Source: Octopus vulgaris (lineage: Eukaryota). Taken from it: a DNA stretch of 64,000 bases. The stretch lies in the NCBI GenBank assembly GCA_951406725.2, contig OX597825.1, positions 8,246,001 through 8,310,000 of the forward strand, written 5' to 3'. Below the pieces are notes generated by a model, which did no database searches, had not been told where the DNA came from, and saw only the letters and a list, made by a program, of their open reading frames with translations. Shown here piece after piece: positions 1-64,000 of this stretch. The position numbers and the translations under genes were made by a program. Numbering within the stretch: position 1 is the stretch's first letter; every line of letters starts with the position of its first letter.

Positions 1-689
1 ATGGCTCTAGAAGGAACAAACAGGTCAAACCATTGCATTTATTTCTTGATTCTTTCGTTGTTACGTAATCAATTATTTGATGAGAAACTAATGTACCTGA
101 TCTCTGCGTCGATTCGAACATATTCACTTGGATTTACTGTAACAGTTACGGCCTAATTGTATTACGTTCAAAGTACAACCATTTCCTTTATGTCAACAGA
201 ATACTGACATAGGCGATTACCAGTAAAGCAGCAACGGTTAGATTGTATCAATTAACGTCGAAAATCATTAACGACATGTTAGGAAAGTTTATATCATTGT
301 TGGAACTTATATAATTTTGTCTGCTTATCATCTGCGAATATAACAACTTGCTGAATTACCAACGATATTTACATACATAGGCACACACATATACAGACAC
401 TCAAACACGCGAACAAAAGCTGCATGATTGTTTGTTTGTGTGTGTGAGTGTGTGTGTGTGCGATGCATACATTATTATATGTATCAGTTTTGTATACATC
501 AATGTGTATACATATATACATACTTGAATATGCATAAACACCTGTATATTGGTATATATGTTAAATAAATATGTGTATCAATAATTACATATACATATAA
601 ATATAAAAATATATATATATATATATATGTATAAATATAAATAAATGAATATATGAATATATATATATATACATACAGACAGACATACA

Positions 690-740
<51 letters not shown>

Positions 741-890
741 GAAAATGGGACAAGAACGCAAAACATCCGGACAGCATGTCATACAAAAAGGGACAACAAA
801 ACATCCAGATAGGCGATACAAATAAAACAAGGACGGAGCATTCGAAGCCCTCTATCCTCAGTCAAGCACCAGATTACCCTCGCAGTTTCG
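741..890 (-). mobile_element. Probable Penelope-like pseudo-LTR 3' remnant embedded in (TA)n
   Basis: Non-microsatellite block between TA-rich tracts. The minus strand starts CGAAACTGCG (hammerhead-like GAAAC half only) and runs into a T/G-rich tail ending at (TA)n, the same layout as the other pLTR remnants here. Confidence 0.35.
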
Positions 891-1527
891 ATACTCGTAT
901 GTATACAGTCATACATATATACAAATATGTAAATATATACTCGTCTGCATAGAGACATACATATACATGCATATATATATATATATGTATATATGTTTGT
1001 ATACTTAGGGATATTTATGTATATGTATACAACTGGAGATATATGTATGGATGTTAATATGTGTTTTTGTGTGTGTGTGTATGTGCGTGTATGTGACTAA
1101 ATAAGGGCACACGATACCAACTGTAAAAAATGAATAACATGAGTTCAAATCAAAGGATTCACAAAGGTCATCGTTTTACAAGAACTCAACAACTCTTTTG
1201 ACAACTCCTAAAAATATTCAATTTCTTTATTCCTGATACACCTATCTCTTCTTACTTCCATTTTCAACTACTTTTTGTCTTCTTACCTTCAACTTCTTTT
1301 TTTTTTTCCTTTTTTCTTTATTTCTTCTTCCTTCTTTTTCACACATGCTCTTGTATTTACTTTTTCTATTCCTTTATGTTTTTTTTATATTACTTTTGTA
1401 TATCAGTTTTTATACTCGTTATTTTTTATTATTTTCTATCTTTTATCTTCTATTTTTATTTTTCATTTGTATACTTGTAAAAAAGAAGTATTTTGCTATA
1501 TAAACAACCTTCTAAACCACAGAATTT

Positions 1528-1575
1528 CAGTTTGAAAACAGCCATCGAAAAGCTCGAAACTCATTATAGTAACTG
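1528..1575 (+). ncRNA. Degenerate type I hammerhead-like motif, U3-A8 core variant
   Basis: Stem I CAGT(1528-31)/ACTG(1572-75); core TTGAAAA(1532-38); stem II AGC/GCT with a C:C mismatch at 10.1-11.1; GAAA(1556-59); stem III ACT/AGT; GUA triplet with the cleavage site after 1571. Confidence 0.5.
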
Positions 1576-3975
1576 TAAACATTATCATTAAAGTATAAAT
1601 TATCCCCTCAAAACCCATCTCTACTAAGTTTTCAAATGTATATATATATATATATATATATACACTCACTGAGACGTATATGTATATTGAAACTGTCAAA
1701 AAAATATTTGCTGTTATATTTAATACAACAAATAGAACAAATGATGATATGAAGATATTTTATAAGACTTTATTGATGCAATATTTATGTAATTGTACGG
1801 TTTCACTTTCTTGGAAAGATACTCAAGATTATGCAATCTATGATCGTATAATTTTTACATCTGACGGATTTTGGAAATGCTCTAATCCCATTATAGAAGT
1901 CGATGAAAACAAGAGAGATGATTATTTCTGTTATTGACGCTGACAGGAGATGTAATGTGAGGAGTGTCATATTTTTTTGTTAGTCATAATGGTAATAAAT
2001 GTAAATCTAATCCTTTTATCTTGTTTTAATAAAATGTAATTAATATTAAGTACCGTTCTTGTAATCAACGTTCAGTGTGTTCATTTGAACGTATTTAGTA
2101 TTTTGCAAACTATACATTTTATTTATCCGAAATATCTGCATCTACTCTACTCCATTTCATCATTATTCAATGATAAGTACTTACTGTTTGTCTGATATAA
2201 ATTTAACTGCACCCCGAATAATTTGCAACATGTATTACATTTATGGATGCCACTTACTTTTCATACATGAAATTTATTGAATGATTTCACTGAAATTATT
2301 TTCGTCTGGCAAAAAGTGGCTGTGACCAAAGGTAAGAACTGATGTCCTTCGCCAGTTTTATTTTAACGAAGAGTTGTTTTATGCCAGCAGTTCACCACTG
2401 CATTTAATTTAGATTTTAGGTTACAAGGCAGGTATTAGGTACTTCAACTAGATGATTTTTTCATCATGCAACCATTACAACACTGTCATTCTGATATTGG
2501 CCTCCACATGAGATAAATAAGTTGAATTGTAACAAGTGTAAAATTTTGAACAATAGAATTTATAAATGAACAGAACCGAAGGTCTGTTTCCGAAAATGTG
2601 ATTAATAATCTCAAATATAATCTCACAAATATCGAAAGAGAGATTTATGTAAATATTTTGAGTGAATGACTGTTTACGAGTATGTAAACAAAAAGAATAA
2701 TTTTTAGGCCATTAGTTTACGTATGTTTTTCCTCACTTTATTAGGATTTTGCTTTCCTTTTAACACGTTTTGTTATGCGATGTATTTTGACTATAAATAT
2801 TCCAAATCCTTGTTTTGCAATATCCCTTAGAGAGTAGCAATTCCTTACAAATTATGACACACTAATAAGGCTCGAAAAATAGGTGCCGTTAATTTCAATT
2901 TACCGATATCGGGCATACTCGTAATTGCATGATCATATTTCAGTTAAATTAGTTTCTGCAGAGATCTTCGTTTTGTTTGCGTATTACATGTATTTCATCG
3001 AATTAAATGGATATCTTGATATAAAGAAACCAACCTTTAGAAAGTTGGCTAACTGTAACAAATTGGAATAATAAACGCCTTCAATTAAAACTTTATTTGG
3101 CGAAAAAGCTCCCCGGCGAAAGATACGAAAAGCATCTCTAATTAATTAGCGTTGCAAAAATAATAGATACGAAGATACCAAAAAAAAAAAAAAAAAAAAA
3201 GAAAGTGTTGCGAGAAACTACAACGGATATTAGTAAATTCTAGTAAATTCTTTTTTAACGTCAGTTTATTTGATGTCTACAATAATAGCCGATTCCATAG
3301 ACCTGCCATCCACAACACATTTGAATCTGCAAAGCAAACAAGACAGTAGCAGAACACAAATAGGAAAAGGAAGAAATTAATTATGACTCATTTATCTGTC
3401 TAGACCCTGGTTTTATAGTTATCACTTGTTATAAACTAGACTGACCAATGCCAATTGATACGGAACAGACTAACTTTTAAAATTAACATTGATTGAACGT
3501 ATTTTCCATAAAAGACAGGCTCAATTGACTTCCTTTCTCAGACATTTCAGTAAATCTAATTTCTGAATTCCTTCAATTACCATGCACGCACACTGACCAA
3601 CGTGCAAACACAGGAAATCACAAAGCCACATAAGCATTTAATAACTCCATCTTTCTGCTCTCCCCACTCGCTCTCTCTTTATCTACACACTCTCACTTTC
3701 TCTCCCTCGCCCCCTTTCTCTTTTTCTCTCTCAGTATATATACATACACACACACACACACACAAATATATATATATATATACATATATACACATATATA
3801 TGTATGTATATATATATTATATATATATATGCGGGTATATATAGGCGTATGTACATGTATTCATATATAGATATATATACGTACACACACAGATATATAC
3901 ATATATACACACATATATATGTCTGTATATATATATATTTATATATATATATTTATTTATTTATATATATATGTG

Positions 3976-4025
<50 letters not shown>

Positions 4026-4041
4026 GGCGTGTGTACATGTA

Positions 4042-4079
<38 letters not shown>

Positions 4080-5024
4080 TACACACAGACACACACATAC
4101 AAACCGTCCTATGGTGCAACAGCGCCACGGTATTTAGCTATGTATGTATGAGATTCGATTGAAACCATTGAGTAAATTATAGTGTATCTTTGCAATATTT
4201 ACATGACTATTTTTTCTAGTAAGTAACCATACTTATCGTATTTTTCTGTGACAACTGAGGCCTACCCCGATAGCATAAATGTAGCACACACGTTTCTATA
4301 GTATCTACTAAATAACATATTTCTCCATCTTTTCAAAAGAGATTATCAAGAAATAATTTCTATCAAGGCGTCTCCAGTCTACTGCTTCCGATCATATAAC
4401 AACTTTAAGTAGTCCAAGCGCTGATATCATTGACAATTGCAACAGTAATTTCTTTCAGAGCTTCTAATGTTAAAATGGTAGATATACTTATATATTTATT
4501 TTCTATAGGCGTTAGCTCACTTATTTTATAGTTATGGACATCCGGCAATATTGCTTAAACAGACTACAATCAGATAAATAATGATGTATATGATATATAT
4601 ATATTTTGTCTGTGTGGCTAAGACTATGTGCTTCCTTTCAACCTTATGCTAATAAACACATACGTATATATCTACATACAGATCCCCATTCGTATACATA
4701 CACGCAGATACACACACACACACGTCTAGATATATATGTAAATATATGTATATACATGTAGATTATATAGACACTACAGAGAATCATTGATCGGCTTGCA
4801 CAGAATGTCTACACTAGATTCACATATATCTATGATTGTGTATAAACATGGTAACAACGCGAAGTTGTCTGGCGTCCGTTGCATACATGTTAGTTTTACA
4901 TATATTCAAACACACACGCGAAAGCACAGAAACAGACACACAGAGAGACACACACAAACATACAAATATATGCAAGCATACACACACAAAAGCACACACA
5001 CATACACACATACACACACACACA

Positions 5025-5217
5025 AATTCCCTTCCGAGCCCAAGGGTACTAAGACCGATTTCCCGGAATATGTGGCTTATATATTCTCCCCAACCAGAAG
5101 CTGGACGTGATTCCGGTCCATCGCAGAATTATTAATTTTTCTAGCTGACGCAACGATTCGAAATCATAATCATACGGTCATGAGTACGTTTTCCCTAACC
5201 ACTAGGCCACGAGCCTC
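5025..5217 (-). mobile_element. Degenerate, internally deleted tRNA-derived SINE
   Basis: Minus strand begins GAGGCTCGTGGCCTAGTGGTTAGG (A-box-like), has a B-box-like ATTTCGAATC, and ends ...GGGAAATCGGTCTTAGTACCCTTGGGCTCGGAAGGG. Confidence 0.6.
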
Positions 5218-5514
5218 TGCATATACAAACATGCACATCCATATGTTCTGATGGAACTTTATAAACTACTCGTGGGAATGATGTTATAGTAACTTCGGGT
5301 GACTGGCCAAAATAGAATCAGGAATTGTATTTCTGTTATATAATATGTTTACTGGAATATTTGTTTCAATATTTCTCTCTTCGTAGGGTCTCTCCTCATT
5401 GAAATTTCTATAATTTCTTTCTAAATATTTTGTTTTATAAGGTACTCATCACATAAGATTCTCAGTATCATAGTGGCCTCTGGTAATAGGAACTGTATGT
5501 TGTTGATGACTTAC

Positions 5515-5615
5515 TCTTGCCAGGAAGTGCTGAGTTGTCATTACCATTCTTCTTCGTTTCTTCATTGCCCATCGTGTATTCGCCGCCACTCACGTTTTTG
5601 CGTGTACATGTATTT
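5515..5615 (-). CDS. Candidate isolated internal coding exon, product unknown
   Basis: Minus strand tttcag|101 bp|gtaagt. Only one frame is open (NTCTRKNVSGGEYTMGNEETKKNGNDNSALPGK) and GC is above the flanks. No homology recognised. Confidence 0.3.
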
Positions 5616-7400
5616 CTGAAATTCTCTATCAAGTTTAAATACTATGTTAAAAATAGAAACACAGATCTCAGATTGCAATGCGTAGAATATATTTGTAGTT
5701 CTTTGTGGTCGTTACTTGTGGTGTTTGCTACGATCAATATTGAAATTTATCTAATCGAAGGCGATCATTTATAATTTTGAATATTCTGTTTGAGTGGACG
5801 CTTAACCTTATAGTTGCTACTTTCTTCCGATGCATTTTTGCAATTTCTAAAATGCGTGAGTAAAGCCTATCGGAAAGCTAGAAAAATCCAAGTTTATGAG
5901 GTATGTCTACGGAAGCTCGAAGGATACCCCTGTAAGAAATTGGAATTCACTTAGAACCAATCCCTAGGATAATCTAATTTAGTTTTTTCGTCCACGACAG
6001 TACCATTATTTCGTTTGCTAAAATTGCCAGAAGAAATACGATAGCAGATGCTGGAAGCACGAATTACAGCCGAGGATTCCAAAATGCCTTCTGCTTGATT
6101 CGATTCATTGCGATGAAATAATGGAAATCAGAAAATATATCATATGGAACCGTAGTTTATATTGAGAGTTCTATTGATATTCACCCCAAAGCCGCAAAAG
6201 CTGAAGATATCTTTACTGATGGGGAAAGAAATTCTTTTGAAAACATTAAAATAGTACTCGAGAAAGATACAGTAGTAATTGTCTACATTTCTGCAATAGT
6301 AGTAGAATATGGTATTGAAATGTCTACACGTGACCAATCCATCGGGTTCGCACTCATTAAAAGGAATGGACAAACAATAAAAGGAATGGACATTGCTTTG
6401 AACTAACTGCACAAAGCGATCATGCGGACGAAATTGCGTTGTTACGGTATTGAGTTAAAAGGGGGAATCTAACGTGTCTAAGAGTAGATATTACATTTGC
6501 TCACATTACAGCTGTCCACACTTTAGCACTTTAGCAGATACAATTATCAAAGTAGAACATAAGTCGAAAGAAGTGAAACATTTTCAGCATGTCATGACCT
6601 AGATAACGACTTCAGAAAAAGAAGATTAATGACAGCGCAGCTCAACGTACAGCATTGTCTAACATACAGCAACAATACTGTTTTCTCCATTGTTTAGAGA
6701 TTGTTGATGCTAGATACTACGGCATACACACAAAAAGAAAACGCTTCAAAATATCAGTTGGACATTGCATAAACTAGATTATTACCAGCAACACTATGAG
6801 TACAAACAATTGTAATATAACATAAATGCCAAAACAGCAGGAATGGCAAGCAACTTGTGGAAACGAAGATTAGCTTTTATGGAGTTTATGAGATAGTTGT
6901 TGCTAGGGTAACTTGCAGTAAGAGATGAGGAAGGTTGCACTGTTTTAACTACATCAATGCACACGTAATTGACACTGTCATCAATTTGAATTAAAAATCT
7001 GGCCAGATGGAGGTCGGTTTTGGGAATATTCATGTTCATTTATAAAAAGGAAAAAATACACACGCAAATACACTTACACGGACATATGCAGACAAGCATA
7101 AGCATGAATTTATATTTGCATATATTTGTGAACACCTGTACGTAAGCATACATATATAAATGCATTAACCTATCTACATATATTAATATATGATATATAG
7201 TGTTTGTTTGTGTATGCATGTATATCTGTGCAGAAATGAACGCCTGAATAAAAACGTATCTGGTGTCCATGGATATTACAGATTGGATTCTAATCATCCC
7301 ATGTATGCTCACATGTATATCATGCGATAAGAGGAAACACGCGTAGCGATGCATTTGGATATTCCAAAATTTTATCCATGGGTCATTATTGTTATTAATG

Positions 7401-7466
<66 letters not shown>

Positions 7467-7489
7467 AATGTATGTATACGGCAGATAAA

Positions 7490-8290
7490 ATACTCCGAGA
7501 TCCATGGACGAGTTCTGTCCAGCGGTCGCTGTCCTTTACGATCGCTGCCATGTCCTGTGCTCCCAGATACAGGAAGTCCTCAACCAAATCTAGTGGCTTC
7601 CTGTCTACATTCATAATTTGTTTTGGCTTCTTAACGTTCTCTACCAGACGTTTCATCTTAATTTCATTCATTTTCAACCTCACACTCATCGACACAGTCT
7701 GCCTCCCGCACTTTGTTTGTCACCAGAACTACGTCGTCAGCAGCTTCAGCATCTAATATCCTTTTAGACTTGATCCTCCTCCTCTGAGCTGGCGCTACAA
7801 GAAAGCCAGAGTCCTAGTGTTCCACCAACGCAAGAGGCATACAATACTCCACCACGATGATAAAAAAAAGGTAGGGAACCAAAGTATCTCCAGGATAATG
7901 AATGACCTCTGGTGTTGTGTCGAACAGTGATATCAGGTCCACTATCTTCTTGGGTAATCCATAAGACTTTAAGATCTTCATCAAACAGTGACGGTTTATA
8001 GGATCAAATGCCTTCCCAAAGTCAATGAAAACCACTAAAATATCATTCTTAGCATTAGGAGGTGACTGCTGGTTGATCCTCCTTCTCTGAAGCCGTTGTA
8101 CCTGAGGTTTTGTCCCAGAAACTGGTTGTCCCTGAGGTTTTCCATTTCCGGCTGAATCCTGCTAAGGGTCATGCTGCTGAGGGTTTTTCCATGAGTGACA
8201 TCAGTGGGATCCCTCTATAGTTGTTGGTGTTAGAGAGATCTCCCTTCTTTGGCGCTGGAACGATGCTACTGATGCTCCACTGATTCAGAG
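7490..8290 (-). mobile_element. RTE-type LINE reverse transcriptase fragment (decayed, internally deleted)
   Basis: Minus-strand motifs IVPAPKKGDLSNTNNYRGIPLM, VFIDFGKAFDPINR..L..ILKSYG.P, GDTLVPYLF and LDLVEDFLYLG are typical non-LTR RT motifs; frameshifts are present. Confidence 0.88.
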
Positions 8291-8911
8291 CAACTCCTCG
8301 ATTTTTATATTAAATGCTTTTTCTTCCGAATCGATAATTAACAACGAATTGTAGACTTTCGGCATTTAGTCACAACGCGGGACATTGTGGCTCCTGATTT
8401 CAGATAAACTATATCTTTGGATAATGCGATGGACATAACTTATTTCACACCTGCGAAGATTTAAGATGAAGGTTAGTATTCCTTTGTACAAATTATGGTT
8501 TTATTTCCGCTGCTATGTTATTTTGAATAAGATGTAAAGATAATTGCTTTGTCAAAATTTATTTTCGTTAAGAAATTTAAAGAATAAATTTACAAAGAAT
8601 TATGGGGAGACTAAATTAATTTTATTCAACGTTACTCTAGCTGCATGAAATTTTCAATCTCCAAATTTTAATAAGATTTATTTCGAGCTTATGAAAATAA
8701 TAAAAATATTAAGACAAACATCTGCAAGATTTGGGGGGAAATAGTAAGCTATTAGATGAAGTCAACATTTGAAATTACATTTGATAATGATGGGGAAATA
8801 CCTATAATTAAAAGGTGCGAAGAACTAATGTTATTTTTAGAATAATATGAAAATGTGTAGGAGTTAAGATATTTAACTGCACTGTGTGTGTTTCTAAGGA
8901 AAACATTGGTC

Positions 8912-9075
8912 TCAGATTTTGGCACAAGGCCAGCAATTTCGCGGAAGGGATTGTGTCCACTACGTCGAATCCAGTGCTCAGCTGGTATTTATTTTAAAGA
9001 CCCTGAAATGACGGGGGGATTTGAACTCTGAACGAAAACCTGCTAAGCATTTTGCCCGCCGTACTAATGATTCGC
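8912..9075 (-). mobile_element. Degenerate SINE, group B
   Basis: Reverse complement resembles the group B body and tail (GAGTTCAAATCC...AATAAATACCAGCTGAGCACTGG...GCTGGCCTTGTGCCAAAAT). Confidence 0.6.
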
Positions 9076-9643
9076 GGTCTTTGTTCGTTTTGCTCGATAT
9101 TATCGAAATAAATAAATAAGTAAATAAATAAATAAGTAAAATGGAAATCATTGTCAAATTCTTCTAGAGAATGACCCAGTGTGATTATTGCTTGTTTTCA
9201 TTATGTCCTGGAAATGAACCCGCAGCTTTAACAATATATATTGAAGCCACATTTTGTAAATGCATCATCTGTTATGTGAACAACTCTCTCGTGTTAAAAC
9301 ATTGAATTTCAGACTTGTTTAGTTTGTATATATCATGACAAACTTTTACGAACCTCTTTTGCGTTCTTTCCTGTCATATAAAACACTCAAGATGTCACAC
9401 GTTGGTAATTTGAATATAAAAAACAGATTCAGAAAAGAGAAAAAAAAAAAAATATATATATATATATAGAATGATTTCATTTGCGTGAAACACGGAAAAA
9501 AATTTCTGAAGAAACTACATTGAAAATAAAACAGTTGCCAGTGGATAATAATATTGGTTATATCTATAGAACGTGCAAGAGTGACGGTTTTCAAAATATG
9601 ATTGAGCGTCGGACAAACAATTTGCATTATTTCTTCCGGGATA

Positions 9644-9920
9644 AGGCGAGAGAGTGGCAGAATCTTCCTCACGCTGAGCAAAACACTTAGCGTCTGTCTT
9701 TAGATTCTGGGTTCAAATTCTCCTGAGGCGGATTTTTTGCCTTCTCATCCAACCGAGGTCGATTCAATAAGTACCAGTTATACACTGGAGTCGATGTCAT
9801 CGACAAAATCTCCCCCCCCCCATATTTTTGTGCCTATAATAGAAACAATTATTTCTTTTGTTATAAGGCTGCGAGCTGGCAGAATAGTTAGCATGCCAAA
9901 CAAAAAATTAACAGAAATCT
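9644..9920 (+). mobile_element. Group B SINE (9644-9850) plus a second head fragment (about 9866-9920)
   Basis: GGCGAGAGAGTGGCAGAATC...GGGTTCAAATTC...GCCTTCTCATCC...GGTCGA..AATAAGTACCAG; second head GGCTGCGAGCTGGCAGAATAGTTAGC. Confidence 0.65.
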
Positions 9921-10192
9921 AACCGATATTATAGCTGCAATGAACAGGATTTGGACAAAGGCTATAAGGAAGGAGATTATGGTATTAAGTGTTGACTACA
10001 TGTCCGTATGAATTGAAGAGACAATAAATGGTAACGCAGAATGGTTCATGGAATAGGATTGTCAACAAACACATACACGAAAAATTCCCATTTGTCAGGG
10101 ACGTGTTTCCGTAGTCTACCACTATCTTACGAACCATACATAATTACATACATACAAACATACATACATATATCACTATACACATGTGTATG

Positions 10193-10228
<36 letters not shown>

Positions 10229-10298
10229 ATGTATTATATAATATATACATATACATGTGAACATATATACATATTTATATGAGTGTTTGTGTGTGTGC

Positions 10299-10331
<33 letters not shown>

Positions 10332-10336
10332 TAGAT

Positions 10337-10368
<32 letters not shown>

Positions 10369-10399
10369 AGATAAACACGGACACGTGCACACGCACATA

Positions 10400-10433
<34 letters not shown>

Positions 10434-10570
10434 TACGGTTGATGGCAATAAGCCAAGATATGATATTTATAATCGTGCAATTTTCCTATACGATACGAAT
10501 AACTGCATATATAATGATTGAAGTAAATAATCATCATTGGTTGACGTATAAATGGTGTGTTTTATCTGAA

Positions 10571-10856
10571 ATTAATGATTGTATGCGATAATGCCACTGT
10601 CTCATGAATATACAGTTTCTCAGTTTCTCCAACATCAACTGAAGAATTCAGTATAGAATCATTTGGTATCAACTAAAATACAGAATAAAAATTAACCGTA
10701 AAATCGGGACAAATGAAACGTTATCCAAAGTTATCCAGAAACTATAATGAACCAAACGAACATAAACCCACGCGTACACACAGACGTGCCCACACATACA
10801 TGGAAATAGAGGTATGTAATTAGATTTGTATGATTATAAAGATTCATAGAAAATGA
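10571..10856 (+). repeat. 286-bp direct repeat, copy 1
   Basis: Colinear with 13469-13754, no indels, about 11 substitutions by hand count. Confidence 0.92.
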
Positions 10857-11534
10857 AGATGTTTCTTATCATGATTATTCCTTAATTAACTCATTAAGAT
10901 GTTTCTGTGCTAGCCATTAATATCTAGATATAAACTATTACCCGTTTACAATAAAATATATAATATTATAAATCATTATTCCTATTACATTTTAACATAT
11001 TACCATTTTCTCGCTAATCAAATTCACTCAGAAATGTCCATCTTTCTTTCTCTGACAAGCAATTATCATTTTCCATTCTCTCTTTCTCTCTTAACACATA
11101 CGCACACAACACTACATACGTACATACATGCGTGCATATGCAGATACACTCTCACACACACATACACACAAATACACACACACACACAAATGCACACGCA
11201 CACATATATATAGATGTACATATATATGCACACACATAAATGATGCATTTATTCAAAATGGTGCAACGATATTGTTTAATCCTAGAAAAGGTGTAGCTAT
11301 ACTATAAATACAGAATCGCTCTAGATGCAAGGCGTATGTGCGTCGGTTGTCAATAGACTGTAGTCTAAATAATTATATCGGCCCCACAAAAGGCTCCTTC
11401 TGTTTTTCACCATCGGAACATTGCGGTATGTATAACGAGGGAAATATATATACACAGACTTCCTGTTTCACTCAATTTCTCTTTACTAATTGATTACTAA
11501 GAATTACATAATACCAGTGTGTGGTTAATGTGAG

Positions 11535-11610
11535 TGTATGTATCTGTCTATTTATCTATGTATCTATCTATCTGTCTATTTATCTATCTATCTATCTATC
11601 TATCTATCTG

Positions 11611-11650
<40 letters not shown>

Positions 11651-11746
11651 ACTTTTTTTTTTTTTTTTCTTAAACCTTCAAAAGAAAAGCTCTACCTTGT
11701 AAATTGTTCTATCTGTGTGCAGCCCTGTGTGGCTAATAAAGAAACA

Positions 11747-11810
<64 letters not shown>

Positions 11811-11832
11811 CATCTATCTATCTATCTGTCTG

Positions 11833-11873
<41 letters not shown>

Positions 11874-12059
11874 ATATCTATCTATCTATCTATCTATCTA
11901 TTAATCTATCTACCTATTTACCTATCTATCTATATATCTACCTATCTACATATCTATCTATCTATCTCTATTTATCTGTCTATCTATCTGTCTATCTCTC
12001 AACCTATCTATCTATTCCTCTACCTATCTATCAACTTACCAACCTATCAAACTACATAC

Positions 12060-12114
<55 letters not shown>

Positions 12115-12223
12115 CCGACATATCTATGTATCACTTTTTATCTATCTGTCTATCTATCTCTCAACGTATCTATCTATCTATACAGTTATCTCTCTCACGC
12201 TCACTCTCTCTGTCTCTCTCTCT

Positions 12224-12272
<49 letters not shown>

Positions 12273-12285
12273 GAGAGAGAGAGAG
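11535..12285. repeat. Long (TATC)n/(CT)n/(TA)n compound microsatellite with a short inserted fragment at about 11665-11745
   Basis: Seen directly; it explains the 283-aa and 199-aa IYLS-repeat ORFs. Confidence 0.95.
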
Positions 12286-13435
12286 AGCGGAGAGGCAGAG
12301 TGAAAGAGAGATAAATATTTTATGCTTAAAAGCCTTCAAAAGCACATATATGCTAAATACTCTATCCATCGATGTGCTACACTAATTTATGACTATTTCA
12401 TGCCGAACTTGAATGCACTCTCTTAGTGATTAAGGATGGAAATTTGCCCTGCACAACACATATACAGACGTATATAAATAAATCTCTATTTAGCTATCTA
12501 GTTATGTGTCTGCGCGCGCGTGTGCCTGTGTACGTACGTGCGCGTGTGTGTATGTGCATATAACGCACATATAGGTGAAAAATGCCATTTACTGCCACTT
12601 TTATTGAAGTTACTAAGCGAAGCAAGTCACATATCTTAAAAGTCCAAGCAACGTAAGTATTACGAATAATCTTTTGCGGGTGGTTTGCTTGAAATTAGTG
12701 AACTTCATGCTGCGTTCGTCATGCTAACAAATGGCGCAGTTTCTTTGATCTCAGAGTATTATCTATATTTTGAAAGATCTATATTCATATGTTTGAGCAT
12801 AAACCGGTTAGAATATGCCATGCAGTTATCTCTTTACACGTCCAATATAGTATATAGATATGTTTATAGCCACACACACACACACACCAATATATATATA
12901 TATACACATATACATACATATACGTATGCATATGTGAGTGTGTGAATTTGTTCTTTCAGCAGTTTCGGTTCCTACAAAACGGTTATGTTATTGCACCGCG
13001 TTAAAGCGTTTAGTTAATCAAAACAACTTAGTGCATATTCGAAGACCAGGAATTATTTTATTGATCTTAGTTTTGTCATTGAGTGCCATTCCGAAGCAGA
13101 GAGAGACAAACAGAAACAAACATACATACATACATACATACATACATACATACATACATACATACATGATGGCTGTTCCCTCGTTATCAAGTATGGCCAT
13201 TGCACGAAGCTTAACTGTTATTGATGCTGTGATCGAATGTGACTTTTTAGCCCTGCAAAAGATCTACAATGTCTTGTACAGAATTGGCAACTAAAACCTT
13301 TACCGGTAATAGCCGGCTGTAGTTGTAACTGGGCTTCATGTACCTTTGCATGTCATACATACATACGTACATACATACATACATACATACATACATACAT
13401 ACATACATACATACATACATACATACATACATACA

Positions 13436-13468
<33 letters not shown>

Positions 13469-13470
<2 letters not shown>

Positions 13471-13754
13471 TAATGATTGTATGCGATACTTTCACTGTCT
13501 CACGAATATACAGTTTCTCAGTTTCTCCAATATCAACTGAAGAATTCAGGATAGAATCATTTGGTATCAACTAAAATATAGAATAAAAATTAACTGTGAA
13601 ATCGGGACAAATGAAACATTATCCAAAGTTATCCAGAAACTATAATGAACCAAACGAACATAAACCCACGCGTACACACAGACGTGCCCACACATACATG
13701 GAAATAGAGGTATGTAATTAGATTTGTATGACTATAAAGATTCATAGAAAATGA
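13469..13754 (+). repeat. 286-bp direct repeat, copy 2
   Basis: Matches 10571-10856 at an offset of 2898 bp; begins right after a (CATA)n tract. Confidence 0.92.
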
Positions 13755-14683
13755 CATATACACACGCGCACACGCGAGTGTATATACATATAGATACATG
13801 TGTACGTCACAGTTTATAAACAATCAATCACTAGCCACTGATTGGTATACGAGTGTGAGATAGGGGAAGAGATCGGTGGGGAATGCAATGTGAGTATGCA
13901 GTGTAGACAGTGTGAGCGTATGCGATGAAGGAATGTGTGTATATGTATTTGAATCTGCTTGGTGATATGCGTTTGTGCATAAAAAAGCATGTACGCGTGT
14001 AAACATGAAAGTACGGATGTATGAATATCTATGATGAACAAAGATGAAAGCTATTTCGTGTAAAAAATTAACTTCTACATTAAGCAATTCATCAGATAGA
14101 TACATCAGGAAATGGAGAAACTCAATTCCTGTCTCTTGCTAGAAACCATTTTCCTCATTATTGTTTAGATTCAAATCATGATAATGCAGGGTTAGAAACA
14201 ATTTCGTTCTTGCTTACATATGGAACGGATATTTTGGAACCATCCTACACAAGTTTGTTTCAGAAGAAAATGGACTTTACTCATATTGCTAAGGATGAAC
14301 TACGCGAGGAAAAACTGGTGTGTTTTGAATTTTGCTAAATATTACAGACATAAATCAAGTGCGTTGTATTAAAAATCTTGTGTATCCTAGCTAAATTATA
14401 AAATTAATCTGAATAGAAAATAGATCAACGCCATTATAATGAATATAGAGAAGCGGTGGAGATTATAAATTTCACTTATGTAACAATTTTTCTGTCAGTT
14501 CCAGTCGTTGGTGATGAAATCAATAATTCTTTTTTTAATTGCAAAGCTAATGTATGTGTGTACGTATAGATGTGTGCTAATTGAAAATAAACAATCGTGT
14601 CTGATGTATTTACAGCATCACTAATTATATTAGTCAAACCAAACATTATTATATATGTATGCGTGTTTCTCTCTCTCTCTCTC

Positions 14684-14748
<65 letters not shown>

Positions 14749-14806
14749 TATGTGTGTATATATATATGCATATATATACATATATATATTTATATATGTA
14801 TATACT

Positions 14807-14841
<35 letters not shown>

Positions 14842-15544
14842 TCACAGACACATATATGTCTTTAATTTTTTAAACTATTTGAATTCTTCCCATAGAGTTG
14901 GAACTGGTTTCTTACAAACAAACTCGGCTCCGTTACTGAAATTTAAAATAGCACTATGTTTATGTGTGAGATTTTGACCTTTCAAAACATCTTTCAGACT
15001 TTTATGATTCCGCTTACAGAGTGTGTTTGCATTTTAGAGATGATTACTCTTTTGCTTGAAAAATCACGGGTTGACGCTTAGGGATTTAACGATGTAGCAA
15101 TAGAAACCATTATGTATACAGTTATAAATATCAATTTAAAAGAATAAACTGGTTGGAGACGATTTCGAGTTTGAATCTGTAAAGTGTAAAAATATATATT
15201 TTTATCGTTGATTGGAAAGAAATTCGTCTCCAAGACACAGCGTCTCTGCAAAGCTATACAATCGTAATGTAATCTTTTTCTATGTTTAACGGTTCGAAAC
15301 AAATATAATGTCAGTCAATATTGGTGCGAGCATTGATGGAAAATATCATAAGTATTTTCTACATTTACTCAGGGGCAGACAACCAAACACTGATTCAGCT
15401 ACAATGACGTGATCTTGGAATATAATGAGTTAGTAACAGTTTTTTTTTTTTGGTTACTACTGATGAGACGTCCGTTGGTCTATTATCGTATTACAAACAC
15501 GGTCTTTTCGTGTAATCATGTTTCCGTGTACTTATGTATATGAA

Positions 15545-15845
15545 AGCGCGTTGCTTAGTGGTTAGCGTGATCTGCCCCCGATCCTAAGATTGGGAGTTCA
15601 GTTCCCGGTGGTGCGTTGTGTTCTTGAGCAAGACACTTTATTTTACGTGTTCCAGTCCATTCCGCTGGCAAAAATTTCAAAGAACAAGTCTTATCACATT
15701 CGATGTCACGTTGAATTTCTCTGAGAACAGCGTTAAGGGTACGAGTGACTGCGGAAGACTCAGCCACTTGTGTGCTAATTTCAGGATCAGGCTGTTCCGT
15801 TAACCGGATCAAATGAAACCCTCGTAGTTGTAACCGTTTGACGAC
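15545..15845 (+). mobile_element. tRNA-derived SINE with group C tail (diverged)
   Basis: A-box-like GCTTAGTGGTTAG and B-box-like GAGTTCAGTTCC; tail GTTAAGGGTAC...CTCAGCCACTT...CAGGCTGTTCCG...ACCCTCGT...GTAACCG shared with 19871-20250. Confidence 0.75.
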
Positions 15846-16351
15846 TAGTAATTCATGTATGTATGTTTGTATGTATTTATCTCAGTATATAGATATATTT
15901 ATTTTTCAAATTACTCCCCAATACTGATATAGCTAGTTTCTAACACAGACCAAACATTAATTCCTAGGATATTCTATTATATCTACTTAATAACCACGTG
16001 TACAACTTTTGATGGATCTCTGTAGATTTCAATAATTAGCTTTTCAATTATTTAATCAACTAATTATTTAATTGCTCATTGAATTTTTATATGATTGGCA
16101 GAAGATCCCATAATCCCGGAAATGCTTACCGTAAGTGTATAGACGAACCAGCGCGAAACAGTACATGGCATAATTGCGCCTATGAATTACAAGTATTACC
16201 CGGCTGATGTGGTTGGAGAACCATATAGTTTCAGTCCACACGAATTGACCCGTGTTCATGGAAAATATCTTGTACCAAAAATGACATTCAGTGGGATCGT
16301 AACAACGACATCACAGTCCCAAAGAAAACATATTACTCAAACAGGGATACA

Positions 16352-16396
<45 letters not shown>

Positions 16397-16980
16397 ATAT
16401 TAGGGAGTGAATTTAATTTAATATATAAATATATAGTGAATTTATAATAAAGGAGAACAGAGATATATATGAAGTTTTATTCAGCAGTTAAATACTTCTT
16501 TTCTATAACTACACACGTTTCTGCAGCAACTATTGCACACTGCAAAATTTATTTGTATATTTAAGTGTACTTATTGTTAATTGTTTTCAGGATGGTGTCA
16601 ACTGGATTGATCCGATAGAACCTAAATTAAATACAAGTCGAGCAGAAATGCACGTGGTGCTGTCATTGTTCCAAAAATAGCACCAACGGATCTTAACATT
16701 TTCAACTCCGCTGGTTTCAAACAAGCTGACTAGAGGTCCAAAGAATTTTAATAGTCTGCAGCCACAGACCATCCTGAAAGGTCGAGTAGTAGTATTAATG
16801 ATTACTATCAGGTTAAAGTAGGTATGTTTATAACCGTCAAAAACGACTACGGCACTCACTTCGATTCTGTATCCCTACCATTCAATATGTGTGTGTGTGT
16901 GTGTGTGTGTGCGTGTTTTCGTGCGGGCGTGTGTGTATGTGTGTTGATATAAATAAATATATATTCACATAAATGTATAT

Positions 16981-17211
16981 ATTTCTTTATTGCCCACAAG
17001 GGGCTAAACACAAAGGGGACAAACAAGGACAGGCAAACGGATAAAGTCGATTACATCGACCCCAGTGCGAAACTGGTACTTTATTTATCGACCCCGAAAG
17101 GATGAAATGCAAAGTCGACCTCGGCGGAATTTGAACTCAGAACGTAACGGGAGACGAAATACCGCTAAGCATTTCATCCGGCGCGCTAACGTGTCTGCCA
17201 GCTCGCCGCCT
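16981..17211 (-). mobile_element. Full-length group B tRNA-derived SINE with 17-bp TSD
   Basis: Minus strand GGCGGCGAGCTGGCAGA...GAGTTCAAATTCCGCCGAGGTCGACTTTGC...GGGGTCGATAAATAAAGTACCAG...AATAAAGAAAT; TATATTCACATAAATGT at 16960-16976 and 17212-17228. Confidence 0.92.
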
Positions 17212-17800
17212 TATATTCACATAAATGTCTACAAAAGTAACATTAGACTTTCTTGTAAAAACAAAATTTTGACAAATACTAACATATTTGATGTTTCAGG
17301 CTGGACAACTTTATGAAGTATACAGTATTACACTTACGCATGCATGCATGCATGTATATGTGTGTCTATGCTTGCATGTTCATATCCATTTATTTCTGTA
17401 TGTATGTATGTTTGTATGCCTTAATTCGTTTATAATATGTATTCTTGCTGTTTGAAACAAGTAGATTTCTAACATAGAGACAAAGCTGTATCTCGAAAAA
17501 TTTAGATACCAAGTAAAAGGCAACATTTTAGAAAATTCTAGAATGTATTTACGCACATCTAGTGTTTCATTTACATTTTGTAATCTATAAATTCTATTTT
17601 ATTCCGTCGCATAATTTGCCTGGAATCTTCATCGTTTCAAGATAATCACTAAGACTTAAATATCCTAATTAAATGAAGTAAGCTACGATACGCCGACACA
17701 ATTATACAACCTCTGAACGTAAGATACATTCTGCGCTTTGAAATATTTTAGCGACAGTATTCTCTCTTCTGTTGACTTTAAATTACATGTTCACAAGTAA

Positions 17801-18110
17801 AGGAGCGTGGTTTAGTGGTTAGTGTATTCGTCTATGATTGCGAGGTCATAAGTTCGATTCCTGAGTCCATGTTGTATCCTTGATCAATGCTCTGTGTTTT
17901 GCGTTACCCCAGTCCATTCAGCTGGCAAAAATGAGTAGCATCTGTATTGCAAAGAGCCTGCCTTCTTATTGGGTCACGCTGTATATGACTAAGAACCACG
18001 TTAAGGGTACGTGTGTTTGTGTGTGCTCAGCAACTTCCACGTTAATTTCACGAGTAGGCTGTACCATTGAGTAGATAAATAGGAACCTTCATCGCGGTAT
18101 CTCAAGGGGT
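17801..18110 (+). mobile_element. tRNA-derived SINE with group C tail (diverged)
   Basis: GGAGCGTGGTTTAGTGGTTAG (A box) and AGTTCGATTCC (B box); tail CGTTAAGGGTAC...GCTCAGC...CGTTAATTTCACGAG. Confidence 0.75.
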
Positions 18111-18242
18111 AACAAATATCGTGATTAACTGTACCATGCAAATCGTACAGTCACGTAGTCTCAGCAAGATACCAGGCTTATCCATATTTCAGTCCTCAGT
18201 AGGTGGTAATTATCCTGACATTTCCGCAATAATTGTATAAAG

Positions 18243-18281
<39 letters not shown>

Positions 18282-18284
18282 GAC

Positions 18285-18342
<58 letters not shown>

Positions 18343-18601
18343 ACAATTGCAAAGTGGAAGGTGTTTATAACGCATTTAAGAAACATACAAAAACCGTTAG
18401 ATCCACTTCAACATTTAAATTTAATTTGCCAAAACATTTTCGTCGATTTGGACTGCGACCTGTTCACTGACAAAATTCCGTGCTGCGGCACGGTATTTTG
18501 TGTGTTTCTTAAATGGCTTATAAACACCTTCCACGCTGCAATTGTTCTCGTTCCATCATACGATCTCAGATCAGGTCACTTGCTATGGAAGTACATCTCC
18601 G

Positions 18602-18604
<3 letters not shown>
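18343..18604. mobile_element. Fold-back (inverted-arm) short element carrying a hammerhead-like motif, probably Penelope pLTR-derived
   Basis: Arms ACAATTGC..GTGGAAGGTGTTTATAA..CATTTAAGAAACA / TGTTTCTTAAATGGCTTATAAACACCTTCCACGCTGCAATTGT; central CCGTGCTGCGGCACGG; same family as 40075-40358; lies between (GATA)n and (TA)n. Confidence 0.8.
18425..18474 (-). ncRNA. Type I hammerhead-like motif, G3-C8 core variant
   Basis: Minus strand TTTGTCA-GTGAACA-G-GTCG(CAGTCCAAAT)CGAC-GAAA-ATGT-T-T-TGGCAAA: 7-bp stem I (one G.U), 4-bp stem II, near-palindromic stem III AATGTT. Confidence 0.65.
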
Positions 18605-18684
<80 letters not shown>

Positions 18685-18692
18685 CGTATATA

Positions 18693-18911
18693 CAGGTTTG
18701 ACCAGAAGTCAAAATTTCATAAATACTATTTGTAATTCTGTATTGACTCGAATAGAAAGATGCATCGCTCAAAAAGGACTTCAGTTTTTATTGAACAAGA
18801 TTCATGGTGTTTCATATTAGATGCTTTTATTAAATTCATTCGGTTGTTAAACAAATAAATCTCAGGATTAAATGGTTTTGATTTACTGTCCGGTGATTTG
18901 GGCCAACCCTG
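18693..18911. mobile_element. Tc1/mariner-type MITE
   Basis: TA|CAGGTTTGACCAGAAGTCA ... TGATTTGGGCCAACCCTG|TA: imperfect TIRs starting CAGG with TA flanks, 219 bp, no ORF. Confidence 0.65.
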
Positions 18912-18919
18912 TACATATA

Positions 18920-18962
<43 letters not shown>

Positions 18963-19870
18963 AGTGTGTGTGTGTGCGTATGTATATGTGTGTGTGTATA
19001 AATATACATACATACATGCATACATGCATACATGCATACATACATACATACATGCATACATACATACATACATACATACATACATACATACATACATACA
19101 TACATACATACATACATGCATACATACATACATACATGCATGCATACATACATATTGAGTTATGTATTTTCAAGTACAGATCAAATATTTGTTTTGTTGT
19201 CTGAAACAATAGGACTCCTGATTGCCATTTGTATTCTTAGGTTTCACCAATAATCTTTTAATCTATTGATTTCTGACAGCTCACGTTGTTTTTTTTTTAA
19301 ATTTTGTCTTTTCTTAATCTCTTCTAGATTACCGTTTCTCACATATCATATCTTAAGGGAAGCTGGTATGTAGAGGGAATTCTCTTACAGTTGGAAATCC
19401 TTTAGTTTAGATTTTGCATAATTTACATTCGTGTTTTTTTTTAATGCTGTCATTCATTTATGTAGCAGATATCTTGCTTTTGACGTCTTTCGTAGTCTTT
19501 GTTTCTTGTTATTTGTTTTTGCCTCAAATAATCACGTTCCAACTATTTAGTGAAGCAACGAATTTTTCATTTGTGTCGTAGTGAGTTAAGGAATTCTTCC
19601 TATATCGTTTGTATCATTTTATGTAATTCTTTAAGATCATTAATTATCCAAATGACTATTATATTCCGAGATTGCAATCAAGAATGAAATAGTTACTGAA
19701 ATGATAGAATATTTACTTACAGTTATTATGACTAGTGTCTGCTGTGTCTTTGAGTTACCACGAATATAATTTATATACTGTGTTGTTGTATTCATTTCTT
19801 GCTCTCATTTTATTTATAAATGAAACTATTATAACAGACATTGTTATCTTGTATATGAGACATACACGAG

Positions 19871-20250
19871 TGGAGGCGCAATGGCCCATTGGTTAGGGCA
19901 GCAAACTCGCGGGCGTAGGATCGCGGTTTCGATTCCCAGGCCGGGCGTTGTGAGTGTTTATTGAGCGAAAACACCTAAAGCTCCACGAGGCTCCGGCAGA
20001 GATGGTGGTGATCCCTGCTGTACTCTTTCACCGCAACTTTCTCTCACTCTTACTTCCTGTTTCTGTTGTACCTGTATTTCAAAGGGCCGGCCTTGTCACT
20101 CACTGTGTCACGCTGAATATCCCCGAGAACTACGGTAAGCGTACACGTGTCTGTGGAGTGCTCAGCCACTTACACGTTAATTTCACGAGCAGGCTGTTCC
20201 GTTGATTCGGATCAACCCGAACCCTCGTCGTCGTAACCGACGGAGTGCTT
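19871..20250 (+). mobile_element. Full-length group C tRNA-derived SINE
   Basis: TGGAGGCGCAATGGCCCATTGGTTAGG (A box) and GGTTTCGATTCCC (B box); tail ...CCCTCGTCGTCGTAACCGACGGAGTGC; possible diverged TSD TATGAGACATACA / TATGGGACATGCA. Confidence 0.85.
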
Positions 20251-21898
20251 CCTCCTATGGGACATGCAAATGAATGTCGTGCTACGAAACCATTTATGCA
20301 TCATCCAGTGGGGGCAGGAGAAAGTTTGCCGCATCATAGTACTGAAAAAGGGCCTTTGGCCTCACTAAACTTTATTACAATATATGTATGACATCTACGT
20401 ATTTATATGTTTGGGATTTTAAGTATGAATGGTCGTCTGTAGTCTATGTGCGTATATAAGTTACGCAAATATAGTCAAATGAAAACAGTTGATCTTCACT
20501 AATTTATTGATTAGATTTGTCGGAAATGAATCATTCATTCAAACTCTTTTCTGGAGAACATTAAGTGTTTCCTGGCTCCTACGTAATTCTTGCAAGTGCA
20601 TCTATAACGATCAATATAAATCAGAATTTTTAATGATAATACTCCAGATATAAGTTTTGCAGTAGCGCTCTGCGATCCACATATTTTCTCTCAAAACTGA
20701 TAAGTTGTTCCTTTTATAGAGAATAATTTAAACACCATTGAATTTGTATTGAGCAGAGTTTTCACTTAGATTTTTCTACACATTTTCATATTAAATTATT
20801 GAATTCGTGATCGAACTTTATTTTTGTTTGTAAACATTCTCAGATATATTTATATGTTAATCTCTTCTCACGAACAGAAGAGTACAGTATTTTGGAGGTA
20901 CTTTTTAGGCGATTTGGGTAGAGTATAGAAATAGATGAGTGACATGTCAAAATAGATTTGGTAAAATTCATATTTGTTCTTATTTTTATAGTTCTTATGG
21001 TTGAAGGTGTTTCTTAAGTGATAAAATAGTACTCATGGTTTGGTCTTACAGCTCTAGCTCTACATTCACATTTACCATAGACAACTGCAGTGGGGTTGAT
21101 GTGTTAAAAATGTAGTTATTATTTATGTTTTTTTTTTGTTAACATCGATGTGGATTTCAGCAAGGGTCCACGCCATTACTTTTTATAACAAAATCATTCT
21201 AAATTATGTAAGTATAATCCACTCATAGATAATTTAGAAATAAACAGACGTCACGAGAGTCATACACTTCCGATCTTTATTGAAGTGTGTAAAAATAGAA
21301 AAATGTTTTTCTGCGGATCATTTGAACGTAGAGGGGAAATATTCAGTATCCAAGAATAATGCATGTTCTGCTTTTCTGTTTTACTGCCGAATATCAGTAG
21401 GGTGCGCACTACACGCAGGATTTCACCAATGTCTATCTGTATATCTGTTTTGTAGTCCATTTACATATTTTATAGCGTTCTGTCTAGACACAGCTGACAG
21501 GCAACGATTTTGTTATACGTTTAATATTTAGTGACACCCTTCAATATTTCTATGTTTGCAAGTTTGACGTCAGATGTTCCAGTTAATGTCAAAACATTTA
21601 TAGGAAATTTCCAAGTCAACTATTGAATGTTGCGATCTGTGATGAATGTTCAATTACAAATAAGATCAAAAGAATAGGTTACTGCTTAAAACTATTCTGT
21701 GATCTGGGTTTCAAATGTTTTATTTATATATATCTACTGTCTGATAGGTTGAAAGTTGCTTTTTCCTGGAAGTTTTAATGACAGAAATTCTATTGGAGTT
21801 GGTTGATAATACTTTGGTTACTTTTGAAAAGTTCCCTCAGAATTCTGAGTAAAAACCAATCATTCGGAATGACGCTACTGCTGTTATTTGAGTATATT

Positions 21899-21984
21899 TA
21901 TTTCTTTATTGCTCACAAGGGGCTAAACATATAGGGGACAAACAAGGACAGACAAAGAAATTAAGTCAATTACATCGACCCCAG
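21899..21984 (-). mobile_element. Group B SINE 3' tail fragment
   Basis: TATTTCTTTATTGCTCACAAGGGGCTAAAC...ACATCGACCCCAG matches the tail of the 16981 copy. Confidence 0.85.
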
Positions 21985-22164
21985 GGGAATACAAGAGGAA
22001 CAATTAATTATGATTTTCTTCAAAATATTGCCCTCTCAGATTACACAGTTATTACAGCGGTCCTCCAGTTTTTCTAAGACCTGTAAAAGAACGCTGAATT
22101 TTGAGCTTCGAACCAGTCGTTCGCGATACCCTTAAAGCCAGAAACTTTTCAGTAATACCGCGTA
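21985..22164 (-). mobile_element. Mariner-derived non-autonomous element fragment
   Basis: Minus strand starts TACGCGGTATTACTGAAAAGTTTC (mariner-like TIR) and encodes a decayed transposase C-terminus (WFEAQ..FF; GLEKLEDRCNNCV; RGQYFE). Confidence 0.65.
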
Positions 22165-24284
22165 ACATTCTGATAATGATTTCATAACAACTAGTGATAT
22201 TTTGAATGCAGCCGATACACACGTTTCTGTTTTGCGCTATGTATATCAAATGCCTCGATTATGCAAAAATTCCTCAGTGAAGGAGGTTCAATATACCACT
22301 AAATACTAGAATATGTAGACCTGCCTATCGATTACATTTCAATTGTTTGCTTTGCGTATTGAATAAAAAAGCTTTTGAAAATTAAAGGTGTCTATTTTCT
22401 TCCGGCATGCTTGCGTATATGTGTGTGTATGGATCTCTCTCTCTCTCTCTTTATATATATATATATATACCTATATATATTATATTATACATATATTTTA
22501 AAATGTACCTGAAACCTAACACAGAAGCCTAATACGGATTCCTAGCTCCAGCCTGAGCTATGACCAATTATTGCACATTATCAGCGTACCTATTCGTTCT
22601 ACATTACCAGTGAACTAAAATCCTTATATTCTACACACACGCACACAGTTATATTGATTTGCTAAACAGTGTTCTCTACATCTTTTAATCCCCACATGGA
22701 TGCTTGAGTTAATTCCCTCGAAGCACATGCATCGTTCCTGTTTTCAATGATTTCAATTTTGATTAGACATTTAGCCGTGTAAATGACGTAAGCATCCCTT
22801 GATTAGACAGTACTGAAAACGAAAATAACATCTTTATATCTGTCGAATCCTATTTTATATGATTGAGCAATGTATTCATTTGACACTTGAAGAAAATATA
22901 TTCCCACACACACACACACATACATATAAACCAATGAACAAATACCTTTCATTTCAAACACAGTAGCTCTTGCATATGTAAAGATTATAACCTTGTTAAT
23001 TGGTGTTGTTCGAATGCAGTGCGTCTAAATCTTCAATGAGAGAGAAAATAAATTTTAACTGTAAATGTTAGCAAATGTGAAAGGCAAGGGGCGATCATTT
23101 TAACTAATTACTTACACAGAAAATTTAATTAGTATTTTTAGTGTGCGAAACTTGATCTTTGTTAGCAGACATGATGACATCTATGTTATCAAAAGCCAAA
23201 TATATTTTCTTATTTAGTTTTCTGACATTTATACTTTTTAAAATATAGTCGTCTCTGTACAAATGTAAATATGCATTTAGTGTTCACATCGATGTTAATT
23301 CTAGCGTAAATTCGACGAATAAATTTTACTAATTAGGTTTTCTATACTATTTCTCAGGAATGATCTAGTCATATGACATTTCACACATGTCTACCAAATT
23401 CGATAGAATATTATAACTTCATTATGTCTCTGAGAAGTAAGTTATACATTGAAACCCTATATTAACGAGTATTATATATATCAACACGACAACAAAGCCG
23501 AGCTCCGATGTCTGTACCGCGTCGATCAAAAAAGATTATAATTCCTCCATTTATCAGTCAATATCAGAAACTAAACATCACATTTCAATTTAACGCAATT
23601 CTGCTTAATTATTTAATGCCTAACTTCATAACCATATTGCACTCATTTAACTCCAGCTTGACTGAACCGAACCAGGGAAGGTTAATAGCTAAAGGATATT
23701 ATAATTAGTCGATGGCCACTTATGAATCATCGATCTCTCTGCAGGGGATAAGTCAGGTATTGACTCGGCCATAAATCCATAAATATCTGATGATAAGATT
23801 TACCAAAAGTTGAGTGCACGATGGGGAAGCGACATGTCAATACTTGAGAGGAAAAAAGCACAAAAATTAGGTTAGTCGGTTTGCAGTGCCAATACGAACA
23901 CCTTTTATATAACATAATACTTTCTTAAAATCCATCAGAGCACAGGAAAGGATATCGATTTTTTTTTCTATCACGAAACTCATTATCGATTCTCTAATTG
24001 AACAATTCTCTTAGGTTCATTTAGCAGAAATCTAGGGATCATTGAACACATATTTCAGGTTCATTAAGTAAATTTCGCAATATTCTGTACGGTTCGTCTC
24101 CGGTTGAATGAACGCTTAATTGGTTTTGAGGATAAAAAAAATCTGTAAAGCAAAAGAAAAAAAAGTTCAAAATCGCCCATAAAACAAAATCGAACTGCTG
24201 ATAAAATGGGGGAATTTTTAGATTATTATCTGAAAGAAAATCTCATTACATTTTAATCTAAAATACTTTAGAGCGATAAACCCA

Positions 24285-24322
<38 letters not shown>

Positions 24323-24422
24323 TAATAATAATAATAATAATAATGATAATAATAATAATAGATACACAAGATGCAAAATTAATATTCACGCACATGTGCA
24401 TATACGAAGGTGTGTATATATG

Positions 24423-24477
<55 letters not shown>

Positions 24478-24505
24478 CATATGTATGTATGCATTTATCT
24501 ATTTA

Positions 24506-24539
<34 letters not shown>

Positions 24540-24642
24540 TATGTGTGTGTGTGTGTGTATGTGTATATATATATATGCATACATATGTGAATGTGCTTCT
24601 GTGAGTGTATCTATAGATATGTGAATGTATATAATTGTAAAT

Positions 24643-24691
<49 letters not shown>

Positions 24692-24901
24692 CTATGCGCA
24701 TGTGTGTGCATTACTCTTGCCTATTTTTGGCATAAGCACATATAAATGTCTTTACGCAACCTAAATTCAGAACACTGAAGATGGTGATACGTGTTTGTTT
24801 CGATGTTTATATATACGTACTGTACTGCGATAAAATTCATGAGATGTATACACACACGCACACACACACAGAGGCACACACACAAAGGCACCCACACAGA
24901 C

Positions 24902-24935
<34 letters not shown>

Positions 24936-24939
24936 ATGG

Positions 24940-26298
24940 CTCGCCACTTCATTCGACGTTGATATCCCCTCACCACTATCCACACCGCCCTTCCCAGAGC
25001 ACGTTCCGTGGATCGTGCATATGCTATCTCTTCCTGCACCCATCTCACCGTCTCTCTGTTTTCCTTCACATCCCACCCCACCACCCCACCTCTTCAACAC
25101 ACCATTCTCTGGGCCTCCCGGCGACTCCAGTTCGACCTTTCAACTTCACCCATCTTCCCTAACCGACCTCTCCCCTCCTTCAAACGAGCCCACAACATCC
25201 GAGACCTCTTGGTCCACAATTTCTTCTCTAACCTAACGTCCCAACCCGGCTCGTTCCCTTGGCCTCGCTCACGCTGCTGCACTTGCTCTTACCACCCTTC
25301 TCACCGGCACCATCATCGACCCTATCACATCACCGACTCCTTCACCTGCACTTCTACCAATGTAATCTACTGTATTTCCTGCTCTCCCTGCCCTTCTCTA
25401 TACAACGGGCAAACGGGACGCCGCTTGGCCGACCGGCTCGTGGAACGCCTCCGGGGCATCTGACTCGGCAATTACACCCCGGTCTCGCGCCATTTCTACT
25501 CTACCGGTCATTCTTGCAACAACTGCCTTTGTTAGGATTGTCTTTGAGCAGGGGCCTTCCGGACTCCCGTTTGCAACGTGAACATGGATTAATCTCTCTT
25601 CGCTCCTTTGCGCTACATGGGTTTAACCCTCCTCCCATGTTCATCTAACCTCTTCCCCTCTTCATCTAACCTCCTCCCCTCTCATCTCTCCCACCCACCT
25701 TTCTTCAATTGCTCCGACTCCTACTTCGTGTCTTCACTCCTACTCTCCTTTTCCCTTCTTTTTACTCCTACCCACTTTCTCGCTTCCCCCTTCATCGTCA
25801 CCCTTCCCTCGAAACTCCACCCCACCCCTATGCAATCTAACCGCAACTTTCCTATCCATCCCATCACACCACACCACACACCACTACACCATACACCACC
25901 ATACCACACAACACATCACATCACACCAGCACTGACCACTTCCCAGCCCCACATCTACATACCTACACATCCGCACATGCACACGTCAAGGTCACCAGAG
26001 CTCTTCCACACGCACATACATACTCTCTTGTACACACGCACGCGCACCTTCGTTTTGAGATCACCACTACTTTATTAACTCCCTTTCTTCGTAGCTCTCC
26101 TGTGTGACGCGTCATGATAGATCACTAGCCACTACACATTCTTTATGTTCTCTCCTTGTTTCTTTCTGTGTTCTTTTCTGTCGAAGAGTGTAGGCTCCGA
26201 ACGTTAAAGACTTTTTCACTTCCCGAGCGTTAAACTAATACATCTGTTTGTTGTCTACACCACCTGTCTTCGTATTTTGTTTTGTTGTGCATTCTCCC

Positions 26299-26368
<70 letters not shown>

Positions 26369-26600
26369 ATATATATGTTTATATACACCTATGTTGATTC
26401 GCTAGCTTCTGCACGCATTTTTTTCTCTCCTTGTTTCTCTCCGTGTTTCTTTTCTGTGTATCTTTCTGTTGAAGAGCGTAGGCTCAAAACGTAAAATACT
26501 TGTTTTATTTATATTCCTGGGCGCCATACTAATACAATTGTTTGTTTGTTTTCCACCTGCCTTCGTCTTTTGTTTATTTTCATAAAGCTTCCCGTTACAT
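24940..26600 (+). mobile_element. 5'-truncated Penelope-like element (Neptune-type): GIY-YIG endonuclease remnant plus two tandem pseudo-LTRs
   Basis: Within 25008-25463: PSFKRAHNIRDLLVH, Cys-rich linker RCCTC, and FTCTSTNVIYCISCSPCPSLYNGQTGRRLADR (GIY-YIG signature). A C-rich 3' region follows, then related repeats at about 26110-26300 and 26400-26600, each with a hammerhead-like core. Confidence 0.88.
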
Positions 26601-27134
26601 ATATATATATATCCATACACATGTACATGTAAAGATATTCATATATTTATGAATATATGTCTGTATTTGTGTTTGTAAGTGTGTATATGTATGTGTTTGT
26701 GTGTGTACCTGAAACTTTAGAAATCATTCTTATATATGAAATATGTCGACGCACATAAAGACTATTTACACTTTCATTCGTACTTTCGTAGTCTGTTAAC
26801 TCGTATGTCAGGCCAACAACTTGCTATCTTCTTCAAATTCATGAACCATATTATTACCCGTCTTTCAGTATGTGGTATTTATACAGAAAATGAATCCTTG
26901 TTCTCAAGACAATAGGAGGAACAGTGATTCGCATTCATACCCTGAAGAGTGTAAATGCTAGTTTTTCATTGTATTTCTGCCCTCATATTTTTTATATCCT
27001 CTGCAGAAACATCTCAAAAACATACTCAGAGTTTCCCGTTTCTATTTGTCAGACAGTTCTGCTTTCTTTCTTTATATGTATATATATAATCATAATGATA
27101 ATACTAATACTACTACTACTAATAATAATAATAA

Positions 27135-27207
27135 TCAGCGTCCAATAATACTATATTTGTTCCACGTCCTCGCTTTGGTGTGGATATTTGTGCTTTCTTG
27201 TTTGGAT

Positions 27208-27212
<5 letters not shown>
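27135..27212 (+). mobile_element. Probable pLTR tail fragment; same family as 52579-52680 (inverted)
   Basis: AGCGTCCAATAATACTATATTTGTTC...TTTGGATTAACT then (TA)n; reverse complement present at 52579-52656. Confidence 0.6.
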
Positions 27213-27295
<83 letters not shown>

Positions 27296-27959
27296 TGTAT
27301 GTATGTATGTATGTATGTATGTATGTATGTTTCTATGTTTGTATGTATGTATATATGACTGGTTTCTTTTGGTCTCCATCTATCAAATCCACTCCCATGG
27401 ATTTTGGTCAGCTCCAGGCCGACAACATAGACTCAGAAAGCACTAAACGAGACAGAATTTATATAGTAAGAACCGTATGTCAATTTTTGTGAATAACCGA
27501 AGGGAAAACAATGTACAACAGTATGGATATAAAGAAACCGATATTCCTTTGGAAAGAATCAATATTGTCCAATAACGATGGGGTGATCGATATTTTCGGC
27601 GGCTACGAATATCGTTGGGTTGTTCCTATACGCAGATGTTGATTAACCCACAGTGCATTCTGAATATTAAATATATTGGAGATGGAGAGGAGAAACGGAG
27701 AGAAATAGGTTGTGTTATTGCACATGGATATATATTAGTTAAATATGATTCGTGGAAAAGCCTGTAGGGCGTTGTGTAAAGCTCGTCGTAAATTAATGGC
27801 TGTCATCCAGTAGCAGAAAAGCTCTTGTTTCTAGTTAGACATTAGGAGCTTTGTAGTATCAGTAGTATCAGGAGAGTTTATATAAATAGATAAATGATAC
27901 ATACATACATACATACATACATACATACATACATACATACATACACTCATTCTTTGTGG

Positions 27960-28700
27960 ATGAATTAAAACCTTATGCAAAGAATATGCATGAGATGAAA
28001 AAGAGCCTTGACCTAGATACATCATTTTCAAAGGATGTCGGGGTTGATGTTTCGTGAGGAGAAAGGTTGCTATATGGTTGTGAAAAGGCGGACAACTATA
28101 AATCATGCCAATAACATCTCTATCAATGTTTTCACTGTTTCTTCTGTATCCGACGAGGAATGTTACAGGTATATAGAGGTGGATGAAAATATATCTTACA
28201 ATGGCAGATGTGACAAAACACATGTCACTAAAGAATATTGCAGCCGAATAAAGAAAATTTGGACCTCAGAGCTCATACCAATATATGGGCTGCTTGATTG
28301 GCCGCTTGTTGAGAGGCGATCCATTAATGTGAAAACATGAAAAATGCTAACAATCACACATAATTTTCGCTTAAACACTGACGTAGACTGTCTCTACCTA
28401 AAACGAAAAACAAGGCGGCAGGGGTTTAACATTCATCCTTTGAATGTCGCATCTTTTAAACACTAAGTGATGGAGTGCATCCCCTGACCAAGCTTGCATA
28501 TATGAGGCTGATAACTTCATAAAGCTTGGAAGGCAGCTCCTTGAGCAACACTCTTTGTCTGATAACCTAGAATGCATGTTCAAAGAACTCCCACAACTCT
28601 ACCGCAACGTATCATCAGATAAACAATCTACTTCTTGCATTCAAATTCAAAATGACTGAAGATTAACCGCACGCTTGAAACTCTTGGAGCGCAAACAAAT
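27960..28700 (+). mobile_element. R4/Dong-clade LINE RT C-terminal fragment (decayed)
   Basis: EECYRYIEVDENISYNG..DKTHVTKEYCSRIKKIWTSEL and NTDVDCLYLKR.KQGGRGL resemble the R4/Dong YKYLG...KIW.SEL and DRLY..R..GGRGL motifs. Confidence 0.75.
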
Positions 28701-29052
28701 TTGAATCAAACTGTTTTGATCCATACATGTAACTCCCAATAAATGTTCTGCAGTGCTCTTCTTTCGTTTGTCCAATCACACGTAAATATATAAACACGTA
28801 AACACATAAACACATAAGCACACACACACACACACACACGTATACTAATATCCACTATGTAAGACAGACACATTATACGATGAAAATGCCATGCTGATTG
28901 TTGCGTCATAATTATTGCAGATAAATCATGGAAAGCTAAATTAATTGCGGTATTTGCGCTGAGATAATGCTGGACATGCTGTGTCACATAACACATATAT
29001 ATATATGTATATATATATTTGTTTCTGTAGTTTCAGCTCAGAGCTGCGACCA

Positions 29053-29102
<50 letters not shown>

Positions 29103-29521
29103 TAGCCGCTGAAAAATCGTCTAGCATCTATGGTGTGAATACCACATGGGTACTGAACCATTTTTGGGCTGCGCCAACAATTTTTCTCCATTGGTAAATG
29201 CTTGTTTAGAAAAGAAGTCTTCGTTACTTACATATGAGAACCGGGATAGAAAAAGCAGTTAAACTACCAGTTGACGGTTACCTGAATGAAAATTCGTAAT
29301 GTGCAAGAGAATAAATATCAGATTAGAAAATCAAACTGTGTATCATGTTTACTAAACAAAAAATACGTTGGAAAAGATAAATTTACTGCCGTTTTTCCTC
29401 CGGTGTTAAAATCGTTTATGGACATGCTGTGTTCAAAAACGCAATATATGTATCGATATGCTTAGATTAAATATAATACATACATGGTGGCCATCTTAAC
29501 TGCTTCTGTTGCGCATAACGG

Positions 29522-29592
<71 letters not shown>

Positions 29593-30399
29593 TGTATGTA
29601 TGTATAAATAGATAGATAGATACATAGTTGTATGTATGTATAGGGTATCGGATGTTCATGTGCATTTGCGTATGCATATGTGTGTATATTTGTACAAATG
29701 GACATATAATCAATATTAATAATTTATTGCTGTATACAATAAGATGCCTGATGGATGAGGATGAATATAACTAATCTACCGCCAAAGAAAATGTTTGCCT
29801 GTGACAGTGAATCAATAGGCAAGGATTGGTCCATTAGTGCAGGTGATAGATAAATCAATATAAACCGTGTAGTTCACCGTGTCCCTTACAGGCTTTTTGC
29901 AGACCATCATCTATATTTTATACAATAAACCTAATGTACATGAACCACTGTCTTTTATCATGCCTATTATTATGCACATTGACTTTGTAGCGCCTACTAT
30001 GAGCGGAAAGAAGTTGAATAATTGAAGCATTTTATTTCCCTTACGTCATATTTCGGCTTGGAAAATGCTCGATCAATTCAACGTACCATATCTTTCCTTT
30101 GTTCCGAATTTGGCGCTGCAGCTAAATAGTAAATCGTGTTTATATTCTTTTTTTTCTTCTCCATACCAGAACGGGAGAAGTTTCTGTACTTAGAGTTTTG
30201 TGACTTATAGACACTTTGGTCCAATTTTCAGGTTTTCTGGTTAGCCTAATTTCAGAGGATGAGTATCCATCCCTCATTATTAGTACTATTAGAGTAATAT
30301 ATTATCAGATAGCAATAGCCTTAATTGAAGAATCCACAAAAACACAGTTGAGAAATAGAAAACAAACTCAAATTTTCTACTAACATATTTCAATATTCT

Positions 30400-30615
30400 A
30401 AGGTGACGAGCTTGTAGAATCGTTTGCACGCCAGACGATATGCTACTAAGAATTTCGTCCGTCACCATATTCTGATTTCAAATACCGCCGGGGTCGAATC
30501 TGTCTTTGATCTTTTCGGGGTCCGATAGAATGAACACCAGTTGGACACCGAGGATCAATGTAATGGACTTAGCCCCTGCCTCCAAACTGCTGGCCTTGTG
30601 CTAAAATTTGAAATC
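30400..30615 (+). mobile_element. Group B SINE with 14-bp TSD
   Basis: AGGTGACGAGCTTGTAGAATCG...CCGCCGGGGTCGA...GCTGGCCTTGTGCTAAAATTTGAAA; ATATTTCAATATTC at 30385-30398 and 30619-30632. Confidence 0.8.
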
Positions 30616-30718
30616 GATATATTTCAATATTCAGCTATGAAAAATCCTTCGTTGTTGTGAATATGCCAGAAATATCGCTTAAGGGTAACTTGATACAAAA
30701 ATCCAAGCATGCATCAGT

Positions 30719-30830
30719 ATAAACAACAAACAGATGTATTAGTTTAACGCTCGGGAAGTCTTTTACGTTTCGAGCCTACGCTCTTCGACAGAAAGGAACA
30801 CAGAAATAAACAGGGAGGAAAAATAGAAAC
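30719..30830 (-). mobile_element. Penelope pLTR fragment with family-consensus hammerhead-like motif (30760-30795)
   Basis: Minus strand CTTT-CTGTCGA-A-GAGC(GTAG)GCTC-GAAA-CG-T-A-AAAG; flanks match the pLTR copies at 26110-26300 and 46078-46262. Confidence 0.8.
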
Positions 30831-31479
30831 ATTGCTTGAAGTTTATTGGAAATGATATGTTTTGATTCACATACTACATAGTTTCCACACCGAGGATTCA
30901 TCGGGGAGCGAAATTTTCAACTGGAAGTGTTTTCTAGATATTTAAAAAAGAAAATAAACGAATGTATGTGATGATTGATAGTGCATATATATAATCATAC
31001 GCTGTATGCGGATATCTACTTAAATCTTGAAACCTGTTTGCACGTATTTAAGGATGAAGTTGGTCAGCGTAAACGTATTATTGTAATCCTACATGACATT
31101 TAATTAAATCCAGAATGGACAATTGTCTATGCATTCTTTCTTCATGAAACATTTGCGGTCTGCGGTAGAAGGAAACTGAAGTGGTCCTTTGCATCCGTGT
31201 TAAGCAGGCCTTTAAACATTGTTTATCCAGTCATACATTCTCATTTCTGAGGAGACGTAACTGCCATTCTTTGAACACATTGCAGGATGATTCAACTTGT
31301 TAAGAGTAGTTAAGTAGATATTTACTTATATCATTGTAATGCACTGAAATCAGTCTCCGTAGAGAGAAGACACTTCCCACTCGTTGCACTTTCCCTGCAT
31401 GCACTTGGCCAGAGAACGGTCCTGTTTAAACGAAGAAATTCTTGGAACGATTCTCTTTAATACCATGATCCGGAGAAGT

Positions 31480-31482
31480 TTA

Positions 31483-31513
<31 letters not shown>

Positions 31514-31605
31514 GGTGGTGGTGGTGGTTGTGGTTGTGGTACTAGTAGTAGTAGTAGTGGTGGTGGTGGTGGTTGTGGTAGTAGTAGTAGTAGTAGTAGT
31601 AGTAA
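31480..31605. repeat. Compound (TAG)n/(TGG)n microsatellite
   Basis: Seen directly. Confidence 0.95.
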
Positions 31606-31620
31606 GAGCAGCAACGGCAG

Positions 31621-31999
31621 TGGAGGTGCAGTGGCCCAGTGGTTAGGGCAGCGGACTCGAGGTCGGAGGATTGCGGTTTCGATTCCCAGACCGGGCGTTG
31701 TGTGTGTTTATTGAGCGAAAACACCTAAAGCTCCACGAGGCACCGGCAGGGGATGGTGGCAACCCCTGTTGTACTCTTTCACTCCAACTTTCTCTCACTC
31801 TTTCTTCCTGTTTCTTGTCCCCGACTTCCTACGCAACAGCTGAGCCTGGATGCGCAGTCATCCTTCCTTCGATGCACTCGGTGCCGGGGGTTGACTTGCT
31901 TTCTCTTCTGCGGGTCTTACGAAAAGCTAAAGTACCACGTATCGGACTTCTCCCACTAATGGGACGAAGACCACTTCGCTCAACAAACAAACAAACAAA
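31621..31999 (+). mobile_element. SINE with group C head and a different 3' tail ending in (CAAA)n, with TSD
   Basis: The first ~195 bp closely match 19871-20063 and the tail is unrelated; CAGCAACGGCAG (31609-20) / CAGCAACGACAG (32000-11). Confidence 0.85.
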
Positions 32000-33242
32000 C
32001 AGCAACGACAGCAGAAGAATGGACAGAGTATGGAAGAAAATTTAAGATCCGGTGTTTCAAACTTACACTGCCGCTACGCAGAGTTCCTTTCACTTTCATA
32101 TAACCATATATATTTCTCTTCGTGTATTACCATCATCGTGTAGAGATGAGGGAGTAAAGTACCAGCTTCATGTAAATATCTCTACCCTGAAACATGTAGC
32201 ATTGAGTATTACTCGTCTTTTCCCGTTAAACCAGAACTTGTTCGTGCGTGTCCATTTACGTATGTGTGGGTTGGTAATCTCCATAACTCTCATTGATTCA
32301 CTGTTACTATATATAATTTAGAATATTTTTTCATCGGTGATAAAGCTCGTCCTACAGGTTGGCTATTCATTTCAATAACTCCATGAAAATGAGGTTGGGT
32401 AAAAACATATCAAAAATAATAATTACTGTTGGCCAAATTGATCAATTACTGGAAAATATTATAGTTGTTTCTATTATATGTGCTTGTGGGTGTTGACTGG
32501 TTTCGATCGCATTTCATGCGGCTTTTAATAAAGTCTAACATCTAGCCGCTATTATTGATTAGCAATGAATGCGTCACACCATTCACTGTAGCCATAGAAT
32601 TATTCATTAATTTTCTAAAGGGAAACTACAAACAACAATATTCGATCAAATATATTTTCGTTTGTATAGTTGTCTGAATGTTGAAACAAGAATGCATGAC
32701 GTTTTTTTTTTCATTTCTGTATATTCCTCAACTGACGTCCTTTGTGTCTCTGTCTCGCTTGAACTTTTATATTTTTTTCCCCTGTTAAATGGAAATATTT
32801 TCATGCATATGGTTTTACACACGTTAAGTCTTATATTTACAAATGCATACATAGAAACACCTACACTCACTCACACAGTCACATATACAAATACATACAT
32901 GCATGCATGCATAAATACATTCATACGCATGTTTTTGTGTGGGCGTTTGGGCGTGTGTGTCTATGTGTGTGCGTGTGTAATTATGGAATTAATATCTTGC
33001 AACAGTAATGAAATTATTTTTCTGCGCAACACGTTTTGAAAACGCTCAAACATTATTAACATTTATAGATTTAGAACGAATAAGGATAATCCTTTTATGA
33101 ACAAAACTTAGTTATTTTCACTTTTCATGTTATTTTACAGACTTCGGAATAACTCAGGTTTGGCTTATTCTACCAGTTGTGTCTCATTCTGGGTTCTGCT
33201 CATAAAAATGTTACGAGAGATCTTTTTGAAGAAATATTTGTA

Positions 33243-33400
33243 ATAGGTGCAGGTAAAGCTGTGAGGTTAAGAAGATCGTTCGGTATCCACGTTGTTTCGT
33301 GATCGATCCTAATTCCCAATCAAAAGACCAATGTATCGTGAGTGAATTTGGTAGACGTAAATTGTGAGGAAGCTTGTCGTTTTACATCCGCACACGCACA
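33243..33400 (+). mobile_element. Degenerate group A SINE 5' part
   Basis: ATAGGTGCAGG...GCTGTGAGGTTAAGAAG...GTGAGTGAATTTGGTAGACG.AAA.TG..GGAAGC.TGTCG aligns to the group A head. Confidence 0.55.
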
Positions 33401-34907
33401 CATGGACGTATGTGTGTGTGTGCATGTGTGCGTGTGTGGTGCAAAAGTACAAAAAACTAAAGACTGCATTACTAACATCTACACCATCTGCGCCATAGAG
33501 AGATATTATCGTAAGTCTCATAATGGCGCCTTCAACACATCTTCACGTCATCACCTCACACATAACAGCACCTCCTTCCTACTCTTTTTCCCATCTCCCA
33601 CTTCATACACGTCTGCTTCTTGTTACGTTGACACAGAAATTTTATTTTTTTTACTTGCATATACTGACACATATCACATTACACACAAACCAATCACGTC
33701 TTGATTCACACCTTCGAATCTGCATCTGTTTCTTCGGTAAACGTGCTCTCATCACTCGACCGTTTTATCACTGACTACACTCTAGCGGCCGATCACACAA
33801 ACAAACAAAAATACATATTTTAGGATAATTTCCACCATTAGAAGTAGCTGCCCTCTAAAGAAAGAGGACTCTTTTCGACCACCTCTTCTATATTTCCTGT
33901 GAACATGTATGAATTTCGTTCTTGCCGTTTCATTTCTCACCTTTTTTGTCTCTTTGATGTTGCACCTTAGGTTTGGAATTTGATTTTCTTCTCACATTTC
34001 TGCCATCATCTTCGACTTTTGTTTTAATTTTGTTCTCCTTCTGACATTTTAGATTTTACTCTCATCTCAAATAGTTTCTTTTATCTTACGGTTTTCCCAT
34101 GCCTAATTTGTTTTTCCCTGGCTAATTATTTAACACGTGTCTCAATGTTTAATTTATTGCTTCACCCAACTGTCTACATCACTGTTTTCTGCCATAAATT
34201 ATGTGATATGTTTACGTACATGCACAGACACACACACTAAAACGCCGTTTGATTTACACACGCTTTCACCTCTCCTCATCACCCTACACATATATTTCGA
34301 CACCATTTGTCACATACGCTCACACACTTACATAAAGATGCACACATTATCCCATCTACACTTTCCCTTTGCCTATGTACCTATGACAGACACAGTGACA
34401 TCACACCTCAAATCTTTAAACAATAATACCAAATTTAATTCTGTACAGATACATAGGTATACACATACACACGCAGCCGCATAAAACTTATCCATAATAA
34501 CAGTTTAAAGCTGACTCTTTCTCCGCTGCGCCTTTTCAGGAAAAAATAATTATAAAGGTTTTTACGTTTTTCGTTTAAAATATGATTTTCTCCTTTATAT
34601 CTTTTCATTTTAAATATTAATTGTATCTCTCTAACTAACGTTCTCTCACATACACTCTCTGTCTCTCCCCATCTCCTTTTGCCCACCCCCTCTCTCACAT
34701 TCTCTTCATATTCTTATTCAGAAAATAGACAAACTTCCGAAGCGTTCGGTCGATACATATTCATTTCATTTCTCATTGTGGAGCGTTAAAATGAAACTGT
34801 ATTCTTCGCAATTTGTCGTTTCTGTATACTAATTTCTGTATCATTTTGTACTATGTTACTTAATCTCTGATAGCTTCTTGATATGCATGTGTGAGAGCAC
34901 GTTTGTT

Positions 34908-34946
<39 letters not shown>

Positions 34947-36399
34947 ATGTGTGTGTGTATGTGTGTGTGTGTGTGTGTTTGTGTGTGTGTGCGTGCGTGC
35001 GCATGTGTTTTTGTATGTATACGCATGTGTCTGTGTGTATGTGTGTATACGCAGGGTAAAGGTTGGAATGTTGCAGCGAGTTTCGTTTAACGGAATCGCT
35101 TTGTTTTTTGCTCTGTTCTAGAGTTGATATGTGGAAGCATATCGGCGTCAGTGCTTTTGCGTTCGTGTACTGATGTGTGGAAAGAAATGAATATGAGCCA
35201 CAATTAATTATTAAATTAATCAAAAAAATAACAGATGAAGAAAGACGTTTGAAAGAGCTAACATACTGTCGTTCTCGTTCTCGCTATGGACCTCTTTCGG
35301 ATCATGGCTCATCTTTCTCTCTGTGAGTGCTACAGGGTGGTTCTTCTGAAATTGAAAAAAAAGAATCTTGAGTGTTCATTGTGTTGTACGTATGCATTTG
35401 TGTGTCGGTACGCTAAATGTCTGTGGAGTATAATATTTTCTTTGCCGGAATATATATATATATCCGTACATGTGTGATATTTGTACAGGTCGGTAAATGC
35501 AGCTATGTTTATCTTTGTTATTCTTTCTAATTATGAGCGTGTGTGGATATATTGTTTCTATACAAATATTTAATATGTGTGGAATTAAATTCCTAATATG
35601 CGTGAGCTTGCTTTACTTTGCTTTCATATACTGATACGCATGCGTGTGAATGCAGAAGAAAAAAAAACTAGTGAATCAGTGCGGATATAAACGCGCACGT
35701 GAACATGCATGTATGTTACGATTATATTACGGCGGGATACGTTCGAGCAAACGCGAGTTGAGATCTTCCATGTGTATGTGTTTGTTTGTGGGTGTGCGTG
35801 TGTGGATGTGTTTGTGTGGTATCATGAGATAGTTGTGATCTGTAGGTAGGAACCGGAGAAAGAAGAATGAGCATGCAACGTGCATGTGCACACTAAATTC
35901 GTGAAACGGAAGAAAAAATTAAGACACAAGGCAAACATCAAAATTAATCGAGCGAGAACAATAAAACGCTATGACAAACAAATGATGCGTTGATCAGACT
36001 TCCACTTCTCATAAGCTTTGTTGCAATTTTCTTGTTTGGACCGTATGCGACATTGTGGGGAATTGAGCTTGAACTGAGCGAAAACTTGGCTAATTCCTTT
36101 CTTCCACTTTTCGATTAAACCCTACAAATACACTCCTATTTTTAGGTCACTTTAAATAAAACCCTTGGTTCAATAACACTGTATATAAACTGTATACATG
36201 GAATGACCAATTTTAAATACTATTGGATTTTACTCATAAGTTATTGGAATCTTATATGTATACAATTTTGCCTTCAAAAATGGATCTGCAAATGCAATAT
36301 CCCTACATATCTCACGTCTATTTTCTTTTATTTCCTCCACCACACTCTCTTTTTTATATCTTATCTAAATCAAGTATTTCTTAACCAACCTCTCGCACC

Positions 36400-36447
36400 G
36401 TCTCCGATGAAGGGATATAATAAATATCCTTGAAACAGCTGTAAGAC
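36400..36447 (+). ncRNA. Type I hammerhead ribozyme-like motif (near-canonical, U4C) in a probable pLTR remnant (about 36150-36515)
   Basis: Stem I GTCT/AGAC; core CCGATGA; 8-bp stem II AGGGATAT(AATAA)ATATCCTT; GAAA; perfectly palindromic stem III ACAGCTGT; GUA triplet with cleavage after 36443. Confidence 0.75.
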
Positions 36448-36656
36448 CTTCTATCTATAAATGTTTTAAAATCTACACAGCCTTGGTTTTTTATCTTATT
36501 ATGAAAAAAAAAATATATACACGTTGACATTTGACCAACGTTGAACACCCTATACGCATAATCATTGAACGTGGAACTTAACTATGGTCCATCTATAGCA
36601 CTTATACAGCATTACCTGACACCTTTGTGTCTCAATGACACCATTACCTCTCATTA

Positions 36657-36710
<54 letters not shown>

Positions 36711-37192
36711 TCTGTGAATGTGTATGTGGCGCGCTGCATACACACACTGATAAATATGTGTATACAAATGAGTGTATGTGAGCATGTGTGCTTAATAAGT
36801 ATATGGAGGCTCTAAATGATATTTCCACATAAAACTGAAATGCGAATACACATACAGCCACTTGCATCAGCAACTGCAAAAACATACCGATAGAGACAGA
36901 CAACAAAAACATTAAACAAATACCTAAAATGCCGATGAAAACCAGGTCTAAGTAGGGGCTTCAGTTATTTCTCATTTTGACGTGTCATGATACTTTTGGA
37001 ATAAACTTTATCATAATGGATAATCAAGAAAATGATGGTTGTCTTAAAACAGGCCGAGAATGCACTACTGTTTAAAAGGCACTACGGCTTTACTGTCCAT
37101 CTCTCTGTTTATTTCTCTATCTACCTACCTACCAGTCTACCTCCTTCTCTACACACGAAGACCCAGACACATAACATATTATATATATTATT

Positions 37193-37582
37193 TTATTCTT
37201 TTACAATTTTCGGTCATCTGACTGCAACCATGCTGGAGCACCGCCTTTACTCGAGCAAATCGAAACGAGGACTTATTCTTTGTAAGCCTCGTAATTATTC
37301 TAGCGGCGTGCTTTGCCGAATCGCTATGTTACAGGGACATAAACAAACCAGCATTGGTTGACAAGCGATGATGTTGGGAGAACAAACACAGAGACACAAA
37401 TACGCAAACAAACACACACACATACGACAGTCTTCTTACAGTTTCCGTCTAACAATCCACTCACAAGGCTTTGGTCGGCTTGAGGCTATAGTAGAAGACA
37501 CCTGCCGAAGGTGCCACGCAGTGGGACTGAACTCGAAACCATGAGGCTGGTAAGCAATTTACTTACCACACAGCCTCTCCTT
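37193..37582 (-). mobile_element. Group A SINE (diverged)
   Basis: Reverse complement aligns over its full length with 57159-57574. Confidence 0.85.
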
Positions 37583-38522
37583 TATTTATTTATTAAATTA
37601 TATATATATACATGAATGTAAATATATGTATATGTATGTGTATATGCACATATATACATAATGTATTGAAGTACATACATATATTTGTAATAAAATGCTG
37701 ATGTATACAAATATATTCGTGTACGTATATAAAACTATATATGTATTCATATATATATATATCTATATATATATATATGTAATATATATATATATATACA
37801 TATTTATGTATGTGCTCACAGACACACACACAGACACACACACAGACACACACACACACAGACACACACACACACATATACAAAAGCCTCCAGTGTTTTG
37901 ACTGATTATTGGTTTTAAGTGTTTTCCTAGAAAAACTTCCTTATATCATAGCATATAATAAGTGGCTTTTTCATTCATTCTTCCATTCAATCAGCATTAA
38001 TCAATGATTCCACCCTTAGCAGTCACTAACCTCAGCTTCCCCCACCCAACCTATTTTGCTCTATTTAACTCGACACTGCATTCATCTCTTTGATTAGTTG
38101 CAGGCTTCTTCTGGCTGCTCCTCGGTTTTGTCTCCACCAGCCATTATAATTAAACTTTCATTTCCCTCCTATATATCTATTATCCAAATTTTCCAATACT
38201 TTCCCCCTTTTTTTGTTTAGTTTTGCATGTAGATATACGTCTATATATACGCATGCGCGAACACTCACATCTGTGTCTCCGTTTCTTATCAAACACACAC
38301 ACAGTCACACACACACATATATTTGCATGCATACATACATACAGGCATACATGTACACATGCTTACATGTAATATATGTGGGTTCACATAAGTATATATC
38401 TATACACACACATAACATATATATATTATGTACATATATACACATATACACATATATATATGCATATGAATACATACATACACATTTATAAACATATATA
38501 TAAAGGTACATAACTGTCAATC

Positions 38523-38553
<31 letters not shown>

Positions 38554-38562
38554 CTATCTCTC

Positions 38563-38629
<67 letters not shown>

Positions 38630-38698
38630 GCATTTATACATACAAACACACACATGTACAATGCATACACGCAATATATGTGGGTGTACATAAGTATG

Positions 38699-38740
<42 letters not shown>

Positions 38741-38888
38741 CATTCATATAAATACATAATATATATATATATTATGTACATATATAGACATATATATAAA
38801 TATACATACATATATATATATATATGTATATAAATATATACATATGCATATACATATATACAAACGTACATATCTATCTATATGTATA

Positions 38889-38983
<95 letters not shown>

Positions 38984-39398
38984 ACACATACTCATATATA
39001 TATATATGCATTTTGACACACAAACACACACATGTTCATGTGTTTATGCCTCACCCTTCTCTCTTACTCTCTCAATCTCCATATATATGAGTGTGAGCGT
39101 GTGTGTGTGTGTGTGTACGCATGTAATATGTTAGTGTTCCAAATGCATTTGAGAGCAAAATAATGTAAAGCATGAATGGTTCCATAGACAATTGTCTTTC
39201 AAAGGATTTACTACTTTGTTGCTTTTTTTTTTATCGAATTAAAACAACAACAACAACAACCAAAACAATAACATCACGATGTATATACAACAATAACCAT
39301 GTTCAATTTGAACGAGGACAGGAACAATCGCTCTCACTACTCCTCAGCGCAGTTCTGGTTCTGCCGCTGCTAACGCCCACTACCAGTACTACTACTTA

Positions 39399-39469
<71 letters not shown>

Positions 39470-40039
39470 ATGATACTACCACCACCACCACCACTACTAC
39501 TTGTGGTACTACTACTACATCAATAACAACTACTACTACAACTAGTAGTGTAGGTGTTCCCACTTCTGCTGCTACTGTCAATACTACTGTTACTACTGCT
39601 GCTGCTGCCGCCTCCCCCTCCATATCCACTATCACCTCCGCCACCATTTCCGTCGGCATCCTCATCATTTATTTGGCCGTGTTCTTCAGTACATAAACTA
39701 CAGCTCATATTTCCATAATTAAGCTTTCTTCTTGAGTGCCATGATGTCCCAAAATATTACAAACGCCTCTTTAGCATTTGAATGCCATTTATAAGTTTTA
39801 ATCTATATTTTGTTTTCATACAGTAAAAATATATTTTAATATATTTCGTTGTTAACACCTTTCAACTTATAGAGTAACAGGAATTTGCCAGTATGTGTAT
39901 ATCTACTTATCTATCTATATCAATACACATATCTATATGAGTGTGCAAGCGTGTGTGCTTGTCTGTATCTACGTATATATATATATTATTATATTTCGGA
40001 ATGGTCATTTTGCCAGTTTAGCACAACAAATATATAAAC

Positions 40040-40074
<35 letters not shown>

Positions 40075-40077
<3 letters not shown>

Positions 40078-40358
40078 CGGAGATGTACTCGCATAGCAAG
40101 TGATTTGATCTGATATCGTGTGCTGAAACGAAAACAATTGCAGCGTGGAAGGTGTTTGTAAGCCATTTAAGAAACACACAAAAGCCGTTCGATTCGCTGA
40201 CAAAAATCCGTGCTGCAGCACGGATTTTTGTCAGTGAACAGGTCGCGGATTTTAGCGACGAAAATATTTTGCCAAATTAAACTTAAATGTTGAAGTGAAT
40301 CGAACGGCTTTTTTGTGTTTCTTAAATGGCTTACAAATACCTTCCACGCAGCAATTGT
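40075..40358. mobile_element. Fold-back short element with a perfect 38-bp central palindrome and a hammerhead-like motif
   Basis: CTGACAAAAATCCGTGCTGCAGCACGGATTTTTGTCAG (40197-40234); outer inverted arms; inserted in (TA)n; homologous to 18343-18604 in the opposite orientation. Confidence 0.85.
40227..40276 (+). ncRNA. Type I hammerhead-like motif, G3-C8 core variant
   Basis: TTTGTCA-GTGAACA-G-GTCGC(GGATTTTA)GCGAC-GAAA-ATAT-T-T-TGCCAAA: stem I 6/7 bp, stem II 5 bp, palindromic stem III AATATT, UUU triplet. Confidence 0.68.
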
Positions 40359-40409
40359 ATATATATATATGTATATATATATGTATATATATATGTATAT
40401 ATATATATG

Positions 40410-40474
<65 letters not shown>

Positions 40475-40493
40475 GTATGTATATATATATATA

Positions 40494-40556
<63 letters not shown>

Positions 40557-41177
40557 ATGTATCTATGTATGTATTATCTCTTCCTCTATGTGTTATTATG
40601 ACTAAATGGGAGAGTATTCAGCAAATGCTTGAGGTGTTTCAAACAACTTTTAGTCTGAACGACTGGACAATGCAGTAATGTCTTTGAATCTCGGAGCCAG
40701 GGGAATTGGCAGAGTTCTGAGATCGGTGATTTTTAATGGATGCAGCAACGTAAAAATGATGGCCGTATTGCAATATCATCTTTCGTGAGAGAGATGTCCG
40801 TAAAAAAAAAACAAAGAAAAATGTGAGTGGGAGTGTCATGGATTATTTACCATTTAATAATAAATATAGATAAAATGAATTGTGATTCATATTGCAAAAC
40901 AAAATATTACATATCTAAGCGATTTCATTAGACATAACATAGAAAGCAAAGGATTTGTTATTTATATTAAGGAATGATGTATCTTCATTTTTGATCAATT
41001 ATTTTCGACATTTGATCAATAATTACGCCATAAAAAATGGCGTAACAAGGTCTCGTGTTACACCAGCACTGTATTGTACATATTATTATTAATATATAGG
41101 ATTTTATTTGAAAGAAAGATGATCATTTTATTTCGGAGGTGTAAAAGCCATTGCACAAATTAAACGTACATGTAATG

Positions 41178-41590
41178 CAGCGAGTTGGCAGAATCGTTAG
41201 CAAGCGGGGCAAAAGGCTTGGCGTCATTTCGCCTGAGGTGCACTTTGTCTTTCATCATTTTGGGGTCGATGAAATAACTACCAGTGGATTTGCTCCCACC
41301 TACCAAATTTCAGTCCTTGTACTTATAGCAAAAAACATTAATTAAACGTACAAGTAAGGTGACGAGCTGGAAGAATCGTAAGCACGCTGGGCGAAATGCC
41401 TAGCAGTCTTTCGTCCGTCTTCAAGTTCTGAGTTCAAATTTCGCCCAGGCCGGCTACGCCTTTCATTCTTTCGGGTGGGTAAAAGAAGCACCAGTGAAAC
41501 TGTGGTGTCGATGTAATCGGGGACATGCCATCCCGCCCACCCCACTCCCCCAAAAATTCAGGCCTCTTGCCTTTTGTACAAAAGATTTAT
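41178..41590 (+). mobile_element. Two adjacent group B SINE copies (about 41178-41335 with deletions; 41357-41590)
   Basis: GCGAGTTGGCAGAATCGTTAGC and GGTGACGAGCTGGAAGAATCG heads, GAGTTCAAATT B box, GCCTTTCATTCTTTCGGG body. Confidence 0.75.
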
Positions 41591-42169
41591 TATACGTGCC
41601 AGAGTCATGTGGGTAGGCAGAAAAAATGCTTGAAGCATATCATCAACGTGTTTTTTTAAGAACAAACGCAAGTGCTCCCCCACCCCACTATGAATGGATG
41701 CAGAAGTCATAGAAAAGCAGCAATGTGACTGGGTGAACAATGTGAGGTATGACCTGGAAAGAAATGACCAGGAGAGGAATAATATGAAGGAGATTTTTGA
41801 TAACCTGTACATCGAGAGAGGGAGGCCAACTGTCTAAGCAAAAGAGTGAGAAATTTGAATATCAGAAGTTGCTGACTTCTCATATATCAGAATACTTTTA
41901 CAAAATCTTCGGGGCAAATCTGTGTTGCTTCTCATTCAGTTGAAACAGCTTCATTGAATCTTCAGCATTATGCAGGAGTCGGATATGATACCTGTCAAAC
42001 TCTACAATGGTTGATATATGCTGCTAGAACATGCTGCAACGGTACACAGCATCCTGGCCGATCACAATCTGCAATACGTGTTGCACCTGCCATACGTGTT
42101 GCACCTGCCATTATTTGCAGCAGATTGATGTACAGGAACACCACTGCACGTAAACTCGCATACAGGCAT

Positions 42170-42670
42170 ACATGCATTCATTCGCTCATACATATACACA
42201 TAGATACATACCAACGTACATTCATACATATATACATCCATATATTTATACATAGGTACATGCATTCATTCATTTAAACGTACATAAATACAGCATACAT
42301 TCATAGATATATACATGCTTTCATATATAAGTACGTACATACATACATTCATAGATATATACATCCATATAGTTATACATAGGTACAAGCATTCATTCAT
42401 ACATATATACATCCATATATCTATACATAGGTACAAGCATTCATTCATTTATACGCACATAAATACAGCATACATTCATAGATATATACGTGCTTACATA
42501 TATAAGTACGTACATACATACATACATTCATACATATATATACATCACTATATTTATACATGGAAACATGTTTTCATTCATTTATACGTACATAAATACA
42601 GGTATACATTCATAGATATATACACGCTTACATACATACATACGTACATACATACATACATTCATACATA
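42170..42670. repeat. Higher-order minisatellite built from CATA/TA/CATT motifs
   Basis: Recurring ATACATAGGTACA.GCATTCATTCAT and CATAAATACAGCATACATTCATAGATATATAC blocks. Confidence 0.8.
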
Positions 42671-43589
42671 TATAAAACATACACATCATTATGTGTTTGT
42701 ACGTGTGTCCGTTTGCTTTCAGAAACGCGACCAAAAATTTCTTACCGTAGAAGTAAAGCGTGATTTATTGCAATGCCGAGCTTAGGCTCTGATTCTATTG
42801 AGAATAATCTCATCTATAGACGAAACACTAGTACGTCGGATGATGAAATCTGTCTGAAACAGTCCATAAATAATCTATACTAACAGCCATTAAAGCTTCT
42901 GCTTTCCTTTCCTGTTTAATGCAGTTTAAAATTTGTTAACGTGGTCAGCTGCAATACATAATGGCGTTGGCTTGAGGTTGGAGGAAATGATAAAAAGACC
43001 AACTGAATATTACATTAGTGAAGACTCTCGCATCGAACATTAACCATTGAAAGGCATTGCCGCTGGTCGTACAAGTTGCCGATTCATTGTTACACAATTT
43101 AAAATATTTGGAAGACAAAAAAAATCCAGTATCAGAATCATAATTTAAGCGATAAATGAGGCATTAAAACAGAGCTATACTTTTCCGCGAAACACATACA
43201 TGTTTCCCCGGCAACCAAATCTATACATCATGTATTAGGATTCATAGCCAGCAGCAGCAGCAGACCTACGATGGTAAAGAAGATAGTCAGTCTCTGATTC
43301 AGTGGACAGCAATAATCAACTAAATGTAAGTACTTGCATATGGGCGAGTATGTGTGTTCCTTAGTGAGAATATGGTTGCGCGTTTGTGTGATGCGTATCT
43401 GGTTAAATGGAGGCAGAATTGAAAAGACTGTTAAACCAGAATAATATCTGTGAGGTCGCTGTTGCTTGAGTGGAAAACGTGACTAAGTACCAATATTAGA
43501 TTTGTAAGAAAGCTGTAATTAATTTCACCCGACACTGCATGCAGGATTCCGAGAGCCTACAGAGCCGGGCTCTTCATATCATATCATTC

Positions 43590-43635
<46 letters not shown>

Positions 43636-43671
43636 GATATATATATGTATGTGTATGTATATATGTATATA

Positions 43672-43719
<48 letters not shown>

Positions 43720-43832
43720 TATATGTATATATGTATATATATATGCATGTATATGTATATATATATATATAGAGAGAGAATGATACATAGATATATATGC
43801 ATACATACATCTCTCTCTCTCTCTCTCTCTCT

Positions 43833-43866
<34 letters not shown>

Positions 43867-44744
43867 TCACAGTCATAGAGACACTCACACAATTATAAAT
43901 ACATGTATCTATTGATATAGGCACATATATGTAGACATATATTTATATACATGCTTATATGTATTATATATATATGTATATATACACGTAGTTTATATGC
44001 ACATATATGTTTCGAAGTTATAATAACTGCAGGCATGCGCAGATACAAGCACACAAACACATACACGCATCAAAACACGCATACAAGCACACAAACACAC
44101 ACACACACACACCGGCACATACACACACATATTCTAGAAGTTGACCTCAACAATATTTTCCTATTTTTTTCCCATTATATTTGCAGTATTCATGTGAACA
44201 GGAATGCCCTAGAGAATGCTCTCCTCCTCATCTTTGAAAATATTTCGTGACTAATTCCCGTAATAAATTATTTCCCAGGGATTACATAACACTGATATAG
44301 TCTTTTTATGCCTGAAGTAACTACCACTGTATGATTTTATATCTAGCCATCAACGAACTGTCATAAGTATTTTAATCGATTATCTGCTACTAGTTTGTGC
44401 ACGTAGTTTGCATATTTTTGCATGTTGAACTAGCGAATCCACTTTATTGAATAGCGTGGAATGTACATATTATGTTGCTCAATACCTGCAACACCAAAGA
44501 ACATGCATGAACACACACACATTCACACGTACACACACGCACACATAGATATATGTACATATATATGTATATATGTGTACATATATATTTATTTTATATA
44601 TATTTATATATAATACATATATGCAAGTATACATAAATTTATATCTACATATATATATATATGTATATATGTATATATATATTCATGTATACATATATAT
44701 ATATATAGATATATATATAAATATTTATATCTTCATGTTATATC

Positions 44745-44805
<61 letters not shown>

Positions 44806-46077
44806 TTATATAATCATACATATATGTCTGTGTTTGTCTATTGTTTATTTATATACATGTATGTATGTATAAGGAATACATCAAATCTATGGCTATTAAT
44901 ATTTTTACATAATGTTCATGTGTTTCACACTACAGGCAAACATTGATTATGCGAAGTTATCTCTGAAAAGTTTTTCTTTATTGTACATGGACTTTTTTCC
45001 TGGATGCATTAGCGCCAAAATATTTTCAATAGAAACATTATTAAGTTTGCTCCCACCATCACACCTCACTGTAATTGCCGATTTCTGTCTATAGTAACGC
45101 GAATTTGCAAGATGATATATTGGGATATCCCCCTGGAGTAGGCCTGGTGGACAGCTCTTTGCCTATGTAACATATAACCTACTGTCCGGCGAGTCCTTCT
45201 ACAGCTCGGAGTAGATTCAGCCTTGCTACATGGGCCTGTTTTAACAAAACTCTTCCTCAACACTTTTCCATTTCGGAGTGAGTTAGAGCTGAACTATCAG
45301 ACCCAGACTGATTGACCGTTAGTTTGAAATATGGGGTATCAGCAGAATGTCCTCTAACCACCTACAACGTTCGGGCTATTGTGTATATAAATGTGTAATG
45401 AAAACCAGTAATAGTTGCAGGTCTTACATACGGACAACAGTAAATCTATTAAAGCGCAGCAACACCGTATACAGACCCGACGAGTTGTAAGTAGTCTTCG
45501 AAATTGTATTGGGTCAAGGAAATACTATTTGGTTGTCGTGTATTAGCAAAGTTGTGCTAAGGCAATTTCAGCCAATTAAAGCTTTGCACGTCAGTATTTC
45601 GTGTATTTTCTTTTTCATATTCATTTAGATTAATAAGGTTGAAAATAATTAGCTGGCAGTTAGCAGAAGACATCGTCGCAATCAACAGCCATCCTCGGCT
45701 AGTCATTGGAAGGACGCTGTCGTTTAACAGTATTTCTTTATCTTGAACATCTGTGTTATTTCACCGGCTTAACGCAGTAATCTCCGGGATTACATTACGC
45801 TCGCCTGTCGAGTCTAATCATTCCCTATTGACGGAATGAAGAGATTCCTGTTTAATCCCTGTTTATTTCTTACTACTTTTATCGTGGTATGTTTCTACCC
45901 ATTTGTGTAATAGTAAGTCCAAAGGCCTTCTTTGACTCCTACATACGGCAACTCGCTACTCACATTGCAACCCAAATAAATTATGATGTTTGTCATAATA
46001 TAGCCTTCTGAAGTATTTTCTCAATGCGTCACAGATGCATTGTGTATTTATTTGGCACCTTCTGTCCAGCATTCGCC

Positions 46078-46262
46078 ATGATAGATCGCAAGCCACTAAA
46101 ACTTTTCTATTTTCTCTCCCTGTTTATTTCTGTGTTCCTTTCCGTCGAAGAGCGTAGGCTCGAAACGTAAAAGACTTTCTCATTTCTCGAGCGTTAAACT
46201 AATACATCTGTCTGTTGTTTACACTGCCGTTTTCGTCTTTTTTTCTTTTACTAATTCTCATT
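46078..46262 (+). mobile_element. Solo Penelope pLTR with hammerhead-like motif (46138-46173)
   Basis: CATGATAGATC..AGCCACTA start shared with 26113; CTTT-CCGTCGA-A-GAGC(GTAG)GCTC-GAAA-CG-T-A-AAAG. Confidence 0.82.
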
Positions 46263-46284
46263 ACATTCTTACATAGTTATATTC

Positions 46285-46637
46285 GAACACAGAAACAACT
46301 CCTTTTCAAAACGGTAAGCTGCATAGGACAGTCCTAGCGAAAACAGGATGCATGATAAAGAAGTAGAAAAATTGAAAAACTATGTTGGGTCAATAGAGGA
46401 AGCGGGCGTGATACCAGTTGTGCCTGTTTCTTACTAGCCCGCTACAAACATGACCGAAAAGGAATGTAAAGATAAAACTACTGCAAAAATTCAGCATTGC
46501 TTAGAACTGCATGGGTATTCCGCAGGGTTCTTGAGGCATGATCAGTAAATCAGGGCTACCTTAGTCTGCTGACTGCGGACAACTGATACTTTCCACAATA
46601 CTCAGAGAAATACAGCTAAGAGTCTTCATTGAATAAT
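46285..46637 (+). mobile_element. R4/Dong LINE 3' end (decayed)
   Basis: Frameshifted LLQK/SALLRTAWVFRRVLEA* matches the R4/Dong terminal LQK.ALLGTA.I.R.VL motif; short 3' UTR ending AATAAT. Confidence 0.6.
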
Positions 46638-47955
46638 ACACAGACACACACGCACACACATATATATATGCAACAACTACGCCACAACTAGAAAGCAGTA
46701 ACAAAGAATTACGCTAGACTCCTAGTCAAAATCAGAGCTCCAATAAAGGTCAAGGACACAATACCAATACATGGTGTAATGTACACTACTAAACCAACGT
46801 GCAGCAAAAACGAAACAAAACAAAAAGAACCACTTAACTAGTCTATCACTCAGAGAATGAAAATTCAACTTAGAACAATGAGAACGCAAGATATAACGTT
46901 TATAGACACAAGCATATCAAGCATATACCTTAATCATCAGCTGCTTAAAGGATATTATTGTTCCAATATGTGAGCACCCCCCTACAATCCGACGGTATCA
47001 ACAACATCATTAAAAACATTCACGCTGCTAGGGAATCAATAGACGAGAAGCAGGAACAGAACTTTTCCGTGATGTCTAATTTACGTCTATAACTGCTTAT
47101 TGTTACAAATGCAAACATCAGATATTAAACACCCATCGGTTTCTGCTTAAGGCTAGGAAGCATAGAAATTAAAAATAACACCTATAAAATGTAGTTAAGT
47201 CTCCGAAAACGATAGTGTTACCTCATATATTGCACAACTTTATTCGTACCAGAGAACCAAACATATTGAATACAATCTACCAAACCTAGTCGAAAGCACA
47301 TATTACCAATACGTTACAGAAAATAATAACAAACATCAGTGGACTTAAAATATTTACGTTAAGTACAGAATGTAGACTAGTAATCATCGCTGATCCACAA
47401 TGAATTTTTTCAAACAGGAAAGCATAATCTAAATGAACCAAACATAAAGTAGCGGGAAAATATATCACTTCAACTATTAGGCTTCAATCGATCTCCCACC
47501 ACTCAAGATGGCAGTAAAAGAGCACAAATCAATATCTATTGAATATAATCCTGAATTATAGAAAATAAATTTAAATGTATATTTCATCTAAAAGTATGAA
47601 AATAACATAGAATAATATCGAATAATATAAAACTGACTAAAGCATCCGAATTGTAACGATAATAGTAGAATACTAAAAACATGTGAACATTATTGAAACG
47701 ATCAAATTCTAAACGAAATGAATAACATATCAGTGAGTCATCAGTGATTAAATGGCTTTGATTTGGGAATGAGGCACTGTAAACATATCACTTTTCAATA
47801 ATTAATAATTACTTTAATTATAGAACGTATGTAAACCTAAATATATCTACATATATGTATTCTACTATTAACTAAAACAAACAAATTGTTTCAAAATATT
47901 CCCTTCATAAAAGGACTATGTTTGTGCGTATGTAGGTATTTACAGATACAATCAT

Positions 47956-48366
47956 TTACTCTTGTACTCTTTTACTTGTTTCAGTCATTTGACTGCGGCC
48001 ATGCTGGAGCACCGCCTTTAGTCGAGCAAATCGACCCCGGGACTTATTCTTTGTAAGCCCAGTACTTATTCTATCGGTCTCTTTTGCCGAACCGCTAAGT
48101 AACGGGGACATAAACACACCAGCATCGGTTGAGAAGCAATGCTAGGGGGACAAACAGACACACAAACATACACACACACACTTATATATATATACATATA
48201 TACAACAGGCTTCTTTCAGTTTCCGTCTCCCAAATCCACTCACAAGGCATTGGTCGGCCCGGGGCTATAGCAGAAGACACTTGCCCAAGATGCCACGGAG
48301 TGGGACTGAACCCGGAACCATGTGGTTTGTTAGCAAGCTACTTACCACACAGCCACTCCTGCGCCT
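47956..48366 (-). mobile_element. Full-length group A tRNA-derived SINE
   Basis: Near-identical reverse complement of 57159-57574; A and B boxes, CTTGGGCAAGTGTCTT (CORE-like), internal microsatellite, (GTAAAAGA)n tail. Confidence 0.93.
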
Positions 48367-48719
48367 ATGTATCTATGTACGCATTTATGTATCTATGTAC
48401 GCATATTTGCTGCAAAATAGATTGGTTCATATTTTTATTATTTCAATCCAGCTAAAAGCGTCGCACAAAAAGATTCGTTAGCAGGTTTGATGAAAATAAT
48501 TAAAGAATAATAAACTAGGCATTTTTTGTCTCCCTATACGTCCTGTGTTCGAAATCTTCAGCGGTTGCATTGCTATTTATCGTTTCAGCTCGGTAAAAAT
48601 ACGTACAGTATGAACATCAGGTTGATGCATCGAGTCCCGACTCGTCCGAAATTGCTGGAGTTGCGCCAATATACATATTTTTGCCGTGTTATTTATACAT
48701 ATTATTAAAATACACATAC

Positions 48720-48766
<47 letters not shown>

Positions 48767-48778
48767 CATACATATATA

Positions 48779-48897
<119 letters not shown>

Positions 48898-48942
48898 TAC
48901 ATAAACACATATGCGTGTGTGATGGGGTGTTGTATGTATGTT

Positions 48943-50178
48943 CAGAGTGTCCCAAAATGAAGGCAACCGAAGTTTCGGGCTTTAATAACTATTAATAAAT
49001 GTGATAAGATATGAAGTATGAAAATGATACCTCTCTTTAAAGCGTTAGTATATCTTATTTTTGTTTCAGAGTAAATAAATGCAGATTTATAAATTAGATA
49101 ACGTTGACAGACCGAAATATAATCATAACCCTCCAGAGAGGAGGCGCAACTAATACAGCTATAGATAAAAAAGAAAAAGCTTAAATGTAACCGAACAATG
49201 TGGAAAACTGTCAAGAAATTTCAAGAGACAGGTTCCACAGCTGATCGAACTCTACGTGGCCAGATCAGACGTGTGCGGACCCCTCATTTTATCTAAAACA
49301 TTACAGAAAAGATACGGCAACATCCCCGTTGTTCCGTCAGAAAACTAGCTGCATGAAGAATTTCGGCACCCACCACTACAAAATGCTCCACCGTCATGAG
49401 TTCACGCAAATTCATAAAGCTTTGAGATTTGAAAGAAATCATCTTACCGTGCATTAGATTGCTCAATGCTCGCTGCCCAAACTGGTGTTCAGTGATGGAA
49501 AGCAATTTGACATCGAACAGACAGTAAACTAAGAGAATGACTGATTTTGAAATGTGTGTGTCTGCATCAAATGAAGGTTCATAAATCGTCGTCAAAATAA
49601 TTCACAGTCATTTAAGGTTTGGGTGGCTGTGAGAGTCCCTGGAATATCTCCCCCAGTTTTTGTTACCTCAGGTGTTAAAATAACACCCAGCTATACGTTA
49701 ACGACATTTTGGAAGCTGAACTGTTCCCAGGAGCGACTGAGTATGTTCAAGGAGAAGCTTGGAATCTCCAACGGATCTCGGCACCATGCCAAAGCTTCAA
49801 ACAAGCACAACACTAGATTCAGAAAAAAAACATTACATTGTTCACAGGCAACGATGTATGGCCCTCAAGAAGACCCGATCTTAAACCGTTCGATTTCTCT
49901 GTTTGCGCCATTTTAGAGACGAATTTCTCGCGTACACTTCATTTTTGCTCGACGCTCTGAAGGCATAACTACGCTGGGAGTCGGTTTCGATTACACAAGA
50001 ACAGATGCGAAGCACTCGCACCTAGACTTAACGCTGCGATTAGAAAGATAGGATGTCATTTAGAATAAATGTGGTAGAGTTATAATTGTGTTTAGTTTCT
50101 GTTGGATCCGAAATAGAACAATATTTTACTTACGCAAAATTGAAAGAAGTTGATTGCATTAATTCTGGGACGTGCTGT
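48943..50178 (+). mobile_element. Decayed Tc1/mariner-superfamily transposon (maT/DD37D-like) with TIRs
   Basis: TVKKFQETGSTADR, RQHPRCSVRKLAA, LVFSDGKQFDIEQTVN*END, WPSRRPDLKPFDFSV; TIR CAGAGTGTCCCAAAATGAAGGCAACC versus reverse complement of the right end CAGCACGTCCCAGAATTAATGCAATC. Confidence 0.85.
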
Positions 50179-51382
50179 ATAAACACATATATGCATGCAT
50201 ATATATTATATGTGTGTGTATTCAAACGTATCACATTTATTAAAAACATAAGGAAAATGTATTAGAAACACAGCCAAAAGACATGTAAGACAGAAAGAGC
50301 ACTAAATGACTATTTTTCACTTAAATACTAAAAGTGGTTGTATTAGTGGGAGAGATATGTGAGGACAATATGTATGTATATTTACAACAATTCTACTGTA
50401 CATCCATAAATACATACACAAACGCACAAGGCGTATATACAGATTCACCAACAAATACTTCCTCAACCATGTGTTTATGATGGTCTTATTGCTCTACAAA
50501 GGAAAATTAGTTTTGAACTATTCAATCAAAATTTCCAATCATTTATTCCAATTATTGCTAACAATTTATGATTTAAATGTGTTGCTAAATGCGATTATAG
50601 GAATATTGCCTTTTAAGTGTTGTTTTCATGGATCAGTTGAACGAATGAAATTTCAACCTTATTAATCTAAACGTATATGAAATATATATACACAATATAC
50701 ATACGTATATACCAATATATCTATATAGTCATATATATATAAACTATATACATGTATATACATAAACATACGTGTGTGGCCCCCACATACACAAACGGAC
50801 ACATATCTGATATTTGGGTTTGTGTCACTATTTACGAATATATCGTAAATTTCCACACATGGAGGCAGACTTTATATGATATTGATTTCTTTTCTGTTCT
50901 GTTTTTTTTTTTATCTTTTCTGTCTTTTCTGTTCTAACTTTTCTTTTCTGTATTTTTTTTTCTACGTGATATTCCCGCTAATTCTTTGAAATATAAATAT
51001 AGTGATATATATTTTTGATAGTGCATTGTATCGCTAAAATTTCAAGAGATTCATTCGTGCTTCTAAGCTAGAACGGTACATCTTCAGATTTGTTATACGC
51101 AGTTGGGTAATCTTAGAAGTTTGCGGAACAGTATATTTTGTTACAGCACAATATTATGTAAATTGTAAATTAAACAATGGGAAATAGCAGTATTTCGACT
51201 GCATTTCTAAATATTATTGGGAGAAGAGCTTTTTACTCAAAGCTATATATTCTTTCATTCAGAAAAGTATATGACGTAACATGCCACTTCATTTTAATTC
51301 AAAGTCTAGTTTGCTTCATATGTACACACATACACTGATACATAGATATACACATACATTCATACATGCGTACACTCACCCC

Positions 51383-51475
<93 letters not shown>

Positions 51476-51476
51476 A

Positions 51477-51897
51477 GACGCAGGAGTGGCTGTGTGGTAA
51501 GTAGCTTGTTTACCAACCACATGGTTCCGGGTTCAGTCCCACTGTGTGGCACCTTGGGCAAGTGTCTTCTACTATAGCCTCGGGCCGACCAAAGCCTTGT
51601 GAGTGGATTTGGTAGAAGGAAACTGAAAGAAGCCCGTCGTATATATGTATATATATATATATGTGTGCGTGTGTGTTTGTGTGTCTGTGTTTGTCCCCCT
51701 AGCATTGCTTGACAACCGATGCCGGTGTGTTTATGTCCCCGTTACTTAGCGGTTCGGCAAAAGAGACCGATAGAATAAGTACTGGGCTTACAAAAGAATA
51801 AGTCCCGGGGTCGAGTTGCTCGATTAAAGGCGGTGCTCCAGCATGGCCCTCAGCCAAATGACTGAAACAAGTAAAAGAGTAAAAGAGTAAAGAGAGT
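51477..51897 (+). mobile_element. Full-length group A tRNA-derived SINE
   Basis: GCAGGAGTGGCTGTGTGGTAAG (A box), GGTTCAGTCCC (B box), tail GGCGGTGCTCCAGCATGGCC...GAAACAAGTAAAAGAG. Confidence 0.93.
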
Positions 51898-52492
51898 ATA
51901 CGTTTATATATATGTATGTATATGTATACATGTATAAATGTATTTACAAGATACATATATGTATGTATAAATAAGCGTAATTGTATAAGGATTCTGCCAT
52001 TACACAATTATATTTTGTAATTACTCCAATGAAATATAATTAACGGCAGCAATGATAATTATACACTTTAATTATATATAAGCTAGATTTTAAATTAGCA
52101 AATGTACTCCTTGAAAATGTTTGGGTATTACCACAGCAATTTTTCTGTTATTTTTTCAGATTTTCATTAATTTAATGAAGCTCAGTGGATCTACCAATCA
52201 AAACGGCGCTCGTGAATTAAAGGTTTAACGTATTAAAATAAGATAGATGGAGTGTGTTGGCTCATTTACAATTCAGAAGTGGATAAGGAAGCCATATTGA
52301 TTACTGACAAAACAAAACTTAATGTTCATAAAAGGACAAAGTATTTTATGGATTAGCGTCACCTGGGCAAAGCAATAGAGGTAATATGGGAATAAAAAAA
52401 TAATGTTTTGGGATTGAATACAGCCAAGCACACACATACACAGAAATGCTCAAACACACACAAGCTCACACGCAATTACTCGAACAAACATT

Positions 52493-52578
<86 letters not shown>

Positions 52579-52583
<5 letters not shown>

Positions 52584-52680
52584 ATCCAAACGAGAAAACA
52601 CGGAAATATACAACAACGCAAGGTTGTTGAACAAATATAGTATTATTGGACGCTCAGAAAAGAAGGAAAGAAGGAGGCGA
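52579..52680 (-). mobile_element. Probable pLTR tail fragment abutting (TA)n
   Basis: Reverse complement of the 27135-27212 family. Confidence 0.6.
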
Positions 52681-52751
52681 GATAGTTAAATGGGTAGATA
52701 TATATATAACACACACACATATATATATATACAGAGAGAGTGAGAAAGATG

Positions 52752-53592
52752 CAAGATCTGATCAATAAATATCCGGATTGTTGCCATAGTAACAAAGGTA
52801 AAGCCCGCACAGTAAAGCTGCTTGGCACAGATTGACTTTAATGTCTGCTGTGTGTATGAACTAAGATCTAACGTTCTAGCTCACTTCTCTGTTTAGAGCA
52901 GTGTTTGGAAGGAAATTGTGTAGCGTGTGATCGTCGCATTAGATGATAGAAAGTTGTCATGATCATACCTGCTCAGAGGCCTGCGGAAAGTTGCAGAAAA
53001 TTCATGGAAAGGAGGGCATGAGCCGCACCCACGTGTACGAGTTGTTCAGACCTTTCCAAAATGGCTGAATAAATGTTGATACTGACGAATTCTCTGGGAG
53101 ACTGGTAATCAGCCTAACTGAAGAAAACTTTGCAAATGTGCGTGCAACTGTATGGGGAAATCGTCGAATCCCAGCTGTGAGTTATCAGAGGTTGTGCAGA
53201 TTAGTTACGGTTCAGTTCAGTCCATTATCACTAAAGATTTGGGTATGAGATGCGTGTCTGCCAAGTTTGTGCCAAAACTGCTTTCAGCTGACCAAGATGA
53301 CACTCGGATTTCAGTGTCGAGAACAATAAAAATCTTTTGAAACTTTTCCGAAAGAATCTGAGCAGGTATCGCCAAGCTTTTGGCAAAATGTGATGCAAAT
53401 TACATGCTTATATTACTCTGTCATGGTCAATAAGATTATCACACGCTACACACCTTCCTTCCAAGCACTGCTGTAAAACACAGTGCGCATACACAACAGG
53501 ACTCAAGGTCAGTCTGTGTCAAGCGGCTACACTCTCCTTGTCTTAATTTCATTATTATAGCAACTGTCCGCATGCTTATTGATCAGACCATG
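52752..53592 (+). mobile_element. Internally deleted mariner element
   Basis: 26-bp TIRs with 21/26 matches (CAAGATCTGATCAATAAATATCCGGA) and TA on the right; HTH and linker remnant MSRTHVYELF...SGR...ISYGSVQSIITKDLGMRCVSAKFVPKLL; catalytic domain absent. Confidence 0.88.
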
Positions 53593-54389
53593 TACGAGCT
53601 AAGTTTTAAAAAATATTCGACCAGTTACTGAAGGAAAGATAACAATTTCGTCCATCTCAGAAATTTTTGGAACTACCTTGAAATATTCCTCTTGGGAGTT
53701 CATGCAATAAAGAGCTATCAGAGACGTTTCCTCTATAGATTTTTATGGAAATTAAAAATTATGCTTCAAATAAGTAGCGTAGGGCAAAATATGTATTAGG
53801 AATGTCCAATGGAAAGACACTCCTAGGTTTGAATTAAAATATGAACTGGCAGTTGAAATCATTACGTAGTGTGATGTACTTTTTAAAAACAATCTCTATA
53901 CATAAGAAAGAAGCTTATCGTGAGGAGATGGTATATAAAGCGCTAATACTAGATTGTTCAGGTAAACAAATGGTAGGAGAAATAGAGAGGTATTACGTTT
54001 CAATGCATTGATGTTATTTTAATGACTTTTAATTTAAATACATAAAGAGAATTTTATTTAAAAGTATAACCCTATCTTTTTTGTACCGTTTTGAATGATG
54101 TAAATAATAAGCAGTTTTGAAATAACCGCTCATTCGGCAAACTGTCACAAAATCACACACCCTCACAGACTCATGCACACAGACTTAGTTACAGACACAC
54201 ATACATACATAATAACACACACACAACCATGCACACAAACACTAATACACCGCTTTTTGTAGAACTACTGAGTAAATAGTGCTCAATACATGCCTTAGGT
54301 ATATGAAATTGAAACTGACAGCTTGTTTTGCAACTAGAGTTTCAAACATTTGCGATCTTCAGAAGAGATTGCTACGAATCTGTCATCGT

Positions 54390-54482
54390 GGTTTTGGAAT
54401 GCATAAGGAACACACGCACACATACAAAATCTCTTTTATAGTTATATATTTATAAGAAACTTACGCACACATACAAATGCTC

Positions 54483-54533
<51 letters not shown>

Positions 54534-54586
54534 AGCGTTTGTATGTATTCGTATGTGTGCGTATGTTCCTTATGCATTCCAAAACC
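54390..54586. repeat. Inverted duplication around a (TA)n tract
   Basis: 54390-54425 matches the reverse complement of 54551-54586 at 35/36; an inner 15-bp inverted pair (14/15) flanks the (TA)n. Confidence 0.85.
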
Positions 54587-54821
54587 GTGTTGTCAGTTTT
54601 AACGTATGGGGCATCAAACGATTGAATACTATTTCCGCTACCAAGTAAACTTTATTTTCATTGACAAAATTTCCATTACAAAAATTTAAAATTATAATCT
54701 TTTCCATAACTCAACTATCGTAAGCATTTTATACGACGACGATGATGATGACGCCACATTTTCTGTATGACTGTGTACCTTAAAAGACATCGATCGTTAC
54801 GACACACACCTTCACTCACTC

Positions 54822-54869
<48 letters not shown>

Positions 54870-55229
54870 GCACACACACACACGAACATTTCCTTTACAT
54901 GTAAATAAATCTTATTTTTACAGAATGACCGAGTGAAACGCAGAATGAGAAAAAGACAGAAAGACAAGAGAAAGAAAGAGAGACAGAAAAGAAGCTTCTA
55001 TAGTAGAAGTTGAAAGACGGAGAGCGTGTGAGAGAGAGAGAGACGCTGATGTTTCCTACCCTATATATACGTTCTATAGATGAAAGTGAAAGAAAGCCAG
55101 CACATCTTTAGCCACTGCATGCTCCGCTTCCCAATCAGTAATAGTCGACAATAAATGGAACGCTTGGTCAGTGAGACACGTCTTTTTTCTACACAGAGCA
55201 GACGTTCAAGCGTTGCAGTTCGATGTGAC

Positions 55230-55600
55230 ATTAGCTTTCAGCAAGATACGGTGGCCTAACCGTGAAATATGATGGCAGTTATGGAAAATGTTCAGCCACA
55301 TCTCTATGACTAGAAGGAATGGCTTTCTCACAAACATTTTGTCGTCGATAATTTTGGGGACACTTTTCGTAACCTGATCACCGTACAGCTCCACTTGGAG
55401 ATTTAAATCAAACCAGAGCACGTAGAGTTGACCACGACCGCACGTCCAGCAACTCACAACGTTGTTGGGTGGCATGAACGGACGGGCATCTCATGGTACC
55501 TATTCGTTTTTCTCCACCTTGCGTACCAAAACCCAACAAATCACTATCTCTCGTTGGAGAACCTGGTGTCGCTAACTTTGCATTACCCCTGCAATACGAG
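55230..55600 (+). mobile_element. Possible highly decayed Gypsy-type integrase remnant
   Basis: GC-richer block; IRWP, TTARPATHNVVGWH and SLENLVSLTLHYP occur in the order of the integrase motifs TRWPE, TTAYHP..NG.VE and SPAELV.G..L..P. Confidence 0.3.
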
Positions 55601-57158
55601 CAAGAGCGAGACGAATAGACCTATGACCTCTCTGCAGCAAGCATCTACTGGCTATTGTACCCCGTTTAAATATGACCTGAACTCCGCTTAACTCCTTATC
55701 CTCTGGTAATTAATATCTTAATTCAAATTGTCGAATCCATAACAATGACTGGCAAATCCTTTTATGAATTTCTCACTTAAAGCTTTCGTTCTTTGCATTA
55801 AATAGTAAAGTAGTACAAATAATCCGTAAATACCCGTGTATATTGGACAGCGGAAATGATATTTCCGCAGCGGAAATGATATTTATAATGAGATTTATGT
55901 TTAAGCCAACTTAAACCTAATGCAATTTAATGCAAGTCAGTCTCCTTTAAATTCTTTGACAATCGCAAATCCTTCCCCACCTTTCTCCCAATGGACAACG
56001 ATACAGGTACTTCACTTCTGTTTTAATTCTCCTTTCGCCTCATAAATTTTCATACGAGAGTTTCCTATTTCTTCTTAGTATCACATAATGTGATAAATAT
56101 TAGGAAATACTATTATAACTGGTAAGTGATAAATACGAAACATATTATAGTGATATAAATAAAAAGAAAATATCAGTTATCTCCTTGAAAGATAGCGAGA
56201 ACTATATAATAATTGTATGCAAAGCATCCTCAAGACACGGTCATCTATGTTTAATATATTTCCTGACGAAACTAAGGAGCCAATGATAAAAAGAAATGTA
56301 GTTCTCGTGCGACAGTGTAAGAACCAACTGTAAAGACTGGATGTTTTTTTTGAGACAGATTTCCACCACAAACACCTTCCCAGCTGATGCAATTAAAAGC
56401 AAGAAATGATGCGAGGATATGTAAAAAAAAAACATCCTGAGAAAAGCAGAATAGACAACATAGCTTTATATAGATGGCATTCTTCTTTGTGAAAGATCAG
56501 TTGATCCACTTTGCTCTTTCTTCTTATCTTTGTATTTATAAACTATTTTCGATTCATCTTCATCCCGATATTATATGTTTGTTTATTGGGGAAATCAGAG
56601 TTGTTGGGGGAATCAGAGTCCATTGACATTTATAAATGAAAATGAAAACATGACTTTGCTGTAGTTTTGATTTTGTCTTCTTTTTGTTGGCGGTTTGTAA
56701 ATATGGCTGTACTTCTTACTGGTGTACTTTGTATTTTAATGTTGTGATTTATTCTCCCGGAAAACAGAACATCACCACGCAATTACTTATGCCACTGAAA
56801 TACCTCAAATTTTTCCGACTGACATACTCCGATACTATGAAAATCTAAATCTGAAATTTATAAATGTTATATTCAACACCACTTTGTAGCCGGAGAATCT
56901 CTATTCAAATCGAAAGCAATTTCCGTAAGAATGAGATCGAAATTCTACTAATAGCTTCTTACTCAAATGTACTAACATGTATAGAACGTTGAGCTTTTAT
57001 TTTTTATAATTAATACTAACATCCAGTGTGTCTTTGCGCCTAAATACACTAGATCAGTATTTGGTGGAAACTAGTTATTATTTACAGCCAAATGTGTTCT
57101 TTTTAATCTTTTCGTTATCGCTAAACACTGCCATCTTACATTCTTTTATTTTGGTGAT

Positions 57159-57574
57159 AGGCGCAGGAGTGGCTGTCTGGTAAATAGCTTGTTTACCAAC
57201 CACATGGTTCCAGGTTCAGGCCCACTGCGTTGCACCTTGGGCAAGTGTCTTATACTATAGCCTCGGGCCGACCAAAGCTTTGTGAGGGGATTTGGTAGAC
57301 GGAAACTGAAAGAAACCCGTCGTATATATATGTATATGTGTGTGTGTGTGTGCGTGTATGTTTGTGTTTGTCCCCCTAGCATTGCTTGACAACTGATGCT
57401 GGTGTGTTTATGTCCCCGTCATTAGTGGTTCGGCAAAAGAGACCGATAGAATAAGTACTGGGCTTACAAAGAATAAGTCCCGGGGTCGAGTTGCTCGATT
57501 AAAGGCGGTGCTCCAGCATGGCCGCAGTCAAATGACTGAAACAAGTAAAAGAGTAAAAGAGAGAGTAAAGAGTA
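57159..57574 (+). mobile_element. Full-length group A tRNA-derived SINE
   Basis: Same structure as 51477-51897; possible TSD TGGTGATA at 57152-57159 and 57581-57588. Confidence 0.93.
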
Positions 57575-58528
57575 TACTCCTGGTGATACTCAAATATTGT
57601 CATTCCTAACGCTATTGATCGCCATTCCGTACCTGACCACATTCACATTCACATCACTTATACTACTCTAATGATAGAGGCAATGTTGTTCATGATTATA
57701 CAATTTTCGGGCAAAATAATGATTTGACGATACGAAATATATTATAACCAGCTGTGCAGCCGGTATTTACAGTTGTAACTAATGCAGTGACGCCACAAAT
57801 TTTGTAATGGCTGTTTTCTATAGCAAATTCCTTTTCAATTTACAATGGTGTTGTTGACATGTTTGGGAAAATTGTCAGGTTACCAAAATAAGAAATTATG
57901 AAAAATGAATGTATCTCCCTTTCGAAATGAGATAACAGAAATTCTAAACTTAGTCATAGGAATTCTACAACATATGGCGCTCACATTTGGTGTAGCTTGT
58001 TTGAGAACAATATTAATGGTTTCTGGTCGATACACAAATACACATCATTTCTATGAGGAATGTTATCAGTGTTTTCGGCTACTGTGATTCACGGATATTT
58101 GGATATTTTATCAACCTCTAAAAAAAGTGAACTCTAAGGGATCTGAAATCCTAACTTAGAGAGATAACAAAATAATACTGTAAATACAACGCTATAACAA
58201 TTGTGATTCACCATAAAATAGTTTTTCTTAATTCAGGAACAAAATGAAAATGTATTTTAAGGGAAATGTTAGCATATTAAAACGGCTTGCATCCTTGACT
58301 AGTGCATTATTTTATCGACCTCAATTTGATGAAAGAGGAATGTGAATCCTTGTAGGATTAGAACCCGTAATGTAGTGCTGGCGATTATGTATCAAAGCTG
58401 ATTTCTGACGCTGTAACGTTTCACTCAACTTGTCTTCTCTCTATGAATTTATAATTAAGATCATTCCTCACATTTTTTAAACAGAAAGTCAATCTCGTAA
58501 ACACAATACACCACATTAATCTATCTAC

Positions 58529-58596
<68 letters not shown>

Positions 58597-59977
58597 ATAT
58601 CAATCAATCTATCTGAATGTATGTCTGTCTGTCTATGTCTGTGTGTCTGTCTATCTGACTATCTCTCGGTCTATCTATCTATGTCTGTCTATCTGCTTGT
58701 CTGACCGCCTTCCTCTCTCTCGGTGTTAAATATTATACAACACATTCAGACACAAATATTTGAACAAATTCCAAATAACATATGCACATTGTACGCGTGT
58801 ATGTATCTGTGTGTGTATCTTTGTATGTATATGCTTTATCCATTCGTGTGTGTGCTTTGTTATTCTCTTCGTACACAGAAAAATTGTTTTTGTAAGAAAT
58901 ATAGTTATTTTCAGCTTGCGCTGTGCTACCGCAAGGAATTCATTAGTTTCATAGACGTATTACTCAAAAACAAACACACAAAGTTTGGTTAATTTCTTTC
59001 TTACATAATATGCTATACTTTCTGCGTATTATTAGATCGGAATGCCTCTTACGACCACTGCATTACAACATGTAAATATGTTGAAGCAAATGTGTATTTA
59101 CTATCAAATATTAGTTTCAAATACTAAATTTTCATTGACTTTATACATACAGTATATCACAACGGAAATTATATGTATCTTAGAGGTGAATGTACACATA
59201 AACAAGTCTTATATAAGAAATATCTTAAATATACAGTGAAGCAGATAAGGATATAACGAGTGATTGCCTTCGTATATTAGGAAAAATATGGATCCAGATT
59301 ATTTAGGAATGTGTGCAGAGTGCAATAAGTCAATTTCTATTTTTTCATAGAATGATTTAGAAACGAATAATAAATTAGGTGTTCACTGGTAGCATATTCT
59401 TCGCATTTTGTTTATATTTCGCTGTGATCATTTTGTCATACCATCCTCCTAGTATTTCATATTTTGAGAGCTTGGTGGCATTCCTAACGCTAAGCACTCT
59501 CTTTCGGCCTCTGTTCCACCCAGCGCAGCAATTCTGTCAAAATACGGGTGCTGGAAATAAACATCAAGAAAAGAGTCCACCTGTAAAGGAATGGCTAGAT
59601 ATAGTAGCCTCACCACATGCTTTCAGATTATTAGCCCGGATATACCTAGCTCCTTATTTCTATCAGCGGATCTTGGCAACAATTGGAACCTATGACCAGT
59701 GGAATACTCGTAAAAGGTAGAGCAGTTTTCTTCGTAAGTGAAAAGTGGATTGGTGGAATACCCAACCGAATAGAAGATGAAGTCTATGTAGTGATACCCC
59801 AAGTGAGACCAGCCTGACTTTTTCGAGATTACTTTTGTCTCGGTTCATTTCTGCGTAAGTGTGGCCACTGTGCTCGTCACCTCGGACCAGTTCTTTCTCT
59901 GGAGAGACGAGCAATATCGAACCACGAGCAATTTCCCCGGCCCATCCGTCCAACGGACAACAACTCTGTTGGGCGGC

Positions 59978-60164
<187 letters not shown>

Positions 60165-60165
<1 letters not shown>

Positions 60166-60735
60166 TTCTCATTGCACAGCTTCTAATGCGGGAGATTTAC
60201 TACGGTGCTAGTTGTTCACTGCCTCTGAACTAAGGTAACACCCCTTATTTGTCGAATACCATCCGGAGTATTCGAGTGGTTACAGGCAGTGTTGTTTTCT
60301 GCAAGTGTTCCACCGTTATTGCAGACCTTATTTGTTCCAGGTACAAGATTATTGCTCAGTTTCCATGGCCCCGACAATTATTAGTACTTCTGCCACCTTT
60401 TTCATCGACCACAACTACTAAACTTCCCAAGCTAACCTGTCATATCTATCGACTTTTCTTTCTTCCTTATCGGATAACCTGTCAGCTGGGCATGCTATAT
60501 ATATGATCCAGCATCGTTTGCTTTCTTTCTCAATTAATACTGTCTTATTTCCTATGGTCTATCTCACTGAATCACAGAATTCCATAGGATCTTTGCATTA
60601 CCAATTTCAAGGATGACTTCTGGTTTATGTTCATACAACTTCTTTGCTCTGTCAAGTCCATACTTGTTGCAAAGTGTCCAATGGACGATCCTTGCTATAT
60701 TGTCATGACGTCTGTTATATTTTTCTGGGCTAGTA
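60165..60735 (-). mobile_element. R4/Dong LINE 3' end with restriction-like endonuclease remnant
   Basis: Minus strand LAQKKYNRRHDNIARIVHWTLCNKYG...YEHKPEV...KILWN, IACP...DKEERKVDRYDRLAWEV and EHLQKTTL..TTRILRMVFDK*; 3' UTR then an (AAT/AAC)n tail. Confidence 0.88.
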
Positions 60736-60739
60736 GCCC

Positions 60740-60787
60740 ATTATTATTATTAGTAGTAGTATTATCATCATCATCATCCTCATCATT

Positions 60788-60837
<50 letters not shown>

Positions 60838-60868
60838 TCTTCTTCTTCTTCTTCTTCTTCTTCTTCTT

Positions 60869-60949
<81 letters not shown>
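60740..60949. repeat. Compound (TCA)n(TTC)n(TTA)n microsatellite
   Basis: Seen directly. Confidence 0.95.
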
Positions 60950-61471
60950 GAGCGAGCGAGCAGAGCATGCCATCAAAGTGACACTGGGGTAAAATATACG
61001 AAGCCCAGTATACCCATCATGACTACCCGTCTGATAAGGGTACACCAGGCACATGCATCACAACCATATGTGCGCGACATGGTGATCTCATATCAAGATA
61101 AACAGCACATGACCTTGCAGGTGGAGCCCAGTTAGAATTTTCTTCAGATCGAGTAACCCATCCCGCTCAAAAGGTCCCTGAATAAGGGTTGTTTAAGGAC
61201 GTTGAACGAAACACCCATGTTTCCAGAGGTGATTTATTCAAACCCCAAAGAATCCTTCTCAACACATGGCTATGATGCTCCCCCACTACTTCTGCTCGTG
61301 ATCAGAGATGCACATATCGTCAGCCACTAAGGGACATGCTCAACTGGTTAAGGTCAAACAACTGACAAGCAAATCTTTGGTATTGAGCAGAATATTTGCT
61401 GTCGGGAATTTACGGGACGGACCGCGTCGCCGCATCGAACGCCAGCACCTCGCGACATCGGTCGCGACTAC

Positions 61472-61472
<1 letters not shown>
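60950..61472 (-). mobile_element. About 520-bp non-coding element inserted in (TAA)n, probably a non-autonomous R4/Dong-dependent element
   Basis: Flanked by pure (TTA)n on both sides; no coding signature; CpG-rich hairpin-forming end at 61402-61472. Family and strand are inferred. Confidence 0.5.
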
Positions 61473-61554
<82 letters not shown>

Positions 61555-62121
61555 ATTATTATTATTATCAAAGCAGTTGTTAGGGATTTTATCATCATCA
61601 TCATCATTGGAGTTGCTCTTATTTTTTTTATCAACAAACGTTTCCTTTACAAGTCCGTATTATTCATAGCAACATATGTCCAGGGTATATGGGGTTAATC
61701 CGGTCCTCAAAAATGGATTGAGATGCAAGATTATATCGAAAACTGATTACAATAAACATATGCTAACAAATCGATTGAAACGTTTCTTATGTATTCATCG
61801 AACAAGTGGACCGTTTGTCATATTTTATTGCTGCCACTGATGTTTATACCGAATCGGCTCTTGAGTCAAGTAAAATTGGAACGTCAAAGGATTATCATCG
61901 TAGCCTTTCTATAATGAAGGTTTATAAGATTTTATGGGACTGTTAACTTAATTAAAACGTATTCCCCATTACTGCCGACGAAATACACTGCTCTGCACTG
62001 AAGCACAATCAAGAATTTCCCATTGATTTTCATATGGATTCCCAGCGAAAAGTGTACGCTTTTCTTCTCAGTCTAATCAATATCTGTTAGCTCCTTTGAA
62101 ATCGAATAATATTACAATACT

Positions 62122-63090
62122 TATTTCTTTATTACCCACAAGGGGCTAAACATAGAGGGGACAAACAAGGACAGACATAGGTATTACGTCGATTACATCG
62201 ACCCCAGTGCGTAACTGGTACTTAATTTATCGACTCCCGAAAGGATGAAAGGCAAAGTCGACCTCGGCGGAATTTGAACTCACAACGTAACGGCAGACGA
62301 AATACCTATTTATTTACTGACCACAAGGGGCTAAACACAGAGAGGACAAACAAGGACAGGCATAGGTATTACGTCGATTACATCGACCCCAGTGCGTAAC
62401 TGGTACTTAATTTATCGACCCCGAAAGGATGAAAGGCAAAGTCGACCTCGGCGGAATTTGATTTCGCAACGTAACGGCAGACGAAATACCAATTTCTTTA
62501 CTAACCACAAGGGGCTAAACACAGAGAGGACAAACAAGGACAGACGTAGGTATTACGTCGATTACATCGACCCCAGTGCGTAACTGGTACTTAATTTATC
62601 GACTCCGAAAGGATGAAAGGCAAAGTCGACCTCGGCGGAATTTGAACTCACAACGTAACGGCAGACGAAATACCTATTTATTTACTAACCACAAGGGGCT
62701 AAACATAGAGGGGACAAACAAGGACAGACATAGGTATTAAGTGGATTATATCGACCCCAGTGCGTAACTGGTACTTAATTTATCGACTCCGAAAGGATGA
62801 AAGGCAAAGTCGACCTCGGCGGAATTTGAACGCACAACGTAACGGCAGACGAAATACCTATTTCTTTACTAACCACAAGGGGCTAAACACAGAGGGGACA
62901 AACAAGGACAGGCAAATGGACTAAGTTGATTATATCGACCCCAGTGCGTAACTGGTACTTAATTTATCGACTCCCGAAAGGATGAAAGGCAAAGTCGACC
63001 TCGGCAGAATTTGAACTCAGAACGTAACTGCAGACGAAATACGGCTACGCATTTCGCCCGGCGTGTAAACGTTTCTGCCAGCTCGCCGCC
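62122..63090 (-). mobile_element. Group B SINE multimer: one head plus five tandem 184-185-bp body/tail units
   Basis: CCACAAGGGG recurs at 62136, 62321, 62505, 62689 and 62873; single head GGCGGCGAGCTGGCAG at 63090; ACAATACT at 62114-21 and 63095-102 (candidate TSD). Confidence 0.93.
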
Positions 63091-63446
63091 TTGCACAATA
63101 CTCTTATAGTGCCCCCCTACATCTGTACACTTTTCCGAACGCCCGATCTTTTCTGCGTCGGTAGTCCTGCATCGTAATTTATCGCCAGTGGCGTCGACTT
63201 AAAACTATTTAAGCGACATAAAAATTCGTGGCCGTCACTCGTTTGAAAGTGTCTGCGATAGCTATGAACACAATATCCCCCCCATCTATCTATCTGGCAG
63301 CCCTTTTCGTGTAATTAAACTGAGAAGTATGACTGGACATGGGAACGTTTCACTGGAACAATAAACTCTACACACAGATATTATATGTTACAGACTTCAG
63401 TCAATGATCAGCCATTTACACCGTAAGCACACGCGCACACACACGC

Positions 63447-63480
<34 letters not shown>

Positions 63481-63519
63481 TTACAACTATATACATGCAT
63501 ATATATATACATACACACA

Positions 63520-63780
63520 TATATGTATGCATATATATGTATACATACATAAATACATACATACATATATACATATAGGCACACACACACACATATATAT
63601 ATATACATATATACATATATATGCATGTATGCATATATATGTATACACACATAAATACATACATACATATATACATATAGGCACACACACACACATATAT
63701 ATATATACATATATACATATATATGCATGTATGCATATATATGTATACACACATAAATACATACATACATACATACATAT
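63520..63780. repeat. 102-bp higher-order tandem repeat of microsatellite-derived sequence (about 2.5 copies)
   Basis: The ATAGGCACAC marker recurs at a spacing of 102 bp; a 34-aa period is visible in the ORF track. Confidence 0.85.
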
Positions 63781-63875
63781 ATATACATACATACATACAT
63801 ATATATATGTATACACACATATAAATACATACATACATATATACATACATACATATATATATATATATATGTATG

Positions 63876-63912
<37 letters not shown>

Positions 63913-64000
63913 CTATGAGTGTATGTATACCTGAGTATAAATATAGTTAATACACTGAAATATTCACAATGTCATGCTCGTTGGTAACCCGGCACAGTTT

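What the first reader, a model, noticed from the sequence alone, without database searches (positions are those of the whole stretch)
1528..46173. Four unrelated hammerhead-like ribozyme families with a covarying 3-8 core pair (C-G, G-C, U-A)
Seen: eight motifs (1528, 18425-, 26174, 26462, 30760-, 36400, 40227, 46138) share the type I order stem I, 7-nt core, stem II, GAAA, stem III, UH, stem I (GAAA is mutated in the two ~26-kb copies). Stems and flanks are unrelated between the four families. Cores read TTGAAAA (U3-A8), GTGAACA (G3-C8), CCGATGA and CTGTCGA/CCGTCGA (C3-G8), so positions 3 and 8 remain Watson-Crick in every family. Established: C3-G8 is a tertiary pair in the active hammerhead fold, compensatory swaps can retain cleavage, and Penelope-like element pLTRs carry minimal type I hammerheads with palindromic stem III (Cervera and de la Pena 2014). 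Inference: this genome hosts a diverse set of non-canonical self-cleaving RNAs on short mobile elements that CUGANGA-based searches would miss.
Basis: partly seen in the sequence, partly recalled or inferred. Interest (0 to 1): 0.85.

Follow-up and report, generated by a model that had tools for sequence, protein, structure and literature searches.

The report
Core-swapped hammerheads of Penelope retroelements
These eight motifs are hammerhead-ribozyme folds carried at the ends of Penelope-like jumping genes, a known arrangement, but one short family has the key core base pair flipped (G-C instead of C-G) and a recently active family has a changed core letter, so they are likely weak, natural variants of a self-cutting RNA whose cutting is untested.

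Summary
All eight motifs are at the stated coordinates and exceed chance (4 strict hits vs 0.03 per shuffle). They are minimal type I hammerheads of Penelope-like elements (PLEs). Family C flanks intact RT+GIY-YIG ORFs as direct repeats, A flanks broken ones, D has a weak link, and B is a ~215-nt ORF-less mini-element inserted solo or as head-to-head pairs. Pair 3-8 is Watson-Crick in the majority of all 11 families tallied. Much is published: PLE hammerheads, palindromic stem III, the extra base after A9, natural U3-A8 (same UUGAAAA core), U4C, and partial rescue by engineered G3-C8. I found no report of natural G3-C8, but the key 2017 paper was unavailable, and this scan noted G3-C8 in two findings on other genomes. 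Best new result: B (G3-C8) has a sister family J (U3-A8); of 22 core and stem II columns four differ, forming two compensatory pairs. Family C keeps A6U in recently active elements. Cleavage is unshown; RNA reads from a related organism showed no cut-site pile-up. New variant of a known kind.

The parts
1528..1575 (+). Family A hammerhead fold: core UUGAAAA (U3-A8), C.C mismatch then stem II, GAAA, 4-bp stem III, predicted cut after 1571; 3' end of a truncated PLE
   Evidence: relatives flank RT+GIY-YIG fragments
18342..18604 (-). Family B mini-element, older subfamily, head-to-head pair with one arm internally deleted; ends approximate
18425..18474 (-). Family B hammerhead fold: core GUGAACA plus G (G3-C8), 4-5 bp stem II, near-palindromic stem III, predicted cut after 18432
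24936..25523 (+). Decayed C-terminal part of a PLE ORF (linker, Cys knuckle, GIY-YIG endonuclease), upstream of the family C motif at 26174 on the same strand
   Evidence: tblastn with the intact L142 ORF: 63% identity, E 1.4e-59; translation
26174..26209 (+). Family C hammerhead fold in the 3' pLTR of that element; core CUGUCGA plus A (A6U); GAAA broken, so predicted dead
26462..26497 (+). Family C, young subfamily (core CUGUUGA), within a solo pLTR piece 26391-26612; G12A, predicted dead
   Evidence: 92.9% to the L142 pLTR
30760..30795 (-). Family C hammerhead fold, intact, palindromic ACGU stem III, predicted cut after 30764
36400..36447 (+). Family D hammerhead fold: core CCGAUGA (U4C), palindromic ACAGCUGU stem III, predicted cut after 36443
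40075..40357 (+). Family B mini-element between (TA)n runs: inverted arm with tail (its ribozyme deleted), central palindrome, short sense arm
40227..40276 (+). Family B hammerhead fold, G3-C8, palindromic AAUAUU stem III, predicted cut after 40269
46138..46173 (+). Family C hammerhead fold, core CCGUCGA (copy-level U4C), predicted cut after 46169

Best explanation
The motifs are minimal type I hammerhead folds in the terminal repeats (pLTRs) of Penelope-like retroelements and of a short ORF-less derivative, and they likely act as slow ribozymes that would cut only when two copies pair through the palindromic stem III or the element's protein helps. Shown: the fold, the link to RT+GIY-YIG ORFs (C, A; weak for D), the PLE-type insertion shape (fixed 3' end, tail on one arm, inverted 5' copy, TA targets), and compensatory change of pair 3-8 between sister families B and J. 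Inferred: selection acts in the few source elements and keeps the active-site geometry, including pair 3-8, while tolerating rate-lowering changes (G3-C8, U3-A8, U4C, A6U, mismatch at 10.1-11.1). Also inferred: genomic copies are made from uncut RNA (B copies start 22 nt upstream of the core), family B borrows a PLE protein in trans, and the window's copies are inert passengers that now decay.
For: Family C motif lies as direct repeats 4.4-4.5 kb apart around ORFs of 784-1080 aa in L141, L142, L143, L145; RVT_1 above cut-off in the 3 of those scanned and GIY-YIG at E 0.007, below cut-off, in 2; these four elements are 98.5-99.7% identical and 5' and 3' pLTRs are 100% identical in 3 of 3 compared. 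Family A: endonuclease end about 1,200 nt upstream on the same strand in L095, L111, L115; inverted pairs around ORF pieces. All four families share a 3' end about 95-170 nt past the core. Positions 3/8: B G-C 59 of 60, C C-G 41 of 43, D C-G 24 of 24, J U-A 24 of 26, I U-A 4 of 4, A U-A 27 of 35 with a loose pattern (by alignment U3 34 of 34, A8 31 of 34 with 2 gaps). Unbiased 400 kb with 3 and 8 left free: 15 hits vs 17 in 15 shuffles, pair Watson-Crick in 13 of 15 vs 6 of 17. B and J 3' flanks align (scores 43, 46, 55 vs shuffle mean about 21, 0 of 300 each; 79 of 117 identical); unguided MAFFT puts the cores in register and both variable pairs change on both sides in all 8 J rows. In 35 C-type cores position 7 takes all four bases while 3-6, 8, 9 stay at 30-34 of 35. 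Literature: a PLE hammerhead with C3G/G8C is partly rescued, cuts only with the PLE protein, and uncut RNA is the main template (PMC11167929); the G-C swap is the only rescuing double change in the CUGA region (PMC9901934).
Against: No cleavage shown. In three RNA runs of a related organism (about 6% of each read; 2166-3098 reads laid) there was no start or end pile-up at the B or C cut site and no circular joint, and both orientations were about equal. Single changes in the CUGA turn give low activity, and A6C gives under 0.1 per min, so A6U may be nearly dead. A head-to-head B pair folds into one hairpin of -261 kcal/mol that hides the ribozyme. Predicted homodimer minimum-energy folds did not reproduce the full hammerhead dimer for any of 5 examples, although stem III paired between strands in 4. 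B/J is one evolutionary event per pair, not many. C3-G8 to U3-A8 needs only two transitions. No autonomous partner was found for B, and D's ORF link rests on one hit at E 0.007. Family alignments come from the 30 best BLAST matches to the window copy, which biases them towards it.
Confidence: 0.68

Rival explanations
1. The hammerhead fold is kept as a structural part (RNA dimerisation through the palindrome, or a binding site for the PLE protein) and no longer needs to cut; pair 3-8 is kept for shape only.
For: A6U persists in recently active elements; first pair of stem II is mismatched in A, D and the young family E; catalytic mutants do not affect insertion in vitro; no cut-site signal in RNA reads; Naiad PLEs spread without canonical hammerheads.
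Against: G5, A9, G12-A14, A15.1-U16.1 and a non-G at position 17 are kept in the family majorities; the substitutions seen are mostly those known to spare some activity; the Anolis ribozyme also left no RNA-seq signal yet cuts with protein.
Confidence: 0.22
2. The variant cores are neutral hitch-hikers: mutations fixed in a few source elements after the ribozyme stopped mattering, with the 3-8 match arising by drift and transition bias.
For: U3-A8 is two transitions from C3-G8; few independent events (A, I, J, B); a published PLE row has U3 with G8 (Saccoglossus); window copies show plain decay (G12A).
Against: G3-C8 needs two transversions from either C-G or U-A. Between B and J only 4 of 22 core and stem II columns differ, all in two compensated pairs, while the flank differs at 38 of 117 columns and loop II changes in length and sequence. 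All 4 families that lack C3 have the matching base at 8.
Confidence: 0.08
3. Family B is a retrozyme-like RNA replicon that is cut to unit length by its hammerhead and circularised.
For: Short, ORF-less, high-copy, carries a type I hammerhead; a preprint derives animal retrozymes from PLE pLTRs (part 1 only).
Against: No head-to-tail arrays: 44 of 64 cores have an inverted copy just upstream and 20 are solo, all starting upstream of the core rather than at the cut site; no circular joint in RNA reads.
Confidence: 0.04
4. The motifs are chance matches in AT-rich DNA.
For: With 3-8 free and mismatches allowed the scan gives 5.7 hits per shuffled window.
Against: Strict scan 4 vs 0.03; each motif belongs to a repeat family with 270-2119 first-look candidates and a fixed place in PLE ends.
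Confidence: 0.01

Closest known systems
Minimal hammerheads of metazoan PLEs (Cervera and de la Pena 2014, PMC4209133; main text parts 1-2 of 4 and part of supplement file 2 read)
   Same: Type I order, short palindromic stem III, extra base after A9 with G10.1-C11.1 (families B, C), place in pLTRs, mostly solo copies, opposite-strand pairs; U3-A8 variant with the same UUGAAAA core in a Schistosoma mansoni PLE; U at position 17 is common.
   Different: No G3-C8, U6 or C4 core in the alignment rows I saw. Families A, D, E lack the extra base and have a mismatch at 10.1-11.1.
Short-stem-III hammerheads of PLEs that cleave as dimers (Lunse, Weinberg, Breaker, RNA Biol, PMC5785218; title seen in a reference list and summarised in review passages; text not held)
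   Same: Same class and context; dimer cleavage.
   Different: Cannot tell whether it already lists G3-C8 or A6U; this is the main gap in the novelty claim.
PAc (Anolis Poseidon) hammerhead (Frangieh et al. 2024, PMC11167929; parts 1-2 of 4 read)
   Same: pLTR hammerhead, two 3' ends giving an optional tail, AT-rich targets, uncut RNA as template, no RNA-seq ends at the cut site.
   Different: G3-C8 there is an engineered double mutant; here it is the natural majority. The intact ORFs here have a CX4CxxC linker, the mark of Neptune/Nematis rather than Poseidon.
Natural core variants of Perreault et al. 2011 (PMC3088659; section 8 and passages read)
   Same: Natural U3-A8, a change at position 6 (A6C), U4C, and U10.1.U11.1.
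   Different: Rare, mostly phage or bacterial cases; no G3-C8 or A6U in the text read (figures not visible).
Non-LTR retrozymes of animals (bioRxiv 10.64898/2026.07.22.740005, part 1 of 5 read)
   Same: Short non-coding PLE-related repeats with type I hammerheads.
   Different: Retrozymes are head-to-tail tandem arrays; B and J are solo or head-to-head.

Membership tests
Minimal type I hammerhead of PLEs | Order stem I, 7-nt core, stem II, GAAA, stem III, UH, stem I | tested here: met
   two window copies have broken GAAA
Minimal type I hammerhead of PLEs | Core consensus CUGANGA | tested here: not met
   majority cores UUGAAAA, GUGAACA, CUGUNGA, CCGAUGA; U3-A8 is an accepted published variant
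Minimal type I hammerhead of PLEs | Watson-Crick pair between 3 and 8 | tested here: met
   majority in 11 of 11 families tallied, some with only 1-4 copies
Minimal type I hammerhead of PLEs | Short palindromic stem III | tested here: met
   B AAUAUU, C ACGU, D ACAGCUGU, E AGUACU; A has a 4-bp hairpin instead
Minimal type I hammerhead of PLEs | Extra base after A9 and G10.1-C11.1 pair | tested here: inconclusive
   met in B, C, J; not met in A (C.C), D (A.G), E (U.U)
Minimal type I hammerhead of PLEs | Located in a pLTR of an RT+GIY-YIG element | tested here: inconclusive
   met for C and A; weak for D; no own ORF found for B
Minimal type I hammerhead of PLEs | Self-cleavage after position 17 as dimer or with protein | not testable with these tools
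   indirect RNA-read test negative and weak
Penelope-like element (EN+, Neptune/Nematis type) | Single ORF with RT and C-terminal GIY-YIG, Cys-rich linker | tested here: met
   for the C- and E-linked ORFs; no tree was built, so the clade is by motif only
Penelope-like element (EN+, Neptune/Nematis type) | Direct or inverted pLTRs, 5' truncation, tail at one end, microsatellite targets | tested here: met
   description
Non-LTR retrozyme | Head-to-tail tandem units each with a hammerhead | tested here: not met
Non-LTR retrozyme | Circular RNA joined at the cut site | tested here: inconclusive
   no such joint in three ordinary RNA-seq runs of a relative
Rfam hammerhead families | Covariance-model match | tested here: not met
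   no hammerhead row at E<=10 for D, B, C; whole-window scan showed only 150 of 413 rows, none a hammerhead

The most novel reading that the evidence does not exclude
Family B is a 215-nt SINE-like parasite of Penelope elements carrying the first natural, working G3-C8 hammerhead, and with its U3-A8 sister J and the A6U, U4C and stem II mismatch families this one genome is a natural mutational scan showing that PLEs select for deliberately slow, protein-gated ribozymes.
Probability: 0.3. Interest if true: 0.65.

Novelty: new variant of a known kind. Interest (0 to 1): 0.42.

Why it matters
What PLE hammerheads do is still open: they are nearly universal in canonical PLEs, yet weak in vitro and dispensable for insertion in the one reconstituted system. 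This genome gives ready-made test pairs: B versus J (G3-C8 versus U3-A8 in one lineage), family C versus its A6 sisters, and young intact elements with U4C or A6U cores. If the natural variants cut, the textbook core consensus under-counts animal ribozymes (order 100,000 motifs here by extrapolation from 15 hits in 400 kb). If A6U does not cut yet sits in active elements, the fold has a non-catalytic job.

Tried and rejected
Whole-window repeat search and Rfam scan were swamped by microsatellites. Pfam on six short decayed ORF pieces gave nothing relevant; intact ORFs did. Search for an autonomous parent of B: 20 solo copies share no upstream sequence, and the 3 of 73 cores with a PLE ORF upstream belong to neighbouring insertions or weak hits; none found within the DNA held. 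Relatives of the A-linked ORF at 47-67% identity showed no readable hammerhead except one diverged A subfamily that keeps U3-A8 and C.C (L146), so the path from C3-G8 to U3-A8 was not traced. Stem I changes between B and J look compensatory in 2 of 3 changed pairs by hand, but the unguided alignment is one column off there, so I did not count them. Sequencing-run search: no RNA holder listed among indexed runs, which is no evidence either way. RNA read lay: no cut-site pile-up. Literature searches for natural G3-C8 or A6U and for hammerheads in cephalopods listed no such report; only listings were seen for most hits, and subscription papers, the 2017 RNA Biology paper, Przybilski and Hammann 2007 and supplement file 1 of the 2014 paper could not be read. 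Rejected: chance motifs, retrozyme arrays, decay as the source of A6U.
Full report
Observation. The window is AT-rich, microsatellite-rich DNA from a 2.8-Gb genome in 227 contigs; from recalled repeats I guess a cephalopod, which no call tested. A descriptor written after seeing them finds 4 with strict stems against 0.03 per shuffle (0 of 60 shuffles reach 4) and 6 against 1.2 with one mismatch (0 of 60); when 3-8 is free and mismatches are allowed the excess is small, 9 against 5.7, 3 of 60. BLAST of family queries against the window returned these eight core-bearing copies and two core-less pieces of another family.

Families. Own-genome searches gave 2056 (C), 346 and 1953 (B, two subfamilies), 2119 (D) and 270 (A) first-look candidates, 40 scored each. 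Alignments of the 30 best loci per family, plus stray copies in their flanks, are biased towards the window copy and include it. Their majorities: A, UUGAAAA, then a C.C mismatch, 4-bp stem II, stem III ACUC/GAGU; B, GUGAACA plus G, 5-bp stem II, AAUAUU, U17, 7-bp stem I; C, CUGUCGA plus A, with U6 in 39 of 39 rows, 4-bp stem II, ACGU; D, CCGAUGA, A.G mismatch at the first pair of stem II in 28 of 37 rows, ACAGCUGU. In an unbiased 400 kb (40 stretches of 10 kb) there were 5 C, 3 B, 1 E, 0 A and 0 D copies, roughly 35,000 C and 21,000 B genome-wide with wide error.

Context. In the window, 24936-25523 is a decayed PLE C-terminus, 63% identical to an intact ORF (E 1.4e-59), followed on the same strand by the family C motif at 26174. 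Elsewhere the C motif stands as direct repeats 4.4-4.5 kb apart around long ORFs with RVT_1 and, more weakly, GIY-YIG matches and a CX4CxxC linker, the Neptune/Nematis mark described in PMC8557442 (passages). Four such elements are 98.5-99.7% identical with identical pLTRs, so A6U belongs to a recently active family and is not decay. Sister families with the same stem II ends and ACGU keep A6. Family A lies about 1,200 nt behind an endonuclease end in three distinct loci and forms inverted pairs around ORF pieces (the raw count of 9 of 32 includes the same copies in overlapping loci). Family D has ragged 5' ends reaching about 780 nt upstream and one weak endonuclease hit among 10 loci (E 0.007); 0 of 32 cores had a hit. 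All four have a shared 3' end, usually followed by TA runs. A further young family E (775-aa ORF, identical 4271-bp tandem units) has core CCGAAGA and a U.U first pair.

Family B. It is a unit of about 215 nt with a fixed 5' start 22 nt before the core and two 3' ends, about 149 and 207 nt from the centre. Of 64 cores, 44 have an inverted B piece just upstream and 20 are solo; the solos start at nearly the same place and share nothing further up. This is the PLE insertion shape with an inverted copy and a tail on one end, and the two ends fit the two RT start sites found for the Anolis element. I infer a non-autonomous element copied from uncut RNA. A head-to-head pair is predicted to fold into one long hairpin that hides the ribozyme; the single arm folds with stems I and II formed and the core open.

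Covariation. In the unbiased sample, with 3 and 8 free, 15 hits were found against 17 in 15 shuffles, and the pair was Watson-Crick in 13 of 15 against 6 of 17. Tallies over 11 families give a paired majority in each: C-G in seven, U-A in A, I and J, G-C in B (E, H, I, K rest on 1-4 distinct copies). Family J (1156 candidates) is a relative of B: the flank after the ribozyme aligns with scores 43, 46 and 55 against a shuffle mean near 21 (0 of 300 each); three other arms gave 1, 12 and 96 of 300, two of them short arms that run into unrelated DNA, and two more were too short to test. Unguided MAFFT of 10 B and 8 J copies puts the cores in register. Of the 22 columns of core, extra base, stem II and GAAA, four differ: 3 and 8 (G-C to U-A) and 10.3 and 11.3 (C-G to U-A); 107 of 108 cells pair, and slid controls show no two-sided change. 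The flank differs at 38 of 117 columns. This is one event per pair, but G-C to U-A needs two transversions, and no unpaired change accompanies it. In 35 C-type cores position 7, the free position of the hammerhead consensus, takes all four bases (C 17, U 10, G 4, A 4; part of the U is CpG decay) while the others hold at 30-34 of 35.

RNA. No indexed RNA holder was listed. Raw reads of three RNA runs from coded organism B, not shown to be the window's species, were laid on a locus with one B and one C copy at 85% likeness: 2166-3098 reads each from about 6% of the run, both orientations about equal, 89% running on into unlike flanks, no start or end pile-up and no circular joint (cut sites). 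This fits passive read-through and is a weak negative; the Anolis study also saw no such ends although that ribozyme cuts with protein.

Mechanism. Most likely (0.68) these are slow, conditional ribozymes: the palindromic stem III lets two copies pair, or the PLE protein helps folding, and cutting trims precursor RNA without being needed for insertion. Selection in source elements keeps the geometry, including pair 3-8. The main rival (0.22) is a fold kept for binding or dimerisation without cutting; A6U in active elements favours it, since single changes in the CUGA turn give low activity (PMC9901934 passages; A6C under 0.1 per min, PMC3088659 section 8). Neutral hitch-hiking (0.08) explains U3-A8 but not the B/J pattern.

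Novelty. Published: PLE minimal hammerheads, palindromic stem III, extra base after A9, opposite-strand pairs and natural U3-A8 with the same UUGAAAA core (PMC4209133); U4C and U.U; partial rescue by engineered G3-C8, also in a PLE hammerhead. Not found in searches: natural G3-C8, A6U, or the A.G and C.C first pairs. The 2017 paper on short-stem-III hammerheads and one supplement file of the 2014 paper could not be read and may hold them. Two earlier notes of this scan report G3-C8 motifs behind PLE RTs in other genomes; I did not test them, and none exists for this genome. Verdict: real, correctly recognised, a new variant of a known kind; interest 0.42.

Noticed in passing
L137:1124-9666 (G000:C1:27840000-27849999): Very young PLE family E: intact 775-aa RT+GIY-YIG ORF in identical 4271-bp tandem units, dozens of equal-scoring copies; its hammerhead has U4C and a U.U first pair of stem II.
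   Followed up: partly
L019:2393-3115 (-): Another very young PLE type: 150 of 150 scored matches were 100% identical over 241 aa. Its 3' region has a hammerhead-like stretch with core CCGAAGA and an extra U before GAAA that my scan did not accept.
   Followed up: partly
L187:9737-9970; L175:6288-6417; L036:2637-2806: Other hammerhead families (H, J) also insert as near-perfect head-to-head fold-back pairs; such pairs would give long double-stranded RNA if read through.
   Followed up: partly
L034, L035 (family B pairs): The two arms of one insertion carry loop II sequences of different subfamilies, which suggests copying from two different RNA templates in one event or a mixed source element.
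   Followed up: no
families A, D, E versus B, C, J: Families without the extra base after A9 have a mismatch at 10.1-11.1 (C.C, A.G, U.U); those with it have G-C. Families H and K lack the extra base yet pair, so the rule is not strict.
   Followed up: partly
L161:8956-9085; L073:2537-2658; L003:2908-3037; L169, L173, L178, L179, L181: At least six further hammerhead families (F, G, H, I, K and singles) in flanks and random samples, several with canonical cores.
   Followed up: partly
window 62116-63042: Five tandem copies of a 184-bp unit, 94% alike; looks like a SINE-derived array by recall.
   Followed up: no
window 7375-8161 (-): Frames that read like pieces of a LINE reverse transcriptase; by eye only.
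   Followed up: no
window 27137-27172 and 52626-52677: 3' pieces of family F pLTRs without the ribozyme core.
   Followed up: no

What the first reader, a model, noticed from the sequence alone, without database searches (positions are those of the whole stretch)
40075..40358. Fold-back element, copy 2: perfect 38-bp palindrome overlapping the start of a G3-C8 hammerhead, inserted in (TA)n
Seen: the palindrome's right arm includes the 5' strand of hammerhead stem I (TTTGTCA), so hairpin and ribozyme folds are mutually exclusive in a transcript. The left arm lacks the ribozyme, the gap being bounded by TTCAC/TTCGC microhomology. Stem II differs in loop from the 18425 copy yet stays paired. Established: Penelope-like elements often leave inverted pLTR structures. 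Inference: a tiny TA-targeting, ribozyme-bearing non-autonomous element formed by self-primed fold-back synthesis.
Basis: partly seen in the sequence, partly recalled or inferred. Interest (0 to 1): 0.72.

Follow-up and report, generated by a model that had tools for sequence, protein, structure and literature searches.

The report
Penelope stub with swapped-core hammerhead
This 284-base fold-back is a stub of a Penelope-type jumping gene, likely in an octopus genome: two head-to-head copies of the element's end that carry the first 31 codons of its protein gene and a hammerhead-ribozyme motif whose two paired core letters are swapped (G3-C8), a variant predicted but not shown to cut.

Summary
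In detail: a perfect 38-bp palindrome (40197-40234), a G3-C8 minimal hammerhead (40227-40276) and (TA)n flanks. It is the end module (pLTR) of a Penelope-like retroelement. The inverted arm plus a one-sided 59-nt tail encodes 31 codons that are 28/31 identical to the start of an Octopus protein. Overlapping Octopus fragments link that protein to RT + GIY-YIG ORFs. Contigs from four public runs show a high-copy family. None of 15 core positions varies. The forward arm has a 5' boundary near 40214, and the inverted arm joins it from many different points. So the fold-back is likely built anew at each insertion and is not a propagating unit or a hairpin/ribozyme switch. Inverted pLTRs, tails and 38-bp junction palindromes are in print (PMC3846280, PMC8557442). 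This scan noted similar stubs in shark-like genomes, and G3-C8 cores in phages and a protist element. What is new is a family-wide natural G3-C8 core in an animal retroelement. Rfam misses it, and four literature searches did not find it, but one key paper was unavailable. Cleavage is untested.

The parts
40030..40075 (.). (TA)n target, left flank; any target-site duplication cannot be resolved inside the microsatellite
40075..40133 (-). One-sided 'tail' (59 nt), codons 12-31 of the Penelope-like ORF; present only on the inverted arm in both window copies
40074..40166 (-). First 31 codons of the element's ORF (ATG at 40166-40164), 28/31 identical to residues 1-31 of P0006 (Octopus sinensis XP_029654200.2)
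40134..40198 (-). Inverted, 5'-truncated copy of the pLTR 3' end
40193..40198 (.). Microhomology junction (AGTGAA at 40233-38 and 40294-99; one private change at 40196) where the inverted arm skips the hammerhead
40197..40234 (.). Perfect 38-bp palindrome: head-to-head junction centred on the self-complementary TGCA (40214-40217)
40214..40358 (+). Forward pLTR, from the family's common 5' boundary to the tail-less 3' end
   Evidence: tables 5 and 7
40227..40276 (+). Minimal type I hammerhead motif: stem I 40227-33/40270-76, core G3UGAAC8A 40234-40, extra G 40241, stem II 40242-46/40255-59, GAAA, palindromic AAUAUU 40263-68, predicted cut after U17 (40269)
40326..40358 (+). First 11 codons of the ORF in the forward pLTR
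40358..40574 (.). TA-rich right flank
18343..18604 (-). Second, older copy: same centre, same outer ends and tail, different microhomology junction (TTTTGT); G3-C8 core at 18467

Best explanation
This is a short insertion of the end module (pLTR plus tail) of a Penelope-like retroelement, likely built at the moment of insertion from two cDNAs joined head to head and likely unable to spread further as a unit. Shown: the module holds a G3-C8 minimal hammerhead motif followed by the first 11 codons (forward arm) or 31 codons (inverted arm with tail) of a Penelope-type ORF, sits in (TA)n, and has variable inner junctions across the family. Inferred, by analogy with the Anolis Poseidon protein: the parent protein nicks both strands of (TA)n and starts reverse transcription at two sites inside the ORF start, 59 nt apart, which gives a tail on one side only. 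One cDNA runs through the uncut hammerhead to the RNA's 5' end near 40214. The other is truncated or skips the hammerhead at a 6-bp microhomology. The two 3' ends anneal at the self-complementary TGCA, which makes a perfect palindrome with a recurring centre. The hammerhead is predicted to be a weak, dimer- or protein-assisted ribozyme in the parent RNA; in this copy it is predicted dead (private stem I mismatch; the hairpin dominates).
For: ORF link: a profile of the 31-aa frame hits Octopus bimaculoides A0A0L8I3W9 at residues 1-24 (E 7e-10, best of 5 hits among 1.84 billion proteins; the other 4 match short internal repeats). P0006 begins with the whole frame (28/31) and continues. P0006 overlaps P0007 (78% over 151 aa). 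P0007 hits 29 proteins of 680-1222 aa (best E 4e-71). [quoted passage not shown] P0006 residues 15-222 align to the N-termini of 4 of the 29 at E 3e-17 or better in that set. Family: 15551, 10785, 7451 and 1277 contigs laid in four runs. 0 of 15 core positions are among the 38 variant rows. 9 of the 15 joints shown (of 114) link 40214-40222 to nine different points. Loose ends at 40214 number 102, 112, 82 and 10, with upstream agreement of only 0.42-0.60. Per-insertion arms: 4/83 and 7/65 mismatches within copies against 23/143 and 9/59 between copies. Both polymorphic sites covered in all four arms agree within a copy and differ between copies. Published anatomy matches: pLTR holding the first 12 codons (22 with tail), inverted shorter pLTR, 38-bp 5' palindrome (PMC3846280); tail equals the stretch between two RT starts, both strands nicked and extended, uncut RNA is the substrate (PMC11167929).
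Against: No full-length parent was found. The Octopus proteins stop at or before RT motif 3, so the endonuclease is seen only in relatives at 37-41% identity. Pfam support is weak: RVT_1 in 3 of 20 and GIY-YIG in 1 of 20 scanned, all below the curated cut-off. The joining mechanism cannot be told from fold-back priming or later deletion by sequence alone. A 3-nt-shorter centre in 5 and 4 contigs of two runs (table 4) fits either. Both window copies have the inner palindrome although few contigs cover it, so its frequency is unknown. Only 15 of 114 joints and 24 of 791 loose-end rows were displayed. The 5' boundary is not shown to be a transcription start. The tail (59 nt) is longer than the 30-40 nt in print. 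No cleavage data.
Confidence: 0.75

Rival explanations
1. Same Penelope-like parent, but the inner palindrome comes from self-priming: the forward cDNA snaps back at its 3' end, copies 15-23 nt of itself, then anneals to the truncated opposite cDNA at the 6-bp microhomology.
For: Explains the apparent deletion without a jump. Both copies have a short inner arm joined by a 6-bp microhomology. Short inverted pieces at other 5' ends appear (tables 5c, 7), and the 3-nt-shorter centre is the expected snap-back product with a 3-nt loop (inference). Self-priming is proposed in PMC3846280.
Against: The window's centre has no spacer. The family's letters upstream of 40214 end in AGA, so a snap-back here would need untemplated bases. 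Two-strand priming is shown in vitro for a relative.
Confidence: 0.35
2. A short non-autonomous master (forward pLTR plus tail, no full ORF), transcribed from its own promoter, supplies the RNA; the copies form a SINE-like family mobilised in trans.
For: Common 5' boundary and very many contigs. Non-autonomous pLTR derivatives are described (PMC8557442 passages; bioRxiv 10.64898/2026.07.22.740005).
Against: In both window copies the arm with the 5' end lacks the tail, and the arm with the tail lacks most of the 5' part, so neither can template a tailed daughter. Octopus proteins continue in frame beyond the tail. Internal RT initiation on a full-length RNA already predicts such stubs.
Confidence: 0.2
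3. A MITE or other DNA element whose inverted arms are TIRs and which transposes as one unit.
For: 112-bp hairpin (z = -19.7), TA targets, same outer ends in both copies.
Against: The repeats are not terminal on the left (59-nt tail outside). Inner junctions vary. The arms encode the start of an RT-linked ORF.
Confidence: 0.03
4. The palindrome is a selected hairpin/ribozyme switch.
For: The two folds share the stem I strand.
Against: The hairpin is favoured by 10-12.5 kcal/mol. Zero mismatches in 19 pairs is expected 39% of the time at this copy's arm divergence. The other copy has 2 mismatches in 15 and a different arm length.
Confidence: 0.03

Closest known systems
Inverted-pLTR insertions of endonuclease-bearing Penelope elements in Adineta vaga (Arkhipova et al. 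2013, PMC3846280; parts 1-4 of 5 read) and Fig. 2 of Craig et al. 2021 (PMC8557442; passages)
   Same: Head-to-head pLTRs, shorter inverted copy, one-sided tail, pLTR containing the first codons of the ORF, palindrome at the junction (a 38-bp one in Pen3a), microhomology junctions, AT-rich or (TA)n targets.
   Different: No ORF body between the pLTRs here; 59-nt tail against 30-40 nt; very high copy number; G3-C8 core.
[quoted passage not shown]
   Same: Extra nucleotide between 9 and 10.1, G10.1-C11.1, short palindromic helix III, mostly solo genomic copies.
   Different: Core pair is G3-C8. That paper reports C3-G8 and U3-A8 (Cercyon). Stem I is 7 bp.
Poseidon of Anolis carolinensis, PAc (Frangieh et al. 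2024, PMC11167929; parts 1-2 of 4 read)
   Same: Hammerhead next to the ORF start; tail inside the ORF start; insertions made from uncut RNA.
   Different: PAc has C3-G8 (the engineered C3G/G8C double mutant partly rescues cleavage). Its ATG lies inside the ribozyme; here it lies 56 nt below the predicted cut. Relatives here have a Neptune/Nematis-type cysteine linker.
Non-LTR retrozymes (bioRxiv 10.64898/2026.07.22.740005; part 1 of 5 read)
   Same: Small, non-coding, pLTR-derived, type I hammerhead.
   Different: Retrozymes are head-to-tail tandems with a ribozyme in each unit; the two copies here are head-to-head with one ribozyme.

Membership tests
Penelope-like element, C-terminal EN+ | ORF with PLE-type RT and C-terminal GIY-YIG endonuclease | tested here: inconclusive
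   The ORF start is in the element and chains to Octopus fragments reaching RT motif 3. RT core and GIY-YIG are seen only in 37-41% relatives. No full-length parent in hand.
Penelope-like element, C-terminal EN+ | pLTR includes the first codons of the ORF | tested here: met
   11 codons in the forward arm, 31 with tail
Penelope-like element, C-terminal EN+ | Optional tail at one end | tested here: met
   59 nt, one side only, 2 of 2 window copies; tail-less AT-rich loose ends at 40137 in 2 of 4 runs among the rows shown
Penelope-like element, C-terminal EN+ | Inverted, variably 5'-truncated copy next to the pLTR | tested here: met
   9 of 15 displayed joints link 40214-40222 to nine different points
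Penelope-like element, C-terminal EN+ | Hammerhead motif in the pLTR | tested here: met
   variant core
Penelope-like element, C-terminal EN+ | Target-site duplication | not testable with these tools
   Both copies lie in microsatellites
Neptune or Nematis clade | CX2-5CxxC linker before the endonuclease; RT phylogeny | tested here: inconclusive
   Linker present in 4 of 4 relatives read. No tree with named references was built; the parent's own C-terminus is unseen.
Minimal type I hammerhead | Core CUGANGA...GAAA...UH with a 3-8 pair | tested here: met
   All positions present with the 3-8 pair swapped to G-C; 0 of 15 core positions variable at 3% or more in 4 runs. The literal CUGANGA string is not met, and Rfam gives no hammerhead hit.
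Minimal type I hammerhead | Stems I and II, palindromic helix III | tested here: met
   Stem I 7 bp in the family (A or G at 40272), 6 of 7 in this copy; stem II 5 bp; AAUAUU self-duplex is marginal, -0.2 kcal/mol
Minimal type I hammerhead | Self-cleavage | not testable with these tools
   No assay; contigs cannot show RNA ends
MITE / TIR transposon | Terminal inverted repeats at both ends and constant internal structure | tested here: not met
Non-LTR retrozyme | Head-to-tail tandem units, each with a hammerhead | tested here: not met
   0 of 2 window copies; not tested genome-wide
Naiad or Hydra consensus families of Craig et al. 2021 | Sequence match to the published consensi | tested here: not met
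   8 of 10 exact element motifs have 0 occurrences in the supplement; the other two occur only in the Chlamys file

The most novel reading that the evidence does not exclude
An octopus Penelope-like lineage has fixed a working G3-C8 hammerhead across thousands of copies. It would be a natural swapped-core ribozyme in an animal genome that Rfam and CUGANGA-based descriptors cannot see, so some retroelement families scored as ribozyme-less may carry such variants. Its many junctions would also give a genome-scale record of two-strand, two-start Penelope insertion.
Probability: 0.45. Interest if true: 0.62.

Novelty: new variant of a known kind. Interest (0 to 1): 0.43.

Why it matters
The architecture is known, so the fold-back itself is ordinary Penelope debris. 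Two things have value. First, a compensated double change in the hammerhead core is kept family-wide, which argues that the ribozyme fold was under selection in the parent. That bears on the open question of what PLE hammerheads do, since insertion does not need cleavage in vitro (PMC11167929). It also shows a blind spot: the descriptors in PMC8557442 search for CUGANGA, and Rfam found nothing here. Second, a high-copy family with two RT start sites, a common 5' boundary and scorable junction alleles lets one test twin-cDNA joining against self-priming from genome data alone.

Tried and rejected
No whole genome is held for this window, so copies could not be collected with their flanks. Rfam: 0 hits at gathering score for the window; 15 weak hairpin matches and no hammerhead family at E up to 10 for the element. 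DNA pattern for core plus stem II: 0 in viral contigs; 3 in metagenome contigs, all GC-rich chance matches without stem I. A word-indexed protein search with the short frame found nothing among 83 candidates; the unindexed profile search succeeded. Related loci: 0 of 6 candidate stretches in viral contigs; 1 of 20 in genome contigs (L004), a PLE-like fragment that ends about 330 nt after its ORF, with no hammerhead found. ESM Atlas: P0001 best score 0.75, uninformative; P0007 0.97 to eukaryotic DUF8422 clusters (16-41% of members), no function. No solved structure for P0008. Summed contig depth falls sharply over the inner left arm (0.3-0.8% at 40206 relative to 40225) and declines from the 3' end to the 5' end. 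I do not count this as evidence: contig depth is no copy number, hairpins may be lost in libraries, and 2 of 2 window copies have the arm. Run X15 is only guessed to be RNA, so transcription is not claimed. A dimer co-fold did not give the hammerhead dimer as its lowest-energy form. The degraded Penelope-like remnant at 24963-26620 is unrelated to this element (best E 0.2). Lunse et al. 2017 on PLE hammerhead variants is not held; one supplement file of PMC4209133 could not be searched. Either may already list G3-C8.

Full report
Observation. The palindrome at 40197-40234 is perfect over 38 bp and is the only one of 15 palindromes of 16 bp or more in the window that is not A/T-microsatellite sequence. 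The element has one other copy in the window, 18343-18604, 80% identical and in the opposite orientation. A type I hammerhead descriptor that allows any 3-8 pair gives 3 hits: the G3-C8 cores at 40234(+) and 18467(-), and an unrelated C3-G8 hit at 6201. Six simulated sequences gave about 0.17 G-C hits per 64 kb. The motif has a 7-bp stem I, core GUGAACA, an extra G, a 5-bp stem II, GAAA, a palindromic AAUAUU and U17. These are the traits listed for minimal hammerheads of Penelope-like elements (PLEs) in PMC4209133 (parts 1-2 read). Rfam finds no hammerhead here.

Anatomy. Read from left to right: (TA)n; a 59-nt stretch found on this side only; an inverted copy of the 3' end of the right arm; a 6-bp microhomology junction; a 19-bp inverted copy of the 5' end; then the forward arm with the hammerhead; (TA)n. 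The 18.4-kb copy has the same ends, tail and centre but a different junction (TTTTGT). Arms within a copy differ at 4 of 83 and 7 of 65 positions, while the copies differ at 23 of 143 (forward arms) and 9 of 59 (tails). Two family-polymorphic sites are covered in all four arms (40158/40333 and 40206/40225), and both agree within a copy and differ between copies. The arms of each insertion therefore likely came from one template, though gene conversion could mimic this. At 5% arm divergence a flawless 19-bp arm is expected 39% of the time, so the perfection needs no selection.

The family. Of 24 runs listed, 20 hold the stretch or part of it, under several coded organism labels. I laid 4 of them: 15551, 10785, 7451 and 1277 contigs mapped. 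This is not a copy number; with 2 copies in 64 kb (4-113 per Mb) I infer thousands of copies or more. None of 15 core positions, G3 and C8 included, is among the 38 variant rows at 3% or more. Variation inside the ribozyme falls in loop II (40249-40253), at one CpG (40245) and at 40272, where A (79-88%) or G (12-21%) both pair with U40231; the C of this copy is private. Nine of the 15 joints displayed (of 114) connect 40214-40222 to nine different points of the inverted arm. The largest loose-end rows displayed in the three DNA-like runs (24 of 791 rows shown) are at 40214 (102, 112, 82 contigs), with poorly agreeing upstream sequence (0.42-0.46) that ends in AGA. No pile-up at the predicted cut site is displayed. 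So the forward arm has a common 5' boundary within a few bases of 40214, and the inverted arm is variably truncated. Contig counts favour unique junctions, so a conserved upstream extension in a parent is not excluded.

The parent. The inverted arm plus tail holds an open frame of 31 codons in both copies. A profile of it hits residues 1-24 of an Octopus bimaculoides protein (E 7e-10; the other 4 of 5 hits are short internal repeats). That protein leads to P0006 (O. sinensis), which begins with the whole frame (28 of 31 identical; tblastn maps it to 40166-40074 and 18513-18605 only) and continues in frame, and to P0007 and P0037 (O. vulgaris; 78% over 151 residues). P0007 hits 29 proteins of 680-1222 residues (best E 4e-71). 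[quoted passage not shown] P0037 is 41% identical to one of them over 473 residues, and P0006 residues 15-222 align to the N-termini of 4 of the 29 at E 3e-17 or better. Pfam support is weak: RVT_1 in 3 of 20 and GIY-YIG in 1 of 20, below cut-off. The element is thus the pLTR and tail of a PLE, and the host is very probably an octopus (inferred from the named proteins). A full-length parent was not found and the clade was not fixed by a tree.

How it likely works. In the Anolis Poseidon protein both target strands are nicked and extended, reverse transcription starts at two sites inside the ORF start, the tail is the stretch between them, and uncut RNA is the main substrate (PMC11167929, parts 1-2 read). 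Applied here by inference: one cDNA starts at codon 11 and runs through the hammerhead to the RNA's 5' end; the other starts at codon 31 on the opposite strand and is truncated or skips at a microhomology; their 3' ends anneal at the self-complementary TGCA at 40214-40217, a few bases inside the 5' boundary. This yields a spacer-less palindrome whose centre recurs without the unit being inherited. It fits a 3-nt-shorter centre seen in 5 and 4 contigs (table 4) but would need untemplated bases for the centre seen here. Later deletion from a longer palindrome gives the same product. Neither arm of either window copy holds 5' end, ribozyme and tail together, so these copies are likely dead ends.

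Hairpin against ribozyme. Stem I pairing probability is 0.74 for this copy's motif alone, 0.007 from the family 5' boundary, and 0.0 with the left arm; the hairpin beats the hammerhead-constrained fold by 12.5 (inner palindrome) or 9.8 kcal/mol (whole element). A transcript starting at the family boundary would not include the left arm. There is no sign of a switch.

Comparison and novelty. Inverted pLTRs, one-sided tails, ORF-containing pLTRs and junction palindromes, one of them 38 bp, are described (PMC3846280 parts 1-4; PMC8557442 passages). Natural U3-A8 cores are described (PMC4209133; PMC3088659 passages). In what I read, G3-C8 appears only as an engineered variant with partial or context-dependent activity (PMC11167929; PMC3884650 passage). 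Four searches for a natural G3-C8 core found none, and a review's passages do not mention one (PMC6155905). Lunse et al. 2017, the most relevant paper, is not held (title seen only in a reference list), and most subscription journals are not searched. The family matches no Naiad or Hydra consensus by exact motif. An O. vulgaris repeat paper lists 190 Penelope-like families without mention of ribozymes (PMC13282606 passages and supplement search), so the family may already be in a repeat library unnamed. This scan's own unchecked notes describe similar stubs in shark-like genomes and G3-C8 cores in phages and a protist PLE; my reading was recorded before those look-ups.

Verdict. A real feature and a new variant of a known kind. 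The fold-back is ordinary PLE insertion debris. The family-wide G3-C8 core and the 59-nt tail are the new details. Interest 0.43.

Noticed in passing
window 24963-25660 (+): Degraded GIY-YIG endonuclease end of another Penelope-like element, broken by frameshifts and stops. The Neptune label is from recalled motifs; Pfam gave no hit.
   Followed up: partly
window 26105-26290, 26420-26600, 46070-46260 (+), 30705-30835 (-): A second pLTR-like family of four copies with a minimal hammerhead-like motif whose core reads CUGU(C/U)GA, that is U in place of A6, in all four; one lies behind the remnant above.
   Followed up: partly
P0006 (XP_029654200.2): The gene model fuses the PLE ORF start (residues 1-222) to a methyltransferase domain (243-310): a chimeric annotation or an exonised element.
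   Followed up: no
window 6201 (+): Isolated C3-G8 hammerhead descriptor hit with two mismatched stems, at about the chance rate.
   Followed up: no
window 62116-63042; related pieces at 16983-17212, 21894-21984, 41356-41519, 9691-9804: Five head-to-tail 184-bp units of a SINE-like repeat that is also dispersed in the window.
   Followed up: no
window 37183-37581, 47954-48376, 51466-51894, 57157-57572: About 400-bp dispersed repeat with two conserved halves around an internal microsatellite.
   Followed up: no
window 10571-10856 and 13469-13754: 286-bp direct repeat, 96% identical, 2.9 kb apart.
   Followed up: no
L004:2-2310: A frameshifted Penelope-like ORF fragment on a 2.7-kb contig of a bacterial metagenome-assembled genome, likely host contamination.
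   Followed up: partly

Follow-up and report, generated by a model that had tools for sequence, protein, structure and literature searches.

A tandem SINE array in Octopus vulgaris whose middle units combine the body of one end unit with the tail of the other

The 64-kb stretch of Octopus vulgaris DNA analysed here (the window) contains on its minus strand a tandem array of a probably tRNA-type SINE, in which one headed unit is followed by four headless units of 184-185 bp. Two parental unit types are present, namely the first unit (U1) and the last (U5), and the three middle units (U2-U4) each consist of a U5-type body and a U1-type tail. The array is real and supports the view, already put forward in the first-pass annotation, of a SINE expanding into a satellite-like array; it likely works like a short SINE-derived satellite that unequal exchange has enlarged from a two-type founder. 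The full account that we prefer, to which we give slightly less than an even chance, is that a two-unit founder, likely inserted as one read-through RNA, was grown to five units by in-register unequal exchange.

Layout of the array and its setting

Positions in the SINE are numbered in the sense direction, which is the minus strand, +1 being the first G of GGCGG at 63090. In sense order, followed by the reference monomer, the features are:

63095..63102, minus strand: candidate target-site duplication, 5′ copy, reading AGTATTGT on the sense strand and separated by 4 nt from the initial G of the head
63044..63090, minus strand: head segment (+1 to +47), single copy, with an A-box-like motif, the 5′ arm and the apical loop inside
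62859..63043, minus strand: U1, body and tail of the headed unit, 185 bp, with a monomer-type body and a junction-type tail
62675..62858, minus strand: U2, headless, 184 bp, with a U5-type body, a U1-type patch (columns 111-120) and a U1-type tail
62491..62674, minus strand: U3, headless, 184 bp, U5-type to column 132 and U1-type from 154
62307..62490, minus strand: U4, headless, 184 bp, U5-type to column 129 and U1-type from 132
62122..62306, minus strand: U5, last headless unit, 185 bp, with a monomer-type tail that has AATAAA and a stronger tail hairpin
62114..62121, minus strand: 3′ copy of the candidate duplication, directly after the last tail
16980..17212, minus strand: full monomer of the same family, 231 nt, with a perfect 17-bp duplication (17212-17228 and 16960-16976)

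Unit alignment and TRF (period 184, 5.0 copies, 94% matches) both confirm the earlier description of one head and five units of 184-185 bp in minus-strand sense. The repeat unit covers 184 nt of the 231-nt SINE, a portion shorter than the element, and all five tails are full length, with two bases distinguishing tails 1-4 from the last. Each of the four junctions consists of a complete tail followed by SINE base +48, which lies 3′ of the A-box-like motif (+11 to +21, identified by eye against the consensus) and 5′ of a B-box-like motif that is damaged in U4. Re-entry after the A box, as first described, holds at a single base for all four junctions, although the position is +48 and not about 46. 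The longer terminal unit is U1 with its 47-nt head.

The 8-bp repeat brackets the whole array, as the first-pass annotation had suggested, and repeats of at least 8 bp were obtained in 35 of 20,000 random pairs from the window (chance ∼0.002). Duplication lengths differ between the 17-kb copy (17 bp), the 30-kb copy (14 bp) and the array (8 bp), and variable-length target-site duplications are a general feature of SINEs. A single duplication around the array is expected under both a local and an RNA-borne origin. Non-autonomous LTR elements with small-RNA heads, in the form treated in part of PMC10886601, were set aside, as the duplications here are 8-17 bp long and variable.

The window has a GC content of 35%, is rich in microsatellites and contains no N, and no long coding frame could be identified in it. 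A profile search detected related copies at 9.0, 9.6, 17, 22, 30, 41 and 48 kb, so that, with its 231-nt monomer, the family has the size (<1 kb) and interspersion by which SINEs are recognized in the defining passage of PMC3531059. The same passage asks for 60% or more identity to a tRNA across 60 nt; the tRNA likeness of the SINE consists of the A- and B-box-like motifs seen by eye, with no genes detected by the ARAGORN tRNA search and no Rfam matches, either on the window at the gathering threshold or on the array at E values up to 10. A BLAST search of phages and plasmids gave no match, and a scan of bacterial and archaeal genomes with a 21-nt core returned two loci, both dismissed as chance matches of 25-27 nt.

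Two of the related copies are themselves compound. At 41174-41580 (plus strand) two older relatives are arranged head to tail, with one 18-nt sequence (one mismatch) in front of both, which makes the pair one of the TSD-(SINE-TSD)n type; its first copy is without the B-box region. An old full copy at 9643-9904 (plus strand) is followed by a 40-nt head fragment, with the same 10-nt sequence before each. The copy at 30385-30632 (plus strand) belongs to an older subfamily with the same head and core and a different tail, and its perfect 14-bp duplication likewise begins with a TATTTC-containing sequence. A second dispersed repeat at 48114-48481, 51275-51741 and 57146-57418 gives rise to near-identical spurious open reading frames.

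No partner LINE was identified in the window. At 7814-8161 (minus strand) there is a reverse-transcriptase fragment, scoring weakly and under the curated cut-off against RVT_1 (E 0.001; one of seven window ORFs), and a 50-nt stretch at 11694-11744 (plus strand), located inside a (TATC)n array with unrelated sequence upstream, resembles the SINE tail only and may represent the 3′ terminus of the partner LINE or else of a different SINE. Open reading frame pieces at 24963-25648 (plus strand) resemble in their motif a putative Penelope-type GIY-YIG fragment; the piece tested against Pfam gave no match.

Two parental unit types and chimeric middle units

The units are 92% identical and differ from one another at 7-19 positions, nearly all of them substitutions, in an ordered pattern. 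Bases exclusive to the headless units U2-U5 are found at columns 24, 125 and 129 and are lacking in U1 and the monomer, in agreement with the diagnostic bases by which the first-pass annotation had separated the headless units from the head unit. Not listed there are derived bases that U1 has in common with headless units: a derived base at column 72 is common to U1, U2, U3 and U5, another at column 111 to U1 and U2, and U1 and U5 share a derived 1-bp insertion that is absent in five other window copies. At columns 172 and 175 the tails of U1-U4 have T and G, respectively, and that of U5 has G and A, like both of the monomer tails in the window. U1 and U5 are separated by 15 differences, compared with 16-20 to the 17-kb monomer, the range for independent copies, while private mutations in U1 to U5 (6, 2, 2, 3, and 0, respectively) are too few for dating anything.

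When the middle units were painted at the 15 sites at which U1 and U5 differ, each of U2-U4 was found to carry U5 alleles first and U1 alleles last. U3 has one switch, between columns 132 and 154 (permutation P 0.002), U4 has one at columns 129-132 (P 0.0007), and U2 has three (P 0.028); without the two tail sites the values for U3 and U4 are 0.08 and 0.013, and the units are not independent of one another. The middle units share variants present in neither end unit (columns 69, 149, and 180), and of 21 informative site pairs 14 do not fit a single tree, which together indicate repeated exchange. At columns 72 and 173 the alleles of U4 match other copies of the SINE family. Among U2-U5 there are three 2:2 splits at non-CpG sites, where 0.07-0.31 would be expected from units identical at insertion (P ≤0.002). 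This star-tree test is non-significant (P 0.22) when CpG sites are included at 10-fold CpG rates; the three observed splits are non-CpG, and the non-CpG version is the one relied upon.

Chimeras of a U5 body and a U1 tail are the pattern expected from misalignment, by one repeat, of a dimer composed of a full and a headless unit, in which the 5′ part of each new unit would come from the last unit, with tail and junction contributed by the first. That the middle units were made by misaligned exchange or slippage between units is accordingly the part of our account held with good confidence, and it may have taken place here or at a source locus. Local unequal crossover, which the first-pass annotation had named as an outcome speaking against its own reading, is thus what is encountered within this array; variability of the junction among arrays, named in the same way, is seen at low resolution in the protein matches considered below.

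The +48 junction and the origin of the proposed founder

Under the preferred reading of an RNA-borne two-unit founder, a full SINE copy would have become joined to a headless copy at a junction formed a single time in each lineage. The site would be a hot spot within the tRNA-like head, and the join would result either from insertion of one SINE into another at +48 or from reverse transcriptase that halts at the loop and resumes on the tail of a SINE. Pol III would read from the single A/B-box pair through the internal tail, a read-through suggested by the absence of any run of four T in the 971-nt array (the first lies 71 nt downstream), and the partner LINE would prime on the last tail and insert the RNA with one duplication, after or before which misaligned exchange or slippage between the units would supply the middle ones. 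Of the confidence placed in that exchange step, a little over half extends to an RNA-borne founder. The multimeric master proposed in the first-pass annotation is possible, and is the leading reading for the founder, with the exact junction in none of the 18 related proteins.

An RNA-borne founder is favored by the U1-U5 distance, which is close to that between independent copies, by the missing T run, by similar junctions elsewhere and by the weaker hairpins of the internal tails, predicted at -3.2 to -3.8 kcal/mol against -5.0 and -6.6 kcal/mol, the last tail being stronger than the internal ones. The third monomer tail (at 22 kb) is as weak as the internal tails (-3.4). AATAAA is absent from the tails of U1 and U3 and re-created in U2 and U4, so its loss is inconsistent across internal tails. 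Against an RNA-borne founder stand the lack of the +48 junction in the proteins, the derived insertion common to U1 and U5, which is most simply explained if both came from one monomer, and a match between the flank and the re-entry site that is the prediction of a purely local duplication. The 3′ flank of the array starts AGTATT and the re-entry site reads GGTATT in the same register after the tail, so that the GTATT of the 3′ duplication copy aligns with +49 to +53 in the register of the internal junctions.

Complementarity between the tail end and the re-entry point was originally read from the palindrome GAAATA-GG-TATTTC. This palindrome is perfect at one of the four junctions, the others reading TAAATA, GAAATT and TAAATA, and the central GG is not a spacer, being native to the SINE (+48/+49 of the 17-kb monomer). 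Of 190 possible re-entry sites, five, +48 included, have a 6-bp complement of the tail end no more than 4 nt away, an uncommon enough coincidence that the palindrome was flagged with reason. TATTTC is nevertheless the 3′ arm of the head's own stem-loop, the 5′ arm of which reads GAAATG, and in the predicted fold +48 is the first base of the 3′ arm, immediately after the four-base apical loop (+44 to +47). Folding of the head is predicted at -35 and -36.4 kcal/mol (z -3.0 and -2.5), with 1/200 shuffles equally good at -35 kcal/mol, and 5′ and 3′ ends pairing through GGCGG and CCGCC were seen by eye. In the full array RNA the predicted pair probability of the palindrome is at most 0.002 at all four junctions, and a GAAAT hairpin at the junction windows is outside the minimum-energy fold in three and a weak alternative in one. 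Pairing of the tail to +50 in monomer RNA is predicted at 0.000. The head's own arms are predicted to pair at 1.0 both in the array RNA and in U1, and at 0.28 in the 17-kb monomer. The predicted structures make it more likely that the loop, rather than the tail complement, marks +48.

Junctions elsewhere were sought through the single frame that is open across the junction, a protein search that yielded 1, 17, 6, and 4 matches, of which 19 are distinct; P0002, an unrelated repeat, was dropped, leaving 18. A second SINE pass is present in five of the 18 (0, 0, 0, 1, and 11 of 2,000 shuffles reaching the score), with re-entry at ∼+15 (P0010, P0017), +18 to +21 (P0016), ∼+50 (P0012) and +57 to +61 (P0015). 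These positions are taken from codon counts between mapped pieces of diverged proteins and are accurate to several bases. At least 13 of the 18 read through the +48 point into the native head. It is conceivable, though on balance unlikely, that a multimeric octopus SINE is in circulation, with units joined at fixed head-loop positions (near +15 and +48) and internal tails whose reverse-transcriptase recognition hairpin is weakened so that priming favors the last tail, whole arrays retrotransposing with duplications of their own. Tail-to-head SINE junctions may be common in public Octopus sequences, which serves as a lead only.

The protein matches also showed other features. P0012 and P0016 have a short duplicated tail tip (∼20-30 nt) beside a full tail, with weak scores, which suggests slippage at the 3′ end, and in P0001 the second dispersed repeat of the window sits after the SINE. 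Four named Octopus bimaculoides gene models contain absorbed pieces of this SINE. P0004, P0018, and P0019, all from O. bimaculoides, have antisense pieces as in-frame exons of gene models (aminopeptidase-like, kelch-like 10 and a PLAT-domain protein), reflecting either exonisation or annotation error.

A wholly local origin is the alternative with the greatest weight, a genuine possibility although one we hold well below even. A monomer would have been inserted, slippage or recombination between the GTATT of its own 3′ duplication and +49 to +53 would have produced a dimer, and unequal exchange would have expanded it, the multimer never having been mobile. The in-register 5-nt match on which this depends is available at only 1-2 of 186-187 possible re-entry sites, one of which is +48, and has a background chance of 0.009 (1143 of 127,980 window 10-mers). 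The insertion common to U1 and U5 and the location of two other tandem pairs in the window between duplication-like repeats point in the same direction, and unequal recombination is the route suggested for clam arrays in the corresponding section of PMC11481361. However, local origin predicts A at the first junction base, where all four junctions have G, the native SINE base; two further linked changes would be required in the tail of U1; and junctions at similar head positions in other sequences suggest hot spots that are independent of the flank. For an RNA-borne founder, on the other hand, the flank match would need a target preference, hinted at by YATT within the first 7 nt of four of five duplication-like sequences in the window (background 0.067), a motif picked post hoc after the sequences had been seen, with two of the five duplication calls uncertain. 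Such a preference would reconcile the two views, since insertion of a SINE into a SINE at +48 gives this junction and Pol III read-through would mobilise the resulting pair.

Hairpin-guided or repeated template jumping, in which reverse transcriptase at +48 jumps to the complementary tail once per unit, was one of two mechanisms offered in the first-pass annotation and appears improbable. The rarity of tail-end complements among re-entry sites is in its favor, as are the middle-unit alleles that match other family copies (U4, columns 72 and 173), which mixed RNA templates would produce. The predicted tail/re-entry pairing of 0.000-0.002 counts against it: in the array RNA the head arm pairs with these same bases at 1.0, and the complement of TATTTC is already available in the 5′ arm of the head. 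Moreover, jumping on one RNA would give identical units, jumps among a pool of monomers would not give four tails with two linked bases missing from monomer tails, and the variants at columns 69, 149, and 180 would require later DNA exchange in any event.

The other mechanism, rolling-circle reverse transcription of a circular 184-nt SINE RNA in the manner of a retrozyme, has very little left to recommend it beyond the uniform unit length and junction, the complete tail at every junction, and a unit size inside the 150-300 bp given for metazoan retrozymes in the consulted part of PMC7761336. One circle copied repeatedly would give identical units, the last tail included, a star-tree expectation rejected by the three non-CpG 2:2 splits; at columns 172 and 175 the bases of the last tail are not those of the four junction tails but those of 2/2 monomer tails; the middle units are chimeric with different switch points; and, the head being off the circle, two extra template switches would be needed. 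No Rfam match was found at E up to 10, and no CUGANGA hammerhead core on either strand of the four circularised units. An assembly artefact from duplicated reads of one SINE is scarcely credible, since, although tandem repeats are assembly-prone and a homopolymer-adjacent 1-bp indel varies among units, the ordered, nearly all substitutional differences at 7-19 positions and a window without N argue against it.

Relation to known SINE multimers and satellites

The tRNA-derived octopus SINEs that Ohshima and Okada reportedly described in 1994, named OK, OR1 and OR2, are of the tRNA type, as the array SINE, which has relatives in O. bimaculoides gene models, probably is too. The motifs of the array SINE had no match in two sets of supplementary files, of 8 and 2 files, that were searched for a family consensus or for the central domain of the Meta, CORE or Ceph superfamily, and a literature search for three window motifs found nothing. 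No array of this type came to light in the octopus papers searched, and octopus SINE arrays are absent from the portions covered of PMC13282606, PMC4758252, PMC4824008, PMC3531059, PMC5804259, PMC10886601, and PMC12988792. SINEs account for 11.6% of the O. vulgaris assembly according to PMC13282606.

Among molluscs, the TSD1-(SINE)n-TSD1 multimers of the blood clam Scapharca broughtonii, for which 4-15 units are given in the section describing them (Martelossi et al., 2024, PMC11481361), likewise have a full first head, a fixed head cut, a complete last tail and one duplication, and consist of a tRNA-type SINE, which the octopus element probably also is. The first and middle tails of the clam arrays are usually truncated according to that section, whereas every unit of the octopus array reaches the tail end, and the section contains no unit-level analysis of chimeras and gives no hot-spot position. 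The second clam arrangement described there, TSD1-(SINE-TSD1)n, resembles the pairs at 9.6 and 41 kb of the window (PMC11481361).

Also close are the squamate SINE-derived satellites sSat1-3 and especially gecko sSat3Gja1 and whiptail sSat3Ati2, which, in the account given in the part of Vassetzky et al. (2023, PMC10702118) consulted, share with the octopus array a unit made from the 3′ portion of a SINE and a longer terminal unit reaching the SINE end. Squamate units are 70-290 nt long, in some genomes different loci have units with identical limits, and long loci have a subtelomeric bias, as stated in the same part (PMC10702118). They differ in SINE family and phylum, and by the working cut-off of four middle monomers used there, the octopus array, with three, falls among the short loci. 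It is the one such array in the window, the protein matches having other junction positions. Dimeric and multimeric SINEs are known from Alu and from jerboa Dip, with multimers of up to eight (cited in a passage of PMC10702118; defined in PMC3531059, as far as its relevant passage goes). Alu and Dip multimers are composed of complete or nearly complete units, whereas four of the five octopus units are headless and mobility of the multimer is putative; both may be transcribed and inserted as one piece. Metazoan non-LTR retrozymes also have tandem units of 150-300 bp in animals, including a mollusc, but are defined by a hammerhead and a circular RNA, at least in the part of PMC7761336 concerned, whereas in the octopus array no hammerhead was found, the head is of Pol III type and the last tail is distinct.

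With this array, SINE tandem multimers, already described in squamates and bivalves, are also documented for an octopus SINE, and the growth of such an array can be followed base by base, from a likely two-type founder to chimeric middle units. How the same unit limits arise at many loci is the question left open in the literature. If the +48 junction and its linked tail bases were to recur between different duplications, octopus would provide a direct test of SINE satellites spreading as read-through RNAs.
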